Part shown: piece after piece, positions 1 through 64,000 of the stretch
Numbering within the stretch: position 1 is the stretch's first letter
Layout: every line of letters starts with the position of its first letter
Notes under the pieces: model-generated
Told to the model about the DNA's origin: nothing
The model's input: only the letters and a program-made list of their open reading frames with translations
Database searches by the model: none
Position numbers and translations under genes: made by a program
NCBI GenBank assembly: GCA_020632395.1
Contig: JACKFQ010000002.1
Coordinates: 83,662-147,661 of the forward strand
Direction: 5' to 3'
DNA length: 64,000 nucleotides
From: Candidatus Nomurabacteria bacterium
GTDB lineage: Bacteria; Patescibacteriota; Dojkabacteria; SC72; JAHDCA01

Positions 1-122
1 CGTGGACCCCAATGATGATCGGTCGAACGCTCCGTATCAAATCCAAGTACCTCCGAGCCAGAACCTAGCAATCCAGCAGAGTATTTGAGTCCATGAAATT
101 CTGTTTCGATGAGAGTTTTCAC
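1..122 (-). CDS. N-terminal fragment of a protein running off the left edge; possible Pol-beta-superfamily nucleotidyltransferase (GS-x7-DTE motif)
   Basis: Minus-strand frame reads VKTLIETEFHGLKYSAGLLGSGSEVLGFDTERSTDHHWGP... from a GTG at 122 to beyond position 1. By eye this stretch is about 48% GC, versus under 30% for the adjacent array. Not in the ORF track because it is partial. Confidence 0.3.
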   Translation of the reverse strand, partial: MKTLIETEFHGLKYSAGLLGSGSEVLGFDTERSTDHHWGP

Positions 123-203
123 GACCTCTTTGTAAAATTGTTCACACAGTTGTTATCTTGGAATAAACTTTGTCAAATTTGAAGTATTTAGTTTTTTACT
201 AAC

Positions 204-641
204 CTATTCGAACTTTTTGTAGAACGTTTTTTGTAGATAGCAGGTAATTGCCATTCGACTTGCATCAAAATGAGGTGTCGGGAGATTTTTTGGATCTACC
301 CATAGCCACTCATCGCATTTTTCTGGTTCCATTATTTTCAGCTCACCGGAAAAGTCCTGGGCAAGTAAGGCGATCGAAACGTAGTGTAACCCTTCTTTGT
401 TGTAAGTTTCTAAGTTGTTGGTTACGGCTACCACTCGTGGATTTTTAATGTCCAAGTCGGTTTCTTCTTTAATTTCTCTAATCGCGCCATCTTCAAATGT
501 TTCGCCTGGCTCTAGATGCCCGCCTGGAATGGAATAGTATGGAGCATGGCTATTTTTTCTTTTGCCAATAAGGACTTTTCCGTCGTGATTTACAAGAATC
601 ACGCCTAATCCAACTCTTGGTATGTTTTTTTGTTTCGTCAT
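204..641 (-). CDS. NUDIX hydrolase
   Basis: Nudix box GGHLEPGETFEDGAIREIKEETDL (GX5EX7REUXEEXGU) in the 145 aa ORF. Confidence 0.85.
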   Translation of the reverse strand: MTKQKNIPRVGLGVILVNHDGKVLIGKRKNSHAPYYSIPGGHLEPGETFEDGAIREIKEETDLDIKNPRVVAVTNNLETYNKEGLHYVSIALLAQDFSGELKIMEPEKCDEWLWVDPKNLPTPHFDASRMAITCYLQKTFYKKFE

Positions 642-670
642 ATTTTAGAAAGGTTAGTTTAAAAATCTCG

Positions 671-701
671 CATAACGTTTCCCGATGAAGCGAAGTTTTG
701 C
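671..701. repeat. Cassette-junction conserved block 1, copy A (cATAACGTTtcccgATgaagCGAAGTTTTGC)
   Basis: One of seven related 30-35 bp elements, one in each intergenic region of the 0.2-5.6 kb array. They share the palindromic core ATAACGTTA followed by ATAT and GAAGTTTTGC. Confidence 0.7.
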
Positions 702-764
702 AAATTCCTTATGTAAATTAATATTTATTGGCAAAATTTGGACGGAGAAAACAATAAATTAATT

Positions 765-1142
765 TTAGCTCCGTAACTTTACTATAGTGTCCTTGAGTTT
801 CTTCATCAAATCGTCTTTATCGGTATATTCTATAAATTTATCAGTCACGATTTTTAGTGAGCTAGATGTTCTTTGTCCTGAATGATAAATACAAATAATT
901 GGACACTTTGACAAATCAGCCCACCCAAGCTCGATTCCCAGGCCTGTCGATGGATAAGAAACCTCCGCGATCATTAAGTCGCATGTCTTTATTATATCTC
1001 GCGTTACAAAATCACTAGCGTCTTCATAGGCTTCGTGCGGCAAGATAATTTCATGCTCCGTGTTCAATAAGCTTGAACGAATTGGTTCATATAGCTCTTT
1101 TTCAAAATCGTAATCGGTAGAGTGTCCAATATATATTTTCAT
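765..1142 (-). CDS. Nucleoside 2-deoxyribosyltransferase-like protein (flavodoxin-like fold)
   Basis: Motif STGLGIELGWA resembles the NDT catalytic-Glu motif (G-T-x-x-E-x-G-x-A). Size is 125 aa. Confidence 0.55.
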   Translation of the reverse strand: MKIYIGHSTDYDFEKELYEPIRSSLLNTEHEIILPHEAYEDASDFVTRDIIKTCDLMIAEVSYPSTGLGIELGWADLSKCPIICIYHSGQRTSSSLKIVTDKFIEYTDKDDLMKKLKDTIVKLRS

Positions 1143-1228
1143 AGAAGAGGGGATAAGATTAATTTATTGTTTTATGTAGTCGCATACACATTGTTAGATG
1201 ATGTGACATAATGGATATGGAGTCATTT

Positions 1229-1260
1229 CATATAACGTTAGCGTGTATGCAAAGTATGCC
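1229..1260. repeat. Cassette-junction block 1, copy B (catATAACGTTAGCGTGTATGCaaagtatgcc)
   Basis: Shares the ATATAACGTTAG core. Its stem portion GTGTATGC has an inverted partner GCATACAC at 1182-1189, followed by attGTTAGAT. Confidence 0.65.
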
Positions 1261-1401
1261 TAAGAACGGAACTGATATTATCTTCTCAAGATTTAAGCGA
1301 ATAGGCAAATTGGGGCGAGCCATTTTTAGAAATCAGTTGCACTGGACACGACAAAATGGCTCACAGCATAGCTGCTGTTGTGTGATGTAAAAAGAAAAGC
1401 G

Positions 1402-1794
1402 CTATATGCTCTTCATCTGAATCATTTTTGCCATTGCTATATATAAAACAAGACCTACCGAATAAATGATAATATAGGGGGCAATGGCAATCCAACGGTT
1501 AATGTAAAACAGATCAACATTTTGAAATGATCTTTCTATTGTCGAACCTACTACAAAAAAACTAAGAGCAACTAATGTATTGAGTAGAATTGTAAAATAC
1601 TGCCTACTGTCATCAACATGTATTAACTTTGTAATGAAGTAAGCTATTACGATATAAGCAATGGCAAAAATGCTCGTAATTGGCAATTGCAAAATCCATC
1701 TGCCATCTGAAGGAACATTTAATAACACATAAATTGTGTTTGCCACAAGAATTATCAAGAAACTAATGATAACTGAATTTGCAATTGTTTTCAT
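1402..1794 (-). CDS. Small integral membrane protein (about 4 TM helices), function unknown
   Basis: Hydrophobic segments fill most of the 130 aa ORF. Confidence 0.5.
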   Translation of the reverse strand: MKTIANSVIISFLIILVANTIYVLLNVPSDGRWILQLPITSIFAIAYIVIAYFITKLIHVDDSRQYFTILLNTLVALSFFVVGSTIERSFQNVDLFYINRWIAIAPYIIIYSVGLVLYIAMAKMIQMKSI

Positions 1795-1846
1795 ATGGGT
1801 TTGTTATTAAATAGTAGTAGCATTTTACCATTTCGTTTTGTTTCGT

Positions 1847-1874
1847 ACAACGTTATGGATATGCGGAGTTTTTC
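1847..1874. repeat. Cassette-junction block 1, copy C (acAACGTTATGGATATgCGgAGTTTTTC)
   Basis: Core AACGTTAT plus GGATAT and AGTTTTTC, matching the other junction copies. Confidence 0.6.
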
Positions 1875-1929
1875 TGGAACGTACTGGAGTGAAAGCGCTA
1901 GTGTACCCTGGAGTTTGTCCTTCAACCCG

Positions 1930-2448
1930 TTACTTCTCATCAAGATAAGAATTAATTGCTTCATCAATAATCGTAATATCTTTGATTTTTTTACTTTCAG
2001 GATTTTTACTAAATTCTTTAATCCATTCAATACAGTCATCAATATTTTCAACAACTAAATCAGAAAAGGTCAATAGAAAAGGATGAATCCAATCATCGAT
2101 TTTTGTACCATCAAAAACAATATTTGATCTTCTATGATGTGTATCTTTTGGAATTATTGAAATTACAGGTCTTTTGAAATATTTTGCAATTACCATTTCT
2201 TGAGCAGTTCCAGCTCCAAGTTTCTTCTTAGAATCAACGATGATAATATCTGCTGTTTTTACGAGATTAGAATCATGACCAACTAATTGCAAAGGTTTAG
2301 TTTCATCTTTCCATGCATCACCATCTGTAATTTCAACATTGGGAATTTTTGAAAGTTTTTCTTTGTATTCAACTTTCCAATCTTTCCAATTTTCTCTAAC
2401 ATCATCTCCTTTTGGTATTGAACCTAATAAAAAATTTTTAAGCGTCAT
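1930..2448 (-). CDS. Nucleoside 2-deoxyribosyltransferase-like protein, second paralog
   Basis: Motif KLGAGTAQEMVIAKY resembles the NDT active-site region. Size is 172 aa. The ORF-track entry 1791..2054 is an overlapping shadow ORF. Confidence 0.5.
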   Translation of the reverse strand: MTLKNFLLGSIPKGDDVRENWKDWKVEYKEKLSKIPNVEITDGDAWKDETKPLQLVGHDSNLVKTADIIIVDSKKKLGAGTAQEMVIAKYFKRPVISIIPKDTHHRRSNIVFDGTKIDDWIHPFLLTFSDLVVENIDDCIEWIKEFSKNPESKKIKDITIIDEAINSYLDEK

Positions 2449-2510
2449 ATATTTTGTGAAAATCCTTTATAAATTAAATCTTATTCTTCTAATGGTTGTA
2501 GGGTAAATTT

Positions 2511-2543
2511 CATTTAACGTTCCTGCGTATGCGATGTTTTTGC
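2511..2543. repeat. Cassette-junction block 1, copy D (catTTAACGTTcctgcgTATgCGatgTTTTTGC)
   Basis: Degenerate copy of the junction core. Confidence 0.55.
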
Positions 2544-2550
2544 GACCAAC

Positions 2551-2645
2551 GGGAGCAAAAATATGGGTGAAGCCCGAGCCGAGGGCTGAACCGTATATCC
2601 CTTGTTATACGCCCCGACGACAGAAAGGAGGAGAGCGCAGCGTGG
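2551..2645. repeat. Cassette-junction blocks 2-3, copy D (about 95 bp)
   Basis: About 90% identical by eye to 4401-4494. Contains the CGTATAtcccttgtTATACG hairpin and GGAGGAGAGCGCAGCGTGG. Confidence 0.75.
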
Positions 2646-2774
2646 CTTGAGTTCAAAAAATATTTTTCGTTCTGATTCATCAGAGAGGCTTTCGGTTATT
2701 TCTTATAAATTTGATTTTTTCGTTTTTCTTTTTCCAAGAGGGGTTAGGGATGAATTGGAAAAAATAAAAACTCC

Positions 2775-3440
2775 TTATTCTTTTTCATTAATAACAAACC
2801 ATTCTCCTTCACTAATCACTTCAATTTTGTTGTCAATAATCTTTAATGCAGAATCATCATCAAGTGCATAAATTGTTTTGCTTATTTCTTGACCAACTTT
2901 TTCTATATTTTCTCTTCTCATTTTTTTAAACCATTCAGAATTCAAATGTGGCAAGAAATAAAAATCTACAAAGTTTAAACCTTTTAATTCTTCAGTTTCA
3001 AGCATATCTTCTTCATAAATCACTTGGGATAATTTCAATGCTAAATCAGGATTAGTAACCATACTTCCAGCAGAAACACCAACATAAACTTTATCTTTAA
3101 ATAAATCAGACAACATTTCAGATAAACCTGATTTATTTAGCCATCTCATTAGATGATAAGTATTTCCTCCTTCAAAAAACAAAACATCAGCTCTTTCTAA
3201 ACTCGGTTTCCATATTTTTTCATCAACAGCTGAAATATCAGTAATTTCAATTGATTTGAAATTTTGTTTTTTCAAATTCACTAAATCAGTAATTAGCCAA
3301 TCTTTATCGCCCGATTCAACATTGCTTGCAGTAGGAATAAAAACAACTGTTGTTTCTTCTGGTTTCTTTCCAGTTAATTCAAACAAAGCATTGGCAATTG
3401 AATTGTTTGTTAGTCCGCTTGATGTTAATAGTAGTTTCAT
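2775..3440 (-). CDS. Peptidase E / S51-family dipeptidase
   Basis: LLLTSSG ... FIPTAS ... FFEGGNTYHLMRWL ... VYVGVSAGS match S51 peptidase motifs. Size is 221 aa. Confidence 0.8.
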   Translation of the reverse strand: MKLLLTSSGLTNNSIANALFELTGKKPEETTVVFIPTASNVESGDKDWLITDLVNLKKQNFKSIEITDISAVDEKIWKPSLERADVLFFEGGNTYHLMRWLNKSGLSEMLSDLFKDKVYVGVSAGSMVTNPDLALKLSQVIYEEDMLETEELKGLNFVDFYFLPHLNSEWFKKMRRENIEKVGQEISKTIYALDDDSALKIIDNKIEVISEGEWFVINEKE

Positions 3441-3604
3441 AATAGTAGGAGTAAAGAATTAAAATTTATAAATCAATCGTTTTCGGAACGAAGTGGAGAA
3501 AACACATTATTATCCCCCTCTTTTATTTTAGAAAAAATCAAATTTATTCCCTTTTTAGAAAGCCTATTTTCATTATTCATCTTAGAAAAATATTTTTTGA
3601 ATTT

Positions 3605-3638
3605 CACATAACGTATCCGAATATGAGAAGTTTTTTGC
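3605..3638. repeat. Cassette-junction block 1, copy E (cacATAACGTATCCGaATATgaGAAGTTTTTTGC)
   Basis: Junction core. A possible partner arm CGGATAatcagtGTTATAC lies at 3785-3803, just before the stop codon of the upstream gene. Confidence 0.6.
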
Positions 3639-3813
3639 CGGATTTCCCAGTATTTATGTACAGTTTAGCACATTCGTTCGACATTTGAATATGCTTTAAT
3701 TGATCGCCATTCGTAGGCAAAAAATTTGGATGGAATGAAAAAGACAAGTCCTTAAATTATTCAAAAGTGTCTTTTTCATGGAACCGGATAATCAGTGTTA
3801 TACGAGAGTTGAA

Positions 3814-4341
3814 TTAAGCGGCTCCTAGCAGTTTCAACATTTTCTCAGACCAATCAGTATTGCCCTTTGTTATTTCCTCCTTGAAAAATTTTATCATCAG
3901 CTGTTTTGGCTCATCCGATATTGCACAGTGCTTAATTTCTGGCCAAAATTCACGATACCATAATCCGATATTATCATGTTTTAAGTCGCAAGCACCGCCA
4001 TTTGGATCAGGTTCAATAAACAAAATCCTGTCTACGTGATTTGTAACAGAAGCTCCCAAGCATTGAATACAAGGTTCAAGCGTACTGTATAGAGAGACAA
4101 TTTTTGAATTATCCTTACGAACTTCCGCCAGCTCTTTGCCGTACTTAATTATTAGAGAATTTTCGGCATGATTCACAAAGGATTTTTGTTTATTGATTTC
4201 GTTGCCAGCGACGCCAAGCGTTTTATTATTGATAGCCAAAACAGCCCCCACAGGATAGTTCCCAAGCTTGAAAGTTTCTCTAGCAATACTGATGGCCGAC
4301 TCCAAGCATTGTTTATCGAATTGTGTTATTTCTTGCACCAT
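3814..4341 (-). CDS. CMP/dCMP-type (cytidine/deoxycytidylate family) zinc deaminase
   Basis: HAE (VNHAENSL) and PCxxC (LEPCIQCLG) zinc-binding motifs. Size is 175 aa. Confidence 0.75.
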   Translation of the reverse strand: MVQEITQFDKQCLESAISIARETFKLGNYPVGAVLAINNKTLGVAGNEINKQKSFVNHAENSLIIKYGKELAEVRKDNSKIVSLYSTLEPCIQCLGASVTNHVDRILFIEPDPNGGACDLKHDNIGLWYREFWPEIKHCAISDEPKQLMIKFFKEEITKGNTDWSEKMLKLLGAA

Positions 4342-4360
4342 ACAGAGCTTAATTCAATTT

Positions 4361-4391
4361 CATATAACGTTAGGGATATACGAAGTTTTGC
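4361..4391. repeat. Cassette-junction block 1, copy F (catATAACGTTAGGGATATACGAAGTTTTGC), the best-preserved copy
   Basis: ATATAAC-GTTA-GGGATATACG is the reverse complement of CGTATATCCC-TT-GTTATAC at 4442-4460, with a 2-nt versus 4-nt bulge. Confidence 0.75.
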
Positions 4392-4400
4392 GGAGTGAAA

Positions 4401-4494
4401 CGGAGCAAAATTTGGGTGAGGGGCGAGCCGAGCACCGAACCGTATATCCCTTGTTATACGCCCCGACGACCAAAGGGAGGAGAGCGCAGCGTGG
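4401..4494. repeat. Cassette-junction blocks 2-3, copy F
   Basis: Near-identical to 2551-2645. Contains the right arm of the attC-like inverted repeat. Confidence 0.75.
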
Positions 4495-4516
4495 TTCGTG
4501 GCGATAGCCGAGAAAG

Positions 4517-4553
4517 TCAGAAGTCGGCTTTTTTCTTTTTTATGAGCGCACAC
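4517..4553. repeat. Left arm of an imperfect inverted repeat flanking the methyltransferase gene
   Basis: TCAGAAGTCGGCTTTT ... TGAGCGCACAC are the reverse complements of AAAAGCCGACTTCTGA and GTGTGCGCTCA at 5425-5464. This arm abuts the stop codon. Confidence 0.7.
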
Positions 4554-5381
4554 CTATTTTTTCTTAACAATTATCATCATATGTCCACTTAAATCAACAA
4601 TTATTGGATCGGTGCAAATTTTGTTATGAATGGCTAACCAATTTTTCCATGCTTTTGGATATTTCTTTGCAAATTTATTTGTCGCTTCAGGATTTACATT
4701 TAAGCCTTCAAGACCCACTTTCTCAAGAATTTGCACATCTTTTTTGGTAAAAATGGACTCAAGCTCTGATGAGGTAAAATAATGACAATAGCCATCTCCT
4801 CTCCATTTATAATCTTCACCATCAGATACCAGTCCCTCGAAATGCTTTTTGTAAACTACTTCTTGTGGCCAACCAAGAGGAGTGGCTAGGAGTACCCCAT
4901 ACTTGCTCATTACTGAAACAAAAATTAAAGCACCCTTTTTTGCGACTCTAATTAATTCGTCAATTGCTTTTAGTCTTTCGGATTCTGGGCTGACATGAGA
5001 GAGTGGTCCGCCCAAGCACAATACTACATCAAAAGAATTATTTTCAAATTCAGATAAGTCTGTAATAGACCCCTCTACAATATCTTTAATTTTTGTTTGT
5101 ACCTTTGCTTTTTTAATTTGTTCCCTAGCAAGTTCTAGGTGTTCTGTGACCAAATCCAGAAGAACAACATCATATCCCATTTTTGCCAATTCAATTGAGT
5201 ATCTTCCGGGACCACCACCTGCGTCAAGAATTACTCCAGATTTTGGAAGATATTTTTTTAGGAATTTTATTGATGTGTCAAATTCTATTTTATGAAAGGG
5301 GTCTTGTGCTAATCTATTCCATTCATAAAGAGCATCTTTTTTGTAATTCTTTTTGGTTAGTTTTGTAGTCTTGTTTGCCAT
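4554..5381 (-). CDS. Class I SAM-dependent methyltransferase
   Basis: Motif I VILDAGGGPGRYSIELAK with the acidic residue at VVLLDL. Size is 275 aa. Confidence 0.8.
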   Translation of the reverse strand: MANKTTKLTKKNYKKDALYEWNRLAQDPFHKIEFDTSIKFLKKYLPKSGVILDAGGGPGRYSIELAKMGYDVVLLDLVTEHLELAREQIKKAKVQTKIKDIVEGSITDLSEFENNSFDVVLCLGGPLSHVSPESERLKAIDELIRVAKKGALIFVSVMSKYGVLLATPLGWPQEVVYKKHFEGLVSDGEDYKWRGDGYCHYFTSSELESIFTKKDVQILEKVGLEGLNVNPEATNKFAKKYPKAWKNWLAIHNKICTDPIIVDLSGHMMIIVKKK

Positions 5382-5424
5382 AATAATATTGTAAAGTATA
5401 AATGATTTATAATTGTTGTGTTAA

Positions 5425-5464
5425 GTGTGCGCTCATTCCTTCTTAATTAAAAGCCGACTTCTGA
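5425..5464. repeat. Right arm of the inverted repeat flanking the methyltransferase gene
   Basis: GTGTGCGCTCA ... AAAAGCCGACTTCTGA. A 16-nt and an 11-nt perfect reverse-complement match to 4517-4553, with different spacers. Confidence 0.7.
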
Positions 5465-5466
5465 TT

Positions 5467-5500
5467 GCGTATAACTCGTTACTATACGAAGTGTTTTCGC
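5467..5500. repeat. Cassette-junction block 1, copy G (attI-equivalent position next to the recombinase)
   Basis: gcGTATAACtcGTTActATACGAAGTgTTTTcGC lies between the first array gene and the divergent tyrosine recombinase gene. Confidence 0.6.
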
Positions 5501-5590
5501 AATTTGTACAGAAATGCATATACTATGCGAACAGTTTCTGACAAAATAACTCTAAACTAATTATCAATATCATCTCATAAAAAACAACAA

Positions 5591-6403
5591 ATGAAAAAAG
5601 AAATTACAGCAACTGTACGAGAATTAAAAATTCGCAATTACAGTTCTAAAACAATAAAAAGCTACACTAGTGGAATTCAAAAATACTTTCGGTTCAAGAA
5701 AAATAATTTCCAACAGCTAGATATCCACAATATACAAAACTTTTTACTCTCCTGTTCAGATAAAGGACTGTCTGCTAAGACAAGAGATCTATATTTGAAT
5801 TCAATTAAATTCTATTACCACAACGTCATTAAAACTTCAAAAAAGGTAGACATCAAATCTGCAAAACAAAATAAAAGTCTCCCTGTTATATTGAATCGCA
5901 AGGAAATCACAAAGTTGAGTGAAGTCATAAATAACCCCAAACACAAATTAATCATCTTGCTAGCATATGGAGCAGGATTAAGAGTTAGCGAAGTCGTCAA
6001 CTTAAAGGTCAAGGACGTAGATATTGATAATCTCACACTCCATATTAAGAAAGCCAAGGGGAAAAAGGATAGAATTACTATTATCCCAGAAAAAATTAAG
6101 GATGATCTGAAATTGATAATTAATTCAAGAGATCAAAACGAATATGTTTTTACAAGTGAACGAGGAGGAAATCTTACAACTCGTACTGCACAAAAGATTT
6201 TTACTAATGCTCTGAAAAAAGCAGGAATTAAGAAGGAGACGACATTTCATTCACTACGCCATAGCTTTGCAACTCACTTACTAGAAAACGGAGTTGATAT
6301 CAGATATGTTCAAGAATTACTTGGTCATCAAAATATTAGAACCACACAAAGATATACTCAAGTTACAAATCCGAAACTAAAAAACATTAAAAGTCCCCTC
6401 TGA
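5591..6403 (+). CDS. Tyrosine site-specific recombinase (XerC/XerD/phage-integrase family, 270 aa)
   Basis: Box I LRVSEV, box II HSLRHSFAT, catalytic Tyr in LGHQNIRTTQRYTQV. About 91 residues separate the box I Arg from the box II His, matching the Xer spacing, so no IntI-type insertion. Confidence 0.9.
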   Translation: MKKEITATVRELKIRNYSSKTIKSYTSGIQKYFRFKKNNFQQLDIHNIQNFLLSCSDKGLSAKTRDLYLNSIKFYYHNVIKTSKKVDIKSAKQNKSLPVILNRKEITKLSEVINNPKHKLIILLAYGAGLRVSEVVNLKVKDVDIDNLTLHIKKAKGKKDRITIIPEKIKDDLKLIINSRDQNEYVFTSERGGNLTTRTAQKIFTNALKKAGIKKETTFHSLRHSFATHLLENGVDIRYVQELLGHQNIRTTQRYTQVTNPKLKNIKSPL

Positions 6404-6561
6404 AAAGAAACATTTTCTAAGACTCGAACCCAATTATTAGAGTTATATAGGCATTCTTGCTTATGGAGTGATATTTACCTTACTTTGCGTCATTTCTACG
6501 AACTGCAAGATTAGTCCGCTGTATAAGGCTTTTAAAATGCTGAAGAAAAAGCTGACCTAAC

Positions 6562-6711
6562 TGGTCGGGGAGACAGGACCATCTCGGCAAACATGCCTCG
6601 ATGTATGATGCAGAATAATTCTACTGCATCATAGGTCCCTGCAGTAGGTTCAAGTCCAAATACACCATCCATACAGAGTAAACGACCACCTAACGGTGGT
6701 CATTTACTCTG
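6562..6711. repeat. 150 bp module at the 3' end of tRNA-Pro(CGG); duplicated at 22862-23012
   Basis: Nearly identical to the copy at 22862-23012. Begins with GTCGGGGAGACAGGAC, a 16-nt direct repeat of the tRNA 3' end. Contains the hairpins TGATGCAG/CTGCATCA and GACCACC-TAAC-GGTGGTC. Confidence 0.8.
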
Positions 6712-6785
6712 TCGGGGAGACAGGACTTGAACCTGCGACCTCTGCAACCCGAATGCAGCGTTCTAGCCATCTGAACTACTCCCCG
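6712..6785 (-). tRNA. tRNA-Pro, anticodon CGG
   Basis: Manual cloverleaf: acceptor CGGGGAG/CTCCCCG, D-stem GTTC/GAAC, anticodon arm CTGCA-TTCGGGT-TGCAG, T-arm GCAGG-TTCAAGT-CCTGT, discriminator A. Length 74 nt with no encoded CCA. Confidence 0.85.
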
Positions 6786-6875
6786 AGTACAATATTTCTC
6801 TTAGGTATATCTGGCAAATGAGCCTTATAATAACAACTTTACGAACGTAGTACTATATACGAATTCCACTATCCA

Positions 6876-7208
6876 TCAAGACTTATTTGTTTTTTGTGCC
6901 ACTTTTTCGGGTAGAAGGTTATGGATCGCAAGAAATGGCAATAATGCAAATGACCCTACGAATAGAACCGCTAAAGCAAAAGGATATCTTCGCTTGCTCT
7001 TTTCACTATTTAGGATCCAAAAACAAGATATTGTCGAGAAAACACCTATATCAATGAACATAATGCGAGCGAAAGAGCTTTCCTCCAAAACGGATCTCAT
7101 CGGTATAAAATCGTTCATTAGTTGTGGGTCAAATATGGCATAGATGACCAACAATACCCATACGACGATGAATGTTATCCCTAGTCGTCTCTTCTCAGAT
7201 GAATTCAT
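6876..7208 (-). CDS. Small membrane protein (2-3 TM helices)
   Basis: Hydrophobic 110 aa ORF. Confidence 0.4.
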   Translation of the reverse strand: MNSSEKRRLGITFIVVWVLLVIYAIFDPQLMNDFIPMRSVLEESSFARIMFIDIGVFSTISCFWILNSEKSKRRYPFALAVLFVGSFALLPFLAIHNLLPEKVAQKTNKS

Positions 7209-7297
7209 GATCTTCTTTGTAACTAATAATTAAAATGTTCAACCAGAAAACAGATCAAGCCTATAGTTGCTAAGCTGCTTTACTTTTATAAACCTCT

Positions 7298-8368
7298 CTA
7301 ACTATAAGTTAGCTGGGTAGACAACTGCTTCACCATCTCCACTACAACTGCAGGAGCCACTATACTATATGATTCTACACCATTGTCATCGATAAAAGTC
7401 CACTTCGTATCCTTCCGTACTACCTTACCATCTACTACCTCATAAGATGCACGAGGTGTTAATTCGTAATCATCAAGTATATCAGCTGCGATCTCCACCG
7501 GAACAGAATTTCTCACAAAGATCTTTGGAACGCCATGCAGGTCAAAGATCTTTCGGATCAACTCATCGTCCATCTCTATCCTTTCCCGGATAGTTTCTAT
7601 GCCAAGAGAATCCCCCTCTTTCTCAACCATTCGCTCAGAGCTACATTCAGGGTTATCACAAATCAGGTAAAACTCATCCTTATCAGGGTCATAGCCAGCT
7701 TCCTTTGTGGGGAAAGCCCACAGATTTCTTGATGTATGACATTTGGGGCAGATCCTCCTGTATTTGATGCGTGTATCAATTACTGATTCGGGAACATCCA
7801 GTAGCATGAAAAGATCAGGGTCATCGCGATAATTGATCAGCTCTCTAAAATACAGTGAGTATGTCACCTGATCCATATTTCTAGGAAACCCATCAATGAA
7901 CAGATTTCTCCTACCGGCCTTTTCGATCTCGCGTTTAACGAGAGCGAGAATGAACTCGGTAGGTAGAAGATGTGCGGTAGAGCGATTCATAAAGGCCTCT
8001 ATTGCATCATTTATGGATATAAAACCTCTATAATTAGCTTTCAGATACTCTTCCAGAGCTTGCCTCTCTACTGGATCGTTCTTGATCTCATCAGCAGCCC
8101 TTACGATATCACCTACAGAGAGGTGTTTGATCATATCAGAGCCAAAGATCTCAGCTAAGAGCTTAGTGAAAGTTCCTTTACCTGCTTGTTTCTTTCCAAG
8201 AATGTAGACTATGAACGTATTATCTCTCATATAATCTTTCAGATCGGCAATCTCTTTACCGATCTTATCTTGAAAATATACTTGTCTTTCTGCCGGATCT
8301 GACAGATCATAACTATCACGACCTGATCTAGTCTTTGTGTTTGGCATAGGAAAATCTAACCCCTTCAT
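7298..8368 (-). CDS. Atypical adenylate-kinase-family protein with N- and C-terminal extensions and a zinc lid
   Basis: P-loop GKKQAGKGT, HLSVGDIVRAA, FIDGFPRN, and a zinc lid CPKCH ... CDNPEC. At 356 aa it is longer than the operon adk at 229 aa. Confidence 0.55.
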   Translation of the reverse strand: MKGLDFPMPNTKTRSGRDSYDLSDPAERQVYFQDKIGKEIADLKDYMRDNTFIVYILGKKQAGKGTFTKLLAEIFGSDMIKHLSVGDIVRAADEIKNDPVERQALEEYLKANYRGFISINDAIEAFMNRSTAHLLPTEFILALVKREIEKAGRRNLFIDGFPRNMDQVTYSLYFRELINYRDDPDLFMLLDVPESVIDTRIKYRRICPKCHTSRNLWAFPTKEAGYDPDKDEFYLICDNPECSSERMVEKEGDSLGIETIRERIEMDDELIRKIFDLHGVPKIFVRNSVPVEIAADILDDYELTPRASYEVVDGKVVRKDTKWTFIDDNGVESYSIVAPAVVVEMVKQLSTQLTYS

Positions 8369-8386
8369 TCTGTTATTCGTTAAAGA

Positions 8387-9502
8387 TTATTTACAATTTG
8401 CGATTATCCATTCTTTTATTAGGTCCTTGAATTTCATTAGATCCTCAAAGTCTACCCATTCATCCTTAATATGCGCTGATGAGCATGTTGGCATAGTCAT
8501 AAGCACTGGGATACCCTTTGCACTAAAAAATGCTGCGTCCGAACCACCATGCGATCTGATTATTTCGGGTTGGATACCATGATCATGGGTAATCTCCTGC
8601 CAGATCTTAGTCGGACCTGATCTTGGATCATTATTAACCGCACTACTCCAATGTATAGTGGTTAATAGTAGGTTACGCGATGTAAATTCTTTGGTGACAA
8701 GCTCTTGTATAATTAACGGATCAAACTCGGCAGGTATCCTTATATCAAGAAACATTTCGGCACTATCCGGCACCATATTTATAGCAGATCCACCTTTGAT
8801 CATTCCAATATTTACAGTAGGTATCCAATCATTCGAAGCTGTAGGTGTTCCCCACCTAGTAATAAATTCGTCATGTAGCCAACTGTATGCTTCGGTAAGT
8901 TGATTTATAGCATTTTTGCCCAGCCATGGTCTTGCTCCATGTGCTGCCACTCCCGTTGCAGTACATTTCAGATGCCACAACCCTTTCTCAGCTACACAGA
9001 TCGACCAGTTTGGTCCCGAATCAGGTAGAAATACAACTCCGGGTCGATACCCAACATCATTCAAGAGATACTGCACACCATTATCACTACCGACCTCTTC
9101 ATCAGATGTGAACATAAGTGCGACATCGAGTTTATTTCCTTCTGAAATGAGTTCCTTATATGCATATATCATTGCGACATCTACCCCTTTCATATCACTA
9201 GAACCCCTTGCATAGATCCTCCCATCCTTCTCATAAGGTTCAAATTGATCACTATCCAAGGGAGGTACCACATCAACATGGCCACTCAACATGATCTTCG
9301 GTGTAAGGGTTTTTCGTTGTGAGATAACAATTGAAGGGATATCATTCTTTTCGTACTTTTCAATATTCAGATCAAGATCACTTACTAACTGTTCGACAAA
9401 TTTAATCGCTTCATGGAGTTTTGGAATGTTGTCTGATGTTGACCCGATCTTTAAGAATGATAACAGAGCTTCTTTCATGGTTAAGAGGATATCATATATC
9501 AA
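8387..9502 (-). CDS. M20-family metallopeptidase (ArgE/DapE-like deacylase)
   Basis: SGHVDVVPP and GRIYARGSSDMKG motifs. Size is 371 aa. Confidence 0.75.
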   Translation of the reverse strand: MIYDILLTMKEALLSFLKIGSTSDNIPKLHEAIKFVEQLVSDLDLNIEKYEKNDIPSIVISQRKTLTPKIMLSGHVDVVPPLDSDQFEPYEKDGRIYARGSSDMKGVDVAMIYAYKELISEGNKLDVALMFTSDEEVGSDNGVQYLLNDVGYRPGVVFLPDSGPNWSICVAEKGLWHLKCTATGVAAHGARPWLGKNAINQLTEAYSWLHDEFITRWGTPTASNDWIPTVNIGMIKGGSAINMVPDSAEMFLDIRIPAEFDPLIIQELVTKEFTSRNLLLTTIHWSSAVNNDPRSGPTKIWQEITHDHGIQPEIIRSHGGSDAAFFSAKGIPVLMTMPTCSSAHIKDEWVDFEDLMKFKDLIKEWIIANCK

Positions 9503-9518
9503 ACATTTCTGTATACTT

Positions 9519-9947
9519 CTATCCAGTCTTTACAACATTTGCAATATCCCCGACGCACATCCAAGCGGATGAGATCCCGTAACCCTTCTTATCGATCTCA
9601 AACGGTTTGATCTTCCTCGGTTCTTTCAGGAATACAAGAATACAATATCTTTTTTTCTCATAGTACTCATTATATGTCGTAGTTTTCATACTGATCTCGT
9701 CACCATGGTCATGTGCTATCTTCTCGAACAGCTCTTTGTTTAGATTTTCATACTGTTTTACTCTCAAGACTTCTGCACATGCAGTAACAGGATCACCCGA
9801 ATATTTAAAAAACACCCGGTCACCCTTTTTTATCTTTCCCCAAGGAGCTATACGATTTACATACCATCGGGATTCGATCCTTTTCTTTCTCGAAAGTATA
9901 TCCTCGATCAAACCGGAAGACCTTTTCATGATCGCCACATGATCCAT
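9519..9947 (-). CDS. ASCH/PUA-like domain protein
   Basis: Small beta-rich protein of 142 aa with an ASCH-like N-terminal region. Assignment is tentative. Confidence 0.4.
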   Translation of the reverse strand: MDHVAIMKRSSGLIEDILSRKKRIESRWYVNRIAPWGKIKKGDRVFFKYSGDPVTACAEVLRVKQYENLNKELFEKIAHDHGDEISMKTTTYNEYYEKKRYCILVFLKEPRKIKPFEIDKKGYGISSAWMCVGDIANVVKTG

Positions 9948-10191
9948 AGTTTTGATGAGTTAAAAATTTTATATATAAAAAAACCGAACTTTTGTTACTA
10001 GATCTTGATGCTGGATCGTGATACTAGGTTCTAATACTTGGGCTTGATACTGGGATCTTCTTGCGAGTGAGTTTTTACTTAATGTACTACCTCAAGATCC
10101 CCTCTTACTTAAATGCCTTCGTGAGTACTTTCTGGTATGTCCTATTCGATACTTTAAGAGAGTCCTGCAGAGAGGATCCCACCAATACTTA

Positions 10192-11421
10192 CTAAGATCC
10201 CCTGCTCTTATACCATTCTTTGAGAGTATCAAAGGAGATCCTCTGCCCAAACTCCAATGCACCAAGTTCAAAAAGCTTTAAAGCGATGAAATAGCTAATG
10301 ATCAACTGCAATATCAGAGCAACTATCGATGCAACAATTTCGAATGAAGATAAGACTCCTATACCATTCCTAAAGAGCAATATCAAAGGAGAAGAAATCG
10401 GTACATAACTTAAAATTAGAGCAAGGGTTCCATCAGGATCCGCTATCAAGAAACCTATCATATACAAAGGAAGTATCGCCAACATTATAAATACAGAAGA
10501 AAAACTCTGCGATTCTTTGAGGGTTGGCATTGCCGCTCCCACACCAACCATGATATTAGCTAGTATCACAAAGCCAAGAAATGCATATAAAAATGAAGGT
10601 ATGGCCTGTACCGGGTCGATACTTATCTGACTTACATCTATAGGTAATGAGGCATCCGAGATCTTTAACCCCATAACCCCTAAAGTTATCAGAAGTGTGA
10701 TCTGAGTCACAACAATACCTATCAAGCCTAGCAATTTCCCTTTTATAAGATCATCTGAGCGAATAGAGGTGAGTATGATCTCCATCATTCTCGACTCTTT
10801 TTCTTCTGCCACACTTGCCAGGAGATAACTCGTGCCAGATGTTATCATCAAAAAATATATTACAAATGCTCCGATCGGAACTATGTAATCTTCAACTTTT
10901 TCCTCTACCTTTTCGCCATTTTCATATACATTCAGCTCTACTCCGGGAGGTGTTTCTAAGATCAGATACTGCGTCTGGTCAAGGGTCGAAAGCACAGAGC
11001 TACGTAATAAAGCTACTGCTGTGCTATTGTACTGATTATTCTCTATCACATTGAGATTGATCCTGTAGATCTCGATCTTTCCTTTGCCTTCCAGAAGCGA
11101 CTGAGGATAATAAAAGAATACTGAGGCACCACCATCCAAAACGATCTCTTTCCCCTCCTCGATCGTAGAGACGAACTCCACACCTTCTCCTTGTACTGCT
11201 TCGGTATCAATTAGACCAGTTTCATCAAGTACCAATAATACATTATCCTTGTCGAATTTCTGGATCTCTTCGAATTTCTGCTGTGCCGTTTCTGCTGAGA
11301 ACGTATTTAGTAACGAGACAATAACTATCAAAATTGGCAATAACAGGGTAGAAAGCCAAAAACTCTTCTTCCTTACTACAGTTATGTATTCTCTTTTAGC
11401 GACAAGTAGTAGTTTGTTCAT
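10192..11421 (-). CDS. ABC-2 type exporter permease
   Basis: N-terminal TM helix, a large extracytoplasmic loop and a C-terminal cluster of TM helices. Immediately downstream of an ABC ATPase. Confidence 0.65.
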   Translation of the reverse strand: MNKLLLVAKREYITVVRKKSFWLSTLLLPILIVIVSLLNTFSAETAQQKFEEIQKFDKDNVLLVLDETGLIDTEAVQGEGVEFVSTIEEGKEIVLDGGASVFFYYPQSLLEGKGKIEIYRINLNVIENNQYNSTAVALLRSSVLSTLDQTQYLILETPPGVELNVYENGEKVEEKVEDYIVPIGAFVIYFLMITSGTSYLLASVAEEKESRMMEIILTSIRSDDLIKGKLLGLIGIVVTQITLLITLGVMGLKISDASLPIDVSQISIDPVQAIPSFLYAFLGFVILANIMVGVGAAMPTLKESQSFSSVFIMLAILPLYMIGFLIADPDGTLALILSYVPISSPLILLFRNGIGVLSSFEIVASIVALILQLIISYFIALKLFELGALEFGQRISFDTLKEWYKSRGS

Positions 11422-11422
11422 T

Positions 11423-12322
11423 TTAGTTATTGCCTTTCATTATATCTATGAAGATCTGCTCAATAGTAGGTAAATATCGCTCAAACGATCTGATCTTCAC
11501 CCCTTCATTTAATAGTTTCTTTAAAACTTCATTATCCTCTGCTGGTTTTACTGTTCTTACTAAATACCCTTCTCTAAAAGGGGTTGTACTGATACCGTCA
11601 ATCTTAGGTATAGTTGTACCTTCAGGGATCACGATGTAGTACGATCCATCTGCAGCTTCTTCTCTGACCTTGTTTACACTCCCGTCCAGCGCAATACGAC
11701 CGTTATGCAGTATGCCAACTTTGTTCGCGACTTTTTCGACCTCTTCTAATATGTGAGTACTAAATAGTACGGTTGTGCCATTATCTCGTAGCTCCATGAT
11801 CATATCTATCAGAAGTTTTCTATTTACAGGATCAAGACCTTTTGTAGGCTCATCTAGTATAAGAAGTTTTGGTTGGTGGATGAGAGCTAAACCAAGCTGA
11901 ACCTTCTGTTGTTGCCCAGATGATAGTTTTCTGATCTCTTGCGACCCCTTTTCTGCAATTCCCACACTTTCAAGATACTCTCTCGATGCTGTTGTAGCAT
12001 CCTTCTTGCTCATACCTTTCAAAGTAGCGTGATACACTAGGGCATCTAATGTTCTCATACCCAAATACAGTCCTCTTTCTTCAGGAAGATAGCCTAAGAT
12101 ATGTGCTTGTTTCTCTGTATATCTTTGGCCATAAACAAGGAGCTCTCCTTGATAGATAGTATAGATGTTCAATAAGCATCTGATCGTTGTGGTTTTACCT
12201 GATCCGTTAGCACCTATCAGGGCATAAACTTCACCAGAGTCTATCTGAAGATCCATTTGTTTGATAACTTCTTTATTTCCGAAAGATTTATGGAATTTTG
12301 AAATATCGACTGCATGGTTCAC
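11423..12322 (-). CDS. ABC transporter ATP-binding protein
   Basis: Walker A GANGSGKTT, signature LSSGQQQKV, Walker B LLILDEP. Confidence 0.85.
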   Translation of the reverse strand: MNHAVDISKFHKSFGNKEVIKQMDLQIDSGEVYALIGANGSGKTTTIRCLLNIYTIYQGELLVYGQRYTEKQAHILGYLPEERGLYLGMRTLDALVYHATLKGMSKKDATTASREYLESVGIAEKGSQEIRKLSSGQQQKVQLGLALIHQPKLLILDEPTKGLDPVNRKLLIDMIMELRDNGTTVLFSTHILEEVEKVANKVGILHNGRIALDGSVNKVREEAADGSYYIVIPEGTTIPKIDGISTTPFREGYLVRTVKPAEDNEVLKKLLNEGVKIRSFERYLPTIEQIFIDIMKGNN

Positions 12323-12533
12323 GATAATATTGGTCTGTAATACAAGATATTGGGTCTAATTATGATTATAATACAAAATGATGTGGGTGTCAGAACTTTC
12401 TATCGGCATACAAGTATGTATATCTCCGAGCATTTAGCTTCATTTATAAATTCACAAAAAAGTGCTGATCGTAAACTTGGATTGAGTAGGCAAAGGTGAT
12501 AAATTAGTATAAACATTCTCAATTATTCCAACT

Positions 12534-15500
12534 ATGGTGTCCAAAAGTAAACAGAAAAAACGATCAAAAAACAAACAGTTCGAACTAAGGATGATACTTT
12601 TGGGGATTGTATCACTCACTCTGTTTCTAGTTTCCTTACTCATATATCTCTATAAAAGTGAGTCGATAATTGATAAATACAACATCATTGCAAGTGATTT
12701 CTCTGACAGTTCCTTCTCAATATCCTTCAGCACATTACAACCTAAGTATTTTCAAGCAGTCCTTTTAACCGAAGGAGAGGGGATCTCAAAACTGATATCT
12801 TCAAAAGCTACATCAGAGACTGAAGATATCAGGATCATCGAAAGAGTTTCTGATACTTTCAAACCCGGATATTATACCCATTATTACACATTCAAAAAAA
12901 TAGATCCTAATGAGAGCTATCGGGTCGCATTAAAGGACTCTACGGGGAGATTATGGAAGACTGATAAAGTTATCTTCCCAGAGGATTGGGAGGAGAGACA
13001 TAAGGTTCAGAAAGGTGACTCTGATCCATTGCCACTTTCAGGTTCTGTATCCTATGAAGGTGAATTTGTTCAAGGTGCATTGGTTTATGCAACATATAAT
13101 GGCATTACGATCTCAACGATCACAGCTGAAGAAGGTAAGTTCGTTTTAGAAGCTGCAAAATTTGGTTTACACGGATCTGACTTTGAAGACACACTGTCAA
13201 TACCTATAAACGTAGACCTATCATATCTAGGTGGCTACGACACCTCACTCACATACACCACAGAAGAACTTAGTAGTAGGACAGAAAAAGATCTAGGACT
13301 CATCTGGAGTACAAGAAGTATGGACTGGGGATCAGATATCATGCCGAAGAAAAAAAGTGAAAATCTTCTTGTCTCAGAGGTCTATGCCTGCTCTGCCGGA
13401 CAAACAAGGATCTGTCGCTCTGATACGAGTCGTGGGAGAGCTTGTTTACCAGGTAGTACCTGTGCATGGGAGGTCGATGAAGAAGGTTACCCTATCATCT
13501 GTTCATGCACATCACAAAGCTCAGGTTCCTCTGGTACTGCTGGAAATTCGACATCAACATCAGCTCCTGACATGTCTAACGCCGGATGGGAGAATGGTGT
13601 ACCGGAGGTTGGAGGGAGTACACCTCTTGATAGTCAGCTATGTGAATATAAATGTTCGGTAGCATGCTCGTCAGAGCACTCTGATGGAAATTGGTATGGT
13701 CAATGTGGTAACCCCGACAAAAGCGATGCAGGTATAGACACTTGCACTTGTATAAAGCTCGAGGGAGAGATGAGTAGCTATACAACACCAGCATATGACC
13801 CTAATCAGTTCGGTTCTGGGCAAGGAGGTTTCAATTGCCCAGCTGGTCAAGATATCTATGTGTCAAAGCCCGGGGTGATTTTTTGTGTACCTGCAGATGC
13901 ACCTAAGGTAGGTTACAAGGTCGACCCATCTTTAGTACAGATATTCACAGCGATCAAAGAGGCGATCGAGTCTGTCGGGGTCAAGGCTGGACTGATCACG
14001 GGAGGTTTTGGAGGAGGAGGAGGATCATACACAACTGACAAAAGTGGAAGACCCGTCATAAGGTTAGATTGGAATGAGCCGAATGTTGCATTAACAGCTG
14101 CTCATGAAGCGATGCACCAGGCTGGTGATCAGGCAGCCTCTTGTTATAGGAGTTTACCCGTGATACATAAAGAATTTTGTGCAGATTACTGTTCCTTGAG
14201 CACACCCTTAGAGATTGGTTATGCATTTAAGTATAAAGGATCCTATAGACTTCCAATGGAGATCGCTTCAGAAGAGTGGTATGGAGGTGAGACAGATCTG
14301 GATGCGATAAGAAATAGTCAACGATATAAGAATGACTGCCTAGATCCTGACGGTATGTGCCGAGGAGGAATATGCGACATTGTGAATAAGGTGAATATAA
14401 CAGATGTTGTAGGGAGACGTTACGCACAAACCCATAATGAATACAGTGACGGTGTGAGGGGTTTGGAATATGTGGGGTCTGGAATAAAGAGGAATTGGAA
14501 TCTACCAGATGATGATACTGTAGGAAGCGATGATCCTGCGATCTCTGAAACAGATACTTTCGATCCTGATCGTGATGAACCTGCATCAAATGAAGCTGTT
14601 TCTAATACAGACACCCCGGTTTGTACCTATGAAGAGGTGGGAGAGATCATTTATGAATTTAAGAATGCATACTATTACGAGATACTCAGTAGTATGCCAC
14701 CAGGTACAGAAGTCGATACAGAGGACCTGTTAGACTGGTTGTTAGAAAAGATCACAGATTACTATGGTTATGATCAGAACAAAGCGCAGTGCATAATTGA
14801 TCATCTTGACCAGTACCCAAATCTACTGCATTTTGATTCGTTACTTGTTTGGGATGACACAAAAGATGCTTATATAGTGACCACAAACAGTATGGGTTTT
14901 GCTGATTTTGCAGGATTGATAGAGAATGGATTTGATTTGCTTGATCCTTCAGATCTAGACGAGCAAACAAGTTATTCCTTGCCCGCTATACCGAGAGTAG
15001 ATACCTCTGGACTTTATGAGATCTATTCAGCTTTTCCAATCGATTACGATTCCGAGACAGGATCATTTTTGATCAGTTACGATCCGGATGTAGAAACTCA
15101 ATCGGAAAGTCTGTTGCAGAAAGCTTATGCAAGCGAACCGACTGTTCATCAGATCGACCCTTCCAATGCAAAGATGTTTCTATTTACGGATACAAATGAG
15201 AATCAAAAATACGATCCAGAGGGAGAGCAAATCGAGAAATTTGCAGGTATACCTATCATAATAAAACGGGCGCCCGAACAAACCCAACATAGCTATCAAT
15301 TGAACAAGGGTTTGAACATGATAGCGTTTCCTTTCGAAGCTGAAAGTTTTACAGCAAAATCACTATTAGATAAAATAAACACACAAGGTGGAGATGCAAC
15401 AGAGATATCCACGATACGAGATGGTACCTGGCAGGTTTATAAGAAATCCAAATTTGTAGATTACACATATAAGGACTTCCCTATTGAGATCGGAAAAGGA

Positions 15501-15794
15501 TATTTCGTATTTACTGAACGGGATTCTACTCTACATCTGTGGGGCAATGAAGTTGACTTTACATATGAGATCTTCTCTGGATATGGGAGTGTGGGTTTCT
15601 CGGATACTCTGATCGAACAGTATAAGACCGCATATGGATTACTCCTCGCTGATAGTCAGATATATGAGATCACAAAATATAAGGATGGAAAATTCTATTC
15701 CGTTATCAGATCCGATGGTGACATATTTGGGTATGATTATGACCTCTCAAAATATGAAGGGTATTTCATTAGAAAATTACGATCTTCAAACTGA
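12534..15794 (+). CDS. Giant secreted or membrane-anchored Cys-rich surface protein (1086 aa)
   Basis: N-terminal TM helix LRMILLGIVSLTLFLVSLLIYLY, Cys-rich blocks, a Gly run and an acidic C-terminal half. No recognisable catalytic motif. Confidence 0.6.
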   Translation: MVSKSKQKKRSKNKQFELRMILLGIVSLTLFLVSLLIYLYKSESIIDKYNIIASDFSDSSFSISFSTLQPKYFQAVLLTEGEGISKLISSKATSETEDIRIIERVSDTFKPGYYTHYYTFKKIDPNESYRVALKDSTGRLWKTDKVIFPEDWEERHKVQKGDSDPLPLSGSVSYEGEFVQGALVYATYNGITISTITAEEGKFVLEAAKFGLHGSDFEDTLSIPINVDLSYLGGYDTSLTYTTEELSSRTEKDLGLIWSTRSMDWGSDIMPKKKSENLLVSEVYACSAGQTRICRSDTSRGRACLPGSTCAWEVDEEGYPIICSCTSQSSGSSGTAGNSTSTSAPDMSNAGWENGVPEVGGSTPLDSQLCEYKCSVACSSEHSDGNWYGQCGNPDKSDAGIDTCTCIKLEGEMSSYTTPAYDPNQFGSGQGGFNCPAGQDIYVSKPGVIFCVPADAPKVGYKVDPSLVQIFTAIKEAIESVGVKAGLITGGFGGGGGSYTTDKSGRPVIRLDWNEPNVALTAAHEAMHQAGDQAASCYRSLPVIHKEFCADYCSLSTPLEIGYAFKYKGSYRLPMEIASEEWYGGETDLDAIRNSQRYKNDCLDPDGMCRGGICDIVNKVNITDVVGRRYAQTHNEYSDGVRGLEYVGSGIKRNWNLPDDDTVGSDDPAISETDTFDPDRDEPASNEAVSNTDTPVCTYEEVGEIIYEFKNAYYYEILSSMPPGTEVDTEDLLDWLLEKITDYYGYDQNKAQCIIDHLDQYPNLLHFDSLLVWDDTKDAYIVTTNSMGFADFAGLIENGFDLLDPSDLDEQTSYSLPAIPRVDTSGLYEIYSAFPIDYDSETGSFLISYDPDVETQSESLLQKAYASEPTVHQIDPSNAKMFLFTDTNENQKYDPEGEQIEKFAGIPIIIKRAPEQTQHSYQLNKGLNMIAFPFEAESFTAKSLLDKINTQGGDATEISTIRDGTWQVYKKSKFVDYTYKDFPIEIGKGYFVFTERDSTLHLWGNEVDFTYEIFSGYGSVGFSDTLIEQYKTAYGLLLADSQIYEITKYKDGKFYSVIRSDGDIFGYDYDLSKYEGYFIRKLRSSN

Positions 15795-15822
15795 TTGGAG
15801 AAACTGATCAGTAAAGCAAATT

Positions 15823-17499
15823 CTACAGATCAACCAGAGAGTTGTATGTCACATTAGTAAGATTTGGTGTGCATCCACTATTCAGAAATAAACCTGTTGT
15901 GGTACCGAAGAAATCAGTATTACTGATCGTTGGATTGCATGTAACATTTGTTATATAGCCACCGTACGTCGTCCCTACCCCTGTTGCTGTAAAATCAGAA
16001 CCCGATATTGAGGGGGAAGATGTTTCGACATATAAAGCATAAGAGGTCGGAGACGAGTCGATATTCTCAATATTTACAGATGTATTTGTGACTGATACTG
16101 GGGTCTTGTTTATTCTCACACCATATACCGTTCCATCTGATGATTTATTTATATTTATAGTTGAATCTGTAATTGATGAGGAGTTTATGATCCCATAAAA
16201 TCCATACGTCGTAGTTCCACTCCCAGTTACTGACAAATTAGCAACTACATTATCTATCAACATAGTATTTCCAGATGATACCGGATAGAACAATCCTACT
16301 GATTTGGTCGCAGAAGTGTAATTTATCACACTATCATAGATCCGGGTCTGTGCTGCCGAATTCGTATATATGATCTTATCAATAGTATTATTCGAAGTAG
16401 CATTATTTGTAATTGTGATATCTGAATCATACATACTGAAATTCGAAGCCCAGAAGGTATTCACAATACCAACATCGTCTCTTGTGCCAGAGCCACTTTT
16501 TACTTCAAGAGCAATATTCATATTATAAAATCTACCTCCTCCTGCATTATGAGTTATCGCATATAATCCATCTCCTGCAGGAGGTTGCTTAGCGTTTACG
16601 GTTACATTATTAGCTATCATAAAGCTACCTGTCCTAGTCAAAAGTGGGTATATAGGTCCAGTATTTGTATCGATCTCGATATTCACATTCTTTACATAAC
16701 AAGGATTTGCAGCACGACGAGAATATGCATCGATTGGTGCCCACCAGGATATGTTTCCCGACCGTTTTATCGTTAGATCACGTATACTTGAGGAGTTACT
16801 CATATATGCATTATTTAACAATACGGTCTTTCCGACACCAGATCCTCTAACTTCGACATATTCCTTTATATCGATACTTTCATTATATGTGCCAGGCATA
16901 ACAAAGATAGTGTAACTCTTGGTTGCTGAGCTATCAGTGATCGAATTCATTGCAGAAGTGATTGTAGTATAGGTTTGTCCTGATCCGACAACAATAATAT
17001 CTTCATCATTCACAGTGATAGGAGTTTGATCAGTTGGGATGAAGATCCCATCGATCATTGCAGTTCGTTGGTTAGAACCTTTTACCTTCACCTCATAACC
17101 AGTCCCTAAGCTATCATCCTCAACATCTGGGGATATTGGAATATCGACTACATAATCAGGGATCAAGTCGTCTAAACTGATCATGCCTCTGGATTCACAT
17201 TCGGATCTTGGCACACCACTCTTACAAACTTCTTTGTATATTGAGCTAACCCCCTCAGGATAACCGCTATTATCGATCAGATACTGGTCTATCGCACTAT
17301 ACAGAGCATTTAATTCATTCTTAGTCTCTGAGACCTTTGCGGACTCGTACATCTTTGTTGGATTTATTGCAATAGCAACAACAGCACCCAATAATGCTAT
17401 CAAACCGACAACGACCAAGATCTCGATAAAAGTAAATGCTGGATATGTTTTCGAATGCTTTAAAAAATATATATTATTCATATAATCTTGTTGTCTCAC
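15823..17499 (-). CDS. Type IV pilin-like protein with a large Ser/Thr/Asn-rich C-terminal domain (558 aa)
   Basis: Prepilin signature PA|FTFIEILVVVGLIALLGAVVAIAI with Glu at +5. The long C-terminal region is rich in NxT/S sites. Confidence 0.7.
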   Translation of the reverse strand: MRQQDYMNNIYFLKHSKTYPAFTFIEILVVVGLIALLGAVVAIAINPTKMYESAKVSETKNELNALYSAIDQYLIDNSGYPEGVSSIYKEVCKSGVPRSECESRGMISLDDLIPDYVVDIPISPDVEDDSLGTGYEVKVKGSNQRTAMIDGIFIPTDQTPITVNDEDIIVVGSGQTYTTITSAMNSITDSSATKSYTIFVMPGTYNESIDIKEYVEVRGSGVGKTVLLNNAYMSNSSSIRDLTIKRSGNISWWAPIDAYSRRAANPCYVKNVNIEIDTNTGPIYPLLTRTGSFMIANNVTVNAKQPPAGDGLYAITHNAGGGRFYNMNIALEVKSGSGTRDDVGIVNTFWASNFSMYDSDITITNNATSNNTIDKIIYTNSAAQTRIYDSVINYTSATKSVGLFYPVSSGNTMLIDNVVANLSVTGSGTTTYGFYGIINSSSITDSTININKSSDGTVYGVRINKTPVSVTNTSVNIENIDSSPTSYALYVETSSPSISGSDFTATGVGTTYGGYITNVTCNPTISNTDFFGTTTGLFLNSGCTPNLTNVTYNSLVDL

Positions 17500-17676
17500 T
17501 GTACAAAGGCAGCAGATAAATGAACTATATCAGTACAATTTTAAAGGAATGATCAAATAATTACAAAAGTTTTTCATAGAGCCTACTTGCAAAGCGCGAT
17601 ACTAACTGCTATCAAAGGATATCTTTCGTATTAGGTAAGTTGGGATCAGGGATTAAATTATTCTTAATACAACTGT

Positions 17677-18354
17677 ATGAACGAACCGCAAAATAACAAT
17701 CGCATAGTACTGATCACAGGTACAAGTCGAGGAATTGGACTTGCCACAGCAAACACATTTTTACAGAAGGGGTATACAGTTCTGGGGACATCAACAAGTG
17801 GTAGATCCCCTATCTCTCATGATCATTTTAAAGCATATGAGCTTGATCTGTCGTCTCAAGATTCAATAGATTCTCTAACTAAAAAACTATTAGATGAAGG
17901 AAAACAGATCGATCATCTAATAAACAATGCTGCAATAATGATAGATCAGCAAGATGGGAAAATCGACATGAAAAGATTGCGGGATACTGTTGAAGTGAAT
18001 TTATACGGTACAATATCATTAACAGAAGGATCGATCCCTATGCTTCGTACAGGAGGCTCGATCATCAATATCTCGTCAGAATTAGCCTCATTATCTCAAA
18101 GGATGACTAATAGAGCATACTCTTACAGGATCTCAAAAACAGCTTTGAATATGTATACTTTGACATTGAGTCAGAGGCTGGAGGAGAAAGGGATCAGAGT
18201 ATATAGCTTTGCTCCGGGATGGGTTAAAACGGACATGGGTGGTGAGAATGCCCTCAGAGATCCAGAAGAACCTGCCTTAGAGATCTTCAGACTCAGTACA
18301 TCCGAACAGAGGTCCGGGTATTTCTATGAAGTAGATAGTGTACGAGATTGGTAA
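17677..18354 (+). CDS. Short-chain dehydrogenase/reductase (SDR)
   Basis: TGTSRGIGLATA nucleotide-binding motif and YRISKTALN (YxxxK). Confidence 0.8.
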   Translation: MNEPQNNNRIVLITGTSRGIGLATANTFLQKGYTVLGTSTSGRSPISHDHFKAYELDLSSQDSIDSLTKKLLDEGKQIDHLINNAAIMIDQQDGKIDMKRLRDTVEVNLYGTISLTEGSIPMLRTGGSIINISSELASLSQRMTNRAYSYRISKTALNMYTLTLSQRLEEKGIRVYSFAPGWVKTDMGGENALRDPEEPALEIFRLSTSEQRSGYFYEVDSVRDW

Positions 18355-18466
18355 AAGATGTGTGATACTATCAAACTGTTGACCCGATCGATCACCCAAG
18401 ATAACAAATATCTTTCAAAGCAGTGACCAGATCTTTAGGTGGTCTATCTTCGACATTTAAAACTGA

Positions 18467-18503
18467 AACCCCCTCTTCAGATATTCTCTGTTTAGAGGGG
18501 GTT
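18467..18503. terminator. Bidirectional rho-independent terminator between convergent genes
   Basis: Perfect 10-bp stem AACCCCCTCT/AGAGGGGGTT with a 17-nt loop and T-rich flanks on both strands. Confidence 0.5.
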
Positions 18504-18523
18504 ATTTCAGCTTTCGGTAACAA

Positions 18524-19771
18524 TTAGTCGTCAATCTCTACAAAAAGAACCTGTCCAGCTGAGTATATTGACATACCAACACCAAAGTCGGTCTTAACTA
18601 GATCCAAACCTAATTTGGTATCTCTACTATTGGTGTTATATACTAACTCAGGGGAAACCCAATTGATCCCATCAGTGGAACGAGCTCTGACCAACTTACC
18701 AACTGAATTCAGGTAAGTTTGCCAGTAGGCTTCAATAACCCCTGACTCACGTACATAGAGTTCTACTGCACCTTGATAGTTATCAGGTCCACCTTCGATC
18801 ACTGTAAGATTTTGTGTCCCATAAGGATCGATCCTAAGTAGTTGTATTTCAGAAGAAGAATTTGCAGCATCGACAGTTGCCCAACCATATAGTCTATCTC
18901 CATTTGGAAGGAATATCTGATCAACATCAACAGAATAATCACCATGAAAACCAGAATAGATCTTGTTTATCACTCGACCACTCTTCGAATAGACATCTGT
19001 TATCCTCTCAGTATTTCCAGAATCAAGCGTTGTCCATGTCGTAACAATTCCGGTTTTCTTCGAGTACTCAACATCTACAGAGATCTCATCTATGAAAGGT
19101 GATGTTTCCTTTGACACTCTCTTCAAGTCTTTCCATTCACCTGTCAGAGGATCGAAACGAGTTTCATAGATCCTAAAATTCCCTGTATTACCTTCATACA
19201 AGGAAAAAGCTGCAAAAAATGTGCAAGAATCAGTAGAAGAAACTGCAGTATTTCTGAAACGAGGAGGTCCTGCGAGAAGCATATCCTCTAATTGAATTTC
19301 CTCACCACCTGTAACCTTAGTAGCTGGCAGGTTTAATCTCGTTATGCTCCATGTCTTTCCGAGATCCTTTGATTCCGACAGATAAGCAAAAAAACTGTTG
19401 TGTACAGTTGAATACATACTTGATGCAACTACAAGGGTATCCTTACATATATGTAAAGATGGGTACTGACTATAGTTCTCATCTGTTGAAAGAAGAACAT
19501 TCTGACCCCACTCTGTACTTCCAGCTTTCCTAGTGCTGTAATACAACTTACTTGGATTCTCAAAATCTCTGGAATCCTTCCAGACCGCATGTAGATTTCC
19601 ATACTGATCCTGTACAACTTCAGCATGAGAGTCCACCATGTAGTCTGTAGCTGGTGGGGTATCATTGATCACGGAAACTCTGACTCCTTCGGACGAATCT
19701 CCAGCATACAGAGGTGATACCGTAGAAAGCACCACTGCTACAAGGGAGAGAAATGAAATAAATTTTCGCAT
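18524..19771 (-). CDS. Secreted BNR/Asp-box repeat protein (sialidase-like beta-propeller)
   Basis: Signal peptide MRKFISFLSLVAVVLSTVSPLYA. Asp-box motifs SKDLGKTWS and STDGINWVS. Confidence 0.55.
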   Translation of the reverse strand: MRKFISFLSLVAVVLSTVSPLYAGDSSEGVRVSVINDTPPATDYMVDSHAEVVQDQYGNLHAVWKDSRDFENPSKLYYSTRKAGSTEWGQNVLLSTDENYSQYPSLHICKDTLVVASSMYSTVHNSFFAYLSESKDLGKTWSITRLNLPATKVTGGEEIQLEDMLLAGPPRFRNTAVSSTDSCTFFAAFSLYEGNTGNFRIYETRFDPLTGEWKDLKRVSKETSPFIDEISVDVEYSKKTGIVTTWTTLDSGNTERITDVYSKSGRVINKIYSGFHGDYSVDVDQIFLPNGDRLYGWATVDAANSSSEIQLLRIDPYGTQNLTVIEGGPDNYQGAVELYVRESGVIEAYWQTYLNSVGKLVRARSTDGINWVSPELVYNTNSRDTKLGLDLVKTDFGVGMSIYSAGQVLFVEIDD

Positions 19772-19901
19772 ATGCGAATAGTAAAAATTTAGATAGGATA
19801 ATAAACGAATATCTATGATTAAAGTAACATACAGGGGTGCAATACCTTTCTCGATGATAACCTATAGTGTACAATTCTGATCGAATTAATGATATTAAGT
19901 T

Positions 19902-22103
19902 ATGAACACTGAGCAATTCGTTCCAGGTGAATATGGTGTATCTATTTCCGACAGGGTTCTCGGTCGGTTAATTGAGGTATTTGGATCTGCGGCTTTAACT
20001 GGGTCTCAAGATTCTCAATGGCATATTTACCCTAATTCACACGAAGCATTAGATGGTATATCACATACGATAACATATGAGCAGATACAGGCATTCTCAC
20101 CTGCCATGCTTCTCGTGCTGTTACTGATAATAGAAGAATCTGATGAAGAGTCTTATCTTGCTGCTATGGAAAATCAAGCATATAGGCCAACATATACCAG
20201 AACAGCTGAGACTGATGAAGAATTGAATCCTGATTTGGATGAAGTACCGCAGAACCATGCCAGAGGTCTCATTCAAGATCTTTTAGCTTTGAAACTACGT
20301 GACACTGACATGGTCCCTGGATTTGCAAATGATGTTGCGAGATATCTCTCAACAGACCCTGCTTTATCAGAAGCATCCATTAGAAGATCATTCTGGGAAA
20401 TACAGGCTGCTTTCTATCAGATTCTGGACGATGATCGGGAACTATTTGAGAAAAACCTTAGATGTTTCTTGGATCGATCATATGTGATCGATCCCAATTG
20501 GGGTCTAGTCGTTGATACCTTCCTCAACTCAAAACTCGAATTTGAAAAGATCCCACCTGAAGCATTCGAAGCTAAAGAAATAACTATTTTTTCAAGAAAC
20601 CAGGATATTTTTGATTATGTTATCGATTACCTACTCCATCATATAAGGACCCAAAGTCTAACCAGAAAACAAGTAGACAATATAGTATCCTTACTACTAC
20701 ACAATTACATGGCTGGTAATGATGTGATGATTGCTTTTGATATGCTCATACGTCGGAGAGGAGCAAATTTTGATATCCTTGTTTTCGCTAAAAAGAATCC
20801 AACAGTCTCAAAAAAGATACTAGAACACATATTTCATTTACTTTTAACAGAACCAGACACAAATTATCCTGTTGATGTTCAAAAGACCTTGGTAGAGGGA
20901 TGGATACTTCTAGTTAGATTACCTGTTTTAAAAATATGTCAAATACCTTTTGCTAAAGAAATCTTAGAAAAATATGCGTCTAGTCTAAAGATACCCCCTA
21001 GTGTAGCAGTCGGATTGCTTACTAAACGGCAAGATACTCAACAGGTGTTAGTCTCTTCAGACTCTGAGGAAGAATGCCAAGAATCTAGGAGAATACCAGC
21101 AACACATTATCTGCCTACTGAAATTACTACCAGATTAATCTCACATTTTCAGTGGGAAGAGCTTTCAACTGTAGGAATAGATCTTGATAAACTCTCGCTC
21201 GTGCAAGTTTTCCAATTAATTTTCTGGTTTTGGACAAATGGATATGATTTCGACATATATTATGGTATTCCCGCCCAAAACCCAGATCGATCTATCCCAA
21301 TTTTTGTAAAAAACCTGTCGAAACATCTGGAGCATCTATTGAAAAGATCAAATGCTGGGGAGCTTGATTCATTTTGTCAGGTTCTTGCAGAAAAGTTGAA
21401 CCATGGTGAACCTACAGCAGGTATCAATCCATACATATACGCAGACACCGTCTCAAGATTTCTTGTAGAGTACATAGAACCAGAGCTGAGACTTACGTTG
21501 TTGAAATCATTACAATGTGTAGATTACCCAACCGCCATAGTTTTAGCCCACAACCTTAACATGGAACAAGAGCTATACCAAAACCCTCCTGACCAGAAAA
21601 TCCCTGTAATAAACGCGATCCGTTCTGATGCAGAGTTCTCACTCAACGTTCTAAGGACGATTATCGACAATAACCATGAGTATCCAAACACTCCATCTCA
21701 TGTCTACTTGTTACTGCTACGAAAATCACTTTTTCCCCGAGGAAACAAACTTTTTACAATGACGGATAAGACACTCTTACGGAAAATATTGGGAAAAGTA
21801 GAACGTTCTGATCGAAACCAAATTCTCGATGAGCTAATAGAAAGAATATTTTGGACATATTCCCAACAAACCCAAGACCTGTTAAGGCTTTCGGCTTTCC
21901 TCGAGCTAGCTACGCCATCAGAGGTATATGCTTTTTATAGAAAACTTTATTTCATAGGTCAGGAGGATCCTAGAATGAGAGAACATGTTCTTAAACATAC
22001 GAAATTATTGATGGGTACGTTACCTATAGCAAATAAGATTGCTATGGCGTCTAAGTCGCTCCCGCGACCTTACGGTCGGGGTTTCGGCTCTTCATTCAAA
22101 TGA
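19902..22103 (+). CDS. Large hypothetical protein (733 aa), probably cytoplasmic and helical
   Basis: Long ORF with coding-like composition and no motif I recognise. Confidence 0.45.
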   Translation: MNTEQFVPGEYGVSISDRVLGRLIEVFGSAALTGSQDSQWHIYPNSHEALDGISHTITYEQIQAFSPAMLLVLLLIIEESDEESYLAAMENQAYRPTYTRTAETDEELNPDLDEVPQNHARGLIQDLLALKLRDTDMVPGFANDVARYLSTDPALSEASIRRSFWEIQAAFYQILDDDRELFEKNLRCFLDRSYVIDPNWGLVVDTFLNSKLEFEKIPPEAFEAKEITIFSRNQDIFDYVIDYLLHHIRTQSLTRKQVDNIVSLLLHNYMAGNDVMIAFDMLIRRRGANFDILVFAKKNPTVSKKILEHIFHLLLTEPDTNYPVDVQKTLVEGWILLVRLPVLKICQIPFAKEILEKYASSLKIPPSVAVGLLTKRQDTQQVLVSSDSEEECQESRRIPATHYLPTEITTRLISHFQWEELSTVGIDLDKLSLVQVFQLIFWFWTNGYDFDIYYGIPAQNPDRSIPIFVKNLSKHLEHLLKRSNAGELDSFCQVLAEKLNHGEPTAGINPYIYADTVSRFLVEYIEPELRLTLLKSLQCVDYPTAIVLAHNLNMEQELYQNPPDQKIPVINAIRSDAEFSLNVLRTIIDNNHEYPNTPSHVYLLLLRKSLFPRGNKLFTMTDKTLLRKILGKVERSDRNQILDELIERIFWTYSQQTQDLLRLSAFLELATPSEVYAFYRKLYFIGQEDPRMREHVLKHTKLLMGTLPIANKIAMASKSLPRPYGRGFGSSFK

Positions 22104-22269
22104 AGGATATTCATACTGAAAAGTGTTCCGGAGTAAATGTACAGATGCCTTGTGTATAGTGGTAATTCGTGTCAACAATTCTTTATCAGGATGCAGTTCA
22201 TTATCAAATACAATTTGTGTCTCAGTTAAGAAATAGAGTTTACTTCAAAGAATAAACTTTCACAAAGAC

Positions 22270-22707
22270 TTAAGTATGATCAACAAGATCCAACCTCATA
22301 GTATAGAACGACTCACCTGGTGGGTAATCAGCGATCTCACCGATGATATAGAACCCGAAATTCATGTAAAATTCTAAAGCTTGGAAACTGTATGTTTCTA
22401 GGAAAATATACGAGCAGTTTTTCGATCGTGCAATTTTTATTGCACAGTCCAATAATTTACTTCCTATACCAGATCTTCTGTGGCGATCTTCAACGTATAG
22501 GTTCTCGATCTTCATACATTTCCAATAGATCTGTGCATGTAGACCAGCGATCAGTTCTCGTTCTGAATGCTCTTTAATATTTATGTACTGGATCGATCCA
22601 TCTCTTCTGTATTCATGATGATATTTAGAGTTAACATTGTTGTAAGTTCGGATCTTATTCTTTAACCACTCTTCAAAATCTTGTTGTTGAGTATAAGTTA
22701 CTTTCAA
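22270..22707 (-). CDS. GNAT-family N-acetyltransferase
   Basis: Motif A HRRSGIGSKLLDCAI. Size is 145 aa. Confidence 0.7.
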   Translation of the reverse strand: MKVTYTQQQDFEEWLKNKIRTYNNVNSKYHHEYRRDGSIQYINIKEHSERELIAGLHAQIYWKCMKIENLYVEDRHRRSGIGSKLLDCAIKIARSKNCSYIFLETYSFQALEFYMNFGFYIIGEIADYPPGESFYTMRLDLVDHT

Positions 22708-22861
22708 ACTGATGATGTTTAGGTTAATTTGTTAATTATATTGATCTATAAATACTTTAGCGATGCTATATGAACTTTAGTTAGCCGCTTGATCCGGGCC
22801 TGCTATGCAGATCATTATCTGCGCACGATCTCCTTAGCAGCCCTTACGGACCGTCTATCGT

Positions 22862-23012
22862 CTGGTCGGGGAGACAGGACCATCTCGGCAAATATGCCTC
22901 GATGTATGATGCAGAATAATTCTACTGCATCATAGGTCCCTGCAGCAGGTTCAAGTCCAAATACACCATCCATACAAAGTAAACGACCACCTAACGGTGG
23001 TCATTTACTCTG
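22862..23012. repeat. 150 bp module at the 3' end of tRNA-Pro(GGG); second copy
   Basis: Near-identical to 6562-6711, including the 16-nt direct repeat of the tRNA 3' end and both hairpins. Confidence 0.8.
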
Positions 23013-23086
23013 TCGGGGAGACAGGACTTGAACCTGCGACCTCTTGCACCCCATGCAAGCGCTCTAGCCATCTGAACTACTCCCCG
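23013..23086 (-). tRNA. tRNA-Pro, anticodon GGG
   Basis: Identical to the 6712-6785 tRNA except in the anticodon arm: CTTGC-ATGGGGT-GCAAG here versus CTGCA-TTCGGGT-TGCAG there, and one D-stem base. Confidence 0.85.
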
Positions 23087-23185
23087 ATAAGGATATTGTA
23101 CATTATGAGAACGAAAATAGTAACAGGAAAAGGGCTGTGTGCCCTTTTCAAGAAATATGTTAATAGTAATGAGAGCCAATAATTA

Positions 23186-23857
23186 TCACAACGTAACTTC
23201 AAGAATTATCCACAAGCCATCCTCTCCTCGATCATCTGTTTTCAATTCGAAACTCTTTTCTGATGTAAACGCAAATTTATAACTACTTCCGCTATCGGTA
23301 GGCATCCATGTTAGCTCAGGTAATTGATTACCCAGATCGGTCACTGTTTCTTCTTTTGCTACATAGTCTTTGACAAGATCTCCATACTCAGCCATAAGAG
23401 TTCCGTCTTCCAGCTGATAAACTTTGATCATAGGGTAAGGCTTATCTTCAGAAGCTCTTACCTTCCATTCAAACATGAATTTTCCTCCAGCAACTTCGTA
23501 CGAATAACCCACTACTGATGCACCATCAGCTGAACTTGCTGTACCTATAGTCAATTCTCCTGCATCTGTCACAATCTGTTCCTCCTCAACAGGGTCTGTT
23601 GTAACGGTATCTTCATCAGGCATATCAACTACAGTATTATCTGCATCACTCCCCTCATCATCAGGCTCATCTAATACTGGGTCATCATTTTCATCTACCT
23701 TATCTCCTGTATCATCGACCTTATCATCTTCCTCTCCAACGATAGTTACGTTCTCGAAATTTTCTTCTTCAACTTTATCGTCATCTTTTCTGAACAGTCC
23801 TATCAGTAAAGCTCCTGAGAGCAGAATTACTGCAAGTACGGCGAGTTTTTTAAACAT
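23186..23857 (-). CDS. Secreted or membrane-anchored acidic protein
   Basis: N-terminal signal/anchor KKLAVLAVILLSGALLIGL, then a D/E-rich low-complexity region. Confidence 0.5.
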   Translation of the reverse strand: MFKKLAVLAVILLSGALLIGLFRKDDDKVEEENFENVTIVGEEDDKVDDTGDKVDENDDPVLDEPDDEGSDADNTVVDMPDEDTVTTDPVEEEQIVTDAGELTIGTASSADGASVVGYSYEVAGGKFMFEWKVRASEDKPYPMIKVYQLEDGTLMAEYGDLVKDYVAKEETVTDLGNQLPELTWMPTDSGSSYKFAFTSEKSFELKTDDRGEDGLWIILEVTL

Positions 23858-23980
23858 CCTTTTGGGTATGTCAATTTAGTAATTACCTTATTATACGATA
23901 TGCTCTCCTCATAGCAACAAGGCAACTTTCATGGCAATTTCTAATGTGCTACTATTGTATATATAAAATGCCCAATTAGA

Positions 23981-25261
23981 ATGAAAGAAAAGAACATCAC
24001 AGTAAGTGACATCCAAGAAACACCTAAAGAAGATAAGGAGGTGCAAATATCTATCGAAGGAGAATCCCCAAAAAGAAAAAAAGCTCCTCCCACAATATTC
24101 CAAATTATTAAATCTCGATTCTTTAACCGTACAGTCGGTGTGATATTGCTTATGACAATTACTACTCTGTCTGTATTTGGATGGCTACTCTACACAGTTA
24201 TCTCGTTTAATCCTCCATCATCAACTGCACTATCAAAATTCACTGAAGATTTCATCCTACCAGTGACCCTAGAACGACACCCACTTACTAGCTACGGACT
24301 GATCGAACCTTCAGAGCCCAGGATCAAAGAGAACCCTATCAATGGCAATCTACTAACGGCTTCTGAGTTCGACGAATACTCTGATAGAAGACCAGTCGCA
24401 GTGATGATCAATAACCACTATGCCGCAAGACCCAGCTCAAATCTACAGAAAGCCGATATCATCTATGAAACCCTCGTAGAATCAGGAATTACCCGTCATA
24501 TGGCAGTGTTTTGGCAAAATGCAGTAACTAAGGTAGGTTCGATCAGAAGTGCAAGACAACCCTACCTAGAGTGGCTAAGCGAATATGATGCTATCTATAT
24601 CCACGATGGGTATGCATCAAGTACAGATCCCCGTATCAACGCAGGTGGTAATATTTGGAACTATGATATACATTCGATATCAACACAGGGTGCATGGAGA
24701 GATAGTACAAGATTTGCTCCCCACGATGAATACTCATCTATTGCCTACGCATTAGACATTGGCGAGAAGAATGGCTGGACTGGAATGATATCCGACTTTG
24801 CACCATGGAAATTCAAGAACGACGCAACATCAGAAGAAAGAGGAGATCTCGACCGCGTGGACATCAAATTCCATACTCGGCTTACTAATGGTGGTATGTA
24901 TGATGTTTCCTGGCAGTATCAGAAAAACACCAATAGTCTTCTCAGAAGTATCGGAGGTGTGCCAGATATTGACCTCGAAAGTGGCGATCAGTTACGCGCA
25001 AAGACTGTCATTATCCAAGAGACCTCAATAATTCCTTCTGGTGACGAGAAAGCACATGTGATAACCAGGACAACCGGAGAAGGTGATGCTCTGATCATCC
25101 AAGATGGGAAAGTGATCGAAGGTAAGTGGGAAAAGAAATCAAGAACAAGTAGAACTAGATACTATAATCGTGATGGTAGAGAGCTTCTTATCAATCGTGG
25201 ACTGATTTGGGTAGAGATCATTTCCACAGATGACAGTTCCTTTGCTATAATAGAGCAATAA
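23981..25261 (+). CDS. Membrane-anchored protein, possibly DUF3048 (YerB-like)
   Basis: TM helix at about residues 55-75. The region RPVAVMINNHYAARP ... ITRHMAVFWQ is reminiscent of DUF3048. Assignment is tentative. Confidence 0.45.
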   Translation: MKEKNITVSDIQETPKEDKEVQISIEGESPKRKKAPPTIFQIIKSRFFNRTVGVILLMTITTLSVFGWLLYTVISFNPPSSTALSKFTEDFILPVTLERHPLTSYGLIEPSEPRIKENPINGNLLTASEFDEYSDRRPVAVMINNHYAARPSSNLQKADIIYETLVESGITRHMAVFWQNAVTKVGSIRSARQPYLEWLSEYDAIYIHDGYASSTDPRINAGGNIWNYDIHSISTQGAWRDSTRFAPHDEYSSIAYALDIGEKNGWTGMISDFAPWKFKNDATSEERGDLDRVDIKFHTRLTNGGMYDVSWQYQKNTNSLLRSIGGVPDIDLESGDQLRAKTVIIQETSIIPSGDEKAHVITRTTGEGDALIIQDGKVIEGKWEKKSRTSRTRYYNRDGRELLINRGLIWVEIISTDDSSFAIIEQ

Positions 25262-25278
25262 TATTATCCACTTGATAC

Positions 25279-25851
25279 ATGCTAAGTAAACTCTTCATCT
25301 CAAAGGTGAGGATCAAGATGCTCAATCAATTCCTAATGGATCCCCAACAGGAGTACCATGTAAGGGGCTTGGTTCGGATACTTGAAGAGGAGATAAATGC
25401 AGTTCGAAGAGAGCTTCAGAACCTCGAATCTGCGGGTATCCTGATCTCAAAAAGGAAAGGTAATAAACTCTTCTATAAATTAGATGAAAGTTGCAGATAC
25501 CTTGTGGATCTAACAAGACTTATGTATCAAGACCGAGATGACATAGTCGAGATACATACAGCAATTTCGAAAGTCTCAAATATCCAGATGGCGTTGATCA
25601 CAGAGAATTACCTGAAGAACTCCTATGAACACGATTACGATATTGATATGCTGATACTCGGAGAGGTCGATGTGAATGAACTTACTGTAGCGATCAAAAA
25701 GATAGAGGAGAAGCTCGGAAAAGAATTGCGTGTGACAGTACTACATCAGAAAGATCTAGAGTTCTCATATAAGAAAAGAGATGATTTCTTGCTAAACATA
25801 CTCCGGGGGGATAAAATCTTCCTGATCGGATCAGATAAAGATCTCATATGA
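25279..25851 (+). CDS. Putative regulator: winged-helix N-terminus plus possible minimal-nucleotidyltransferase-like C-terminus
   Basis: N-terminal wHTH-like segment VRGLVRILEEEINAVRRELQNLESAGILISKRKGNKLFYKL. C-terminal YDIDMLILGE resembles an NTase motif. Confidence 0.4.
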   Translation: MLSKLFISKVRIKMLNQFLMDPQQEYHVRGLVRILEEEINAVRRELQNLESAGILISKRKGNKLFYKLDESCRYLVDLTRLMYQDRDDIVEIHTAISKVSNIQMALITENYLKNSYEHDYDIDMLILGEVDVNELTVAIKKIEEKLGKELRVTVLHQKDLEFSYKKRDDFLLNILRGDKIFLIGSDKDLI

Positions 25852-25852
25852 A

Positions 25853-27232
25853 ATGAATATCAAAATCAAACGAATATTACCTAAAAGCTTTGACCTGAAA
25901 CGGTATTCCGTGATCTTAGGCTTATCACTTATCACTACGATAATGCTCGCATCAGCACTTATAGCTATGCCATATACAGAAAAGATCTCCTCCAAACTTC
26001 AATACGATCTAAACCTAAAAGAGAACAGCTACAAAGCACGAAGGTACACAGTAGAATTAGATCTGACAAATGAAGATCCTGATAAAGTGGAACAGAAGAT
26101 CGTACGCACCAAAGATATCATAATGAAACGATTACTGGATTACGGTGTTGAGAGCGTTTCGATCACTGAAGCAAATGATACAGATCCATCAGACGACATT
26201 ACAGCTGAAGTATCAAATGAAGGCATACCCGTCGAAACAACCGGATTGCAGGATGACACATCAGGCGATAAAGAACAGAAGCGATATCTTGATATACAGG
26301 TAGATACATCAAAAGATATCGACATAATAAGTCAGATCATCAGATCTAGATCTTTTATACGGATAGTCACCCCAAAGGAAGATGTTGATTTTAACAATCC
26401 CGATGACCAGATAGCCCAGTATTTACCTGATAATTATAATGATACTAAGTTCACAAGATATTCCTTTCGAAATATTGCCATAAAAGAACTACCTACCTCG
26501 ACAGGAGGTACTGCATATTTTGGTATATATAAAGTCAATCCAACAGACAAAGGGGACTTCCTTGATCTACTGGACAAATATGCAGGACAGCGGATCGGTA
26601 TAGAGATAGATGGTTTCGTATCGCCCACTTTAGTACCCTCACAATTTGACCGAGGTGCTCAAACAAATAGAAGTGTCAACCCCGAGTTTGCTCCTGTAGT
26701 TGGTCAGAACAGATCTGAAGCTCAGATAGCAGACATCCTTCTCAATAGTGGTGTTATACCATTGCAATATAGTGTGACCGACGAAGTAGATCTTGCATCT
26801 TCCGTTATAAAACCCGACTACCCTACTGCATTATTTGCTATCTTGGCTGGTGTGATCGCAACTATCGGATTTATTGGATTTAGAAATAGAAAAGAGCAGG
26901 AGGAAACAGTTATCTTCTTCCTTTCTGCGATAGGTACTCTAAGCGTTTGGATCACCTATCTTAAATTCTTCTATCTGCCAGTAGATCTAGATGTAATGAT
27001 CCTTACAGGATTTATATTGATCTATCTTGTAAAGCTATTTACATATAGACGTAAGGGAACTTTCGAATTGGAAATTGTCGTATTAGCGACATCAATAATG
27101 TTCGTATGGCTAACAGGAGGTTATACAGACCTACTAGCCAAGGCTGTGCTAGAAGTGGCGTTATTTGCGCTCATTATAGTCAATATGATGGGCTACTACA
27201 TCAATAATATCAGGAGATACCTACTGAAATGA
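25853..27232 (+). CDS. Integral membrane protein (N-terminal TM, large soluble domain, C-terminal multi-TM)
   Basis: Hydrophobicity pattern only. Size is 459 aa. Confidence 0.5.
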   Translation: MNIKIKRILPKSFDLKRYSVILGLSLITTIMLASALIAMPYTEKISSKLQYDLNLKENSYKARRYTVELDLTNEDPDKVEQKIVRTKDIIMKRLLDYGVESVSITEANDTDPSDDITAEVSNEGIPVETTGLQDDTSGDKEQKRYLDIQVDTSKDIDIISQIIRSRSFIRIVTPKEDVDFNNPDDQIAQYLPDNYNDTKFTRYSFRNIAIKELPTSTGGTAYFGIYKVNPTDKGDFLDLLDKYAGQRIGIEIDGFVSPTLVPSQFDRGAQTNRSVNPEFAPVVGQNRSEAQIADILLNSGVIPLQYSVTDEVDLASSVIKPDYPTALFAILAGVIATIGFIGFRNRKEQEETVIFFLSAIGTLSVWITYLKFFYLPVDLDVMILTGFILIYLVKLFTYRRKGTFELEIVVLATSIMFVWLTGGYTDLLAKAVLEVALFALIIVNMMGYYINNIRRYLLK

Positions 27233-27753
27233 TAGACAGCTTAATAAGACTGTTCGATATGACAACTTGGTATGAACTCAAAATACTGATCGGTGCATCT
27301 CTGATCATATCTGTGACATTCTCAGCATTCAATTATTATAAGAGTAGATCATACAAGCTGACCGCTTTTCCGATGTTATCACTTCTTTTCTCAATGATGA
27401 CATTCCTACTGCTCTCATATCTAAACGAGAAGCTGTTTGGCGAAATGGAAGGTGGTTATCTACAGGCAGGATTTTTCCTCACATTCATGATCACAACGCT
27501 TAATTGTGCGATCTATATTTTTGAATACTCATCAGAGATAAAAAAGAAATCTTTTGATCCTGATCATGTAAATAGACATCATTTTGCTTCAACATTAAAT
27601 ACAGTAGTTATGATGGTGTTACTCGGGGTATCTTTTGGATTTTTCACTCCAACAGTACTTGGACAGACAGTTGTCATCACCGCTTTATCATCGATCATAA
27701 CTGTAGCACTGAATCATCTGTATGCATTTAGATCGATCCGTGACGATCAATGA
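27229..27753 (+). CDS. Integral membrane protein
   Basis: 174 aa with 4-5 TM helices. Start overlaps the stop of the upstream gene. Confidence 0.5.
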   Translation: MIDSLIRLFDMTTWYELKILIGASLIISVTFSAFNYYKSRSYKLTAFPMLSLLFSMMTFLLLSYLNEKLFGEMEGGYLQAGFFLTFMITTLNCAIYIFEYSSEIKKKSFDPDHVNRHHFASTLNTVVMMVLLGVSFGFFTPTVLGQTVVITALSSIITVALNHLYAFRSIRDDQ

Positions 27754-28637
27754 GCTCTGACAAGAGCATAAAACACCCTATCATCGTGCTAACGGGTTGT
27801 ACTGCATCTGGGAAGTCCTCAATGGCCCTAGAACTTGCAAAACAGTACAAATGGCCCATCATCAACGCCGACAGCAAACAGGTCTACAAAGAGCTTTCTA
27901 TCGGCACAGATAAACCTATTGCTGACAAAATCATATCTGATCGACATTGGATCGTATCTGAAGTTGATCACTATCTCTATGGGTATGTAAGCCTAACTGA
28001 GGGTTACAATGTATCAAGATATCAGGCTGATGTTAGCTCTCTACTACACAACACCACAACAACTGCCTTAATGGTTGGAGGAACCGGATTATATATCGAT
28101 GCTGTGACAATGGGATTTCAACTTCCTGCCACGACTAATGATCCTGAAGATCTGTCTGACAGATCTATCGAAGATCTACATTCGATGCTCGGAAAAAAGA
28201 CCCTCGCGTTAAATCCTTCAGATAAAATGAATCGCCGAAGACTGATCCGACTGATAGAAAGCTCCGGTATGAGAGGTTCAAAAAAAGAACCACTCGATCA
28301 CCTGTATCTTGTCCTCGATCGCACCAAAGAGGATCTAAGAAGACGATCAGAGCAAAGAATTGATGAGATGTTCAATAATGGTCTCCCAGAGGAGGCAGAA
28401 ACTTTGAAAGAGCTGATCTGTAGCAAAGATGGTGTCAATGTGATCGGATATAAGGAATTTAGGGAATATTTTGAAGGAAAGATCTCGTTAATACAGGTCA
28501 AGCAGAACATACTAACGCATACAAGACAGTATGCAAAGCGTCAACGGACATGGTTTAGACGAAGAAAAGATGCGATCTTCATCAAGAACATAAGTGAAGC
28601 TAGGTCTCAGATAGAAAATTTCTTTAACGATCGATAG
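27750..28637 (+). CDS. miaA: tRNA dimethylallyltransferase
   Basis: P-loop LTGCTASGKSS and INADSKQVYKELSIGTDKP. Confidence 0.85.
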   Translation: MSSDKSIKHPIIVLTGCTASGKSSMALELAKQYKWPIINADSKQVYKELSIGTDKPIADKIISDRHWIVSEVDHYLYGYVSLTEGYNVSRYQADVSSLLHNTTTTALMVGGTGLYIDAVTMGFQLPATTNDPEDLSDRSIEDLHSMLGKKTLALNPSDKMNRRRLIRLIESSGMRGSKKEPLDHLYLVLDRTKEDLRRRSEQRIDEMFNNGLPEEAETLKELICSKDGVNVIGYKEFREYFEGKISLIQVKQNILTHTRQYAKRQRTWFRRRKDAIFIKNISEARSQIENFFNDR

Positions 28638-29164
28638 CTACCCTTTTCTGAGTGTACTAAGTGGAATGCATCTACATCAAATCGAATTTCCTTTAGTATA
28701 CTGCTGTTAAGTTCGTCTAATGAATGAGAAAGGTTTCTGTACTCCTCCTCTGACAGATCTTTCCTTACCCTTCCAAGTGTAATATGTGGAATAAACTTTC
28801 TATCTCTCCTATATCCAAGCTTTTTGGATAGGTCGTATACTAATTCTCGTAATTCTTCCGCTCCATCAAAAACTGGCATAAATACCAACTCCTTATTCTG
28901 TCTTGATATCCCCAATCTAACCTGTCGTACAGAGATCTTAAAGGACTTTCGTTTAAAATACCTTAATTTCAGGTTTAGGAGCTGTCTTTGTATTAGATTG
29001 AATTTTGGTCCAAAGAAAAGAAGTGTTATGTGGTAGCTGTTCCTGTCAACGTAGTTGACAGGAACAGCTTGATTGTCGAAGACCTTTCCTGCCTCAGCCA
29101 AGGTCTTGCTTATTTTCAGACAAGTTTCTTTATCTGGGAAAACGCCAAGGAAATAGTTCATCAC
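28607..29164 (-). CDS. thpR: RNA 2',3'-cyclic phosphodiesterase (2H phosphoesterase, LigT/ThpR-like)
   Basis: Two H-x-T-x motifs: YHITLLFFG and PHITLGRV. Confidence 0.75.
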   Translation of the reverse strand: MMNYFLGVFPDKETCLKISKTLAEAGKVFDNQAVPVNYVDRNSYHITLLFFGPKFNLIQRQLLNLKLRYFKRKSFKISVRQVRLGISRQNKELVFMPVFDGAEELRELVYDLSKKLGYRRDRKFIPHITLGRVRKDLSEEEYRNLSHSLDELNSSILKEIRFDVDAFHLVHSEKGSYRSLKKFSI

Positions 29165-30429
29165 CTAGATATCTTATCCTTACCGATAAATTCTCTCAAT
29201 ACTTCTGGAATTGTGATCGATCCATCTGGGTTCTGATATGTCTCGACTATGGCAACCATCAATCGACTGGTTGCTAGACCAGAAGCGTTCAATGAATGCA
29301 TCAATTTTGGTTTACCACCATCTGTTGGTCGATATCTCATATTTCCCCTACGGGTTTGGTAATCCCGAGCATTCGATATCGAGCTAACTTCGATATATCG
29401 GTCAAGTACAGGCAAATAAACCTCGATGTCATATGTCTTTGCCATACCTGCAGAACAGTCTCCTGCAGCTAACTTCATGACGTTGTGGTGTAACCCCAAT
29501 TTTTCAACCAGATTTGCCGCCTTATTCACTAATTCTATAAATGCCTCATCTGAGCCTTCTTCTGTTGTATATTGAAACATTTCTACTTTATTGAACTGAT
29601 GCATTCTGATCAATCCTCTCTCATTTGCACGATAACTCCCTGCCTCTTTTCGATAACACGGAGTGTATGCAAATAGTTTTCGAGGTAGCTCTGCCTCTTC
29701 CAAGATCTCATCTCTGTATAGGTTGGCAAGTGCGGTTTCGGCAGTAGGGAGAAGACACGAGCCATCCGTTGTCCAATATACATCATCTCTAAACTTCGGA
29801 AGTTGACCTGCTACATAGGCTGATTGTTCAGTAAGGAGATGTGGTGGTAGTATCATTGTATAGCCATCTCTCACATGTTCTCTGATAAAAAACTGCAACA
29901 GTGCCCACTCGAGCAAGGCTCCATCTCCGACATACATTGCCATCTGGGCACCTCCTAACTTTGCTGCCCTCTCAAAATCAAAGATCCCTAATTCATCTGC
30001 AAGTACGGTGTGATCCTTCAACTCAAAGTCGAATGTCGGTTTCTCACCAAATGTTCTTTCTATCTGATTATTCTCTTTTTCTCCCGGTAGAACATCATCA
30101 TCCGGAATATTCGGAAGTATCTCTACAGCATGTGTGAGTGCCTCATCAGCTGTTTTCACCTGATCTTCGGCCTCTTTCACCTCCGATGATTTTGCTTTGA
30201 GGTCAGCCACGAGTTTCTTGAACTCATCACTACCTTTATCTGTACTGGCCATCTTTTCATTATAAGAGTTCTGTTCAGCTCTTAGCTGTTCAAATCTCTT
30301 AAGTGCTTCTTGCTTCTTGTCGTAAAGATCTATCACTCCTTCCAGATCAAGATCTTTTAGATCCATTCTTTTCAGCAGAGCATTTCTGACATATTCGGTT
30401 TCATTGATTATTCGCTTAATATCTATCAT
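29161..30429 (-). CDS. serS: Seryl-tRNA synthetase
   Basis: N-terminal coiled-coil arm and class II motifs (TPCYRKEAGS). Confidence 0.9.
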   Translation of the reverse strand: MIDIKRIINETEYVRNALLKRMDLKDLDLEGVIDLYDKKQEALKRFEQLRAEQNSYNEKMASTDKGSDEFKKLVADLKAKSSEVKEAEDQVKTADEALTHAVEILPNIPDDDVLPGEKENNQIERTFGEKPTFDFELKDHTVLADELGIFDFERAAKLGGAQMAMYVGDGALLEWALLQFFIREHVRDGYTMILPPHLLTEQSAYVAGQLPKFRDDVYWTTDGSCLLPTAETALANLYRDEILEEAELPRKLFAYTPCYRKEAGSYRANERGLIRMHQFNKVEMFQYTTEEGSDEAFIELVNKAANLVEKLGLHHNVMKLAAGDCSAGMAKTYDIEVYLPVLDRYIEVSSISNARDYQTRRGNMRYRPTDGGKPKLMHSLNASGLATSRLMVAIVETYQNPDGSITIPEVLREFIGKDKISR

Positions 30430-30465
30430 TTGAGTACTAGTAAAATTTATGATCGAAAAGGATAA

Positions 30466-31017
30466 CTACTTTAGCCCCAGCTCGTTCTTGATCCCTCTCA
30501 TGGCGTTGATGACAGTTTCTATATGTTCATCGAGTGTGACTCCCAGTTCAGAGATACCGATCTCTATATCTTCTCGTTTTACACCTTTTGCAAATGCCTT
30601 ATCTTTAAGCTTCTTCTTGACCGATTTTACCTCAAGGTCTGAGATCTGTCTCGGCCTAGGTAATGCACATGCTACTATAAATCCTGTTAGTTCATCAACT
30701 GCAAAAAGAGCCTTGGCCATTAAGGTTGGCCGAGAGAGTGGCAATCCTCCGTCTACATGTCCAACTATTGCCTGGATCACATCCTCACCGATGCCTTTAC
30801 TTCTTAGTAACTGATATCCCCATTCTGATGGATGTTCATTACCCATCTTCTCATAATCAAAGTCGTGTAAAAGTCCTGTTATAGCCCATCTTTCTTCATC
30901 TTCGCCATATTTGCGTGCATACGCGCGCATAGCACACTCCACAGCAAGCATGTGTTTAACAAGATTTTCATTTTTTGTGTATTCTTTCACCAGTTGTAAT
31001 GCTTCATCTCTACTCAT
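30466..31017 (-). CDS. HD-domain phosphohydrolase
   Basis: H ... HD motif (LLHDFDY). Size is 183 aa. Confidence 0.65.
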   Translation of the reverse strand: MSRDEALQLVKEYTKNENLVKHMLAVECAMRAYARKYGEDEERWAITGLLHDFDYEKMGNEHPSEWGYQLLRSKGIGEDVIQAIVGHVDGGLPLSRPTLMAKALFAVDELTGFIVACALPRPRQISDLEVKSVKKKLKDKAFAKGVKREDIEIGISELGVTLDEHIETVINAMRGIKNELGLK

Positions 31018-31083
31018 GATATCCTGTCGATGATATAAAACTATTTAGCTATTATAATGCAAATGAGAACAGTTGTAAGCTAT

Positions 31084-31908
31084 CTAACCGCCAGCACTTG
31101 TATATGATCTGATAGAGAAGTTCCATACCTGTAGAGCTATGAACAGTGTTGTCACAGCAGCAATGATAGAGAACCAAACAAAGTCCCATGTATATGTACC
31201 TGATAGCAGACGTGTTGGAACTACTGCTATGAATGCGATAGGAAATATTGTGAACATGAGGATCTTTATATTCTGAGAGAATATATCGATCGGAAATGAT
31301 CCTACTTTGCTTATACCCTTTAAGAATTCGAGGATTCCGTTCTTCACTGATATGAAATTCATCGCAGCAACAGAAATGTTCAAGGAGAACCATACTATAA
31401 AGGCTGACAGCAGACAGATGATCGAACCCAATATCCCTATCCATGTAATCTCGTTCATATGACGGATCACATAGTATCCAACCATAAGAATTCCGGGAAC
31501 CGCTGGTATCGCATCATCTATAAAGAACTCCATTAAGCTGGCAGAAAATACCGAACCAGTAGGATAAAGCAACAAAAGATCAAATTCCCCCCGCAACACT
31601 TTCTCTTCTAATCTCCAAAGGTTCACATTGAATATTCCCCAACCGAGATAAATGACAATATTGTAAAACCCTACCAAGAGATAGTACTCATCTACTGTCC
31701 ATCCTCGGATATATTCACTTTCAGCAAATACAGATCTGATCAGAAGTACTTGGATCGCAACGATCAGAAACATCCTAACTACTTTTGAAAAAAACTCGAA
31801 TCGATATGTCATGGCCTTGGTGAGGCTTTTACGCAAAACTGCAAACCAAACTTTTGGGTAGTAGATGAGCAGTGTTCTCATTGTTGTTTTATATCCCTTC
31901 AGCCTCAT
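31084..31908 (-). CDS. ABC-2-family-like membrane protein (6 TM)
   Basis: Polytopic membrane protein paired with a homologous neighbour. No ATPase gene is adjacent. Confidence 0.45.
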   Translation of the reverse strand: MRLKGYKTTMRTLLIYYPKVWFAVLRKSLTKAMTYRFEFFSKVVRMFLIVAIQVLLIRSVFAESEYIRGWTVDEYYLLVGFYNIVIYLGWGIFNVNLWRLEEKVLRGEFDLLLLYPTGSVFSASLMEFFIDDAIPAVPGILMVGYYVIRHMNEITWIGILGSIICLLSAFIVWFSLNISVAAMNFISVKNGILEFLKGISKVGSFPIDIFSQNIKILMFTIFPIAFIAVVPTRLLSGTYTWDFVWFSIIAAVTTLFIALQVWNFSIRSYTSAGG

Positions 31909-32707
31909 ATCTGCGAATCGCCATTTTATATGTAAATTGGTAGATAAAAGATAGTGCCACTAGCCAAAAAAGTGCTATACCGAAGCCTCTACCTATCTGA
32001 TCATGAGTAAGATCTCCAGATATGATCTCTATGGGAAATGAGAGTACATATCTGAACGGTAGCATCTCAAACAGGAAAAAGGCTCCAACAGCTAGCACTT
32101 TGAGCGGGATATACTCTCCGGAGAGTATTGATACAAAATTTATGTATAAAGCTCGTAGACCGTATATCTGTTTGCTGAAGAAAGCTACTAAAGCGAAGAT
32201 ATTGCCCAGTATGAAATTCATGATATATCCGATCAGTAGTGCGAAAAGAAATAGGGTAAAAGAGTTGGGCGTGAGCTCATAACTTATTAGGTCTCTAAAT
32301 AGATAGTAACCGACCAAAAGAAATGGCAGTATAAGAAGTAATCGAATGGTCCTAATTGCCATACTCATACCTAGCATTTCAGACATATAGCTGAACGGTT
32401 TGACCAGATATTTTGAGAATTCTCCTTTGATTATTGAATTTGATATGAACTGTATAGACCAATCTTGTGTCAGTCTGCCAACTATCGTAACCATAAAGTA
32501 GTATGATACCATCTGATCTGCAGTAAAGTCCCTATCTCCCGTACTTGCAACAACACTCCAAAGGGTTGCGAATATCAACGGCTGTGTGGCATCAGAGATC
32601 ACCCACAGAAGGATCTGCCATCGATAGGTCAGTTCAGAAGAAATGCCCATCTTGAACTCCATCAAGGCTACTTTAAAGAATTGTGCGATCCTTGAGATTG
32701 TTTCCAT
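31889..32707 (-). CDS. ABC-2-family-like membrane protein (6 TM), paralog of the previous gene
   Basis: Similar topology. Overlaps the neighbouring gene by 20 nt. Confidence 0.45.
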   Translation of the reverse strand: METISRIAQFFKVALMEFKMGISSELTYRWQILLWVISDATQPLIFATLWSVVASTGDRDFTADQMVSYYFMVTIVGRLTQDWSIQFISNSIIKGEFSKYLVKPFSYMSEMLGMSMAIRTIRLLLILPFLLVGYYLFRDLISYELTPNSFTLFLFALLIGYIMNFILGNIFALVAFFSKQIYGLRALYINFVSILSGEYIPLKVLAVGAFFLFEMLPFRYVLSFPIEIISGDLTHDQIGRGFGIALFWLVALSFIYQFTYKMAIRRYEAEGI

Positions 32708-33301
32708 TTATGTAAATCTGATCTGTTCACTCTCTAATATACCATCCTTCTTGTTCAGGGAGGTCCTTCTCTTTATTCTGTTTCGTTTCTTTTCTTCGTT
32801 TTTTTGCGTTCTTTCACCTTTGTCAGGATCATCATTTGGAGATCTTTTGACTTTCACTGATCTACTTTTTTTAGATATTGCATCAGGTTCTTTCTGAGCG
32901 CTCTTCCCTTCGTTCGATATTTTAGCTTTATTACCTTTATTCTTTTTTCGTGTACCCTTTTTACGAGGTTTGCTTGCTGATTGGTCTTGTTTTGTGACTA
33001 TATCATCTGTCTTTCCTGCTTCTTTTCTCTCATTCTCAAGCTCTTTCAATTTCCACATAAACAATTTCCCTCTATTTTTTGCATTTGGATAATCTACAGC
33101 AAATGAAAATGCCTGCATTATCAATGCACGAGGTTTCTCTTTTGCGAGTTTGATGTATAAAGATGACCTTGCGGTATCCTCTAATTTTGAGGCGATACGA
33201 AGTCCGAAATCTTGATATTCTCTACTAACATACTTTCGTCTTTCGACGAAGTCTTTGATAAGATCATCTTTACTGGATATCAATTTCTTTATGGATTCCA
33301 T
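32708..33301 (-). CDS. Lys-rich basic hypothetical protein
   Basis: 197 aa with a low-complexity K/R-rich C-terminal half. Confidence 0.4.
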   Translation of the reverse strand: MESIKKLISSKDDLIKDFVERRKYVSREYQDFGLRIASKLEDTARSSLYIKLAKEKPRALIMQAFSFAVDYPNAKNRGKLFMWKLKELENERKEAGKTDDIVTKQDQSASKPRKKGTRKKNKGNKAKISNEGKSAQKEPDAISKKSRSVKVKRSPNDDPDKGERTQKNEEKKRNRIKRRTSLNKKDGILESEQIRFT

Positions 33302-33331
33302 TACGTCCTTTATTTTTCAGGGGTAGCCTGA

Positions 33332-34666
33332 TCACTTCAGTTTCGGGAGTCGATCAAACACTGCAAAATCTCCGTATTCTTTCAGTAATTTGTTGGCATC
33401 GTCTTCATCTCCCTGTTCCATTATTCTCAATGTGAGGTGTGATAATGCCTCGAGATCTGATGCTAGCTGAGTGTAGTCGATTGCCATCTTCCCATCTTCG
33501 ACTTTGAATGCTCCAGATCGGAATCCGATATTGAACATAACAGCGAATCCTTTTGCATAATCCAATAGAGCCCCACTCTCTTGATAATGATTACACATAT
33601 CTGTCGCAAATATAGCAAAGGCCATTAACAGATCTTGATACTGTTCTAGCGTACTAAATCCATTCAGTATGTGGTATTTTGCACTATCTAAACCTACTGC
33701 GTGTGCATTCAACTCACGAATGAAATCGTAATTCGATTTGAGTCGGCTCTCTGTACTAGAGAATTTTACCGTACCTTCAGCGATCTCATGTAATGCAACC
33801 CAATTGAACATTGCTGCACGAAGTTTCTCCACATGCTCTTCGTCACAGTTGTCACAGAAGAATTTCATCAGTGGAACATGTCTCTTATCAAATTTCATAC
33901 TCATAGATGTTGTGAAAACAACAACTTTTGTACCGTATTTCTTAACAAGCTCGGGTTCATTTGGTAGGTTAGCACTAGAAACTAAATGTGTTGATTGCCT
34001 ACCTGCAAACATCAATACATCATCTATACGTACTTGTATCTGATTTTTCTCTAATTTTGAACCAAAAGATGTTTCTGGCTGAGGGAGTCTGATGTTCTTC
34101 ATCACATCTATCATATTCAGGATATCTTGGGTGGCTGTTTGATTCAACACACGCAGATTGAACTGGAATGTTTTCTTTCTTCCTAATAGATTATCCTCAT
34201 AGGTTTCAAAAGGTCCTGCTGAGAACTCGATCTTGGTTTGAGGGTTTTCTAAAAATGCAATAAGTGAAGCTTGATAATCTCCTGCCGAACAAGCCTTAAT
34301 GACCTTATCAATATAGATCTTCAGATCAGGATCATCACTCGCATCCTTAGCTTGTGTAAGTAGAGCAGAGAACTCTTTGAGATCATCTCCGTACTCATCT
34401 ATATAATCAACTGCTTCTAACTTCCCATTGACCCGTCTAACCAATGTAGTCCCAGAGAGTAAAGCCGGATCCTTCTCTGCGGCAGCTAAAATCTCTTCCT
34501 TGGTCGCATCCTCGGGATATACGGTCAAACGTCCTGTGTCTTGATCTACTTGGCGTTGCCAGACCTTATGGATAACATTGCCGGCTTCTAAAAGTATATC
34601 AACAACTCTTCTTTCGCTCTCAGAAAGCATGCTTTTATCATACTCGAACAATCTAACGTTCTGCAT
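33332..34666 (-). CDS. Hypothetical protein (444 aa)
   Basis: Long ORF with coding-like composition and no motif I can assign. Confidence 0.45.
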   Translation of the reverse strand: MQNVRLFEYDKSMLSESERRVVDILLEAGNVIHKVWQRQVDQDTGRLTVYPEDATKEEILAAAEKDPALLSGTTLVRRVNGKLEAVDYIDEYGDDLKEFSALLTQAKDASDDPDLKIYIDKVIKACSAGDYQASLIAFLENPQTKIEFSAGPFETYEDNLLGRKKTFQFNLRVLNQTATQDILNMIDVMKNIRLPQPETSFGSKLEKNQIQVRIDDVLMFAGRQSTHLVSSANLPNEPELVKKYGTKVVVFTTSMSMKFDKRHVPLMKFFCDNCDEEHVEKLRAAMFNWVALHEIAEGTVKFSSTESRLKSNYDFIRELNAHAVGLDSAKYHILNGFSTLEQYQDLLMAFAIFATDMCNHYQESGALLDYAKGFAVMFNIGFRSGAFKVEDGKMAIDYTQLASDLEALSHLTLRIMEQGDEDDANKLLKEYGDFAVFDRLPKLK

Positions 34667-34684
34667 ATTATCCTGGTTGAAAGA

Positions 34685-35149
34685 TTATTTTATTTCCAAT
34701 ACTCGATACTCCTTTTCTACTATTCCTGTTGATACAACGACTGTATCTCCTACTCGTTTTCCGATCAAAGCACGACCCACTGGTGATTCATCAGATATCT
34801 TCTTATTGATTGGATCGGCTTCCAAGGAATTTACTATCGTATACTCTTCCTCATATTGTCCAAAACCTACCCTTACTACTGATCCTATCTCAACTTGACT
34901 AGAGTTTGGGTTATCATGAACAATATCGTAGCTTGACAGTATCTCCTTTAACTCAAGAATCCTCTTTTCTAGATATCTTTGATCCTCAAATACATCTGAA
35001 AATGTAACGTCATCCTGATCATTTGGGAGACTTCGTAGCCAATCTAAACTATCTGCTATCTTCTCTCTGCCCTTGGTTTGCAGGTCTTTTAATTCGTTCT
35101 CAAGTTGCTCGACTTTTTGGGCAGATAACTGATACTTATTTTTCTTCAT
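34685..35149 (-). CDS. greA: Transcription elongation factor GreA
   Basis: N-terminal coiled coil plus a C-terminal FKBP-like domain (SPVGRALIGKRVGDTVVV). Confidence 0.8.
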   Translation of the reverse strand: MKKNKYQLSAQKVEQLENELKDLQTKGREKIADSLDWLRSLPNDQDDVTFSDVFEDQRYLEKRILELKEILSSYDIVHDNPNSSQVEIGSVVRVGFGQYEEEYTIVNSLEADPINKKISDESPVGRALIGKRVGDTVVVSTGIVEKEYRVLEIK

Positions 35150-35227
35150 TCGGCCGATCAGACAAGTTAAGTGTTCGGTCCAAGTCTGGAGTCTTAACAG
35201 ATATTATATCCTTATTCGGATAGAATA

Positions 35228-35923
35228 TTAAGACTTCTTTGCATGCTTTGTTTCTGTTATTATATCGATCCTGTTACTTCTGGTCGTTTTTTCTGACTGA
35301 GCTTTTCTCCAGGCTGTAATTCTAGCATGATTTCCTGAAAGTAACACCCCGGGAACCTTCCATCCATTAAATTCCTCAGGTCTGGTGTAATGAGGATACT
35401 CCAAAGCCCCCATTTCAAATGATTCTTCTATAGATGACTGTTCGTTTCCTAGTACACCAGGAACAAGTCTCGTCATGCCGTCAACTAACACCAATGCTGC
35501 AAGCTCACCTCCAGACAAAATATAATCTCCTATGGAAACTTCGATATCAACGAGATGCTTATGGACTCTCTCATCAAAGCCTTCATAGTGTCCGCACAAT
35601 ATAATATAGTGATCATCACTCGTGGTTAGCTTACGCATCAATGACTGATCGAGCCTTTTTCCACGAGGTGTAGTTAGTACGACTTTACTCTCTTCTCTCT
35701 TTAACTCTCTTAATGCCTCATAGATGGGTTCGATCCTCATAACCATTCCTGCACCACCACCGTATGGTCTATCATCCACACTCTTATGGACATCACGGGT
35801 CCATTTACGTAGGTCGTGCACAAAATAGCTTACTAACCCTTTGCTTTCTGCTATCCTACTAACACCGTATTTCAAATGATCCTCTACCTGTTCAGGGAAG
35901 ATCGTGATTATGTCAAATCTCAT
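35228..35923 (-). CDS. trmD: tRNA (guanine37-N1)-methyltransferase
   Basis: MRFDIITIFPE start and the TrmD fold motifs. Confidence 0.9.
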   Translation of the reverse strand: MRFDIITIFPEQVEDHLKYGVSRIAESKGLVSYFVHDLRKWTRDVHKSVDDRPYGGGAGMVMRIEPIYEALRELKREESKVVLTTPRGKRLDQSLMRKLTTSDDHYIILCGHYEGFDERVHKHLVDIEVSIGDYILSGGELAALVLVDGMTRLVPGVLGNEQSSIEESFEMGALEYPHYTRPEEFNGWKVPGVLLSGNHARITAWRKAQSEKTTRSNRIDIITETKHAKKS

Positions 35924-36062
35924 GATCGTTAACTGAGTAACGCTGTATTATACATACTGGTTGAGATTTTCACACCCCCGTAGGATATGTGTAATATAGC
36001 AGTCAGATGCCAAATGATTCTTGACATAATTTGACGGTTCTCAACCTGGGTTTGACACACTT

Positions 36063-37166
36063 CTAATTCATCAGTAGATATCCGGTACCTCTATCCGTAT
36101 AGATCATACTACTAGTAGCTCCGTTATGTTCTAATTTCTTTCGCAGTCTTTCTACATTCTTATTCACAGACTGCAAACTGAATTCCTCAGCTTCATCACA
36201 TCTAACAGTTTCCCACAGATCAAGATAGCTGACGGTACGGTTACTACTTCTGATAAGACACTTCATCAAGGATGCCTGTTTAGCTGAGAGACCTACCAAT
36301 TTACCCTCTTTGTACAAGATACTTCCTTCAGGATCACACCTAAATAAACGACCGTTATTCCTTATCCCTAGTCGTTCTCTAAAATTGATACTCTGTTTGA
36401 TCTGATATGAGGTAGGTTTCTTACATAGCCATTTAATATATTTGTCAGAATCGACATCCAATATATCGGCGAGTTCTGTTTCATTCAACATCCAATCCAC
36501 GATAGTTTGAGAATCATGCCATACACCTTCATACTGACCGTAGACTTTAGGTCGGGTCAAAGCCATCGCTATCATTTTTGCAATATACCATGGCTCATTA
36601 TCAATCCTATAAAAGATCCTGATCTTCTTATGACCATTGAAGATCCGTTGATAGGATCCTGCAGGACCATGAGTTGTGGGATGAATATCTATCTGATCTA
36701 GTTCAATATGAATCTTGGGGAACAATTCCTGAAACTTCCGAAAAAATCCATCCTGGATCTGACCCCATTTCTTTTCTCGATGAGTGTAATCTAGCTCCGT
36801 GACCATTTGATCTCGCATAAGTTGCTCAATATCTTTCCGCATGGGGTATTCAAGGGTTCGTAGATTATAGTCCCCAAAATTTTTCACCTTTCTCCAAAAT
36901 CCCGGAATCCTCAAATAGTTCAGATCAGGAAGGGAAACGATCCTAAACCCGTTGAATTTGGTTTCTTTTGTATGTGGGATCACGATGAATCCATTTATCT
37001 TGTAAAATCCCCTGGAAAGATTGGCTGCTGTATGTAGCAACCGGATTGCTTCGGTACGTTGGTTGTAGATCCAATTGACCTTGCATCTGTTCATACTATA
37101 GGGATTATACAACGCTGCAATTACATATACAAGATATATATACAGATATATATCTACCATTATCAT
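36063..37166 (-). CDS. Putative DNA-binding protein with an OmpR/PhoB-type winged-helix C-terminus and an unknown N-terminal domain
   Basis: C-terminal LMKCLIRSSNRTVSYLDLWETV ... VERLRKKLEH ... IYTDRGTGYLLMN fits the trans_reg_C pattern. No receiver domain is present. Confidence 0.5.
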   Translation of the reverse strand: MIMVDIYLYIYLVYVIAALYNPYSMNRCKVNWIYNQRTEAIRLLHTAANLSRGFYKINGFIVIPHTKETKFNGFRIVSLPDLNYLRIPGFWRKVKNFGDYNLRTLEYPMRKDIEQLMRDQMVTELDYTHREKKWGQIQDGFFRKFQELFPKIHIELDQIDIHPTTHGPAGSYQRIFNGHKKIRIFYRIDNEPWYIAKMIAMALTRPKVYGQYEGVWHDSQTIVDWMLNETELADILDVDSDKYIKWLCKKPTSYQIKQSINFRERLGIRNNGRLFRCDPEGSILYKEGKLVGLSAKQASLMKCLIRSSNRTVSYLDLWETVRCDEAEEFSLQSVNKNVERLRKKLEHNGATSSMIYTDRGTGYLLMN

Positions 37167-37251
37167 ACAGAAGAAATAGCTGCACCGAAGGCTTATTCCT
37201 CTAACTTAGGAAGTATCTACAAAGGGAACTTATCGAGAGGATCCAGAATTA

Positions 37252-38607
37252 TCACCAGAGCAAGGCGATCAGTGCAGGGATAGTGATCACAAATATTGTC
37301 AGGATCAATCCAGTTCTCACCATATCTAATGTTCGAATATATCCCGATGAATATGCAATAGCTGAAGGCGGTGTCCCTACAGGTAGTATAAAATCCAATG
37401 AAACACCTATTGTGGTCAAAAGTACTAACACAGTTGGGTCTAAACCTAAACGAGTTGCTAGTGGAATGACCACAGGGATCATAACGACTGCAGCTCCGGT
37501 ATTGGATGCTACGACTGTAAATGCGATCCCAATAAGCAAGAGCAGTATATAAAATGGAAGTACCGGAAATTGCGAGAGAAAACCACCGATCCCGGATGCA
37601 ATATACTCATTGACTCCTGTACTTCCCACTGCTTCGCCTAAAGTTAATCCTCCTCCGAACAGCAAAAGCGTTTCCCAATTCAATTTGTTCAGATCCTGAG
37701 TATTTAAGAACCCAATACCAAACAGGACAATAATTGGAATGGTAGCGATAAGATAAGATGATAATCCAACATATGAGCCAAATAGCCAAAACATCATAGT
37801 AACCAAAGCCAAGACCAGAACAAATTTACCAGATCTGGAGATCTTTGCATTATCCTCGTGAGGATGAAGCTCTTTCTCTTTGGTACGATACAGAGATCTG
37901 ATAACAACAAATATCACAAGTAAAATGACTACTGTGATAGGGATCATATAAACCATCCATTCACTGAAAGTGATCTGTCTGACATTGAAATCTTGAAGAT
38001 ATTTCACAGCTAATGCATTTGGTGGGCTTCCAATTATCGTACCAAGTCCGCCAGTAGTTGCAGCATAAGCTATAGCTAATGGAAATGCCTTATACAAAGG
38101 GTCCTTCTCTGATATATCGCTTTTTTTCAATATCGATATTGAGATCGGGAGTAGTAGTGCAGCTGCGGCTGTATTTGACATCCACATAGATAGTATCGCT
38201 GCTATTACCATCAAACCGAACATTACCTTATACGGATCTCTACCAAACAGGCGAAGACTCTTTCGTGCAATAAATTCGTCGACCCCATATTTGATGAATG
38301 CCGTTGATAATACGAATCCACCCATGAAAAGTACGATTATCGGATCAAAGAAAGGGTTGAAGGCTTCTTTTGGAGTTAACCCACCAAAGAATATAAGTAC
38401 AAAGGCGATAATGAATGATGTGACATATAGTGGCACAACCTCTGTCAACCAGAATATACCGGCAATAATAAAGGTTGCCAAAACGACCCGTTGTGAGGCG
38501 ACTAGCTCTTTAGGAAGATAGTACACCAACATTGATAAAACCACAGTAAGTGTGATCACCCATAACTGCTTTTTGAGGGTCTTTTTATCTGGACCGTGAT
38601 CTTCCAT
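37252..38607 (-). CDS. DASS/ArsB-superfamily anion transporter (SLC13-like permease)
   Basis: 451 aa, polytopic, with hairpin-like re-entrant segments. Confidence 0.65.
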   Translation of the reverse strand: MEDHGPDKKTLKKQLWVITLTVVLSMLVYYLPKELVASQRVVLATFIIAGIFWLTEVVPLYVTSFIIAFVLIFFGGLTPKEAFNPFFDPIIVLFMGGFVLSTAFIKYGVDEFIARKSLRLFGRDPYKVMFGLMVIAAILSMWMSNTAAAALLLPISISILKKSDISEKDPLYKAFPLAIAYAATTGGLGTIIGSPPNALAVKYLQDFNVRQITFSEWMVYMIPITVVILLVIFVVIRSLYRTKEKELHPHEDNAKISRSGKFVLVLALVTMMFWLFGSYVGLSSYLIATIPIIVLFGIGFLNTQDLNKLNWETLLLFGGGLTLGEAVGSTGVNEYIASGIGGFLSQFPVLPFYILLLLIGIAFTVVASNTGAAVVMIPVVIPLATRLGLDPTVLVLLTTIGVSLDFILPVGTPPSAIAYSSGYIRTLDMVRTGLILTIFVITIPALIALLW

Positions 38608-38755
38608 GATCGAGGAGATAAGTTACGCCATGAACATATTATACCCAGATATTTTCTGATACAAGTTTTTCACAGAATACGCTGAACATCTTATCCAACA
38701 ATTTGGATGGTGGTACCATACGCGTAGGAGAAGATCTGAAAAACAAATAGTGGGG

Positions 38756-38830
38756 TTGGTACCGCCACGGGGAATCGAACCCCGATTGCATGGTTGAGAA
38801 CCATGTGTCCTAACCGTTAGACGATGGCGG
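38756..38830 (-). tRNA. tRNA-Glu, anticodon CTC, with encoded CCA
   Basis: Manual fold: TCGTCTAACGGTTAGGACAC D-region typical of tRNA-Glu, anticodon loop TTCTCAA, T-arm CGGGG-TTCGATT-CCCCG, 3' TACCA. Confidence 0.75.
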
Positions 38831-39018
38831 CATCTCTGACGCGAGATTTTACCATAATTTCTGTTAGAGAACAGTATAACATCATATGTCGAAATCCCCC
38901 AGTTCTAGAGTACACTTAGCTTGTTGAGTTGGAAAAGTTTTTCGTATAGAATACTCCTCTGTGTTTAATAAAGTACGAACTTCACAGATTAGAACAATAA
39001 CATGATGGACTAAAGATA

Positions 39019-39480
39019 ATGCCTGAATCAACACATACGATGACCCAGAAAGGCTTAGACGAATTGAAGGTAGAACTTGATCACCGTATCAATGTCAAAA
39101 GAGAAGAATTAAGGTCTATCGTAGAAGACTCCATTCAAAAAGGAGATATCAGTGAGAATGAAGCCTATGAGCTCGCTCTTGAGGAGACAGAGTCTAATGA
39201 GATGCGGATCGCAGAGCTAGAGAGAGTTATTGGAAATGCTGTTATAGCTACAGATACAGGTATTCACACCGTATCAATAGGTAATACTGTATCAGTAAGA
39301 AGCAGTTCTGGAGATTTGGAAATCCAGATCGTGGGTCAAGCAGAGGCAAATCCACTAGATAATAAGATCAGTGATGCAACACCATTGGGGCAATCATTGA
39401 TCGGAAAGAAAAAGGGTGATAAGGTGACGATCAGCCTTCCAAAAGGTGATGTTGAATATGAGATACTGAATATCTCTTGA
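39019..39480 (+). CDS. GreA-family transcription elongation factor, second paralog
   Basis: Same two-domain architecture as greA (coiled coil; C-terminal SLIGKKKGDKVTI). Confidence 0.7.
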   Translation: MPESTHTMTQKGLDELKVELDHRINVKREELRSIVEDSIQKGDISENEAYELALEETESNEMRIAELERVIGNAVIATDTGIHTVSIGNTVSVRSSSGDLEIQIVGQAEANPLDNKISDATPLGQSLIGKKKGDKVTISLPKGDVEYEILNIS

Positions 39481-39520
39481 ACCATACGCTTTTGATATCT
39501 TCTGCTGTAATATTAAGTCG

Positions 39521-40228
39521 TTATGGGTGTACAAAAGTTCCTGATTCTAAAACGCTCGAAAGAGATGGTTGTTCATCAATAGTGCTTCCTCCTGAAACAA
39601 AGAACGAGATCCCTTTCTGCGAGGCGAACCGTGCCGCTAAAACACCAATTGGTATGTTCTGTCCTGGTCTATGAGTAATATTACCTGCAGTCAATCCAAA
39701 GGTTCTGAAATAATCCTCCCAAGTGATGTCTTTTATGATCGTTGCTGTAGGGTCTTTAGATGGGTCAGCAGTATATATGTGATCGATATTTGATAGCTTA
39801 TGTACTTTCTTGATACCCAATATATGTGCTAGGACGACACTATCCATATCTGTACTCCACCCTTCTTTGAATCCGCCTGTGACGACATATTTCGGGCCAT
39901 CATCCACCACCATCTCTAATGCTTGACCCAAAGTTTTCGGAACCATGATACTGTCTTCCCCCAGTAGAGAACGGAGTATCTCAGCATTCGTATTTGTGAT
40001 CGCCATTCCAACTCGATGTTGTGAGTTCTCTGTAGACATGAATGGTCTCACCTGACCCACGAGGTGTCGTGATAGTTTTCCCCCACCTACAATTATTACT
40101 ATTCTAGAATAATCTTTTTTCGCCTCTTTGAACCATGCCTGAAATTTATTGAGAAATTCAAGATTCAAAGACAAAGAAAGATCATACAATAATGAACCTC
40201 CCAACTTTAAAATGATTTTGTCTTGCAT
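39521..40228 (-). CDS. pyrH: UMP kinase
   Basis: Amino-acid-kinase-family motifs IILKLGGS and IVIIVGGG. Size is 235 aa. Confidence 0.65.
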   Translation of the reverse strand: MQDKIILKLGGSLLYDLSLSLNLEFLNKFQAWFKEAKKDYSRIVIIVGGGKLSRHLVGQVRPFMSTENSQHRVGMAITNTNAEILRSLLGEDSIMVPKTLGQALEMVVDDGPKYVVTGGFKEGWSTDMDSVVLAHILGIKKVHKLSNIDHIYTADPSKDPTATIIKDITWEDYFRTFGLTAGNITHRPGQNIPIGVLAARFASQKGISFFVSGGSTIDEQPSLSSVLESGTFVHP

Positions 40229-40237
40229 CTGCCAGGT

Positions 40238-41035
40238 TTAGAAACTTAATAAGATCATCAAGGCCATAAGTGAAAAGAGTACTGGTCGTATGAATTCACC
40301 TAACCTTCTTTCACCAGATAACCGTATACCCCAAACTGATACTATCGTATAGAAAACCGTGGACATATACAACGGATAGCTGATCGCACTGTAATTAACA
40401 AAATATAAAGCAGATAGTAGGAGGGTTCCTATGGAGGCTAATAATATGTATGTACCATTCCTGTTCAATTGCTTATTCAAGATCAACTGATGCAATAATA
40501 AGAACGATCCTACTACCACAGTTCCGGCGATTCGTTGTTGACTATTTGTTCCGATAAGAACAAACCCGCTTACACCCACATAAAATAAAACAAGATCTAC
40601 AAACTGGTATGCTATGCGGGTACCGACCTCCACAGAGAACACTCGTCGATAAGAAGATCGAATATTGATAAGCAGGATATACATAGTTATTGAAGCTACT
40701 AGTAGAAGTAACTGTTTGAGCATCATATTCACAGAACTATAGAGATATAAACATATAGCAATATAGAAGATCGTCGGAGTAAAGAAATATGCAGAAAACC
40801 TTCTTTTTAGATCTATCCAGAGCAGTACCTCACTATGTTCAGAGATCACTTTCCCTCCAAAATTCGAGTAGTTTGAAACCATCCATGTTGCTAGTAATGA
40901 AAAACCTATCATAGCAAAGATGATAAAAAGCCAACCAAGTCCGATGACCTGAGGGATCACCATCATCTCGAACACCACAAAAAGGATTATAGAATAGAAC
41001 ATCTCCCTTTTGTAGTTATTTATAGTTCTTAACAT
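40238..41035 (-). CDS. Integral membrane protein (about 8 TM)
   Basis: Hydrophobicity only. Confidence 0.45.
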   Translation of the reverse strand: MLRTINNYKREMFYSIILFVVFEMMVIPQVIGLGWLFIIFAMIGFSLLATWMVSNYSNFGGKVISEHSEVLLWIDLKRRFSAYFFTPTIFYIAICLYLYSSVNMMLKQLLLLVASITMYILLINIRSSYRRVFSVEVGTRIAYQFVDLVLFYVGVSGFVLIGTNSQQRIAGTVVVGSFLLLHQLILNKQLNRNGTYILLASIGTLLLSALYFVNYSAISYPLYMSTVFYTIVSVWGIRLSGERRLGEFIRPVLFSLMALMILLSF

Positions 41036-42531
41036 CAGTTGATCACCCCACTTAACTCAACTAATGTGCCGACCATCACCAAGAATACAAAAAGTGCCAT
41101 AGTTAAAAGATAATTCCCATGCTGGTTGGACATCCTATGCTTCTTGTAATAAAACACCTGAACCAATAACAAGAGAAGTAAAAAGATCGCAACACCAAGA
41201 TTTACTTTGCCTTTCAGACTCATTGTCGTCAAGTTTGAGATCATCGAATCAAAGAACGATGTAGTCGATACAGGCAGAACTGAACCAACACCAAGTAACA
41301 TATCACCAGAGACCTCAGACTCAGTTGTATTTCCATACTGATCTGAAAGTATCAAAACTTGTCCATCCTGATCGACATTATCTACCACTGATCGTGGTAG
41401 ATAGGCCATATATGATCCATCGCTGTCTTTTGCGAAACCGTAAGTCTCACTACCGACTGTTAAAAAGACTTCTGCAGAGGGGTCATCAGTATACACCCTG
41501 ACTTCTGCATGATTATTATCGATCTTTACCGCGATCCTGCCACCTACTAGTGTTGGAGCTTTCGAATCAATAATAAATTTTAGTTCGTCTGTTATGCCTG
41601 TATCCCCTCCCTCAACATCCTCTAATACCGCTACAACCGATTGCTCACCCTCTGACCAATCCGAACCCTTATCGATACTCCAACTACTCGAAGAGCTCTC
41701 AGATGTTCCCACAATATCATCGCCACGCCTGAGAGTTACCGTGTATTGACCTAATGACCCGACATATCCATCAACAGTACCTTCTACATCGATTGATGGA
41801 TCAGTAATAACCTCTCCATCTGTTGGTCTAACTATACTGATGCTCTTGATCTGGCCTGTTTCGCTATCTGGGAGTGGTGTCTCGATCTCAGGGGCAGGAT
41901 CTGGTTGTGAAGGTAGTTCTGGTACTGTGTCTGCTACCGGAGCAACAGGTGTTGGTGCCGGAGTTGGTGCTGGTGCTGAAACTGTTGTAGAACCAAACAT
42001 CTGTACAACCAGTACTACACTCTCCCCCTGTAATGTACCCTCAACAGTAGCCACTCCGATATCCTTATAATTCTCATTTATGATGTTTGCCCGATGTGTA
42101 GGACTTGCCATCCATGCTTGATGTACACCTTCAGCTGTCACAAACCCCTTAGCTAAGTTCTCCCCAGCAAACACATATCCGTATCCTGCACCTGAAATAA
42201 ACTGCCAGGGGCTTTCACCATTCGGACCAAAATGATCCCAATAGTCTTTTGATAACATATCTTGAGCTTTTGCCTGTGCTGCCGCAGATAATCTCGCATC
42301 CGTCTTAAGTGTCGATAATCCCTGATTTGTTCTCTCACTATTTGTTAGGGCAATGATGTTGGAAGGATTGATACTGCTAGCAAAAACCCTTGATGAGGCA
42401 CCAGGTATCAATATATCTATAAATAGATTGAACATCAGCAAAGCGATGGTTAATACCGAAAGAAAACCCTTGCGCATAAGAACAGGGTAATACTGGTTCT
42501 TTTTTGTTGGAATAATGAGTTGAGTTATCAC
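41035..42531 (-). CDS. Secreted CAP/SCP/PR-1 domain protein with a Pro/Thr linker and a C-terminal TM anchor
   Basis: CAP motifs (GENLA ... HQAWMASPTHRANI), a PAPTPAPTPVAP linker, and a C-terminal hydrophobic helix. Confidence 0.6.
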   Translation of the reverse strand: MITQLIIPTKKNQYYPVLMRKGFLSVLTIALLMFNLFIDILIPGASSRVFASSINPSNIIALTNSERTNQGLSTLKTDARLSAAAQAKAQDMLSKDYWDHFGPNGESPWQFISGAGYGYVFAGENLAKGFVTAEGVHQAWMASPTHRANIINENYKDIGVATVEGTLQGESVVLVVQMFGSTTVSAPAPTPAPTPVAPVADTVPELPSQPDPAPEIETPLPDSETGQIKSISIVRPTDGEVITDPSIDVEGTVDGYVGSLGQYTVTLRRGDDIVGTSESSSSSWSIDKGSDWSEGEQSVVAVLEDVEGGDTGITDELKFIIDSKAPTLVGGRIAVKIDNNHAEVRVYTDDPSAEVFLTVGSETYGFAKDSDGSYMAYLPRSVVDNVDQDGQVLILSDQYGNTTESEVSGDMLLGVGSVLPVSTTSFFDSMISNLTTMSLKGKVNLGVAIFLLLLLLVQVFYYKKHRMSNQHGNYLLTMALFVFLVMVGTLVELSGVIN

Positions 42532-42715
42532 AGGCAGTTATATTTTGAATTCTAGATCCAGTTTAAAGGAAAAGTTGATAGGTGGCAATTGATGAAATGA
42601 TGTCTTGCTTGAAAAAAGTTATCAGGACCTTGCCTTATACATGCTTTTTCAAACTTGTATAAGTCAAGGCCCTGATCTCATGTACTCTGCAGTGTGCAGA
42701 GTGATGCCGGCAGTA

Positions 42716-42988
42716 TTACTTCACAGCTTCCTTCAAACCCTTTCCTGCTTTGAAAGCGGGAACTTTGGTTGCGGGAAGTTGTATTTTAGCCTTAGTCTGG
42801 GGATTGATCCCGACTCTTGCGGCTCTATGTCGAACTTCAAATCTTCCGAAACCGGTCAGAAGAACAGAATCTCCCTTTGCGAGAGCGCCTGTGACAGCCT
42901 CGAGCATTGCATCGATAGCTTCACCTGCCTGCTTTTTGGTCAATCCGACTTTGTCGGCAACGACCTGTTGTAGATCTCTTCTTAGCAT
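42716..42988 (-). CDS. hup: HU family DNA-binding protein
   Basis: 90 aa with the classic HU arm RFEVRHRAARVGINPQTKAKIQLPATKVPAFKAGKGL. Confidence 0.9.
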   Translation of the reverse strand: MLRRDLQQVVADKVGLTKKQAGEAIDAMLEAVTGALAKGDSVLLTGFGRFEVRHRAARVGINPQTKAKIQLPATKVPAFKAGKGLKEAVK

Positions 42989-43098
42989 GCCTTGGTCCTC
43001 CTTTCTTCTGAGATAGAGCGTGGAAAGCTTATATTAATGCTTTTCCTCACACTAGCTTAAAATATAAGATTTTTAGGGGCTTGTCAAGAACTGCGTAC

Positions 43099-43899
43099 CT
43101 ATAGGATTTTATTTATACGCCTTATTGCAACAGCCTTTCTTGAAGTTTCGATGTCGATTAGTACAGCATCAAACCTTAATGGGCCATCTTCTTCTATTTC
43201 GAACCGTGGTGAGTAAGGGAACATATTTTGTTGGAATATCACGTCTTTTTTAACCCAGAGGACAGAATCCATCGGACCAGCCATACCAACATCAGTGATA
43301 TATGCGGTACCCTTTTCTAGTATCCTTTCATCAGCAGTTGGAATATGAGTATGAGTTCCTACTAAAGCGCTTATGCGTCCATCAAAATAAAAGCCGGCCG
43401 ATAGTTTTTCAGATGTAGACTCTGCATGAAAATCCACTAAGATCCCTGCATAACTATCGATGTCGATATTATCCAGAAGATCATTTAAAGCCCTAAACGG
43501 TTCTGACAGGGTGCGTTCATTCATGAACGCTATACCCATAGCAGAAATGACTAGAAAACGACCTTTTTTGCCGAGATCGATCTCACCATACCCTTTCCCT
43601 GGAAGATCTGCCGGATAATTGAGCGGTCTGATCACTGGTAACTCACCTGAGAGAACATCGTGAAATTCATTGTTTCGCCAGATATGGTTTCCCGCTGTAA
43701 AGAAGTCCACACCACTACCCATCAGTTCTCTGACTGTTTCAACAGTTGCGCCCCTTCCGTGTGCCACATTTTCTGTATTTGTGATCACTAGGTCTATCTC
43801 AAGCTCTTTACGCAATTTTGACAGGAAGTGGGCGACTGCACGTCGCCCTGGCTTCCCACTGACATCACCAATAAAAAGGAGTCTTATCATTAACGACAA
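43099..43899 (-). CDS. ymdB: YmdB-like metallophosphoesterase (TIGR00282 family)
   Basis: LLFIGDVSGKPGRRAV start. Sits beside rny, as in Firmicutes. Confidence 0.75.
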   Translation of the reverse strand: MSLMIRLLFIGDVSGKPGRRAVAHFLSKLRKELEIDLVITNTENVAHGRGATVETVRELMGSGVDFFTAGNHIWRNNEFHDVLSGELPVIRPLNYPADLPGKGYGEIDLGKKGRFLVISAMGIAFMNERTLSEPFRALNDLLDNIDIDSYAGILVDFHAESTSEKLSAGFYFDGRISALVGTHTHIPTADERILEKGTAYITDVGMAGPMDSVLWVKKDVIFQQNMFPYSPRFEIEEDGPLRFDAVLIDIETSRKAVAIRRINKIL

Positions 43900-43914
43900 C
43901 CTTTCAATTCAAAT

Positions 43915-45447
43915 TTACATTGCAGTTTCTTGAACCCTATATTCTCGGATCACTGTGACCTGCACTGTACCCGGATATGTTTGGGTTTCCTGGATCTTTG
44001 CCGCAATATCCTTTGCTAGCACCGCTGCCTCAGCATCGTCATAGCTCTTAGGTTTGACGATAACTCTGACCTCTCGTCCTGCATGAATAGCATACACATC
44101 ATCGATCTTATCTTTTGCAAGATCCTTAGCAACATTCTCGATCCCTTCAACTCTCTTGATGTACTGCTCATAGCTATCTTTTCGAGCCCCTGGTCTTGCA
44201 CCAGAGATAGCATCTGCCAGATATACGACCATCGCTTCGATCGATTGTGGTTCGATATCCAAATGGTGAGCTTCGATAGCATTCACCAATTTATCAGGCA
44301 AACCATACTTTCGTGCGATCTGCCCAGAGATGTGATGATGTGCACCCTCAACTTTGTGAGTTAGGACTTTACCTACATCATGGAGTAGACAGGCTTTCTT
44401 CACCAGATCTACATCTGCATTCAGTTCGGATGCTAATGCTGCACCCAAACGCACTACTTCGATCGTGTGTTTCATCAAGCTTTGACCGTAGCTTGTTCTA
44501 TATTTCATCTTTCCGATCAATTTCAACAACCCAAGATCCATTCCTGGCCATCCAGCCTCATCGGCTAAGATCTGACCATTTTTCTTGATCTCAGTGGCAA
44601 TCTCATTCTTTGCTTTTCTAACTTCCTCTTCGATAGTACCCGGATGTATCCTGCCATCTTTGATCAGCTTGTCCATAGCTACTTTTGCTATCTCCCTCCT
44701 AAGCGGATCAAAAGATGATAAACCTATCGCATTTGGAGATTCATCTACTATCACATCTACACCTGTGATCTTCTCAAATGCTCTAATGTTTCGGCCATCT
44801 TTTCCGATCACCCTACCTTTGACCTTCTCATCTTCAAGTTTGATTGTCGATGTGGTAGTTTCACCAACATAATCAGTCACGATCCTCTGCATACTTTCGA
44901 TCAGTATCTGCTTGGATCGTTCTTCAGCAACCTCTTCTGATCGTTTCTCAGCTGCACGGATCAGTGATGCCTCATAATTCTTGATATCTTCCTCTACCTC
45001 TTTGAGGAGTTTCTGTTTTGCCTCTTCTCTAGTAAGACCGGAGATCTTTTCAAGCTCTTTTTTCAGCTTAGATCTCTCATCTTCTACTATCTGCTTCATT
45101 CTTTTATACTTGATCTTCTCCTCTTCAAGTGTCGTAGCCTCCTGTTCGATCATTTTCGAGCGTTGATTTAGGGTCTTTTCCCTCTCCATCAAAAGATTTT
45201 CCTGCTCTACAAGTTCTTTTCGAACGGTTTTTGCTCTTTCTTCTGCTCTCTCTCGGATCTCCAATGCTTCTCGTTCTGCTTGCTCCATTTTTTCAGAAGC
45301 CCTCTTTTGAACGATAGTTCGAACTTCTTCTTCGGTATAATCCTCAGCCTTTGTGGGCCTACCTTTCTTCATACCGTAGTTGTATGCTCCAACCGCACCA
45401 ACGGATAACGAAATGAGAACAGTAACGAGTAATGTTACTGGTTCCAT
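43915..45447 (-). CDS. rny: Ribonuclease Y
   Basis: N-terminal TM helix, a coiled-coil region, a KH domain (GRVIGKDGRNIRAFEKITGVDVIVD) and an HD domain (LLHDVGK). Confidence 0.9.
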   Translation of the reverse strand: MEPVTLLVTVLISLSVGAVGAYNYGMKKGRPTKAEDYTEEEVRTIVQKRASEKMEQAEREALEIRERAEERAKTVRKELVEQENLLMEREKTLNQRSKMIEQEATTLEEEKIKYKRMKQIVEDERSKLKKELEKISGLTREEAKQKLLKEVEEDIKNYEASLIRAAEKRSEEVAEERSKQILIESMQRIVTDYVGETTTSTIKLEDEKVKGRVIGKDGRNIRAFEKITGVDVIVDESPNAIGLSSFDPLRREIAKVAMDKLIKDGRIHPGTIEEEVRKAKNEIATEIKKNGQILADEAGWPGMDLGLLKLIGKMKYRTSYGQSLMKHTIEVVRLGAALASELNADVDLVKKACLLHDVGKVLTHKVEGAHHHISGQIARKYGLPDKLVNAIEAHHLDIEPQSIEAMVVYLADAISGARPGARKDSYEQYIKRVEGIENVAKDLAKDKIDDVYAIHAGREVRVIVKPKSYDDAEAAVLAKDIAAKIQETQTYPGTVQVTVIREYRVQETAM

Positions 45448-45723
45448 ATATTACTGTGTAACAAGTTATAACAGTTGTTACTGTATATAGAGGATCTGCC
45501 CGTCCGGCGGGTTATTACCCAAAGGGATGAAAAACACTTTTACATCAATGTAATAAGATTTTCGCAAACTCATCAATTGTGACATGATAGGTCATTACAG
45601 TTATTTGCATGTTGGTTTTTGATGAATTCCCACTAACCATAAGGGTCAACTTCTTCTATAAACAGATAATCTCCAACCGTATATTATACCATCTATTCAG
45701 AAGCAACAGGAGTGTCGAACTGT

Positions 45724-46818
45724 TCAATTCATGATCCTTAATATATCGGAATGAGAAATATCCATCAGATCTGATATATTCTCATTTATGGCATTTACAT
45801 ATCTCTGGAAAAAGGTCAGGTTGTGAATTGTAGCTAAAGACATTCCAGTTATTTCATTATTTTTTAATAATTGATGGATATACGCCCTAGTATGCTCCTG
45901 ACAAGCCTCACAGTTACATTTACTATCTATAGGTGATGTATCTGTAGAATACTGAGAATTACCTATCCTAAGGACTCCATCATCAGTATCAGTTGAATAT
46001 AATGTGCCATGTCTTGCGTTTCGAGTAGGCAGAACAGTATCAAATAGTGTGTAGCCTAATTTTGCACAAGCGAGTATATCCTCTGGTTTCCCCACCCCCA
46101 TAGCATATTTCAGAGTTCCTTTTGGAGTATTCTCAACAACACATTTCAACTGCTCAACAACAAGTTCGCCCGAATCATCCAAAACATAACCCCCAAAGTT
46201 ATAACCATCAAAACCGATATCAACGAGGGCATTGGCACACTTCTCTCGCAGATCATTGAAATTTGCTCCTTGAACTACAGAGGTCAGGAACTTCCCTTTT
46301 CTCTCAGAACTCGGATATTTCAGATAGTGAGCTTTGCATCTCTCAGCCCACTGTATTGTATTTTTTACTGATACTTCAGCTTCTTCGCGACTTGTCTCTG
46401 CTTTTCGGCAATCATCCAGCACCACGAGAATGTCAGTTCCCAATTTCATTTGTATATCTATACTTTTTTCAGGAGTTAACTCATATGTTGTACCATCCCT
46501 GGGGGATTTGAAAGTCGCGCCATCATGATGTATCTTTCCTTCCCACTTTTTTGTATGAAGAAGTGAAAACACCTGAAATCCTCCAGAATCTGACAGTATA
46601 AGACCTGGCCAATTCATGAACTTATGGACACCCCCTAATTGGGCTACAGTATCGGCACCAGGACTGATGAGCATATGCAAGGTATTGACTACGATATGAC
46701 TTGTACCAGTTGCATGCAATTGCTCTGATGTTAATCCTCTAACAACGCCACGAGTGGCATCTGGCATAAATGTCACCACTCCATGTAGATCTGTTGGTGT
46801 TGGTCTTCTATTATTCAT
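45724..46818 (-). CDS. tgt: Queuine tRNA-ribosyltransferase
   Basis: TIM-barrel Tgt motifs and the zinc site CNCEACQEH. Confidence 0.85.
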   Translation of the reverse strand: MNNRRPTPTDLHGVVTFMPDATRGVVRGLTSEQLHATGTSHIVVNTLHMLISPGADTVAQLGGVHKFMNWPGLILSDSGGFQVFSLLHTKKWEGKIHHDGATFKSPRDGTTYELTPEKSIDIQMKLGTDILVVLDDCRKAETSREEAEVSVKNTIQWAERCKAHYLKYPSSERKGKFLTSVVQGANFNDLREKCANALVDIGFDGYNFGGYVLDDSGELVVEQLKCVVENTPKGTLKYAMGVGKPEDILACAKLGYTLFDTVLPTRNARHGTLYSTDTDDGVLRIGNSQYSTDTSPIDSKCNCEACQEHTRAYIHQLLKNNEITGMSLATIHNLTFFQRYVNAINENISDLMDISHSDILRIMN

Positions 46819-47849
46819 ATTATCAGCATTGAATCTCCATAACTTAGGAACTTATACCTCTCCCGGACAGCCTCCTCATAAGCCTTCATCATCAGTTCAT
46901 AACCCATAAAACTAGACACTAGTGCTAATAGGCTGGTTTTTGGTGCATGAAAATTTGTTACAAGAACATCTACTATCTTCCATACATAACCTGGATAGAT
47001 ATATATATCTGTTTCTCCTGTATACGGCTCTATCTTTCGGGTCACCGGATCCGTGGCACTTTCGACAACCCTCGTTACCGTAGTTCCAAAAGCCCACAAC
47101 CGTCCACCTCGCGTCTTTAGATCATTGATAGTGTCACATGTAGTTGGCTCTATTCGTATCTTTTCTGTATGGATATGATGTTCCTCGATATTGTCACTCC
47201 TAATTGGTGCAAATGTTCCCCATCCGACATCTAACTGGACTTTTTCTACATAAGCACCCTTCTTCTTAACCTTTTTTAAGATATCGTCTGTAAGGTTCAA
47301 ACTTGCAGTAGGAGCTGCCGCCGAATGTCCTCTCTCTGAAAAAACCGTGTTGTACCGCTCTAGATCTGTAGCGACATCATCTCGTTTGATATATGGTGGT
47401 AGCGGAACATGACCATACTTATCAAAAAGATCTTCGGGAGAACCAATTTCGATCTGTGCGATCCAGATAGGTTGTTCGGGGATCTGCTCTTTCAAGACGA
47501 GTAGGTTTTTCGTGGGATCATTTACATATAGCCTCATACCTTTATGGGCATTTCGACCTCCGATCAGCAGTTCCCACTCATTCTTACCCAACTGTTTATT
47601 AAAAAGAACCTCAAAAGTTCGATCGTTGGCTTGATCTTTCATATATACCCGAGCTTTAGGTACATGAGTTCGATTTAGTACGATCATATCGTTCTTTTGG
47701 ATGTATTTTGGAATATCTGCATAACTCCCATGTTCGATCGATCCTGTAGTTCGATCCACTATCAAAAGACGAGATGAGCCCCTCTTCGCAGGGGGATCGT
47801 AGACAATCAGTTCAGCAGGTAGGTTGTAATTTAATTTCTCTGTTCGCAT
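46815..47849 (-). CDS. queA: S-adenosylmethionine:tRNA ribosyltransferase-isomerase
   Basis: N-terminal LNYNLPAELIVYDP, conserved in QueA. Size is 344 aa. Confidence 0.85.
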   Translation of the reverse strand: MRTEKLNYNLPAELIVYDPPAKRGSSRLLIVDRTTGSIEHGSYADIPKYIQKNDMIVLNRTHVPKARVYMKDQANDRTFEVLFNKQLGKNEWELLIGGRNAHKGMRLYVNDPTKNLLVLKEQIPEQPIWIAQIEIGSPEDLFDKYGHVPLPPYIKRDDVATDLERYNTVFSERGHSAAAPTASLNLTDDILKKVKKKGAYVEKVQLDVGWGTFAPIRSDNIEEHHIHTEKIRIEPTTCDTINDLKTRGGRLWAFGTTVTRVVESATDPVTRKIEPYTGETDIYIYPGYVWKIVDVLVTNFHAPKTSLLALVSSFMGYELMMKAYEEAVRERYKFLSYGDSMLII

Positions 47850-47890
47850 CTGGATGATTTTAGCAAAAATAGCGTATAATCAGTATCATT

Positions 47891-48823
47891 ATGATAAGAA
47901 CATTATTTCTAGGGTCAAATTGGGAGGCTCTCGCCACTTTCAGAACCTTGATCGATGACGATAGGTTTGAGATCGTTGGTTTGATAACACAACCTGACAA
48001 GCCAATCGGTAGGAAAAAGATCATCGAACCGACTGAGATCAAAAAATTCGCTCAAGCGAATCATATCAAGGTTTTTCATACTGAAAATGAGAAGAAGAAC
48101 TATCTCCAAGCATTGGATATATTCAAACCAGACCTTGTTGTTTGCAAATCTTTTGGAGAGCTAATACCTGAAGAATTCATAAATTACCCTAAATATTCCA
48201 CAATAAACGTACACTACTCACTACTTCCAAAATTTCGCGGAGCTGTGCCAATCCAAAAAGCGATCTTAGAGGGGGAACAGGTTACAGGTATAACTTATGT
48301 TGAAATGGTCAAAGAACTTGATGCAGGGGGAATTCTAAAACAATTCAAAGAACCTATCAAAAGTGACGACACAAATCAATCATTACGAGAGCGCTTAGTT
48401 AAGATTACAACTGAAACTATCGGTGATATTTTAGAAAGTTGGGTAAATGGTGAGATCATTACAACACCACAAAATGACGCTGAGGCCACTTACTGTTGGC
48501 AGAAAGATATTTCAAAAGATAATGCGTTTGTTGATCTGACAAAAGATGATCCGATCCTAGCTGAGAGGATGATTAGAGCTCTTGTACCATGGCCGGTAGC
48601 ATGGACAGATCATAATGGTAGTAGGCTAAAGATCTTCAAAGCTCATATTTTAGAAATTAAGCTTGATATTTCTCCTGGAGAATTCAAACTTTATGAAGGG
48701 TCTCTAATTGTTGGGAGTACGGTTCAAGACAAGGTACTACGACTTGAAGAGGTACAGCCAGAAGGGAAGAAAGTCATGAAAGGCGATGAATATGCTAGGG
48801 GGCAACATATTTTGCGTGTTTGA
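47891..48823 (+). CDS. fmt: Methionyl-tRNA formyltransferase
   Basis: Formyltransferase N-terminal domain (SLLPKFRGAVPIQ) plus the C-terminal Fmt domain. Confidence 0.85.
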   Translation: MIRTLFLGSNWEALATFRTLIDDDRFEIVGLITQPDKPIGRKKIIEPTEIKKFAQANHIKVFHTENEKKNYLQALDIFKPDLVVCKSFGELIPEEFINYPKYSTINVHYSLLPKFRGAVPIQKAILEGEQVTGITYVEMVKELDAGGILKQFKEPIKSDDTNQSLRERLVKITTETIGDILESWVNGEIITTPQNDAEATYCWQKDISKDNAFVDLTKDDPILAERMIRALVPWPVAWTDHNGSRLKIFKAHILEIKLDISPGEFKLYEGSLIVGSTVQDKVLRLEEVQPEGKKVMKGDEYARGQHILRV

Positions 48824-48837
48824 ACTTTTTTGAGTAG

Positions 48838-49315
48838 TGCAAGTATCCCATAAGCCGGATCCTGTTTATGTGGTCATCTATCTAAGCGGTTCTGACCTTG
48901 CTTCAGGTGGGGGTTACCACGCACTTGCTTATTGCTAAGCGAGCCGGTGGTCTCTTACACCACCATTTCACCCTTACCCCCGCTAACTTATAGTGTCGAG
49001 TGTATCCAATGCTTGTAGTTCGATTTACATTACGCTCTTCTCCCTGACTTGAGACCCTATTTCTCAGTTCGTTCCGGGTCAGCTTTTGGGAGTTTCTGCG
49101 ACAAACTATGCGTTTCTATTTGCGATCTAAAGTGCGATTTTACCTGCAATTCGGCTCTATAGGTTAGCGGGGGCGGTATAACTTTCTGTTGCCCTTTTCT
49201 CCGAAAGATCACTCCCTCCCAGCTCACACTGGCACCTACCCTTTAACGATGGGCCATCATGAAGTCCGGACTTTCCTCTAGGTTTGACCCTAGCGACCAC
49301 TTGAGATACTTGCCC
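48838..49315 (-). ncRNA. rnpB: RNase P RNA, bacterial type A
   Basis: Minus-strand sequence contains AGGAAAGUCCGGAC (P4 5' strand), GGUGCCAG, GCAACAGAAAG ... ACCGCC, GGUAAGGGUGAAAUGGUGGUGUAAGAGACCACC, ACAGGAUCCGGCUUAU (P4 3' strand), and a P1 pairing GCAAGUAUC/GAUACUUGC. P12 appears expanded. Confidence 0.8.
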
Positions 49316-49372
49316 TTGATTATATCATTGTCGAGAGATTTTATGCGATAGAGCAACTTTCAGACAGGAGGT

Positions 49373-49408
49373 GCGGATCTAAAGGCGGATCTAAAGGCGG
49401 ATCTAACG
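49373..49408. repeat. Tandem repeat, 3 copies of the 12-bp unit GCGGATCTAAAG
   Basis: Copies are directly visible; the last copy has one substitution. Located about 60 bp upstream of the rnpB 5' end. Confidence 0.6.
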
Positions 49409-49643
49409 GTCGAGGACATTGAAACCGCGTACTGATAACAATATTAAACCCAAACTCTGATCATTATTTCAGATCGGGATAGCTCGAGTTGTACGATCTG
49501 TGTTTTTAAACAGGCTGTTTATGGATCAAACTAAGAGATCTATTACTGTTATCAGTACAAGATCACCACGCATCTCATCAAGTATTTGATAATTAACATC
49601 ATATTCAGGAGTAATTAATACTTCCTAGATATGATCTTGGACA

Positions 49644-51020
49644 ATGTATCATGAGATCCGAAGCATAATTCGTCATAGAGGAGAACTAACTGATGTAGCT
49701 ATTCAGTGTGGGATCTCTAGGGGGATCCCGATGATCAAGATGTACGGCTCAATTAGTCGAGAATACTCAAGATATCGGGAATTACTGCCCTATACCTTCG
49801 CACAGGTCGGAAGGAAGCTACCCCAGCGGAAGATCCATATCAATTATTCATCTGATAGCAGTGGTATACAGACCCGAGATCTTGATCTACCAACAGCACT
49901 ATCTATTTATTCAGCAATAAATGCATATGAACAGAGAGACCTGTATGCTATAGGTGAACTCTCCATGGACGGGAAGATCTCGCCTTCAGATGAAACAGGT
50001 GCATTACTTTACATTCTGGATAGCCGATCGGACTTGCGAAAAGCCTCAGTCTATGGAGCTAACCTGATCATCTCAGCAGAAACCTTATTTCCGAATGTAG
50101 AATATATTCAGACCCCAACTTTACTCCACTGTATACGGAATTTAGAAGGAGATATTGATGAATCGAACCAGCGCGGTCAGACAGTTCTGAAAAATTCGCC
50201 TAATTCGGCAATTGTGGAAAGTTCGGATCTGCCACACTTTCTGGCAATCGCATTGGGATTGAATTGTGTTGTGATCGATGAAGATAATTATGCAACCCTA
50301 CCATCAGCGACAGCGAGATCAGCTCATCAGAACGAGGGCGTGTACTCACTTGAGCTAAAAAGGCTCACCAAGGCTATCGGACGCTACCTAGAGCCGATAT
50401 GTTACGACGGAGCTATGATCAATGGTATTACTGGTATTACCCATTTACAGAACCTTCTAGAGCTTTCTAAGAGAACTGGTTCTGGCTGTGCACTATATCT
50501 CAATCTGACATTAACTGATATCAAAGATCAAAAGATACAAGAGCAAGTGATCAAGTTACTTTCTATCCGAACAGGTGTGATCGTGAGTATCCCAAGATGT
50601 CCGTGTGGATGTAGCAAGAGTTGCTCCTGTTCGACAACCGACAGATTAAAACACAAAACTTTCGTTAAAGGTCTTTATGAATCCGTGAGAATAGTTCTCA
50701 GGAATTCTGACATAGGGAGGATCACTCCTCCAAGTTGTTGGTTTGAGGGGGGTAAGAAGAGATTAATGTGGAAAAGTGGGGCCGAAGCACTTTATAGCAA
50801 CACAGAAAACTCAAATCTAAACATAATCAGTAGTGAAGGAGTAAAGAAAACAGCAAATCACAAGAATATACCTCCAGAATTGATCCTAGATACAACAGAT
50901 CACAAAGGACAAAGTACGTTTCTCAAGTACTTCTCTAAAGCAGATTATCTAGATGAGGAAATGAAAGCGACACTCAGAAGAGTGTCGCGAACAAGTCTAG
51001 AAAACATTGAGCTCTTTTAA
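49644..51020 (+). CDS. ComM/YifB (Mg-chelatase-like) family protein with a degenerate, P-loop-less AAA+ core
   Basis: N-terminal Lon-like domain aligns with YifB (ISRGIPMIKMYG ... RKIHINYS ... DLDLPTALSIY ... GELSMDGKI). The NPCPCG-like motif IPRCPCGCSKSC is present. No GPPGTGKT Walker A motif is identifiable. Confidence 0.55.
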   Translation: MYHEIRSIIRHRGELTDVAIQCGISRGIPMIKMYGSISREYSRYRELLPYTFAQVGRKLPQRKIHINYSSDSSGIQTRDLDLPTALSIYSAINAYEQRDLYAIGELSMDGKISPSDETGALLYILDSRSDLRKASVYGANLIISAETLFPNVEYIQTPTLLHCIRNLEGDIDESNQRGQTVLKNSPNSAIVESSDLPHFLAIALGLNCVVIDEDNYATLPSATARSAHQNEGVYSLELKRLTKAIGRYLEPICYDGAMINGITGITHLQNLLELSKRTGSGCALYLNLTLTDIKDQKIQEQVIKLLSIRTGVIVSIPRCPCGCSKSCSCSTTDRLKHKTFVKGLYESVRIVLRNSDIGRITPPSCWFEGGKKRLMWKSGAEALYSNTENSNLNIISSEGVKKTANHKNIPPELILDTTDHKGQSTFLKYFSKADYLDEEMKATLRRVSRTSLENIELF

Positions 51021-51415
51021 CGTTTGGAGAATTGTGGTTTCTTTCGAGCTTTTCTTCGGTTATATTTCTTTCTCTCAACCATCCTTGGGTCTCGTGTCAC
51101 TAATCCTTTCTTTCGAAGATCAGGTTTGAGAGTCTCATCCATTTCGATCAGCGCTCTTGCGATACCCAATCTTACTGCTTCTCTCTGACCTGTAATACCA
51201 CCACCTACAACATGAGCTGTAAAATACATCTCTTTTTCCTTACCTGAGATGGCTAAAGGAGAGATAACATCTGCATATTCTCCTCGTGCATCAAAGTACT
51301 CTTCCGCGGGGACATCATTTACAACAGAAGCTTTACTTCCTGTGTATATCCTAACCCTCGCTGTGGAGGTTTTTCTTCTTCCGATTCCTTCAAAATATCT
51401 CTCAGCCACGTTCAT
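51017..51415 (-). CDS. rpsI: 30S ribosomal protein S9
   Basis: GRRKTSTARV and a C-terminal KR-rich tail. Confidence 0.9.
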   Translation of the reverse strand: MNVAERYFEGIGRRKTSTARVRIYTGSKASVVNDVPAEEYFDARGEYADVISPLAISGKEKEMYFTAHVVGGGITGQREAVRLGIARALIEMDETLKPDLRKKGLVTRDPRMVERKKYNRRKARKKPQFSKR

Positions 51416-51418
51416 TCA

Positions 51419-51856
51419 TTATGATAACTTATATTCTACTGGCTTCTGTGCTGAATGCTTATGATCACTGGTAGGGTACACAAACAATCTCGTCATCATT
51501 CCTGAGCGAAGTTTATTGTTTGGTAGCATGTTCTTTACTGCATTCTCGATCACAAATTCACTTTTCTTCTGTATCTGCTTATCAAAAGTAATAGTCTTTG
51601 CTCCTCCTGGATACCCACTATGTCTAAAGTATGTTTTCTGAGTAGCCTTATTACCAGTCACCTTAACCTTATCACTATTGATCACGATCACATAGTCACC
51701 ACAGTCCAGATTAGGTACTTTGTTGACTTTGCCTTTACCGATAAGTAAAGAAGCGATCACTGTTGATACTCTTCCTAAAACCTGGTCGGAAGCATCGACT
51801 AAATGCCATTTTCTTTCAATATCTGTCGGTTTTACCCAGGTTGTGTTTTGTTTCAT
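51419..51856 (-). CDS. rplM: 50S ribosomal protein L13
   Basis: WHLVDASDQVLGRVST N-terminus. Confidence 0.9.
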   Translation of the reverse strand: MKQNTTWVKPTDIERKWHLVDASDQVLGRVSTVIASLLIGKGKVNKVPNLDCGDYVIVINSDKVKVTGNKATQKTYFRHSGYPGGAKTITFDKQIQKKSEFVIENAVKNMLPNNKLRSGMMTRLFVYPTSDHKHSAQKPVEYKLS

Positions 51857-51880
51857 CTAATTAATAGTAATATATTACAA

Positions 51881-52444
51881 TTATATTCCGGATCGGCTTC
51901 TTGCTCGCTCTTTTCCAACAAATCTGTTCTTTAGATTCTTTGCTAGACTTTTCGCTTTATCACTCTCTCTTTCCTCTTTTGCTTCTCGTAATTCAACAGC
52001 ATCCTCATCTTGGACTGGAGGTTTTTTATCCTTCGTATCCTGTTTCAAAGGTGTCTTTTGAACAACACTCTTCTGAGTCTTTATATCCTTCTTGACCTTT
52101 GAAGAGAATCCTTGAAGGGATACCCTCGATACCTCAGCATTGTCTCCATCTCTAAATCCAACCTTAACGATCTTGACCTTTGGAGATGACTTGAGATATT
52201 CGACCATCTTGTTTGCTGAGCTATCATCACCTAATAGGGTCAAAAGTTCATATTTCCTTACCTTCTCTGCCTTTGAGTTCAGATCGTTCAAGTACGACTC
52301 TACATTAGCTTTTAAAACTTTTGCTTTTGGAGTAGTTGTCGTCACCTTACCATAGGTTAAGATAGATCTTACCTGATTCTTGATCAAAGATCTTCGATGC
52401 GACACCTTCCTACCTAATTTTCTTCTTCCTGCTAGCTTATACAT
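51881..52444 (-). CDS. rplQ: 50S ribosomal protein L17, with a C-terminal extension
   Basis: GRRKLGRKVSHRRSL core, plus about 70 extra basic/acidic residues. Confidence 0.85.
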   Translation of the reverse strand: MYKLAGRRKLGRKVSHRRSLIKNQVRSILTYGKVTTTTPKAKVLKANVESYLNDLNSKAEKVRKYELLTLLGDDSSANKMVEYLKSSPKVKIVKVGFRDGDNAEVSRVSLQGFSSKVKKDIKTQKSVVQKTPLKQDTKDKKPPVQDEDAVELREAKEERESDKAKSLAKNLKNRFVGKERARSRSGI

Positions 52445-52449
52445 CTGTA

Positions 52450-53421
52450 TTACTCTGATTTAATTTCAATATTATACTGACCTAGTAGATCCAAAACTTC
52501 ACTAAGAGATTTGTTACCGAAACCTGGTAGATTTAATAGGTCTGTAGTAGTTGCATTTGATACATCTGCGATAGTTTCAAAACCCCCGGCTAGAAGTCCT
52601 GACTTTGATCTCTTTGATATTGGAAGATCTTCAACCCTCCAAGAGAGAACTTCTTCATTCACCGAATCTCCGCTACCTTCTGCAACAACTTCCTGTACCT
52701 CTCGAGCCTGTTCGGCTAACTCCTCAACTTCTCTTACAGGAACACCTAGTGCAGCCATAACCTTACCTGCAAAATCTTGTAGGATCTTTGCAGAACTTAG
52801 TAGTGCATCTTGTGGTGTGACACTTCCATCAGTTGTGACAGTAATGTGGACAGCATCAAGATCGGTAGCTTGACCCTTACGAGCATTGACTACTTCAAAA
52901 CTTACTTTCTTGACCGGAGAAAAATCAGCATCGACAGGGATCATACCCATTTCGGTTCTATGATCCTCATCAGCAGGTCTATATCCGATACCTTTTTCGA
53001 TGGTCAATTCTAGTTTTAGTGCAGATGTCTTACTAGTTAGAGTTGCTATGTGCATATCTGGATTTGTTACCTCAACAGGACCAGAGATCTGTACATCAGC
53101 ACCAGTAACCTCCCTTTGACCTGTAACATCGATCATACAAACCTGAGGGTCATCGGACTCTAACCTAAAACGCAATCCCTTTAGATTCAAAAGAACTTCA
53201 ACAACATCTTCCTTCATACCTTCGATTGTTGTGTATTCGTGATCTACACCATGAACCTTAACAGCTGTTATTGCAGCTCCTGAGAGGCTAGAAAGTAGGA
53301 TCCTTCTTAGCGAGTTGGCCAATGTATGACCATACCCCCTAGGAAGTGGAGTGATCTCATATTCACCAACTACACCTTCTTCTCTGATTGCTTTAACTTT
53401 TAGATCTTTGAAATCTATCAT
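52450..53421 (-). CDS. rpoA: DNA-directed RNA polymerase alpha subunit
   Basis: NTD and CTD motifs present. The start is placed at the internal Met MIDFKDLK because the longer ORF, which runs to 53514, would overlap rpsD. Confidence 0.85.
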   Translation of the reverse strand: MIDFKDLKVKAIREEGVVGEYEITPLPRGYGHTLANSLRRILLSSLSGAAITAVKVHGVDHEYTTIEGMKEDVVEVLLNLKGLRFRLESDDPQVCMIDVTGQREVTGADVQISGPVEVTNPDMHIATLTSKTSALKLELTIEKGIGYRPADEDHRTEMGMIPVDADFSPVKKVSFEVVNARKGQATDLDAVHITVTTDGSVTPQDALLSSAKILQDFAGKVMAALGVPVREVEELAEQAREVQEVVAEGSGDSVNEEVLSWRVEDLPISKRSKSGLLAGGFETIADVSNATTTDLLNLPGFGNKSLSEVLDLLGQYNIEIKSE

Positions 53422-53440
53422 TCTTATATAATTCTTAAGC

Positions 53441-54052
53441 TTATCTAGAATAGAACTCAATAATAAGGTTCTCCTTGATCCCTGGATCAATATCCTCTCG
53501 GGATGGAAGCCCAATTACTTTACCTCTCTGTGTTTGAGACTCTAACCAAGGAGGAGTTGTTATCAACTTCTCACTAGGAACAAGCGTAGGTTTACTGACC
53601 TCTACCTCATCACCTATCTTTACATTGTGAGAAGGGATGTTTAAGGTCGCACCATTCACTCTTACATGCTTGTGAGTCACAAATTGTCTCGCTGCAGACC
53701 TTGATGGTGCCAATCCTAATAGGTAGATGACATTATCAAGTCGTGTTTCTAGTAAGGAAAGTAGCTCTAATCCTTTATCTGAATTATTTACCTTAGATCG
53801 TCTATCTGCTTCCTTATACATATTTTTGAATTGCCTTTCTCGTACACCATACATTCTTTTTACTTTCTGCTTCTCTCGAAGTTGTAGTCCGTAGTTAGAT
53901 AACCGCACTCTTCGTTTATTTCCATGTTGTCCAGGTGGATAAGGCTTCCTAGCGACAGCGTTCTTATCCGAATAGGATCTTGAACCCTTTAGAAATAGAT
54001 TAACGCCTTCTCTTCTACTTAGTTTGCCTTTTGGTCCTGTATATCGTCCCAT
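53441..54052 (-). CDS. rpsD: 30S ribosomal protein S4
   Basis: MGRYTGPKGKLSRREG start. Confidence 0.9.
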   Translation of the reverse strand: MGRYTGPKGKLSRREGVNLFLKGSRSYSDKNAVARKPYPPGQHGNKRRVRLSNYGLQLREKQKVKRMYGVRERQFKNMYKEADRRSKVNNSDKGLELLSLLETRLDNVIYLLGLAPSRSAARQFVTHKHVRVNGATLNIPSHNVKIGDEVEVSKPTLVPSEKLITTPPWLESQTQRGKVIGLPSREDIDPGIKENLIIEFYSR

Positions 54053-54075
54053 TTATCAATATTTTGAAATAATTA

Positions 54076-54456
54076 TTATTTTCTAGGTTGCTTTCTTGGT
54101 CTACAGCCGTTGTGAGGGATAGGGGTTCTGTCAGTGAGCATCGTCACTTTCAAACCTGCAGAATCTAAACCTTTCACCGCTGCATTCCTGCCAGTACCTG
54201 CTCCGGCAATATATACCTTCACTTCTTTTAACCCATATTTCTTCATAGCTGCCAAAGCTGCTTCTTTAGCTGCTTTTGTAGCTGCAAAGGCTGTACTTCG
54301 CTTCGAACCAGAGAATCCGACTGCTCGTGGACTACCCTGAACCAAAGTTGCACCTTCTTGATCTGTTATCGTGATGATCGTGTTATTGAATGTAGCCTGA
54401 ATATAAGCATTCCCAGACTGTACATTTCTTTTCTTTGATTTGGTCTTCTCAGCCAT
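54076..54456 (-). CDS. rpsK: 30S ribosomal protein S11
   Basis: Conserved core (ATFNNTIITITD ... GSKRSTAFAA). Confidence 0.9.
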   Translation of the reverse strand: MAEKTKSKKRNVQSGNAYIQATFNNTIITITDQEGATLVQGSPRAVGFSGSKRSTAFAATKAAKEAALAAMKKYGLKEVKVYIAGAGTGRNAAVKGLDSAGLKVTMLTDRTPIPHNGCRPRKQPRK

Positions 54457-54483
54457 CTAATTATCCTACTAAATTACAATTAA

Positions 54484-54867
54484 TTAGGTCTTGGTTATCT
54501 TCCGCTTCAACCCACCGACCGCTTGTGATTTACCCTTCCTTGTCCTTGCATTCACTCGTGTTCTTTGACCCCGAACAGGCAAACCCAGCTTGTGTCTTAC
54601 ACCTCTGTACGATCGGATATCCTTCAATCTCTTAATATTTCTAAAAACCTTCTGTCTCAACTCACCCTCAACCTCATAATTATCTTCAATATATTTTCGT
54701 AATTCGTTAAGCTCTTTTTCAGAAAGATCTGACATAATCTTATCAGGATCGATCCCAAGATCAGAAAGGATCTGAGTAGCTATAGAATCTCCAATCCCAT
54801 GGACATAAGTTATGGATATACTAACTTTCTTATTTTCAGGGATCTCTATGTTGGCGACTCTAGCCAT
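54484..54867 (-). CDS. rpsM: 30S ribosomal protein S13
   Basis: MARVANIEIP start. Confidence 0.9.
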   Translation of the reverse strand: MARVANIEIPENKKVSISITYVHGIGDSIATQILSDLGIDPDKIMSDLSEKELNELRKYIEDNYEVEGELRQKVFRNIKRLKDIRSYRGVRHKLGLPVRGQRTRVNARTRKGKSQAVGGLKRKITKT

Positions 54868-54885
54868 TGATCTTTAATAATAATA

Positions 54886-55002
54886 TTATCCTTGCCTTTG
54901 CTTATGCTTTGGCTCTCTTTTGCAGTAAACATACACTCGACCTTTACGTCGAACTATATAACAGTGCCTGCACCTGGTTTTTACAGACGATTTTACTTTC
55001 AT
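54886..55002 (-). CDS. rpmJ: 50S ribosomal protein L36 (38 aa; absent from the ORF track)
   Basis: Manual translation gives [38 protein letters not shown], with the Zn ribbon C-x2-C ... C-x4-H. Confidence 0.85.
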
Positions 55003-55009
55003 TATCCTA

Positions 55010-55252
55010 CTATTTATATCTATAAACGATACGTCCCTGATTTGGGTCGTAAGGAGTCATCTCGACCTTGACCTTATCACCTTCAAGAATTCGGATGTAG
55101 TACATCCGCATCTTTCCGGAAAGGTAGCCAGTGACTACATGCTTCCTACCATTTACCTCTATCTCTACTAAGAATTTAGTATCAGGCAGGCATTCCTTCA
55201 CTACGCCGTCGATCTCTACTACTTGTTTACTTGCCTGGGACATTATGTCCAA
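55010..55252 (-). CDS. infA: Translation initiation factor IF-1
   Basis: S1-like OB fold ending in the GRIVYRYK tail. Confidence 0.9.
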
Positions 55253-55321
55253 TTTATACTAAAATCTTAAGCTTTCCTTAAAAATCCATCGGATTATAAC
55301 AAAGGATCTATACATATGCAA

Positions 55322-56065
55322 TTACCATGATGTCAGAATTTTTGGCTTCTGATCAACAACAATTGTATGCTCGAAAAGTGCTGAGAGCATACCATCTTCC
55401 GTATAGCTTGTCCAGCCATCATCTATAGAAATAAAGATGTCTGGTAGACCCTGATTTACGATAGCCTCTATAGCTAAGGTTTGGCCTCGGTATAACTCCT
55501 GTCCTTTACCTTTTCGCCCATAGCCAGGCACATATGGTTCCTCGTGTAGATCGTACCCTATTCCATGTCCAACCATTTCTTTTACAACTGAATATCCATT
55601 CTTCTCAACAATTTCCTGCATAGCATGACCGATATCACCGACATGATTTCCCGGCTTTGCATTAGCTATCCCTGCCAAGGTAGCATCTTTGACAACATTA
55701 ACGAATTTCTTTATCTCATCTGAAACTTCACCGATAATTACGGTATACGATGTGTCACTGTAGACATCCTTATACTTGATACCAAAATCTACACTGAGAA
55801 CATCCCCATCCTCAAGGACATAATCATCAGGTATTCCGTGAACCACTACATCATTAACACCAGTACATAACGTAGCAGGGAAACCTTCATATCCTTTGAA
55901 TGCTGGGATCACTTTATTATCAATACATAACTGCTCTGCATACTGATCTAGTTCGATCAAAGATACTCCTACGGAAACTTTGGAAAGTACATTTCTGAGG
56001 ATCTCAGAACAGATCACTCCTGCTTCCTCCATCTTCACGATCTTTTCTGGGTCATACTTACGCAT
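55322..56065 (-). CDS. map: Type I methionine aminopeptidase
   Basis: Metal-binding D/D/H/E/E pita-bread motifs. Confidence 0.9.
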   Translation of the reverse strand: MRKYDPEKIVKMEEAGVICSEILRNVLSKVSVGVSLIELDQYAEQLCIDNKVIPAFKGYEGFPATLCTGVNDVVVHGIPDDYVLEDGDVLSVDFGIKYKDVYSDTSYTVIIGEVSDEIKKFVNVVKDATLAGIANAKPGNHVGDIGHAMQEIVEKNGYSVVKEMVGHGIGYDLHEEPYVPGYGRKGKGQELYRGQTLAIEAIVNQGLPDIFISIDDGWTSYTEDGMLSALFEHTIVVDQKPKILTSW

Positions 56066-56747
56066 ATTTTTGCAACTCCTTCAGTAAATTTTCATGAATT
56101 ACCTCAATCGAAGGTGTTGCGTCGATCTCAAGCAGGATACCTCTGCTACGATAGGTATCTAATATTGGTTTTAGATCGTCATTATACCATTCCAAGCGTT
56201 TTGCTATAGCATCAGGATTGTCATCCTCTCGTTTGACAAGAGGTGTTCCATCATTATCACAAAAACCTTCTTTTTTCTCTTTTTTGTATAGTGAATGGTA
56301 TGTAGTACCACATTTTTCACAGTAGGTTCGCAGAGACATCCTCTCGATAGCTGCTGATTCTGTAAGTTTGAAATGTACAAAAAGATCTAAGGTTCGGTCG
56401 AACTTCTGAACAAGTTTATCAAAAAGATCGATCTGTGTTTCTTTTCGGACAGGTGATACAAAGAACCATGGTTTTTTGGGGTCAAGCCTAGGTAACCACT
56501 CCTCAAAGATCAAATATACATCTTCATCAGAAGCTAGCTTGCCAACCCTGGTATTCTCATAGGCGCTAAGTGCTCTGGGATGACCTTCTTTTTTTAATAT
56601 CTCCATTAAGCTACTAAACCCTATCCTTTCATAATCGATCGTTCTTTCAAGGAGATCCAATTGCGTATCTTTCCCTGAACCTGATGGCCCATGAAAAATT
56701 GCAGTTCTGAGTGTTTTTTTAGAGGTATCTATCATAACTTCGTACAA
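56058..56747 (-). CDS. adk: Adenylate kinase (canonical operon copy)
   Basis: GPSGSGKDTQ P-loop, LID with CEKCG. Confidence 0.9.
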   Translation of the reverse strand: MYEVMIDTSKKTLRTAIFHGPSGSGKDTQLDLLERTIDYERIGFSSLMEILKKEGHPRALSAYENTRVGKLASDEDVYLIFEEWLPRLDPKKPWFFVSPVRKETQIDLFDKLVQKFDRTLDLFVHFKLTESAAIERMSLRTYCEKCGTTYHSLYKKEKKEGFCDNDGTPLVKREDDNPDAIAKRLEWYNDDLKPILDTYRSRGILLEIDATPSIEVIHENLLKELQKYA

Positions 56748-57990
56748 CGATCATTGATTCGATCTGACGTTTGATCTCAAGTACTGTACCAATAATGATC
56801 AGTAGACCAGTTCCTGACATTATCGTTGCAGATAATATACCTGTCTGAACAAGCACATTTGGGAGGATTGCAAGTGTAGCTAAAAATACTCCCCCTACTG
56901 CAGTTAATCGGAATGATGATTTCCTCAAGAAAGATGCAGTTTGTTTACCAGGCCTGATACCGGGGATGAAAGCTCCTTGTTTCTGCAAATTCTCAGCTAA
57001 CTCATCCGCGTTGAAAACAACTGTCACATAGAAGAATGAAAATGCTATTACCAGGAGGAATGTTGCTATATCTACCGTAAGTGGGTTAGAAAGATATCGT
57101 ATGATATCAGATGAGATCTCAGTCAATTTGGTATTGAAATCCCTACTCACTAGGAATTGTGCTATCAATTGTGGGAAACTTATCAATGAAACGGCAAAGA
57201 TCACTGGCATCACACCAAATTGTGTAAGCTTGATAGGGACATAATTATCTTGCACACCAGTAGCCCTAACTCTGCGTGAGTACATTACCTTTATTCGTCT
57301 CTCTCCTTGTGTGAGGAAAATAGTTATTGCAAAGATCGCCAAAAGGATAAACACAAACCATATCATCTGTAACGTATCAGCTGTTCTGATATTGTTAGAA
57401 ACAATGCTTGGTAGAGAAGCGAGAATTCCTATAGCTATGAGGTAGGATGATCCTTGCCCTATACCTTTATCTGTAACAAGTTCGCCCATCCACATCATCA
57501 GTAGTGCGCCTCCTGTGAGAGCACTAACCATGGTAATGAGTTCCAAAGTTTGTAGTTCTCCGACCAATCCGAAGCCTCTAAGAGTTGAGTATATAACGAA
57601 TGATTGAAGGATTGCGAAAGGAACTGTGAGATACCGTGTGTACATACTAATGATCCTTCGACCCTGTGAACCTTCCTTCCGAAGTTCTTCTAGTTTGGGG
57701 ATAACGGTTCCTAGAAGTTGGAGGATGATAGAAGCATTGATATATGGTCCTAATCCGATAGCTACAATTGATGCAGTCTCAAGCACTCCACCAGAGACCG
57801 TTGATATTGTATCTCCGATACCACCTAATTGACCAAATAACTGTGAAAGACTTTCACGATCTATACCAACAACAGGTACAGCAGCAAGCAATCTGAAAAT
57901 TACCAATATAATGACGATAAAGTAGACCCTCTGTCGGATCTCAGGTGTAGAGTAGGCTGCTTTGATTGATTGGATAGAGTCCTTTAACAT
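56719..57990 (-). CDS. secY: Preprotein translocase subunit SecY
   Basis: 423 aa with 10 TM helices and the operon context. Confidence 0.9.
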   Translation of the reverse strand: MLKDSIQSIKAAYSTPEIRQRVYFIVIILVIFRLLAAVPVVGIDRESLSQLFGQLGGIGDTISTVSGGVLETASIVAIGLGPYINASIILQLLGTVIPKLEELRKEGSQGRRIISMYTRYLTVPFAILQSFVIYSTLRGFGLVGELQTLELITMVSALTGGALLMMWMGELVTDKGIGQGSSYLIAIGILASLPSIVSNNIRTADTLQMIWFVFILLAIFAITIFLTQGERRIKVMYSRRVRATGVQDNYVPIKLTQFGVMPVIFAVSLISFPQLIAQFLVSRDFNTKLTEISSDIIRYLSNPLTVDIATFLLVIAFSFFYVTVVFNADELAENLQKQGAFIPGIRPGKQTASFLRKSSFRLTAVGGVFLATLAILPNVLVQTGILSATIMSGTGLLIIIGTVLEIKRQIESMIVVRSYDRYL

Positions 57991-58022
57991 TTACTTGATA
58001 ACAATTTGATAAAGATATGATA

Positions 58023-58466
58023 CTACTTGACCTGACCTTTGGCATCCAATATCTTCTTTTTTGCTGATTCAGATACCAGAAGTCCTTCTACAACAACTTT
58101 TTTCTTGATCGAACCTAATCCAAGAACTTTGACATTCTCTTTAGATTTTTTGATCAAACCCTTCTCCCGAAGTGTATCTAAACTGACGGTATCGCCATCA
58201 CTAAAATACTCTTCAATGGTATGAACATTTATCACCTGATTCTCGATCCTATACGGCTTATTAAATCCTCTGTATTTAGGCATTCTTCTAAAGAATGGTG
58301 TATTCCCTCCTTCAAACATTACCATTGATTTGTGTCCTGATCGCGACTTCTGTCCTTTAACACCACGACCAACTGTATGACCTCCTTTTGTAGAACCGTA
58401 TCCACGACCTACTCTTTTCTTAGGCATTACTCGATTTTTTCTTTTTGGTAGGTTCTGTAATTTCAT
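58023..58466 (-). CDS. rplO: 50S ribosomal protein L15
   Basis: GRGxGSGxGKT-like N-terminus (GRGYGSTKGGHTVGRG). Confidence 0.9.
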   Translation of the reverse strand: MKLQNLPKRKNRVMPKKRVGRGYGSTKGGHTVGRGVKGQKSRSGHKSMVMFEGGNTPFFRRMPKYRGFNKPYRIENQVINVHTIEEYFSDGDTVSLDTLREKGLIKKSKENVKVLGLGSIKKKVVVEGLLVSESAKKKILDAKGQVK

Positions 58467-58485
58467 AAGTATTGTTTAAGAAATA

Positions 58486-59289
58486 TTACTCACTTTTTGA
58501 TTCTGATGTAGATCCGGTATTCTTAACCTCTGAAGTTGGCTCGACTGGTTTTTCTGCTGTAGTGGGTTTCTCGACAGGTTTCTCAGCTGGTGCGGGCTTC
58601 TCTACTGGTTTCTCAACCTTAACTTCCTTAGTCTCAGCTCTTGGACCGGAGTTTCTTCTTGAGTTATCTCCTCGGCCTCTGTTGCCCCCACCTTTTCTAC
58701 CACCACCTCGTCGATTACCCTTTCCTTCTCCTTTATCCTGTTCTTTGTTCTTCTTTCTTAATAATTCTTCTCGAGCTTTTCTCTCTTTATCCAATTGCTC
58801 CTTGAGGTTCAACCTGTCTTTCATATTGTGCATTCTCTCAAGAACTCTTTTACTTCTCAGTTCTGTTAGTGCTTCAAATGTACAGTAAGCATTTGCTACT
58901 AGGTCACTAGATCCCATGATCTTGCCATATACATTGTCTACTCCACACATTTCGAGGACAGTCCTGACGGAGGATCCTGCGATCACCCCTGTACCTGGTC
59001 GTGCAGGTCTCAACATGACCTTAGCAGCACCCTTCTTTTGAACTATCTCATGAGGGATAGTGTCACCAACTACTTGTATTTTTCGTGCATTCTTTTCTGC
59101 TTTTTTGATAGCTTTCTCGACAGCGGATCTAGTATCGGTACCTCTACCTAGTGCTACTCCCACAGTTCCATTCCTATCACCAACAACAACCATCGCGCTG
59201 AAGCGAAGTCTTTTACCTCCAGCTGTGACCTTGGCCACTCTTCTGATAGATACTGTCTGTGATTCGTATTTGCTCTCTCTTCTTCTCAT
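58486..59289 (-). CDS. rpsE: 30S ribosomal protein S5 with a long K/E/P-rich C-terminal extension
   Basis: S5 core in the first 160 aa, followed by about 100 aa of KPVEKPA-type repeats. No L30 gene lies between rpsE and rplO; the gap is 19 nt. Confidence 0.85.
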   Translation of the reverse strand: MRRRESKYESQTVSIRRVAKVTAGGKRLRFSAMVVVGDRNGTVGVALGRGTDTRSAVEKAIKKAEKNARKIQVVGDTIPHEIVQKKGAAKVMLRPARPGTGVIAGSSVRTVLEMCGVDNVYGKIMGSSDLVANAYCTFEALTELRSKRVLERMHNMKDRLNLKEQLDKERKAREELLRKKNKEQDKGEGKGNRRGGGRKGGGNRGRGDNSRRNSGPRAETKEVKVEKPVEKPAPAEKPVEKPTTAEKPVEPTSEVKNTGSTSESKSE

Positions 59290-59309
59290 TAGTTACTTTT
59301 ATTAGATAA

Positions 59310-59639
59310 TTACATTTGTATCCCAGATTCTCTCACTCCATCGGCAACAGCCTGTACTCTTCCGTGATAAACATATCCACTTCGATCAAATACAGCTGTT
59401 GTAACCTTCTTCTTTTTTAACTCTTTTCCGATCTCGATACCGATCTCCTTAGCTCTCTTAAGATCCTTAGAGGTTCGCTTTGACATCAACACCTTACCGG
59501 TTACATCATCAGCTACTCCAACCAGAAGATATTTGTTGCTTTTATAAACAAAGATCCTTGGTCTCTCTGAAGTTCCCGAAAGCTTCTTCCTGATATATTT
59601 TTTTCTTCTTATTCTTCTGACTTCTTTCTTATGTGCCAT
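59310..59639 (-). CDS. rplR: 50S ribosomal protein L18
   Basis: Conserved core and operon position. Confidence 0.9.
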   Translation of the reverse strand: MAHKKEVRRIRRKKYIRKKLSGTSERPRIFVYKSNKYLLVGVADDVTGKVLMSKRTSKDLKRAKEIGIEIGKELKKKKVTTAVFDRSGYVYHGRVQAVADGVRESGIQM

Positions 59640-59660
59640 AACGGTTACGTATTGATATTA

Positions 59661-60209
59661 CTACTTCACAACTGCCTTCGCACTCTTCTGTCTAACATAT
59701 TCTCCCTCATATCTGATACCCTTTCCTTTATAGGGTTCCGGTTTTCTATATTCTCTTATTCGTGCTGCGACCTCTCCTACCTTCTGTTTATTATGACCTT
59801 TGACTACGATTGTTGTTTCATCAGGCACCTCAAAGGTAATGTTTTCTGGTGCAGGAAAAATAATCGGGTGATTCCATCCTAAGGACATTGATAATCCAGT
59901 ACCCTCTGTTTTTACCCTGTATCCTACTCCATGTATCTTTAATGTCTTTTGGAAACCGTCCTTTGCGCCAATAATTGCACTATCTATAAGGCTTCTGACT
60001 GTTCCATGTAGTGATCTTGTTAACTTTGTTTCATCGGTTCTATCTACTGTAATAGTATCACCATCGATATGAATATTGATACCTTGAGGAATGTAAACGA
60101 TATTCTCCCCTAAAGGACCTTTAACGATAAGTTCATCAGCAGAAACTTCTACTGATACACCTTCTATAATTTTTATTGGTTGTATTCCGATCCTAGACAT
60201 CTTTACCAA
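59661..60209 (-). CDS. rplF: 50S ribosomal protein L6
   Basis: Two-domain L6 fold. Confidence 0.9.
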   Translation of the reverse strand: MVKMSRIGIQPIKIIEGVSVEVSADELIVKGPLGENIVYIPQGINIHIDGDTITVDRTDETKLTRSLHGTVRSLIDSAIIGAKDGFQKTLKIHGVGYRVKTEGTGLSMSLGWNHPIIFPAPENITFEVPDETTIVVKGHNKQKVGEVAARIREYRKPEPYKGKGIRYEGEYVRQKSAKAVVK

Positions 60210-60586
60210 ATATTACAAATATATTCTCCACCGACACCTTTTGACTTTGCCATTGCTCCTGTCATCAAACCATCAGAGGTACTGATGATCGATATCCCTC
60301 TACCATTCATGATGGGTATGATCTGCTTTGAACTGACATACATTCTCTGACCTGGTGTACTGACCTTAATAAAGTGCCTTACAACAGGATCTCCCGCTTC
60401 ATTATATGTAGGATTAACGATGATCGTATCTCCCTCCACTTTAAAATCATCAATAAAACCTTCGTGTTTCAAGATCTCAACGATCGATAGAACCATCTTA
60501 CTATTTAGTAATTCTATCTCATCAGCTCCACGCTGAATCCCATTGTTCATTCTTGCTAAACTGTCCGCGACTATGTCATTTACCAT
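60203..60586 (-). CDS. rpsH: 30S ribosomal protein S8
   Basis: Conserved core and operon position. Confidence 0.9.
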   Translation of the reverse strand: MVNDIVADSLARMNNGIQRGADEIELLNSKMVLSIVEILKHEGFIDDFKVEGDTIIVNPTYNEAGDPVVRHFIKVSTPGQRMYVSSKQIIPIMNGRGISIISTSDGLMTGAMAKSKGVGGEYICNIW

Positions 60587-60602
60587 AATAGTTTCAATAA
60601 TA

Positions 60603-60797
60603 TTACCAAATAGCTTTCTTTACACCTGGGATCTGCCCTTCATGTGCCATCTGTCTGAAGCATATCCTGCATAAACCGAATTCTCTGATATAACCCCTAG
60701 ATCTACCGCAAACCATGCATCTATTGTAAGCTTTTGTCGAGTGCTTCTGTTTTAACTGATATCTTCTCTGTTGTACGACCTTAGACTTTTTTGCCAT
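60603..60797 (-). CDS. rpsZ: 30S ribosomal protein S14, Zn-ribbon type Z
   Basis: 64 aa, MAKKSKV ..., with C-x2-C ... C-x2-C. The longer ORF running to 60851 is an N-terminal artefact that overlaps rplE. Confidence 0.85.
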
Positions 60798-61335
60798 CTT
60801 TCTTAAAAGGGAATCCGAATTTATCCAATAACAGCTTTGCATCCTTATCATCCTGAGCTGACGTAACTATAGTAACCTGCAAACTCCTTAATTTCTGTAC
60901 TTTATTTGGGTCGATCTCTGGGAATACTGTATGCTCTTCGATACCTAATGAGTAATTTCCAGACCCATCAAAAGCTTTATATGATACACCTCTAAAGTCT
61001 TTTGTTCTAGGGAAAACAACATTTACTAGTTTATCAAAGAATTCCCACATCTTTTCCCCTCTAAGTGTTGTATATACTCCAATATCCATTCCCTCTCGCA
61101 ATTTGAATGTTGATACTGCTTTCTTTGACTTTGAAACAACAGCTTTCTGACCAGTTATCAACTCTATGATCTCAACAACCTCTTCAATAGCAGAACTGTT
61201 CGTAGTTGCTTCACCAACACCCGAATTAACAACTATCTTTCGTAGGGTAGGGACTTCCATAACATTCCTATATCCACCCTCTTTGAGTAGTTCTACCTTT
61301 ATTTCTTTTTCATAGATTTCTTTTAATCTTGCCAT
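60781..61335 (-). CDS. rplE: 50S ribosomal protein L5
   Basis: [13 protein letters not shown] start. Confidence 0.9.
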
Positions 61336-61343
61336 ACTACTTT

Positions 61344-61793
61344 TTATTTATCTTTTGTTTCTGACTTTTCTTTTTTGACCTCTACTTTTTTAGTATCTTT
61401 TGCTACCTCTTTCACATCTTCTTTTTTAGTATTCTGTGTTGATTTGGGTTTAACTGCTTTTTCGTTTCCTTTACTGACTGGCTTTGTATCAACAGGCTTA
61501 CCAGTTCGTACAGAGATCCTTTCCTTCCCTCTACCATTTGTTGACATCTTGACCCTTGTTGCCTTACCACTCTCAGGATCAACCAACATAACCTTTGATA
61601 CAGGAAGAGGCTTAAGAACAGTTGCAATCTCTGCTACTCTACCCCGTCCATCTCCCTTTACACTTTTCTTGAACTCATTGATCCCTTCCACTACAACCTT
61701 CATATCCTTTCTAAAAACACGAACCACTTTTCCGGTCCTCCCAGAATCTTTCCCGTAAAGTATTTTTACTGTATCACCTTTCCTTATTTTCAT
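61344..61793 (-). CDS. rplX: 50S ribosomal protein L24 with a C-terminal K/E-rich extension
   Basis: KOW motif MKIRKGDTVKILYGKDSGRTGKV. Confidence 0.85.
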   Translation of the reverse strand: MKIRKGDTVKILYGKDSGRTGKVVRVFRKDMKVVVEGINEFKKSVKGDGRGRVAEIATVLKPLPVSKVMLVDPESGKATRVKMSTNGRGKERISVRTGKPVDTKPVSKGNEKAVKPKSTQNTKKEDVKEVAKDTKKVEVKKEKSETKDK

Positions 61794-62158
61794 AATACTT
61801 CTGGCGCTCTAGATAATATCTTGTCAAATTTCTTTTCTTTTAATTCTCTTGCTACAGGTCCAAATACTCTAGTTCCCAAAGGTGCTTTCTTAGCATCAAT
61901 TAGGACACATGCATTATCATCAAACCTAATATACGAACCATCAGATCTCTTTGTTTCTTTAGCAGTCCTGATCACTACAGCTTTAAATACCTGGTGAGCC
62001 TTGATATTACCATTTGGTAATACATCTTGGATAGCTACAGTTATGACATCTCCAACTCGTGCCCACCTTCTTCTTGAAGCACCTGGGATGCCGATAACCT
62101 TAGCCTTTTTGGCTCCGCTATTATCTGCAACAATTAATACGCTTTCTGTCTGTACCAT
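61790..62158 (-). CDS. rplN: 50S ribosomal protein L14
   Basis: MVQTESVLIVADNSGAKK start. Confidence 0.9.
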   Translation of the reverse strand: MVQTESVLIVADNSGAKKAKVIGIPGASRRRWARVGDVITVAIQDVLPNGNIKAHQVFKAVVIRTAKETKRSDGSYIRFDDNACVLIDAKKAPLGTRVFGPVARELKEKKFDKILSRAPEVL

Positions 62159-62169
62159 AATTACTACCT

Positions 62170-62427
62170 TTATTTATCAAGTACTTTCACAACTACCCAT
62201 CTTACGGTCTTTGAGTATGGTCTGGATTCTCTTATTACAACAGTATCACCTTCTACAACATTCATCTCATTATGTGCCATGAACGAATTTCTGCTCGATA
62301 CGATCTTGTGATATACAGGATGTCTCACAGGTGCTTCTACAACTACCTTAACAGTATTTTGCATCTTAGTGCTGACAACTGTTCCTTGTAATTCTCTACC
62401 CTTATTTTTTCGTTGTTCCAAAGCCAT
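62170..62427 (-). CDS. rpsQ: 30S ribosomal protein S17
   Basis: Start placed at MALEQRKNKGRELQGTVVS (85 aa). The ORF track extends to 62586 through a non-homologous N-terminal stretch that overlaps rplP. Confidence 0.8.
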   Translation of the reverse strand: MALEQRKNKGRELQGTVVSTKMQNTVKVVVEAPVRHPVYHKIVSSRNSFMAHNEMNVVEGDTVVIRESRPYSKTVRWVVVKVLDK

Positions 62428-62491
62428 GCTTAAAACCATAAAATTACGCTGAAGGATTCTATCAGTAATCCCTTTACTAATCAATAAAAAA

Positions 62492-62905
62492 CTACAGTTC
62501 TGTTCTCGTGACCATCTTAGTCTTGATCGATAATTTGTGTGACGCCAATCTGAACGCCTCTTTTGCGATCGTTTCTGTGACCCCACCGATCTCGAACATA
62601 ACCGTACCAGGCCTCACTACTGCAACATATCCCTGTACATCTCCTTTTCCGGCTTCCATTTTTGCATTAGTAGGCTTCGCAGTATATGATTTTTGAGGGA
62701 ATATCTTGATCCATACCTTTCCTTTTCTCTTGATGTAACCTACGATAGCTCGCCTTGCAGATTCTATCTCTCTAGAGTTTATCCAACCTCTACCTGTTGC
62801 TTTAAGACCATAATCACCAAAGTCGACATTGTTGTTGGCCATTGCGACACCACCCATCTTGCCTCTAAACTCTTTTCTAAATTTTGTTTTCTTTGGTTGT
62901 AACAT
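62492..62905 (-). CDS. rplP: 50S ribosomal protein L16
   Basis: MLQPKKTKFRKEFRG start. Confidence 0.9.
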   Translation of the reverse strand: MLQPKKTKFRKEFRGKMGGVAMANNNVDFGDYGLKATGRGWINSREIESARRAIVGYIKRKGKVWIKIFPQKSYTAKPTNAKMEAGKGDVQGYVAVVRPGTVMFEIGGVTETIAKEAFRLASHKLSIKTKMVTRTEL

Positions 62906-62935
62906 TTTTATTGTATCTTATTCATTTATTCGTAA

Positions 62936-63580
62936 TTATCTGCTCTCAGTTTCTGCAGATTCTGGTCGGTATACCCATACTTTAATTCCAAACTTACCTA
63001 AATCGTGTGTTTCAGCAACATCTTTTGCAAAATCAATATTCGCTTTTAAAGTATGTAGAGGTACCGGACCATCATGATGTTTGATGGTTCTTGCTTGAGA
63101 AGCACCGTTGATCCTACCAGAAACCCAGATCCTGATACCCTTTGCTCCTGATGCCTTTGCTTTTTCGATCGCATTCATTGCTAATAATTTTGGAGGCATC
63201 CTCCTCAATAGACCACTTGCTATCTCAGCAGCGATAATACTTGCAGACATATCAGGTTTTTTAACTTCACTAACCTTTAATTCAATATTTGTATCAACTA
63301 CTTTTTTCAATTTTTTAGTTATTGTTTCGATACCAGCGCCTCCACGCCCAATCGCTACACCAGGTCTTGCTACATATACATTTACTTCACAAGCTCCGAC
63401 TGTCCTAGAGATCTCAACTCTGTCGATACCGGCAGCAGAGAGTTCTTTTCGAACAAGATCTCTGAGCTTCTTATCTTCATGTAGGAACTTAATATATTCG
63501 GGGCCCTGCTTATACCACCTAGATTTCCAGGTTTTACTGATCCCCATCCTCATTGCATTTGAATTGATCTTGTGTCCCAT
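62936..63580 (-). CDS. rpsC: 30S ribosomal protein S3
   Basis: MGHKINSNAMRMGI ... KH domain. Confidence 0.9.
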   Translation of the reverse strand: MGHKINSNAMRMGISKTWKSRWYKQGPEYIKFLHEDKKLRDLVRKELSAAGIDRVEISRTVGACEVNVYVARPGVAIGRGGAGIETITKKLKKVVDTNIELKVSEVKKPDMSASIIAAEIASGLLRRMPPKLLAMNAIEKAKASGAKGIRIWVSGRINGASQARTIKHHDGPVPLHTLKANIDFAKDVAETHDLGKFGIKVWVYRPESAETESR

Positions 63581-63583
63581 ATC

Positions 63584-63931
63584 TTACTTCGACATCGAAA
63601 CCTCTAAATTTAGGTTGGATCTTCTTTTGTTGATCTTATTAACTCTTGCTCTTGATGCGAACCTATATCTCTTGAGAGTAGGTGCTTCATCAACCGAGAT
63701 ATGAGTGATAATAAGTTTCTCCGGACTCCCCTCAAACTTCTCCTCTGCACTGCTCACAGCTGATTTTAGTGCTTTTGTAACAAATATTGCACCCTTCTTG
63801 TTAGTAAATCTCAATAGATCGAGAGCTTTTTGTACATTCATGCCACGAACCATATCAGCTACCAATCTCAATTTCAACGGAGATTGGGCTAAGTTCTTTG
63901 CTTTAATTTTTGTCTTTTTTATCTCGACCAT
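63584..63931 (-). CDS. rplV: 50S ribosomal protein L22
   Basis: Conserved core and operon position. Confidence 0.9.
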   Translation of the reverse strand: MVEIKKTKIKAKNLAQSPLKLRLVADMVRGMNVQKALDLLRFTNKKGAIFVTKALKSAVSSAEEKFEGSPEKLIITHISVDEAPTLKRYRFASRARVNKINKRRSNLNLEVSMSK

Positions 63932-63949
63932 GTTTATCTATCTATAAAT

Positions 63950-64000
63950 CTATTCAAATCTACCAGAACTTCCATATACTTTCGCTAGTTTACCCTTCTT
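63950..64000 (-). CDS. rpsS: 3' end of a gene running off the right edge, probably ribosomal protein S19
   Basis: Minus-strand frame ... KKGKLAKVYGSSGRFE ends at TAG 63950-63952, which is 18 nt upstream of rplV. Identity is inferred from operon order only. Confidence 0.35.
   Translation of the reverse strand, partial: KKGKLAKVYGSSGRFE

Follow-up and report, generated by a model that had tools for sequence, protein, structure and literature searches.

Two nearly identical stretches of DNA, each made up of a tRNA-Pro gene and the non-coding DNA that follows it, are present in the 64,000-nucleotide stretch of a Candidatus Nomurabacteria contig analysed in this study (the window). We consider it probable that they are old, separate isoacceptor genes, each of which independently received the same short block of DNA, a decayed or miniature integrative element (CIME-like) that we call E1. 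The initial annotation had read the repeat as a recent duplication of tRNA and flank, with remodelling of one isoacceptor into another, which is attractive but wrong: the insertion of E1 illustrates, on a small scale, a familiar type of event and not a duplicated tRNA gene with a swapped anticodon. The genome of this CPR bacterium is reduced (~1.1 Mb), and in it the tRNA-Pro 3' ends form a strain-variable landing pad, with at least three alternative inserts at the same nucleotides in strains that are otherwise ~99% identical. E1 itself would be a minimal (131 bp) att-bounded remnant or, if mobile, an unusually small non-autonomous integrative element. For annotation, this means that where a near-identical tRNA "flank" ends in a second tRNA 3' end, serial integration and not segmental duplication is indicated. 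The coordinates of all features are collected in Table 1.

Table 1. Features at and around the two tRNA-Pro loci (positions in the window; A and B denote the two copies of the repeat).
Feature	Position	Strand	Basis
XerA/IntI-like tyrosine recombinase, 270 aa, convergent with tRNA-Pro(CGG)	5591..6403	+	Pfam Phage_integrase, 6e-45
LSR (large serine recombinase) gene relic, 3' end, joined to displaced tRNA end	6465..6560	+	tblastn, DNA local alignment
Core2 of A (6564-6579), then CCA, then G: apparent displaced original 3' end of tRNA-Pro(CGG)	6561..6579	-	exact 16-mer; L196
E1 interior, copy A, 131 bp	6580..6710	-	absent in L196; fold z-scores; blastn-short
Core1 of A: last 16 nt of tRNA-Pro(CGG)	6711-6726	-	repeated downstream
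tRNA-Pro(CGG)	6711/6712-6785	-	ARAGORN; Rfam RF00005, 63.8 bits (threshold 29); sequence
Interval between the tRNA-Pro loci	6786..22861	.	Pfam, NCBIfam, GC profile, strain comparison
Core2 of B (22865-22880), then CCA, then G: apparent displaced original 3' end of tRNA-Pro(GGG)	22862..22880	-	L005/L183 alignment breaks, junction sequences
E1 interior, copy B, 131 bp	22881..23011	-	97.7% identical to copy A (3 mismatches); absent in L183, present in L005/L185
Core1 of B: last 16 nt of tRNA-Pro(GGG)	23012-23027	-	repeated downstream
tRNA-Pro(GGG)	23012/23013-23086	-	ARAGORN; Rfam, 58.0 bits (threshold 29)

A repeat search of the window returned a direct repeat of 236 nt (6561-6796 versus 22862-23097) with 93% identity and a spacing of 16,301 bp. 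Both tRNA-Pro genes score as full tRNAs with ARAGORN and Rfam, so the two isoacceptors named in the initial annotation are real, and so is the near-identity of their 3' flanks, which differ at just 3 positions in pairwise alignment. The anticodon arms are distinct (CTGCA-TTCGGGT-TGCAG in the CGG gene versus CTTGC-ATGGGGT-GCAAG in the GGG gene); outside this arm, the tRNAs are separated by a single D-stem difference (GAAC versus GAGC), and between the variable loop and the discriminator all 31 nt are identical. Pairwise alignment places the ends of the identity no more than 2 nt from the tRNA 5' end on one side and 3 nt past the distal 16-mer on the other, and it reveals no wider duplicated DNA around the repeat. 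These boundaries, which the initial annotation does not mention, proved to be the decisive feature. Copy A is also found, 100% identical, in an independent assembly (L193), and copy B in the independent assemblies L005 and L185.

The 16-mer GTCGGGGAGACAGGAC (plus strand) is the complement of the tRNA's final 16 nt, which begin in the T loop and take in the discriminator and one further C. It occurs four times in the window without mismatch (6564-6579, 6711-6726, 22865-22880 and 23012-23027), in accordance with the internal 16-nt repeat reported earlier. No further copy is present in the window even with 3 mismatches, a search in which 0.2 matches would be expected by chance, and none marks the far end of the integrase island. 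E1 is a block of 147 bp, composed of 131 bp and a copy of the last 16 nt of the tRNA. At both loci the distal 16-mer runs into CCA, whereas the functional tRNA end does not: CCA is not encoded after the discriminator of either tRNA-Pro gene (the CGG gene reads ...CCCCGA-CAG), while it is encoded by the tRNA-Glu gene of the window and by many tRNA-Pro genes of relatives. The distal 16-mer therefore appears to be the displaced original tRNA 3' end, with its CCA still encoded.

In the explanation that we favour, the CGG and GGG genes would be long-standing and would have at least their last 16 nt in common. E1 would enter at the T loop, giving the tRNA a new, CCA-less 3' end and pushing the original, CCA-bearing end 147 bp downstream. 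Such a pattern is typical of integrase-type recombination in which a tRNA 3' end (attB) recombines with an element bearing a copy of that end (attP). E1 would then consist of att ends with nothing left between them, and it may have moved in trans or been copied between the two identical target sites. Both loci show features expected of an integrative element at a tRNA gene, namely an exact 16-nt repeat of the tRNA end on both sides of the 131 bp together with an intact tRNA.

Comparison of strains with flanks 98.5-100% identical at the E1 loci revealed precise unoccupied sites (attB) for both genes. In L183, tRNA-Pro(GGG) runs straight into CCA (...GACCA) with no E1, and the flanks are 98.5-99.9% identical to those of the window. 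In L196, tRNA-Pro(CGG) likewise continues into CCA (...GACCA), running ...GTCCTGTCTCCCCGACCA straight into the downstream DNA, also without E1, at 99.7% identity. E1 occupies both loci in the window, the CGG locus alone in the JAGQLN metagenome-assembled genome (L193 and L183) and the GGG locus alone in ERZ27248703 (L185 and L196). Both tRNA-Pro loci are present in all strains seen, and E1 varies independently at each. Metagenomic contigs, including those of metagenome-assembled genomes, may mix strains, although each junction was read within a single contig. Because the block is present or absent among strains with such closely matching flanks, the identity of the two 3' flanks of the tRNAs is evolutionarily recent, and on this point the initial annotation was right. 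Counting against insertion, loss of E1 by replication slippage is possible between 16-bp direct repeats 147 bp apart, so the "empty" alleles could be secondary deletions and not sites that were never occupied.

These data weigh heavily against the proposal that tRNA-Pro and about 150 bp of flank underwent a recent segmental duplication, followed by remodelling of the anticodon arm, with 16 kb of excisable accessory cargo in between. The concentration of the repeat's differences in the anticodon arm speaks for it, and anticodon shifts are conceivable, the CGG gene being 4 substitutions away from the UGG gene of the clade. But the E1-less genes of L183 (GGG) and L196 (CGG) are identical in tRNA sequence to those of the window, so duplication of tRNA and flank as a unit is not supported; the two E1 copies are not inherited jointly, and the limits of the repeat coincide with the 5' end of the tRNA and with its displaced 3' end. 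The likeness of the two tRNA bodies is also shared more widely, since tRNA-Pro(UGG) genes on ~25 metagenome contigs have the same acceptor, D and T arms as the CGG/GGG pair (4 positions differ between them and the CGG gene). Body identity among tRNA-Pro isoacceptors is thus characteristic of the whole clade and no sign of a recent duplication, and because the body is common to the UGG genes of the clade, the swap of anticodon arms that had been postulated is not needed. Taken with the properties of the interval described below, we regard segmental duplication as extremely improbable.

The interval between the loci encodes an ADK-like protein, an M20 peptidase, an ASCH protein, an ABC-2 transporter pair, a 1086-aa protein, a pilin-like 558-aa protein, an SDR, proteins of 415 and 733 aa and a GNAT. 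We considered whether it could be an island and rejected this, as it holds no recombinase or transposase by Pfam, its GC content (0.36-0.45 per kb) is like that of the rest of the window, and it is 98.5-100% identical in every strain and assembly examinable, including JAGQLN and many Logan contigs. The description of these 16 kb as accessory cargo is contradicted by these results, and strains with a single tRNA-Pro locus or lacking the interval, which a duplication would lead one to look for, did not appear among those examinable. The suggestion that the two copies could recombine stands in principle, with a longest unbroken identity of ~67 bp, but not as far as it concerned an excisable accessory segment. 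The interval is ordinary chromosome between two target genes and outside the mobile structure. Variable DNA sits just outside it, directly downstream of each tRNA and in window positions 1-6563.

Two larger inserts were found at the displaced end of tRNA-Pro(GGG) in other strains, a 1.46-kb block with GATase and DUF2000 genes (L005, L184 and L185) and a 3.5-kb block with methylase and HATPase genes (L183 and L186-L191, the latter being six contigs and samples). Neither carries an integrase, their ends are related, and both are bounded by the 8-bp repeat CCCGACCA (window 22863-22870). Alignment to the window breaks at 22863/22870 for L005 and at 23012/22870 for L183. In L005, L184 and L185 the 1.46-kb insert lies within core2 of E1, inside CCCGACCA, so elements have accreted in tandem; the order in L005 is tRNA, E1, core2, cargo insert and degenerate core. 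With an 8-bp crossover repeat, conserved ends and differing cargo, these neighbouring inserts at the same nucleotides are clearly site-specific, and the tRNA-Pro 3' end demonstrably serves as an integration hot spot in this species. The DNA methylase/ATPase pair of the 3.5-kb insert looks defence-like. A 4.2-kb phage-like block in L023 was examined as a possible "big brother" of E1 and rejected, its displaced core GTCCAGTACCCCCGACCA mismatching the end of the neighbouring tRNA-Pro(UGG).

The same inserts bear on a second alternative, in which E1 arose a single time, at one tRNA-Pro gene, and ectopic gene conversion or short-homology recombination later brought a copy to the other, through the T-arm/acceptor identity and the displaced end of 16-19 nt. 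The 31 identical nt common to both genes, together with 19 nt of displaced end (GTCCTGTCTCCCCGACCAG), would provide the homology, no dedicated recombinase for E1 was identified, and E1 is restricted to one species. Yet the distal homology is just 16-19 nt long, and in an unoccupied target the same stretch must also act as the proximal homology, while the inserts beside E1 use the very same nucleotides in a clearly site-specific manner. We therefore judge gene conversion of the flank alone unlikely, though still a live rival, and infer that a site-specific recombinase, and not short-homology recombination, placed E1; which recombinase did so is likewise a matter of deduction.

Two candidates for such an enzyme are apparent beside copy A. 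A stretch fused to the displaced tRNA end resembles the 3' end of an LSR gene: with the LSR of locus L179, tblastn gave colinear matches of 52% over 27 aa and 67% over 12 aa (E = 0.06), and local DNA alignment scored 53-54 versus 19 +/- 3 for shuffled sequences, the peptide "ISPLYKA" being kept. The stretch is also conserved beside the integrase in L023 and L025. The L179 protein (495 aa; Resolvase, Recombinase and Zn_ribbon domains) is encoded by an ORF that extends into the complement of tRNA-Pro, its stop lying in the T loop. The relic marks the old attL of an LSR-type, tRNA-Pro-specific element. Local alignment scores between the left ends of the cargo inserts and the relic fall inside the shuffle range, and we do not claim homology; the short motif CCGTTCGTA is their sole recurrence.

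The other candidate, the XerA/IntI-like integrase, lies 160 bp from the displaced end of tRNA-Pro(CGG), and no other recombinase gene close to either tRNA in the window is intact. It scores 232.8 bits with NCBIfam NF040815 (cutoff 220) and 212.8 bits, below the cutoff of 265, with TIGR02249, and its PDB hits are 2a3v and 4a8e. Against VchIntIA (2a3v) it aligns in two stretches, separated by 22 query residues (175-196) versus 65 (179-243), so that ~43 residues of the IntI insert are missing and the IntI-specific additional domain is lacking, whereas P. abyssi XerA (4a8e) aligns with it end to end. A convergent tRNA lies no more than 450 bp downstream in 26 of 80 loci with integrase homologues, and the tRNA 3' ends beside these homologues are essentially unrepeated within 6-kb flanks. 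Because of this, and since the window holds no further copy of the 16-mer, integration of the platform by its own integrase is unproven.

E1 has no ORF and is highly structured. In the tRNA sense, it contains three hairpins, the first with a 16-bp stem that directly follows the tRNA and the others with stems of 10 bp and 4+4 bp, and blastn-short located within it a 12-nt exact complement of the T arm, GGACTTGAACCT. Its fold z-scores are -7.0 as RNA and -8.1 as DNA, and -9.2 is predicted for the tRNA plus the E1 trailer. These values, and a minimum-energy precursor fold that joins the T arm to the anti-T-arm 12-mer, and the 5' acceptor strand to the distal copy, raise a third alternative, that E1 is a functional 3' trailer or small RNA under selection, whose refolding of the precursor might modulate tRNA-Pro maturation, or whose hairpin 1 might be a terminator or processing signal replacing the encoded CCA. 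One of the 3 substitutions between the copies keeps a hairpin-1 pair (G-C to G-U). Against such a role, E1 has no match in Rfam, the two near-identical copies preclude covariation analysis, sister strains lack E1 at either locus, and att regions are also typically hairpin-rich DNA. The terminator role was rejected, as no U tract follows hairpin 1 on the tRNA strand. Overall, a selected trailer seems very unlikely to us. A decayed tandem tRNA copy was likewise dismissed, there being no tRNA signal in E1 by Rfam at E <= 1 or by ARAGORN and no convincing alignment.

Returning to E1 as a remnant of integration, a search for its parent or relatives yielded nothing beyond this species. Four patterns (interior hairpin, right junction, left hairpin and gapped core-core) gave 0 hits in IMG/VR, the right junction gave 0 hits in JGI metagenomes, and blastn-short and nhmmer against ~190 fetched loci recovered the same-species copy in L005 and nothing else. 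A synteny search through DUF3048 confirmed no relatives in genome contigs. E1 shows no significant similarity to the ends of LSR-type elements, of the cargo inserts or of the cassette array/integrase platform, and its parent may be unsampled. As found in these collections, E1 appears confined to one species.

Among known systems, E1 is closest in form to the CIMEs and tandem accretions described at tRNA genes, such as the ICESt1-related elements of Streptococcus thermophilus and the IME/ICE tandems at tRNA-Lys of S. agalactiae (PMC5704250). Like CIMEs, it is bounded by attL/attR repeats of the tRNA 3' end and lacks integrase and transfer genes of its own, and further elements enter the displaced att copy to form tandem arrays, as in L005. 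Unlike them, it has just 131 bp between the repeats, with no gene or recognisable gene remnant, and no known parent ICE or IME; the host belongs to the CPR, conjugative elements are not documented here, and CIME-like mobilisation of E1 is putative. As in classical tRNA-targeting islands and prophages, a functional tRNA is rebuilt from element sequence when integration occurs in the 3' part of the gene, and part of the tRNA remains as a second copy at the far end, but no integrase lies inside E1 and the regenerated end drops the encoded CCA. Since E1 is 131 bp without an ORF, it does not qualify as an autonomous island, IME or prophage.

Integrase sublocation classes at tRNA genes were reportedly set out by Williams in 2002. 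Sublocations are also mentioned in the study of ssrA-specific genomic islands of Dehalococcoides by McMurdie et al. 2011 (PMC3146451). Those islands resemble the present case in several respects: they form tandem arrays behind a tRNA-like gene, the 3' end of which is repeated directly over ~20 bp at the borders of each island; insertion takes place in the T loop; an LSR gene on the reverse strand sits beside attL; many islands have no integration module and are read as cis-mobilizable; and content varies strongly by strain. Here, by contrast, the target is tRNA-Pro (at least two, probably three isoacceptors) and not the single-copy ssrA, the repeat is 16 nt, the window LSR is a relic, and E1 is far smaller than any ssrA island.

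E1 also recalls MITEs: it is small, lacks genes, is highly structured, exists in more than one near-identical copy and is present in some strains but absent from others. We rejected this assignment, as its ends (AGAGTAAATG... and ...GCCGAGATG) are not inverted repeats, and the 16-nt repeat on either side of each copy is always one particular tRNA end and not an arbitrary target duplication; moreover, just two copies are seen, in the same kind of target. The joint of E1 would read …GCCGAGATG-GTCCTGTCTCCCCGAC-AGAGTAAATG…. A bolder version would make E1 an active, gene-less miniature integrative element for tRNA-Pro that hops between isoacceptors with a recombinase in trans (an LSR from the tRNA-Pro-specific family or the XerA/IntI-like integrase), each hop swapping a CCA-encoding end for a CCA-less, hairpin-capped one, with a transcript that would bear the exact anti-T-arm 12-mer as well as a spare acceptor strand and so could alter tRNA-Pro maturation. 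We think this quite doubtful; if true, E1 would be the counterpart of a MITE in the integrase world, with a direct effect on a tRNA.

The integrase is accompanied by a cassette array, and window positions 1-6563, which contain both, have a GC content of 0.31-0.40. Within positions 1-6403, seven co-oriented genes diverge from the integrase. A ATAACGTT-type site is present once per spacer in six spacers, and the array is, by this arrangement, apparently integron-like. At 90 bp upstream of the integrase there is a related site, and the integrase-proximal site is conserved across phyla.

A repeat search of the window returned a single direct repeat of 236 nt (6561-6796 and 22862-23097; 93% identical, 16,301 bp apart), each copy of which holds a tRNA-Pro gene. 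ARAGORN and Rfam confirm both isoacceptors, tRNA-Pro(CGG) and tRNA-Pro(GGG); the only further tRNA in the window is a tRNA-Glu with an encoded CCA. The initial annotation had described near-identical tRNA-Pro bodies and 3' flanks that differ in the anticodon arm, together with an internal 16-nt repeat, and this description is borne out by pairwise alignment: the bodies differ in the anticodon arm and one D-stem base, and the flanks (~150 bp) by three substitutions only. The 16-mer, GTCGGGGAGACAGGAC on the + strand, is the complement of the last 16 nt of tRNA-Pro and occurs exactly four times in the 64 kb, at each tRNA-Pro end and 147 bp downstream of each, against a chance expectation in the window of 0.2 even when three mismatches are allowed.

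In the tRNA sense, each locus reads tRNA body, GTCCTGTCTCCCCGAC (core1), 131 bp, GTCCTGTCTCCCCGAC (core2), CA-G and then unrelated DNA. Core1, the functional tRNA-Pro end, is followed by AGAG and lacks an encoded CCA; at both loci the remainder of a CCA comes after core2 (…CCCCG-A-CCA-G). Because the CCA accompanies core2 and not core1, and because the tRNA-Glu and many relatives' tRNA-Pro genes encode CCA, core2 appears to be the 3' end that each tRNA had at first, pushed away by a 147-bp insertion, E1 (131 bp plus one 16-nt core). The predicted circular joint of E1 would read ...GCCGAGATG-GTCCTGTCTCCCCGAC-AGAGTAAATG.... Its 131-bp interior contains no ORF, has three predicted hairpins (fold z = -7.0) and includes a 12-nt stretch exactly complementary to the T arm, features that selection on a functional trailer RNA would accommodate; E1 matches no Rfam family, and we regard such selection as quite improbable.

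Empty sites in sister strains are the decisive evidence on the origin of the repeat. Same-species contigs were retrieved from NCBI, ENA and Logan assemblies by exact-protein look-ups of the flanking genes. In L183, a contig of assembly JAGQLN, a sequence-identical tRNA-Pro(GGG) continues directly as …GTCCTGTCTCCCCGACCA and E1 is absent; the end of the same contig (L193) holds tRNA-Pro(CGG) with E1 and core2, as well as the beginning of the integrase gene. In L196, from ENA, tRNA-Pro(CGG) reads …GACCA/TATAGGACG…, again with E1 absent. E1 thus occupies both genes in the window, CGG and not GGG in JAGQLN, and GGG and not CGG in ERZ27248703, so its occupancy is independent at the two loci. Both tRNA-Pro genes are older than E1, and the flank was not co-inherited with a duplicated tRNA. 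The same tRNA-Pro without E1 in L183 (GGG) and L196 (CGG) contradicts the proposal that tRNA and flank were duplicated as a unit. A duplicated tRNA end bounds the 147-bp E1 insertion, which is polymorphic and independently distributed at the two loci, and the repeat very probably reflects insertion into two pre-existing isoacceptor genes, not duplication of a locus. Slippage between the 16-nt repeats could have deleted E1 secondarily and so given the "empty" alleles, and strains can be mixed in MAG contigs. Identity between the loci starts at most 2 nt from the tRNA 5' end and ends 3 nt past core2. Short-homology gene conversion between CGG and GGG, which would have carried E1 from one to the other, is a rival reading that we consider unlikely.

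Features of the window and comparison loci (L handles; coordinates are those of the contig in the second column unless stated)
Feature	Contig or source	Coordinates	Strand	Details
Tyrosine recombinase, XerA/IntI-like, 270 aa	window	5591-6403	+	Pfam Phage_integrase 6e-45
Array sites	window	672, 1232, 1847, 2514, 3608, 4364		
tRNA-Pro(CGG)	window	6711-6785	-	ARAGORN, Rfam
tRNA-Pro(GGG)	window	23012-23086	-	ARAGORN, Rfam
RNase P class A RNA	window	48836-49312	-	Rfam
GGG state 1	window			E1 alone
GGG state 2	L005, L184, L185	insert: L005 10996-12455		E1 plus 1,460-bp insert (GATase, DUF2000) in core2, within 8-bp repeat CCCGACCA
GGG state 3	L183, L186-L191	insert: L183 2314-5837		Without E1; 3.5-kb insert at the tRNA's own CCCGACCA
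L183	GCA_020429305.1, JAGQLN010000006.1	window 25324-23012; 22870-16264		99.9%; 98.5% identical
L193	JAGQLN010000006.1, end of same contig as L183	window 17208-6262		100% identical
L196	ENA ERZ27248703	window 11101-6711		99.7% identical
L185	ERZ27248703, same sample as L196			E1 present at tRNA-Pro(GGG)
L005	JACKFP010000001.1			E1 present at tRNA-Pro(GGG)
LSR, 495 aa, intact	L179	6731-8218	+	Resolvase, Recombinase, Zn_ribbon_recom

A recent duplication followed by an anticodon-arm swap had been offered to explain why near-identical tRNAs carry different anticodon arms. A scan of JGI metagenomes with the 29-nt sequence of the variable loop, T arm and acceptor returned 78 loci, about 25 of which are tRNA-Pro(UGG) genes that match the window's tRNA-Pro genes exactly in the acceptor, D and T arms. 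Between the window's tRNA-Pro(CGG) and this clade tRNA-Pro(UGG) (e.g., L111, L118 and L121) there are only four differences, confined to the anticodon arm, where they affect one anticodon-stem pair and positions 34 and 38. Quite different organisms with high GC also have the 29-mer in their tRNA-Pro genes. Among tRNA-Pro isoacceptors here it is the norm for the body to be identical and the anticodon arm to differ, so that no arm swap is required, and we give the duplication and swap model hardly any credence. In L121, L179 and L182 the UGG gene adjoins an element of the large serine recombinase (LSR) type, and every isoacceptor with this 3' end is probably a target.

Insertions recur at the tRNA-Pro 3' end, an integration hot spot where the same nucleotides take other site-specific inserts. 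Three allelic states were found at the same nucleotides of the GGG locus (see table). The 3.5-kb insert encodes a 75-aa ORF, a C5 DNA methylase and a HATPase_c_3 protein, the latter two forming a restriction/defence-like pair, and this methylase allele is present in at least seven contigs from different samples (L183 and six more). Neither the 1.46-kb nor the 3.5-kb insert contains a recombinase gene. Their ends are common to both, over ~100 bp on the right and ~230 bp (73% identical) on the left, and each insert terminates in a degenerate mimic of the tRNA end, GATCCTCCCGACCAG. Together they make up a family of non-autonomous elements whose cargo is exchangeable.

The ~95 bp that come after core2-CCA at the CGG locus derive from an LSR gene, whose 3' end survives there as a relic. 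Window 6465-6580 matches the C-terminus of the LSR of locus L179 (tblastn, 52% over 27 aa and 67% over 12 aa), with a DNA local alignment score of 53 against 19 +/- 3 for shuffles, and the relic keeps the peptide ISPLYKA. In L179 the LSR is convergent with a tRNA-Pro(UGG) at ~8200-8270 (-), and its ORF crosses the junction into the tRNA-Pro complement, where the 3' end and T loop encode its final ~8 codons and stop (…CGRGDRT*), the TGA coming from the T loop (GGACTTGAACC). The LSR gene and its attachment site overlap. Beside the E1-free tRNA-Pro(CGG) of L196 lies a truncated copy of the same LSR, broken in strain ERZ27248703 by a transposase ORF (L196 5161-5766) that, from inspection of its sequence, we take to be IS1595/ISXO2-like.

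The architecture at tRNA-Pro closely parallels that of the Dehalococcoides ssrA islands, which have an LSR beside attL, insertion in the T loop, a ~20-bp 3'-end repeat, tandem arrays and module-less islands (PMC3146451), and the arrangement also parallels the CIME/accretion scheme of streptococcal elements (PMC5704250). E1 is a small, clean case of events of a known kind, in which integration at a tRNA 3' end is serial and an att-only remnant stays behind, and in itself it is of modest interest. Literature searches on CPR/Patescibacteria with integrons, integrases and tRNA islands found nothing relevant; such loci are little described in this lineage. On balance, an integrase-type recombinase would probably have placed E1 as a decayed or miniature element. 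E1 was not found outside this species, and its ends resemble neither the LSR system nor that of the XerA/IntI-like integrase nearby.

This 270-aa integrase scores 232.8 bits against NCBIfam NF040815 'recomb_XerA_Arch' (cutoff 220), and its best solved relatives are VchIntIA, which aligns in two pieces with ~43 residues of the IntI-specific insert missing, and P. abyssi XerA, which aligns end to end. Homologues number in the thousands, 55-85% identical, across CPR phyla and beyond. Among 80 homologue loci from GTDB genomes (L025-L104), 26 have a convergent tRNA inside the 450 bp downstream of the integrase gene, at distances of 6-430 bp, most commonly tRNA-Ser, and also Leu, Ala, Pro, Trp, Ile, Met and Lys; the 6-kb flanks of these loci contain no tRNA 3'-end repeat except an approximate one (3-mismatch) beside tRNA-Ser in L095. 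Four independent Logan contigs with an identical integrase (L001-L004) all end 6 nt past its stop (window 6409), which suggests strain variation or a repeat beginning directly downstream.

Upstream of the integrase, in window 1-5500, lies an integron-like array. Its seven genes, small and unrelated to one another, share the - strand and diverge from the integrase; among them are genes for a peptidase S51, a cytidine deaminase and a methyltransferase. Every one of the array's six spacers has a site of the form AATTTCAT-ATAACGTT-...ATAYGCGAAGTTTTGC, and in two cases the site runs on into an 88-nt repeat (2558-2645 and 4407-4494), an attC-like imperfect palindrome. GC per kb is 0.31-0.40 in window 1-6403 and ~0.36-0.45 elsewhere. 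Because the integrase is without the IntI-specific insert, the array is not a canonical integron. The motif GCGTATAACTCGTTACTATACGAAGTGTTTTCGC (window 5468-5505) precedes the integrase start by ~90 bp and is conserved as DNA though the integrases are 55-65% identical (L022, L023, L025 and ~15 other loci), and its conservation extends to an Altiarchaeales MAG. Many MAG contigs end 100-250 bp upstream of the integrase. The motif has the appearance of an attI-like recombination site that borders a hypervariable array, and an integron-like array with a XerA-type recombinase may deserve its own look.

The 16-kb interval between the tRNA-Pro genes had been taken for accessory cargo that recombination between the two copies could excise. 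Such recombination is physically possible, the longest perfect tract between the copies being ~67 bp, but no deletion allele was seen among the strains and contigs examined; in strains with one E1 the repeat is reduced to the tRNA bodies. The cargo reading is not supported: neither Pfam nor NCBIfam shows a recombinase, transposase or phage gene in 6786-22861, GC is 0.36-0.45 per kb as in the rest of the window, and the genes keep their order in JAGQLN, at 98.5-100% identity, as well as in over 20 Logan contigs of many samples. We regard the interval as ordinary chromosome.

Two minor observations concern the window more widely. One short motif, (C)CGTTCGTA / TACGAA, is present at several places, frequently as an inverted or repeated pair: in cassette sites, close to both cargo-insert ends, inside the LSR relic and upstream of both tRNA-Pro(CGG) and tRNA-Glu (window 6839-6863 (-), 38941-38975 and 6496-6503; L005 ~12440), and also downstream of tRNA-Pro in L121, L179 and L196; its enrichment in the window is not significant. 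The window is bacterial, as it includes an RNase P class A RNA. Its closest assemblies, among them a sister assembly that consists of a 1.09-Mb contig, place it in the CPR/Patescibacteria, and NCBI lists identical proteins under 'Candidatus Nomurabacteria' or 'Candidatus Dojkabacteria'. The RNase P match to the 367-position model extends over 477 nt (142.6 bits), so the RNA carries sizeable insertions.

Follow-up and report, generated by a model that had tools for sequence, protein, structure and literature searches.

Two long open reading frames, here termed ORF A and ORF B, lie in convergent orientation in DNA from a Candidatus Nomurabacteria bacterium, an ultra-small member of the Patescibacteria/CPR. 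This arrangement raised a question: do the two ORFs encode a functional pair, or two surface proteins with separate roles? We favor the latter, with a probability of roughly 0.6: the best overall explanation is that ORF B is a modular pilin and ORF A a separate surface protein, probably a zinc peptidase, and that the genes are independent. Both ORFs were found as described in the original prediction, exactly at the positions in Table 1. Because each has a full-length homologue (39–40% identity) from an unrelated metagenome, we regard both as real genes. The true start of ORF B is probably the ATG at 17481, where public gene calls also place it (P0001); the product would then be 552 aa long.

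Table 1. Positions of the features discussed, numbered from the first nucleotide of the window (the whole 64-kb stretch of DNA that was analyzed).
Feature	Position	Strand	Basis or annotation
ORF A: signal-anchored acidic surface protein, 1086 aa	12534..15794	+	NCBI H6763_02515, "hypothetical protein"
ORF A: Lys/Arg-rich cytoplasmic tail (aa 1–19, net +7) and single transmembrane signal anchor (aa 20–40)	12534..12653	+	hydropathy, charges
ORF A: two beta-sandwich stalk domains	12666..13268	+	sub-threshold PF13620, relatives' matches, AF2 strands
ORF A: Cys-rich region, aa 285–625	13386..14408	+	20 of the 22 Cys of ORF A
ORF A: putative zinc site, H524-E525-A-M-H528 ... E547-F-C-A-D551, i.e. HExxH-(18)-ExxxD	14103..14186	+	aligned motif in P0007, P0009
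ORF A: C-terminal two-repeat domain, ~210 aa	15141..15782	+	profile matches, alignment A5
ORF B: pilin-like protein, 558 aa from GTG at 17499	15823..17499	-	stop codon 15823-15825
ORF B: predicted class III (prepilin) signal leader MNNIYFLKHSKTYPA, 15 aa, net +2, Ala at -1	17437..17481	-	aligns to Geobacter PilA leader
ORF B: pilin module, mature residues F16–~169	16975..17436	-	GspG model, PDB pilins, AF2 helices
ORF B: right-handed parallel beta-helix module, residues ~170–552	15826..16974	-	conserved stripes
Repeat copy 1: tRNA-Pro(CGG) at 6711-6785 and 3' flank	6561..6796	-	direct repeat
Repeat copy 2: tRNA-Pro(GGG) at 23012-23086 and 3' flank	22862..23097	-	93% identical

The N-terminus of ORF B reads ...KTYPA↓FTFIEILVVVGLIALLGAVVAIAI, with cleavage by a prepilin peptidase predicted between positions 17437 and 17436. 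The leader is followed by FTFIE, in which Glu occupies position +5, and then by a hydrophobic helix of ~22 residues. This prepilin N-terminus is indeed present as it had been quoted in the original prediction, and its motif is the sole one at an ORF start in a six-frame translation of the window. The leader can be aligned to that of Geobacter PilA (7tgg, MLQKLRNRKG↓FTLIELL). Beyond the FTFIE segment, the pilin module consists of a hydrophobic alpha1-N, an amphipathic alpha1-C, and a small head with Cys86 and Cys95 (552-aa numbering). It matched the GspG model TIGR01710 (E 4.6e-7, residues 22–83), and the ORF B profile aligned to solved PDB pilins starting at their mature residue 1 (E 1.2e-6 to 1e-5). 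Matches to T2SSG and N_methyl were sub-threshold, the Pfam N_methyl score being 12.8 bits vs. a threshold of 21.2. In the AF2 model, helices span residues 18–39 and 41–70, and the head is at low pLDDT. The module shares 30% identity with a LamG-type modular pilin from the CPR. A homologue of ORF B (P0002; 39% identity over 94% of the length) has the canonical N-terminus MLKKG↓FTLLELL, with Gly at -1, and matches PF07963.

Points that count against a pilin include the N_methyl score below threshold, Ala instead of the usual Gly at -1, and the low-confidence head. Could the N-terminus instead be a plain signal anchor or Sec signal, so that ORF B would be a beta-helix protein that is tethered to the membrane or secreted and is never built into a pilus? 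The first two points would fit such a protein, as would the lack of type IV pilus (T4P) genes nearby; moreover, PilX1 and PilX2 of TM7x were reported to be without predicted PilD signals (PMC11623550). We nevertheless consider this quite unlikely, as the motif is present in full (basic leader, small residue, F1, E5, and hydrophobic helix), is kept in the 39%-identical homologue with Gly at -1, and is in register with mature pilins and one prepilin leader. A charged Glu within a plain signal anchor would also be unusual. The Ala at -1 also occurs in another CPR pilin (L009, RARSA↓FTLIELL), and the definition of class III signals accepts it (PMC8179133).

The class III signal, the canonical homologue, and the alignment to solved pilins led us to assign ORF B, from its sequence, to the modular type IV pilins, a type that has been catalogued and is common in the CPR. 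Such proteins include two from Streptococcus sanguinis, PilB and PilC, whose extra modules are a vWA and a lectin module, respectively (Raynaud et al. 2021; PMC8179133). Their architectures combine IPR012902 with an extra domain, with many CPR examples, and the combination of a pilin with Beta_helix (IPR012902-IPR039448) has been catalogued three times (PMC8179133); we confirmed that IPR039448 is Beta_helix. Like these pilins, ORF B joins a class III signal and a small pilin module to a bulky C-terminal module. It differs from them in that its beta-helix is divergent and resembles a CE8 cap, that the Pfam Beta_helix and N_methyl models miss their thresholds, and that its family, of which only two full-length members were found in 5.8 billion clusters, is unstudied. 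Measuring ORF B against a normal major pilin, at about four times the size, as had been done in the original prediction, is misleading: its architecture points to a modular pilin, probably a minor one located at the tip (PMC8179133).

No T4P machinery (pilD, pilB, or pilC) was found among the translations of the 64-kb window, nor in the Pfam tables for ~10 kb past each window end, which were covered by contigs of other assemblies. No second pilin gene lies close to ORF B either, which is thus an orphan. T4P machinery genes occur in most phyla of the Patescibacteria (PMC11623550).

What does the C-terminal module do? As had been predicted, it is oversized and rich in Asn, Ser, and Thr (37%), and a beta-helix is predicted there with good confidence. 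Conserved stripes are found at TNTGPIYPLLT (272–282), GDGxYAITHNAGGG (303–316), RDDxGIVNTFWASN (334–347), and TNVTCNPT (511–518), and conserved blocks repeat about every 25–31 residues in three or more stretches of the helix. Right-handed beta-helix proteins with which it was compared include PfbA, Vag8, and pertactin; AlgE4; PL6 lyases; CE8 pectin methylesterases; and phage tailspike depolymerases. ORF B has only 6–14% sequence identity to these adhesins and enzymes, none of which, unlike ORF B, carries a fused pilin module.

The module might be an enzyme displayed on the pilus, namely a polysaccharide esterase, lyase, or depolymerase, which, like a phage tailspike, would locally alter a surface polymer of the partner cell. 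Beyond the pilin part, the sole sequence similarity of ORF B is to a pectinesterase (CE8; Pfam 7e-5, PDB 3uw0 1.5e-7). Its best-conserved blocks, the second and third stripes given above, hold Asp, His, Trp, and Asn, and the GDG Asp is in register with its counterpart in the QDT motif of CE8. However, the Pfam match is below the cut-off and, at 78 of 298 positions, covers no more than the N-terminal cap. Nor has the catalytic signature of CE8 been kept: the Gln residues are not conserved, and the DFIFG and GRPW motifs are not evident. Likewise, two non-pilin relatives (P0004 and P0005) lack the conserved GDG Asp. We thus view an enzyme as possible but rather doubtful; the tiny family gives almost no power to distinguish adhesin from enzyme by comparison.

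A further candidate function is DNA uptake, with ORF B as a competence pilin bearing a DNA-binding beta-solenoid. ComZ of Thermus thermophilus is a pilin with a beta-solenoid that has been implicated in DNA binding (PMC8179133), and DNA uptake is often linked to CPR pili (PMC9530719). The ComZ solenoid, however, is inserted in the pilin beta-sheet, whereas the ORF B helix is appended C-terminally and is acidic (pI 4.9, net -5, with 3 Lys/Arg in the last 150 residues). Fold searches with ORF B returned no match to ComZ, and we regard this function as very improbable.

We turn to ORF A, which had been described as membrane-anchored, acidic, and Cys-rich. The anchor and the acidity (pI 4.5) hold: there is one N-terminal hydrophobic segment (hydropathy peak 2.69 at residue 21), no Ala-x-Ala site lies downstream of it, and the layout of tail and anchor recurs in two homologues, P0007, which is 40% identical over its full length, and P0009, which shares the architecture at 23% identity. 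The richness in Cys, on the other hand, is regional. The 22 Cys amount to 2.0% of residues vs. 0.68% in the window's long ORFs, but nearly all fall between residues 285 and 625; 13 Cys columns are conserved in ORF A and these two homologues. The first stalk domain (aa ~45–150, motif FKPGYYTHY) is like Fn3 or the purple-acid-phosphatase N-terminal domain, and the second (aa ~160–245) like CarboxypepD_reg. The ORF A match to PF13620 was sub-threshold (E 0.013–0.075). At the equivalent N-terminal position, three carriers of the ORF A C-terminal domain, whose profile match is confined to that domain (P0015, P0017, and P0018), have Pur_ac_phosph_N/fn3 at 1e-8 to 7e-10. The strand pattern of the AF2 model agrees with beta-sandwiches at low confidence; overall, that model was uninformative (mean pLDDT 30).

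Within the Cys-rich region lies an HExxH...ExxxD motif; neither it nor the widespread C-terminal domain described below had been remarked upon in the original prediction. The aligned equivalents are HEAYH-13-EFCAD in P0007 and HEDQH-14-EAYSD in P0009, the latter kept despite 23% identity. The ExxxD and its spacing are as in thermolysin-type gluzincins; in thermolysin the spacing is ~20 residues, to which the 13–18 residues here are close. The conserved HExxH-(13–18)-ExxxD suggests a gluzincin-like protease, an assignment that is based on a short motif. ORF A showed no detectable homology to peptidases in Pfam, NCBIfam, or PDB, and, unlike in the gluzincins, its putative site is inside a Cys-rich extracellular region.

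It is quite possible, although we do not favor it, that ORF A is purely structural or adhesive and that its motif does not form a zinc site with catalytic function. The lack of homology to peptidase families or solved proteases and the uninformative model accord with this, and the His and Glu residues, in Cys-rich surroundings, could bind a structural metal. If typical frequencies of His and Glu are assumed, HExxH would, as a rough estimate, arise by chance in ~3% of proteins of ORF A's length, yet here it is aligned with an ExxxD at 13–18 residues in three homologues at 23–40% identity. In addition, ~26% of the carriers of the C-terminal domain have an HExxH in a hydrophobic, helix-like context. 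A zinc peptidase remains our preferred reading of ORF A.

In the C-terminal domain, a strand resembling SdrD_B (FxDxNxNxxxDxxE) precedes two ~85-aa units of the form G[WL]N[LM]I..P ... GYF[IV]. The ORF A profile detected 527 representative proteins at E<=1e-3, nearly all of which matched this domain only; in 149 of 150, the domain ended near the protein C-terminus (median distance, 7 residues). No match to it was found in Pfam, NCBIfam, or PDB. The GW modules of Listeria InlB and Ami, tandem-repeat modules at the C-terminus that mediate surface association, offer an analogy only. The ORF A repeats likewise form the very C-terminal end of secreted proteins that otherwise differ widely, but they have no sequence relationship to GW modules and no SH3_8/GW Pfam match. 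Unlike GW modules, the single unit is found in archaea and diderm bacteria as well. The envelopes of these organisms are very different, which argues against a specific cell-wall anchor; a general role in binding or anchoring is probable for the domain.

Are ORF A and ORF B a pair, as had been claimed? They could form a functional host-attachment module, perhaps on an island bracketed by tRNA-Pro loci: both encode surface proteins, only 28 bp separate the convergent genes, and the gene for P0002, the only pilin homologue, is likewise followed by genes for two large, Cys-rich, TM-anchored proteins (locus L001). These neighbors, however, have no detectable similarity to ORF A (best E 0.6), and no pilin lies within 10 kb of the gene for P0009 (locus L016). 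The contig encoding P0007 stops 42 bp past the gene and gives no neighbor information. In the three examinable loci, the adjacency is not conserved; being convergent, moreover, the two genes are not co-transcribed.

The tRNA-Pro loci had been described as duplicated and the interval between them as significant. A 236-nt direct repeat (93% identity) does hold both tRNAs, each copy consisting of a tRNA-Pro and ~150 nt of 3' flank, and it lies on both sides of a 16.3-kb interval. The tRNAs, however, are different isoacceptors (CGG vs. GGG), and the differences between the copies cluster in the anticodon arm. The significance given to the interval was not supported: its G+C equals that of the flanks, it holds housekeeping genes (adenylate-kinase-like, M20 peptidase, ABC transporter, and SDR), and an integrase and low-G+C DNA sit outside it. 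The order of an M20 peptidase gene followed by an ORF A homologue recurs at the distant relative P0009. The interval thus looks native. We consider a functional pair unlikely and conclude that these are probably two independent surface genes that are neighbors by chance.

How might the two proteins operate? ORF A would be a type II (N-in) membrane-anchored protein in which a beta-sandwich stalk leads to a disulfide-rich region; its core would probably be a gluzincin-type zinc peptidase, and its distal end would be the two-repeat domain that it has in common with hundreds of large secreted proteins. The class III signal of ORF B would insert the protein in the membrane, prepilin peptidase would cut after Ala15, and the T4P machinery would take up the product via its N-terminal hydrophobic helix. 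A beta-helix of ~380 residues is too bulky for every filament subunit; therefore, ORF B would most likely be a pilin of low abundance that sits at the tip of the pilus, where its beta-helix may contact a polymer on the surface of another cell, as an adhesin or a polysaccharide-modifying module.

Close parallels are PilX1 and PilX2, minor pilins of TM7x (Saccharibacteria), CPR proteins with large C-terminal accessory domains that have been proposed to be tip proteins (PMC11623550). These domains are of the beta-jelly-roll and beta-propeller types, whereas that of ORF B is a beta-helix; PilX1 and PilX2 lack the predicted PilD signal that ORF B has, and they are encoded in pilin/T4P loci, unlike the orphan ORF B. 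In Saccharibacteria, minor pilins with large accessory domains take part in host binding, and PilX2 is required for efficient host binding in TM7x (PMC11623550). By analogy with PilX2, ORF B may have a role in host attachment. It is probably a pilus-tip adhesin or a sugar-cutting enzyme, and its fusion of a pilin to a large beta-helix is a known but little-studied design.

Open reading frames for two large surface proteins, hereafter A (the larger) and B (the pilin-like one), lie exactly where the original prediction had placed them (Table). A is deposited at NCBI as H6763_02515, a "hypothetical protein" of Candidatus Nomurabacteria bacterium; the expectation that the organism belongs to the ultra-small CPR bacteria was thus borne out. 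The genes converge on a spacer of 28 bp that holds no terminator, and a scan for promoters and terminators around them gave counts no higher than expected from shuffled sequence. The locus recurs in several assemblies and read sets, and its gene order is the same in each. Unrelated metagenomes supplied one homologue of about 40% identity over the full length of each protein: P0007 for A and P0002 (locus L001) for B. From these homologues, we conclude that both genes are real and constrained. Residues of B are numbered below according to its 552-aa form.

Table. Features of the window and aligned motifs of A and its homologues
Feature	Position	Strand	Length, sequence or match
A	12534..15794	+	1086 aa
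B	15823..17499	-	558 aa from GTG; 552 aa from ATG at 17481 (public gene calls)
A, C-terminal domain	15141-15782 (residues ~870-1083)		~210 aa
A, aligned motif			H524-E-A-M-H528...E547-F-C-A-D551
P0007, aligned motif			HEAYH...EFCAD
P0009, aligned motif			HEDQH...EAYSD
Direct repeat, two copies	6561-6796; 22862-23097		236 nt
Direct repeat, two copies	2558-2645; 4407-4494		88 nt
Tyrosine recombinase	5591-6403		PF00589, 6e-45
Adenylate kinase paralogue	7298-8368	-	356 aa; PF00406
Secreted protein	18524-19771	-	415 aa; weak BNR/sialidase-like match, E 0.012
Protein with no matches	19902-22103	+	733 aa
Acidic signal-anchored protein	23186-23857	-	223 aa
CAP/SCP surface protein	41035-42531	-	498 aa; PF00188, 1.4e-21
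RNase P RNA, bacterial class A	48836-49312	-	477 nt; 142.6 bits

Does B begin as a type IV pilin should? Its N-terminus consists of the leader MNNIYFLKHSKTYPA followed by FTFIEILVVVGLIALLGAVVAIAI. The leader has 15 aa, a net charge of +2 and Ala at position -1, and it therefore qualifies as a class III signal, the definition of which accepts either Gly or Ala at that position (PMC8179133). The mature protein starts with FTFIE-ILVVVGLIALLGAVVAIAI; that is, Phe1 and Glu5 are in place and lead into a hydrophobic helix of ~22 residues with a hydropathy peak of 3.19. The prepilin N-terminus with Glu at +5 that had been read from the sequence is accordingly present, complete with leader and small residue at -1. 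P0002 has a textbook version (MLKKG/FTLLELL, where the slash marks the end of the leader), and Ala at -1 recurs in a CPR pilin encoded at the metagenomic locus L009 (RARSA/FTLIELL). When all six frames of the window were searched with a loose prepilin motif, B was the only instance at the start of an ORF.

None of the curated pilin models matched B above its cut-off: PF07963 (N_methyl) scored 12.8 bits against 21.2, PF08334 (T2SSG) 16.2 against 21, and TIGR01710 (GspG) 29.9 against 88.85, the last with an E-value of 4.6e-7 over a partial, N-terminal stretch (residues 22-83). P0002 carries a precomputed PF07963 match. A profile built from B and P0002 matched solved pilins (GspG 5wda, geopilin and PilE/PilA) in register from mature residue 1, with E-values from 1e-6 to 1e-3, and it also covered the leader of Geobacter PilA (KG/FTLIELL). 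The AF2 model of B, computed from a five-sequence alignment (mean pLDDT 67), has helices at 18-39 and 41-70. Pilins have a globular head with a beta-sheet and, often, a D-region closed by a disulfide; the putative head of B (residues 40-169), modeled at pLDDT below 50, contains C86 and C95, a pair with a counterpart in P0002.

The remainder of the protein, residues 170-552, was modeled with confidence as a stack of short strands (pLDDT 70-94). The region formerly described as beta-helix-like is therefore confirmed, by this model, as a right-handed parallel beta-helix with a pectate-lyase-like fold, in which three-stranded coils are piled on one another; its Asn/Ser/Thr-rich character was also verified (37%). 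In sequence, this module resembles only pectinesterases, and those only in their N-terminal cap: PF01095 matched at 7e-5 over profile positions 8-85 (78/298), scoring 22.2 bits against a threshold of 27, and the B profile matched PDB entry 3uw0 at 1.5e-7. Members of the pectinesterase family CE8 are recognized by the catalytic residues Gln ... Gln-Asp-Thr, Asp-Phe-Ile-Phe-Gly and Arg..Trp. When the profile is aligned to 3uw0, PIYPLL takes the place of QAVAL and GDG that of QDT, so that the Asp alone is retained. The motifs DFIFG and GRPW are absent from B, in which RDDVGIVN is a loose analogue at best. As the catalytic signature is not kept, B does not belong to CE8. Another candidate, a DNA-binding pilin like ComZ, is unlikely in view of the acidity of the helix (pI 4.9), whose last 150 residues include only three Lys/Arg.

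The longest blocks identical between B and P0002 are TNTGPIYPLLT (272-282), YAITHNAGGG (307-316), GIVNTFWASN (338-347) and TNVTCNPT (511-518). The first three lie about one coil apart, a spacing that, in this comparison of only two sequences, weakly suggests a conserved groove. The beta-helix may belong to either an adhesin or an enzyme.

This arrangement has precedents. Raynaud et al. [quoted passage not shown] B, with its small pilin module (16-~169) and a bulky beta-helix of no pilus-specific type (170-552), fits that definition, and we class it as a modular pilin of type IV whose added module is a beta-helix, a known kind that is typical of CPR bacteria. The same survey counted more than 1,200 modular pilins in 264 architectures, many of them from CPR phyla, and argued that such proteins are probably exposed at the pilus tip (PMC8179133). 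The combination IPR012902-IPR039448 is entered three times in its Dataset S1 (PMC8179133); we checked that IPR039448 is the Beta_helix domain. In the Saccharibacteria strain TM7x, the minor pilins PilX1 and PilX2 have large accessory domains and have been proposed to sit at the pilus tip; efficient host binding depends on PilX2 (PMC11623550). The family of B itself is very small: a search of 5.8 billion clusters yielded two members of full length, and 185,579 species-representative genomes contained no relatives. A metagenome scan with B returned one match, to the pilin part only, which was the pilin of L009, a modular pilin of LamG type.

Homologues of pilB, pilT, pilM and pilC occur in most Patescibacteria phyla (PMC11623550), and type IV pili have been reported for Patescibacteria bins from activated sludge, including one assigned to Nomurabacteria (PMC9530719). 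The translations of the 64-kb window included no T4P machinery or prepilin peptidase (PilD, PilB, PilC, PilM). No T4P genes were found in the ~10 kb past each end either, as read on contigs of other assemblies; those stretches encode ribosomal and EF genes on one side and DsbD-like and cohesin/dockerin-like surface proteins on the other. Within this span, B is an orphan pilin gene. On L010, a related contig that continues past the start of the window, the segment 5016-12367 encodes a DsbD/CcdA-type membrane protein (PF02683), and large proteins close to it match cohesin, dockerin or Big_6 faintly. Such a grouping would fit a role in handling the disulfides of Cys-rich surface proteins outside the cytoplasm.

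A had been described as Cys-rich, acidic and membrane-anchored. The latter two traits held: the protein has a pI of 4.5 and a single hydrophobic segment (residues 20-40) behind a tail of charge +7. Its Cys-richness proved regional. The 22 Cys amount to 2.0% of residues, as against 0.68% in other long ORFs of the window, and 20 of them are confined to residues 285-625. Searches of A against Pfam and NCBIfam, and of its sub-regions and P0007 against Pfam, yielded nothing significant; a word-indexed search with an A-P0007 profile returned the same two proteins only, and the AF2 model from this two-sequence alignment had a mean pLDDT of 30. A more distant homologue, P0009 (1056 aa), retains the entire architecture of A at 23% identity. 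At the position equivalent to A ~45-150, three other relatives (P0015, P0017 and P0018) match Fn3/Pur_ac_phosph_N, and residues 168-207 of A give a weak match to CarboxypepD_reg.

In an alignment of A, P0007 and P0009, 13 Cys are conserved and the HExxH motifs coincide; in all three, ExxxD follows after 13-18 residues (Table). An HExxH with a downstream Glu in ExxxD at about this spacing is the signature of thermolysin-type gluzincins, and A carries it. A profile of the HExxH region found no protease in the PDB, and searches of Pfam and NCBIfam no known peptidase family; the best match was DUF5700, a putative Zn peptidase, at an E-value of 0.061 and through one member. Because homology to known peptidase families was not found, the assignment of A as a gluzincin-like protease is a motif-based proposal, for which we consider the odds to be slightly short of even. 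From the N- to the C-terminus, A would comprise an N-in transmembrane anchor, two beta-sandwich stalk domains, a disulfide-rich region with the putative zinc site, an acidic linker with a helical region, and a distal two-repeat domain.

This last domain is widespread. HMMER, run exhaustively over 1.84 billion representatives, gave 527 matches at E<=1e-3, nearly all of them restricted to the last ~210 residues of A. Of the 150 best among the 527, 149 have the domain at the end of the protein, where a median of 7 residues remain before the C-terminus. The proteins bearing it have a median length of 1042 aa; of those longer than 500 aa, 92/120 have a hydrophobic N-terminus and 0/120 a pilin-like one. 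The domain is composed of an SdrD_B-like strand (FxDxNxNGxxDxxE) and two units of ~85 residues with the consensus GWNL[IV]SFP...TA..LL..I..QGG.AT.V.TY..G.W..Y...DF.I.PG.GYF[IV][KR]. Apart from weak SdrD_B hits on the first strand, searches with its profile in Pfam, in NCBIfam and among PDB sequences found nothing. Single units were encountered in genomes of Saccharibacteria, other Patescibacteria, Chloroflexota, Desulfonema, Lentisphaerae and Poribacteria, and among archaea in Methanocella, Methanomassiliicoccales, Thermoplasmata, Bathyarchaeia and Woesearchaeota; there, too, they are without Pfam annotation. Further examples of the domain or its unit were seen at L022:5578-6495, at the C-terminus encoded by L042, and at loci L017-L065. 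A is an independent signal-anchored surface protein, in which the gluzincin-like motif is conserved and the C-terminal domain is of a widespread, unannotated type.

About one-quarter of the other domain-bearing proteins have an HExxH in the context of a hydrophobic helix, many in the form HEC.H...KL.EG. This variant, h-h-HEC.H with KL.EG ~30-37 residues on, is carried by P0011, P0021, P0049, P0055, P0076, P0084, P0103, P0107, P0109, P0128 and P0152, among others. The pattern suggests a second unannotated, metalloprotease-like family on the same type of C-terminal domain.

Are A and B a pair, as the original prediction had it? At L001, the gene for P0002 precedes those of two large TM-anchored proteins rich in Cys (1179 and 842 aa), an arrangement analogous to that of A and B and, as a single case, worth noting. 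No similarity of A to either protein was found. The two (L001 2602-8660) are on the same strand as P0002 and have no Pfam matches; the 1179-aa protein ends in a Pro/Asp-rich, Cys-rich tail. No pilin is encoded within 10 kb of P0009, and the contig of P0007 ends at the gene. Of 49 genome loci with an A-type C-terminal unit, one has a pilin-like motif nearby. With the neighbors of P0002 unlike A and the P0009 locus lacking a pilin, the adjacency is not conserved, and a pairing is not supported.

The same applies to the idea that the tRNA-Pro loci on either side of the genes delimit a special interval (6.8-22.9 kb). The marks of a tRNA-flanked island would be an integrase within it, a direct repeat at either end, and a composition that is atypical or a presence that varies. 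The repeat exists: 236 nt, comprising the tRNA-Pro and ~150 nt of its 3' flank, recur 16,301 bp apart at 93% identity, with different anticodons (CGG vs. GGG). The integrase, a tyrosine recombinase, is not part of the interval: it lies 3' of tRNA-Pro(CGG). The G+C content inside (0.39-0.41) equals that of the flanks. Gene order, which includes adenylate-kinase-like, M20 peptidase, ABC transporter and SDR genes, is identical in all four assembly contigs that are long enough, and M20 followed by A is also the order in the P0009 genome. The interval therefore looks native rather than mobile.

Several observations concern the DNA around the tRNA genes. A perfect hairpin, AGAGTAAATGACCACC-GTTA-GGTGGTCGTTTACTCT, directly follows the tRNA in the repeat flank. 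The 3' end of the tRNA recurs ~130 nt downstream of it (~6577-6562) as GTCCTGTCTCCCCGAC; this duplicate looks like an att-type remnant. Low-G+C DNA (0.32-0.36, vs. ~0.40 elsewhere) occupies bases 1-6,000, outside the interval and likewise 3' of tRNA-Pro(CGG). The segment 1-6403, which ends in the recombinase beside tRNA-Pro(CGG) and includes an 88-nt direct repeat (89% identical), has probably arisen as an integrated element. From ~23100 onward, past the acetyltransferase and tRNA-Pro(GGG), the window genes are replaced in GCA_020429305.1 (L004 16875-19533) by a HATPase_c_3 protein and a DNA methylase, a case of strain-level variation at that tRNA locus.

Other genes were noted in passing (Table). 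Those for the 415-, 733- and 223-aa proteins are uncharacterized and lie around A and B. The CAP/SCP protein starts with a signal-anchor; after the CAP domain, a Pro/Ala-rich linker leads to an Ig-like region, and a TM segment is found at the C-terminus. The adenylate kinase paralogue is a long one; a canonical adk of ~225 aa is present separately, in the ribosomal-protein cluster. The RNase P RNA, longer than its 367-position model, appears to carry insertions.

Little is understood, to our knowledge, of how uncultivated CPR/Patescibacteria recognize and hold other cells; Saccharibacteria are the one genetically tractable lineage we know of, and large accessory-domain pilins are the lead candidates there. 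The original observation is confirmed and its interpretation supported in part; our results fit current ideas and overturn none. Taken together, B could be a carbohydrate-active enzyme at the pilus tip and A a representative of a new family of surface-anchored gluzincin-like proteases with an undescribed C-terminal module, a joint reading to which we assign a probability of roughly 0.15. If it is true, B would be a "tailspike on a retractable pilus" that cuts or de-esterifies surface polysaccharide of the partner cell before docking, and the ~210-aa two-repeat domain of A would be a very widespread surface-protein module of bacteria and archaea, new to Pfam, NCBIfam and the PDB. The pilus-borne, tailspike-like module of B and the C-terminal domain of A are the two items that may reward further work. 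With B, glycan recognition or degradation by a Parcubacteria-type organism gains a concrete candidate that can be put to the test; A adds a candidate surface zinc protease, and defining its C-terminal domain, present on hundreds of large proteins that are secreted, would improve the annotation of many "hypothetical" surface proteins.

Follow-up and report, generated by a model that had tools for sequence, protein, structure and literature searches.

Why would a bacterium keep a ComM-like protein that has no recognizable ATPase? ComM, a hexameric helicase of the AAA+ class, carries out branch migration in natural transformation, and it is the transformation-specific motor of Gram-negative bacteria. 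The roles of the Lon-like ring and of the zinc knuckle, in ComM and in RadA, are poorly understood, and cryo-EM structures leave the zinc finger unresolved. The window (by which we mean the whole 64-kb stretch of DNA that was analysed) encodes a protein that resembles ComM in these two parts and seems to lack the motor. Patescibacteria rely on taking up DNA, and natural transformation is known in some of them, the Saccharibacteria (PMC10633639). When we searched the literature for ATPase-dead ComM or YifB proteins, or for ComM in Dojkabacteria, we found nothing relevant.

An earlier note on this DNA had described a single unbroken ORF of 458 aa. The ORF list bears this out: no start codon lies between the upstream stop and the ATG at 49644, and the frame is open to 51020. 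The protein is MCB9803713.1 at NCBI, where it is labelled "hypothetical protein," and it has the same sequence as cluster member P0089. The features that we discuss are as follows.

49644..51020, + strand: complete ORF of the ATPase-dead ComM ortholog, 458 aa plus stop (ORF list)
49644..50159, + strand: non-catalytic Lon-protease-like ring domain, residues 1-172, the conserved module (PF13541, AF2, Foldseek)
50160..50588, + strand: linker and degenerate remnant of the AAA+ core, residues 173-315 (hhalign to ComM profile columns ~211-340)
50304..50327, + strand: equivalent of Walker A (G-x-x-G-x-G-K-T), residues 221-228, SATARSAH (hhalign against the canonical profile headed by L. pneumophila ComM)
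50499..50519, + strand: equivalent of the Walker B strand (hhhhDE), residues 286-292, LNLTLTD (hhalign)
50589..50630, + strand: predicted four-Cys zinc knuckle, residues 316-329, IPRCPCGCSKSCSC (alignment with the zinc-finger segment of 8rxd)
50631..51017, + strand: C-terminal tail, residues 330-458, remnant of the AAA+ C-terminal/Mg_chelatase_C lid region (global hhalign)
50747..50752, + strand: G6 homopolymer, codons 368-370 (sequence read)
50967..50988, - strand: GC-rich hairpin and T run, likely terminator of the convergent rpsI operon (terminator scan)

Lon-like domain, ATPase core, and zinc knuckle

Our reference for the ComM/YifB family was TIGR00368 (PF13541 + PF01078 + PF13335) along with the structures 8rxd, 8rxs, and 8rxt (PMC11612176). 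PF13541 (ChlI, the Lon-like domain of ComM/YifB) matches residues 21-117 of the window protein (E=6.7e-9, 36.1 bits vs. a cutoff of 27). It is the sole Pfam match in each of the three degenerate members of the family that we know of (the window protein and its relatives from two other genomes, described below); in the window protein, Pfam gave no match to PF01078 or PF13335. The full-length models fall far below their thresholds and cover the N-domain only (TIGR00368, 22.9 bits vs. a cutoff of 362.4; NF007365, 12.6 vs. 530). The best Foldseek matches for the N-domain are the ComM structures 8rxt, 8rxs, and 8rxd, followed by Lon and RadA, and the TM-score to the Lon domain of L. pneumophila ComM (8rxs_A) is 0.72. 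So the Lon-like N-domain that was proposed in the earlier note stands, but its proposed extent of 130 aa was too short, as the confident domain in the AF2 model reaches residue ~172 (over residues 1-170, pLDDT is mostly ~80-94, with some blocks at 63-78). The domain carries the family motif G56-R-K-L-P60. In the global hhalign alignment, it also keeps K63, which corresponds to K64, the DNA-contact Lys of L. pneumophila ComM. In both ComM and RadA, DNA is encircled by a planar hexameric ring made up of Lon-like domains; for ComM, published work describes what this ring, K64, and the Arg finger do and how the Walker A mutant behaves (PMC11612176).

We rejected Lon protease (S16) activity because there is no Ser-Lys dyad. 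In a profile alignment with 1z0c, which is the proteolytic domain of A. fulgidus Lon, the catalytic Ser is replaced by D79 and the Lys by L122, and neither position is conserved within the degenerate family. We also rejected a role in anti-phage defense (BrxL or Lon-related): PADLOC gave no match for the window protein and marginal Lon-domain matches (14-17 bits) for its relatives P0002 and P0004, and the genomic context of the ComM-like gene is housekeeping.

Profile comparisons extend the similarity to ComM across the protein. The three-member family matched 25 canonical ComM proteins in hhalign with prob 99.9 and E=2.3e-32. The global hhalign alignment with L. pneumophila ComM spans 408 columns (E=9.7e-40), and residues 175-458 on their own still match canonical ComM (prob 93.9, E=1.5e-7). 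The top PDB profile match is ComM again (8rxd), in two co-linear stretches. The window protein is also close to ComM in length (458 aa vs. about 500).

As far as profile alignment can place them, these comparisons show that the window protein has lost, by substitution, every residue with which L. pneumophila ComM is known to bind or hydrolyze ATP. In L. pneumophila numbering, the Walker A Lys K224 and Thr T225 correspond to A227 and H228 (hhalign), while the sensor-3 Arg R316 and the Arg finger R463 correspond to I303 and E439 (global hhalign). The D/E pair of Walker B is T291/D292, in a segment that is not conserved in P0002 or P0004. Just after Walker B, ~16-20 residues of ComM (LRQPLE...R, with the sensor-3 Arg) have been deleted or replaced. 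No P-loop or hhhhDE motif turned up anywhere in the window protein by regular expression, and checks against Pfam, TIGR00368, and canonical ComM profiles placed no functional Walker A at any other position. The earlier note had reported that Walker A was absent, and this was correct, but the segment that it named as the replacement, DLPHFLAIALGLNCVVIDEDN (residues 195-215), precedes the P-loop: it aligns with the helix and strand immediately before it (DV.GQ..AKRAL.IAAAGGHN). The P-loop is absent whichever placement is taken (DLPHFLAIALGLNCVVIDEDN or S221-A-T-A-R-S-A-H228). The lid domain (PF13335), which ComM has, is unrecognizable too. Given that the motifs are gone and that the protein fails the thresholds for PF01078 and TIGR00368, we predict that a role as an ATP-driven helicase is impossible. 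The observation of an ATPase-dead ComM-like protein is confirmed.

Extreme divergence can hide motifs, so the protein might instead be an active NTPase with a non-canonical nucleotide site. We found no evidence for such a site. Three independent alignments (local hhalign, global hhalign, and MAFFT with the closest intact ortholog) all place non-P-loop residues at Walker A, and what occupies the Walker A, Walker B, sensor, and finger sites differs even among the three family members. We think that an active NTPase is very unlikely.

The remnant of the core (residues 173-315) is fast-evolving, with ~20% identity among the three family members. AF2 gave pLDDT <50 at residues 174-315 despite 33 ComM-family homologs in the alignment, four of them Walker-A-less. 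With 37 sequences, AF2 resolved only the N-domain and a helix past the zinc knuckle; with 3 sequences, the model was unusable (pLDDT 30.8).

After the core, the CPCG zinc motif is retained, as the earlier note had said: IPRCPCGCSKSC (residues 316-327) aligns with the zinc-finger segment of ComM in 8rxd. The CxCG...CxC knuckle is at the same place as in L. pneumophila ComM, and the two proteins are co-linear throughout. None of the four cysteines (C319, C321, C327, and C329) varies among the three degenerate members, and P0036, the intact ortholog (see below), has all four too. Indeed, the residues that are invariant across the degenerate members are concentrated in the Lon domain and in these four Cys. 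In the tail, only the last helix (LRRVSRT) aligns with ComM (LKVSRTIADM), both in global hhalign and in MAFFT, and this stretch also encodes the hairpin of the rpsI terminator. The lid region is the least conserved part of the window protein. In V. cholerae ComM, the surface that docks DprA lies in the lid domain (PMC12012524), which counts against the non-motor role that we favor below.

The comM locus in related genomes

The degenerate gene is found at the same locus in three divergent genomes: the window, L012 (assembly CAZINM01), and L016 (assembly GCA_964479575.1). Other sequences that carry it are GCA_020429305.1 and a 1.09-Mb contig with MCB9789391.1. In each, the order is fmt, rnpB (- strand), the gene, and the convergent genes rpsI-rplM-rplQ-rpoA. 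The sister genome L018 has this order as well, and there the corresponding slot is occupied by an intact Dojkabacteria ComM of 465 aa, P0036 (MCA9375358.1 / MCB9790779.1, annotated as "ATP-binding protein"). P0036 has GPPGCGKT, VLLIDE, and LDRIDL and matches PF01078 (124.6 bits) and PF13335, whereas the window protein has none of these; P0036 also matches 8rxd with E=1.4e-36. The two proteins are alike in their length class, in their four Cys, and in lineage-specific features of the N-domain (for example, KIPQRKITVNFSS against KLPQRKIHINYSS), and are ~19% identical overall and ~29% identical in the N-domain. The geometry of the locus is the same as well. In the window, the stop codons of the ComM-like ORF and rpsI overlap by 4 nt (51017-51020), and the putative terminator of the rpsI operon sits within the last codons of the ComM-like ORF; the intact ComM of L018 has the same 4-nt overlap.

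A neighbor-joining tree from five proteins (943 columns) gave (((window,L012) 200/200, L016) 195/200, L018) 200/200. The degenerate clade is monophyletic in this tree, and its three lineages are ~0.30-0.34 apart in ribosomal-protein distance. At the level of alignment and gene order, then, the window gene is shown to be a positional ortholog of comM, with co-linearity over the full length. Because it lies at the locus of the sister's intact ComM, it is an ortholog rather than an extra copy.

The syntenic loci came from a scan of genome contigs seeded with rpsI; the same kind of scan seeded with the protein gave no match. A word-indexed homolog search found the same species only (P0001), and two- or three-member profiles added just P0002 and a few canonical ComMs. 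A family-profile scan of the JGI metagenomes found nothing.

The intact ortholog also bears on whether the window gene is an artefact of assembly or annotation, i.e., a frameshifted or chimeric comM. We found no support for this. The similarity to intact ComM lies in one frame, with the start and end equivalent to those of the 465-aa ortholog. Because tblastn with intact ComMs matches the ORF frame only, we rejected a frameshift or a hidden frame. Furthermore, seven independent public contigs, from different samples and 99.1-99.8% identical to the window, carry the same ORF, which refutes an artefact, and the same architecture is seen in two other genera. (One of the seven contigs has a one-base insertion, but this is upstream of the gene and is a single case.) An artefact is about as improbable as anything that we considered.

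Another possibility is that the protein is the dead subunit of a mixed ring. AAA+ rings commonly include pseudo-ATPase subunits. In Mg-chelatase, for example, the catalytically dead AAA+ subunits ChlD/BchD occur alongside ChlI/BchI. If an intact ComM paralogue were encoded elsewhere, then the window protein could join it in a hetero-hexamer, much like ChlD and ChlI. No part of the protein is better conserved than the Lon-like ring domain, through which hexamers form, and our search for a second ComM covered the 64-kb window only. By analogy, the window protein may be compared to ChlD/BchD: in both cases, an AAA+ module from the MCM / Mg-chelatase / ComM group is without its hydrolysis motifs but persists as a structural element. 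However, ChlD and BchD are paralogous partners of an active subunit, while in the window the dead copy has taken over the very locus of the active ortholog. Also, the window contains no other ChlI/ComM-like ORF, and we found P0036 only in GCA_020632375.1 and GCA_020429345.1 and not in GCA_020429305.1, an assembly with the degenerate gene. We view a paired dead subunit as quite unlikely. The window does not contain another Lon-domain protein such as RadA either, and Pfam found no dprA, recA, or comEC among the 41 window ORFs that were scanned.

Constraint and decay

Is the gene simply a relic? ComM function might have been lost in a lineage with a reduced genome, with an ORF that is decaying slowly and happens to be unbroken so far. 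At most, the N-domain would be active. Several observations fit with decay. First, this is the fastest-evolving gene of the locus, with 22-26% identity within the degenerate family vs. 47-73% for neighboring genes. Second, among 7 related contigs of the species, codons 144-458 carry 20 SNPs. These comprise 14 nonsynonymous and 6 synonymous SNPs, for a pN/pS of 0.68 that is indistinguishable from neutral (p=0.43), and their N:S ratio is above that of neighboring genes (Fisher p=0.022). The amino acid is polymorphic at 13 sites, of which 4 are beyond residue 340. Third, the tail varies in length by lineage, and the degenerate proteins have total lengths of 391, 421, and 458 aa. Fourth, in one public contig, the G run is one base shorter, and the protein ends after residue 373 (P0099, which ends in ...CWFEGVRRD). 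The 84 aa that are left then appear as an ORF of their own, and P0003 is identical to residues 375-458. Because this variant, in which the last 85 aa are cut off, exists, much of the C-terminal two thirds may be dispensable. The low AF2 confidence at residues 174-315 would also be expected of a relic.

On the other hand, a decaying gene should not remain open in this way. From codon 144 to the end, none of the three genomes has a single in-frame stop, while shuffled sequences have ~19-21, with a minimum of 7-9, and 10-33 occur in the five other frames. In other words, 250-316 degenerate codons have stayed free of stops in three lineages. The codon usage of this region is frame-specific, and its likelihood equals that of the N-domain. 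The four invariant Cys lie 150-190 residues downstream of the conserved domain, and in every genome, the ORF spans the entire interval to rpsI. We consider a slowly decaying relic to be unlikely.

Instead, we think that the gene is probably an ortholog of ComM whose motor was inactivated and which selection has since maintained in a role other than that of a motor. The earlier note's suggestion of a pseudo-ATPase derivative of ComM/YifB, as opposed to a decayed pseudogene, is supported by five results: the hhalign matches to canonical ComM, which are decisive and reach prob 99.9-100 for the whole protein; the catalytic substitutions; the intact ComM at the sister's locus; the stop-free and codon-biased ORFs; and the conservation of the Lon-like domain and the four Cys. 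Variation within the species points to selection on the N-domain as well, as the 7 related contigs have 0 SNPs in codons 1-143 and 20 in codons 144-458. A replicate comparison from another lineage (P0103 vs. P0004) has 3 changes in residues 1-143 and 11 elsewhere; this is in the same direction, with p=0.40 alone and p=0.02 when pooled with the window cluster. Such a protein would be unable to translocate along DNA. Selection would be keeping the Lon-like domain and the zinc knuckle, and the former ATPase region may be mainly a loosely constrained connector. Most likely, the protein works in recombination or transformation as a ring or scaffold that needs no ATP and binds either DNA or a partner, and any motor activity would be supplied by another helicase such as RadA. 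DNA binding without ATP is not guaranteed, since a Walker A mutation in ComM abolishes DNA binding (PMC11612176). Net charge was considered as a proxy for the ability to bind DNA. P0036 has a strong positive charge (+13 and +16), and that of the degenerate proteins is close to zero. As canonical ComMs range from -5 to +13, we discarded this proxy as uninformative.

Other ComM-like proteins and a possible role of the ring

The Lon-like ring domain of RadA/Sms has the same fold as that of the window protein (Foldseek 5lkq, 8rxc), and in RadA, a zinc finger and a motor domain accompany it. Unlike the window protein, RadA has the reversed domain order and a RecA-type motor, and the sequence relationship is limited to the Lon-like domain. 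In Gram-positive bacteria, RadA is the helicase that drives branch migration during transformation, which makes it the obvious candidate for supplying the missing motor activity.

We also noticed other ComM-like proteins that lack Walker A, namely P0077 and the group of P0024, P0064, and P0081. As in the window family, all four have the Lon-like N-domain and no Walker A or B motifs. P0077, P0064, and P0081 keep the CxCG...CxC knuckle; we found no such motif in P0024. P0024 and P0064 still score ~70 bits on PF01078. The gene for P0077 is directly upstream of dprA-topA-codY. The window family is much further from canonical ComM than these four proteins, which belong to unrelated lineages. P0077 and the P0024/P0064/P0081 group are independent losses.

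It is possible, although we would bet against it, that ComM has repeatedly and independently become a "pseudo-helicase" that keeps only the Lon-like ring and the zinc knuckle, which would have an ATP-independent function of their own (for example, as a ring or loader associated with DNA or with DprA/RadA). The cases would be the Dojkabacteria-like clade, the Firmicute-like lineage of P0077 (upstream of dprA), and the P0024/P0064/P0081 group. If so, the window gene would be the most extreme member of an unrecognized functional class rather than an oddity of one lineage.

Every public copy of the degenerate gene is annotated as "hypothetical protein." Pipelines that are based on domains could call these copies ComM-like from the N-domain alone, and the competence potential of this Dojkabacteria-like clade would therefore be overestimated. 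In any case, an ATPase-dead ortholog, from a small clade of ultra-small Dojkabacteria-like bacteria, is an addition to the known ComM family. The motor has been discarded while the Lon-like ring and the zinc knuckle have been conserved, which makes the gene a natural separation-of-function mutant and indicates that the ring and the knuckle carry a selectable activity that is independent of ATP hydrolysis. The window gene provides a concrete protein with which to probe what the ring and the knuckle do without it.

Loss of the ComM motor

The bacterial RNase P RNA gene and the ComM-like gene are adjacent in the window, and one motif of the protein is listed with them:

48836-49312, minus strand: RNase P RNA (Rfam, 142.6 bits)
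49644..51020, plus strand: ComM-like open reading frame, 458 aa, uninterrupted
Residues 316-327 of the protein: zinc-knuckle motif IPRCPCGCSKSC

The ATG is the earliest start codon downstream of the preceding stop. The sole Pfam match, to residues 21-117, is PF13541 (ChlI), which models the Lon-protease-like N-domain of ComM/YifB (E=6.7e-9, over the gathering score); Pfam found neither PF01078 nor PF13335 in the protein. TIGR00368 (YifB, from NCBIfam) matches only residues 17-113, scoring 22.9 bits where the cutoff is 362.4. Neither GxxGxGK[ST] nor hhhhDE occurs anywhere in the protein. Given the single PF13541 match, the IPRCPCGCSKSC motif, and the lack of Walker motifs, the observation in the earlier note (an uninterrupted 458-aa protein with a Lon-like N-domain and a CPCG motif but no Walker A) is real. 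That note took residues 195-215 to be the replaced Walker A, which is slightly off: this segment just precedes the P-loop. The error is small and the conclusion that the P-loop was lost is unchanged.

When a profile of the window protein and two other degenerate proteins from other genomes (P0002 and P0004) was compared with one built from 25 canonical ComMs, hhalign gave a probability of 99.9 (E=2.3e-32), and residues 175-458 alone matched ComM columns 211-387 (probability 93.9, E=1.5e-7). Residues 15-458 are covered by a global alignment (E=9.7e-40) to a profile whose first sequence is ComM from Legionella pneumophila; that sequence (PDB 8rxd) was reconstructed from another alignment. In a profile search of the PDB, the best match was again 8rxd, with two co-linear stretches that correspond to the Lon domain and the zinc-finger region. 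The ATP-binding and hydrolysis residues, as assigned by the cryo-EM paper (PMC11612176), map as follows.

Functional residues of L. pneumophila ComM and the aligned residues of the window protein
Walker A: G218-APGSG-K224-T225; S221-ATARS-A227-H228
Walker B acidic pair: T291-D292 in the window protein
Sensor-3: R316; I303
Arginine: R381; S347
Arginine finger: R463; E439
DNA-contact residue: K64; K63 (kept)
Zinc-knuckle cysteines: all four kept, as C319, C321, C327, and C329

About 16-20 residues of the stretch after Walker B (LRQPLE...R) are absent as well. By these alignments, the protein is ComM over its whole length, with its motor lost. With intact ComMs as queries, tblastn matched the window solely in the frame of this gene, so there is no hidden frameshift in it and no second comM in the 64-kb window.

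In an AlphaFold2 model built from 37 sequences, the pLDDT is mostly 80-94 for residues 1-170 (some blocks are at 63-78), 71-74 around residues 320-345, and below 50 for 174-315 and 346-408. Foldseek's best match to the confident part is the Lon domain of ComM (8rxs_A, TM 0.72 on target), followed by Lon proteolytic domains, RadA, and BrxL. We also considered a Lon protease, but the catalytic serine and lysine align with D79 and L122, and therefore it is not a protease.

Orthology and genomic context

The window gene is flanked on one side by queA (minus strand), fmt (plus strand), and the RNase P RNA, and on the other by convergent rpsI-rplM-rplQ-rpoA-rpsD. P0002 (391 aa, locus L012) and P0004 (421 aa, locus L016) lie in the identical slot of fmt, rnpB, gene, and convergent rpsI. 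They match PF13541 alone and lack Walker A and B, and they retain the CxC...CxC motif. An exhaustive search also found P0036, a bona fide ComM of 465 aa with GPPGCGKT and VLLIDE, with PF13541, PF01078 (124.6 bits), and PF13335, and with a full-length match to 8rxd (E=1.4e-36). In L018, which is from another Dojkabacteria MAG (GCA_020632375.1), it occupies this slot too, and its stop codon overlaps rpsI by 4 nt, as does that of the window gene. In a neighbor-joining tree of S9, L13, L17, RpoA, and S4 (943 columns, 200 bootstraps), the topology was (((window, L012) 200, L016) 195, L018) 200, with other Dojkabacteria-like loci outside. The window gene is the comM ortholog, neither a paralogue nor an accident, and parsimony favors a history in which the resident comM was inactivated once, in the ancestor shared by the three genomes, and was then kept for a long time. 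P0002 has a faint vestige of the P-loop (LGNCPASTGT versus LGPPGCGKT), which suggests that this site decayed gradually. The protein might instead be a dead subunit of a hetero-hexamer that works beside an intact paralogue, but the positional orthology argues against this.

Close relatives of the protein are rare. NCBI holds an identical protein (MCB9803713.1) and variants with at least 98% identity (MCB9789391.1, from a contig of 1.09 Mb, and MCA9376696.1). All three are annotated as "hypothetical protein" and come from MAGs that bear the label Candidatus Nomurabacteria or Dojkabacteria. Among species-representative genomes, the nearest ribosomal proteins are from Patescibacteria MAGs, including Dojkabacteria. 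A word-indexed search of 5.8 billion proteins found homologs from the same species only. Exhaustive phmmer against 1.84 billion cluster representatives gave 83 matches at E<=1e-3. For just three of these, E was below 1e-10, namely P0004, P0002, and a fragment of this protein; in the others, the N-domain matched ordinary ComM proteins of about 500 aa.

The RNase P RNA (class A) measures 477 nt in the window, whereas its counterparts at the equivalent position in L012, L016, and L018 are 318-347 nt long; the difference reflects extra insertion(s) in the window copy. In the 331-nt spacer between rnpB and the gene, a 12-nt unit, GCGGATCTAAAG, is repeated perfectly in tandem (2.8 copies; 49373-49406), and contig L026 differs precisely there (3 substitutions and 1 insertion, 49370-49384). 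In L018, the interval between rnpB and comM has an extra 340-aa ORF (2814-3836, plus strand) with no Pfam match; it is absent from all three genomes with the degenerate gene.

Elsewhere in the window, two paralogues of the GreA/GreB family of transcription elongation factors (34685-35149, minus strand, and 39019-39480, plus strand) lie within 4 kb, which is unusual for a reduced genome. A 270-aa tyrosine recombinase (Phage_integrase family; 5591-6403, plus strand), about 300 nt from a tRNA gene (6712-6785, minus strand), could be XerC/D-like or could mark an integrated element. The 356-aa ORF at 7298-8368 (minus strand) far exceeds the normal length of Adk, and its match to the adenylate kinase (ADK) domain is spread over residues 56-253. 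The usual position of adk in the ribosomal protein cluster is taken by the ORF at 56058-56747, so there may be a second copy of adk. Five large ORFs have no Pfam match at E<=1e-5:

12534-15794, plus strand: 1086 aa
15823-17499, minus strand: 558 aa
19902-22103, plus strand: 733 aa
25853-27232, plus strand: 459 aa
33332-34666, minus strand: 444 aa

Selection on the retained gene

The window gene is by far the fastest evolver at its locus: identity between genomes is 22-26% (32-37% in the N-domain and around 20% in the remainder), as compared to 47% to 73% for its neighbors (Fmt, QueA, S9, L13, L17, TGT, RNase Y, and a CAP-domain protein). It might be a relic that is slowly decaying. However, from codon 144 to the end there are no in-frame stops in any of the three genomes, whereas among 500 composition-matched shuffles the number is about 19-21, with minima of 7-9, and the five remaining frames have 10-33. 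The frame-specific codon-usage likelihood of this part (-4.04) is as good as that of the N-domain (-4.05), and off-frames score clearly worse (about -4.45). Stop-free and codon-biased reading frames, along with invariant cysteines, argue against a relic; together, homology, orthology, and these reading frames support the earlier proposal of a pseudo-ATPase derivative of ComM rather than a decayed pseudogene.

Seven further contigs from the species are 99.1-99.8% identical to the window, and these eight independent contigs refute an artefact. There are no SNPs in codons 1-143, and there are 14 nonsynonymous and 6 synonymous SNPs in codons 144-458. For the latter, pN/pS is 0.68, which is indistinguishable from 1 (p=0.43), and N:S significantly exceeds that of the pooled neighbors S9, L13, S4, and RpoA (5:12; Fisher p=0.022). 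All 13 polymorphic sites in the protein are past residue 143 (Fisher p=0.012). In one variant, the G6 run at 50747-50752 is a base shorter, and the protein ends after residue 373. We read these data as follows: the Lon-like domain is under strong purifying selection; the zinc knuckle is maintained, as is translation as far as this motif; and the former ATPase core and tail are only weakly constrained.

The polymorphic sites form a mosaic across 50074-51005 (contigs L001, L002, and L023-L027; proteins P0089-P0102), and residues 186 and 337, for instance, are found in each of their four combinations (in P0089, P0090, P0091, and P0092). These mosaic combinations indicate homologous recombination between strains of an organism with a dead ComM motor. 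Also, L17 has a long Lys/Glu-rich C-terminal extension (rplQ, 51881-52444, minus strand), and the differences from contig L023 (5 nonsynonymous and 4 synonymous) cluster within it.

Possible roles, and other ComMs without motors

The planar hexameric ring through which DNA passes in ComM and RadA is formed by the Lon-like domain, and the zinc finger is a flexible appendage (PMC11612176). The family conserves exactly these two modules, and all of the motor elements are gone, so we propose that the protein works without ATP, as a ring or scaffold binding either DNA or one of the partners in recombination. If branch migration is still required, another helicase such as RadA might perform it. A simple DNA clamp seems doubtful, as a Walker A mutant of ComM lost DNA binding (PMC11612176), and the lid domain, which holds ComM's surface for docking to DprA (PMC12012524), is unrecognizable here. 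The net charge of the protein gave no signal for or against a clamp. We found nothing to support a cryptic NTPase. We are highly confident that the gene is a comM ortholog that is ATPase-dead and kept by selection; for any specific activity, our confidence is low.

Although the protein descends from ComM/YifB, it fails the defining ATPase features and the curated score thresholds, so "ATPase-dead ComM ortholog" is the right description for it and "ComM" is not. AAA+ proteins in general include many pseudo-ATPases. In the searchable literature, we found no description of ATPase-dead ComM orthologs.

Other ComM-like proteins lack Walker A independently of this family. P0077 (444 aa, from a 14-kb contig of NCBI GCA_016648615.1) reads AANKETAEN where the P-loop should be and retains CPCG...CTC; its gene is directly upstream of dprA and overlaps it, and topA and codY follow, which is a Firmicute-like context. 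P0024 (L028, 6001-7461), P0064, and P0081 form a separate group of about 470-500 aa without Walker A and B. PF01078 still scores about 70 bits on P0024 and P0064, and the neighbors of P0024 are the housekeeping genes gap, pgk, tpi, and secG. Because these proteins are from unrelated lineages, they suggest that the loss of ComM's motor, with the ring domain retained, is recurrent.
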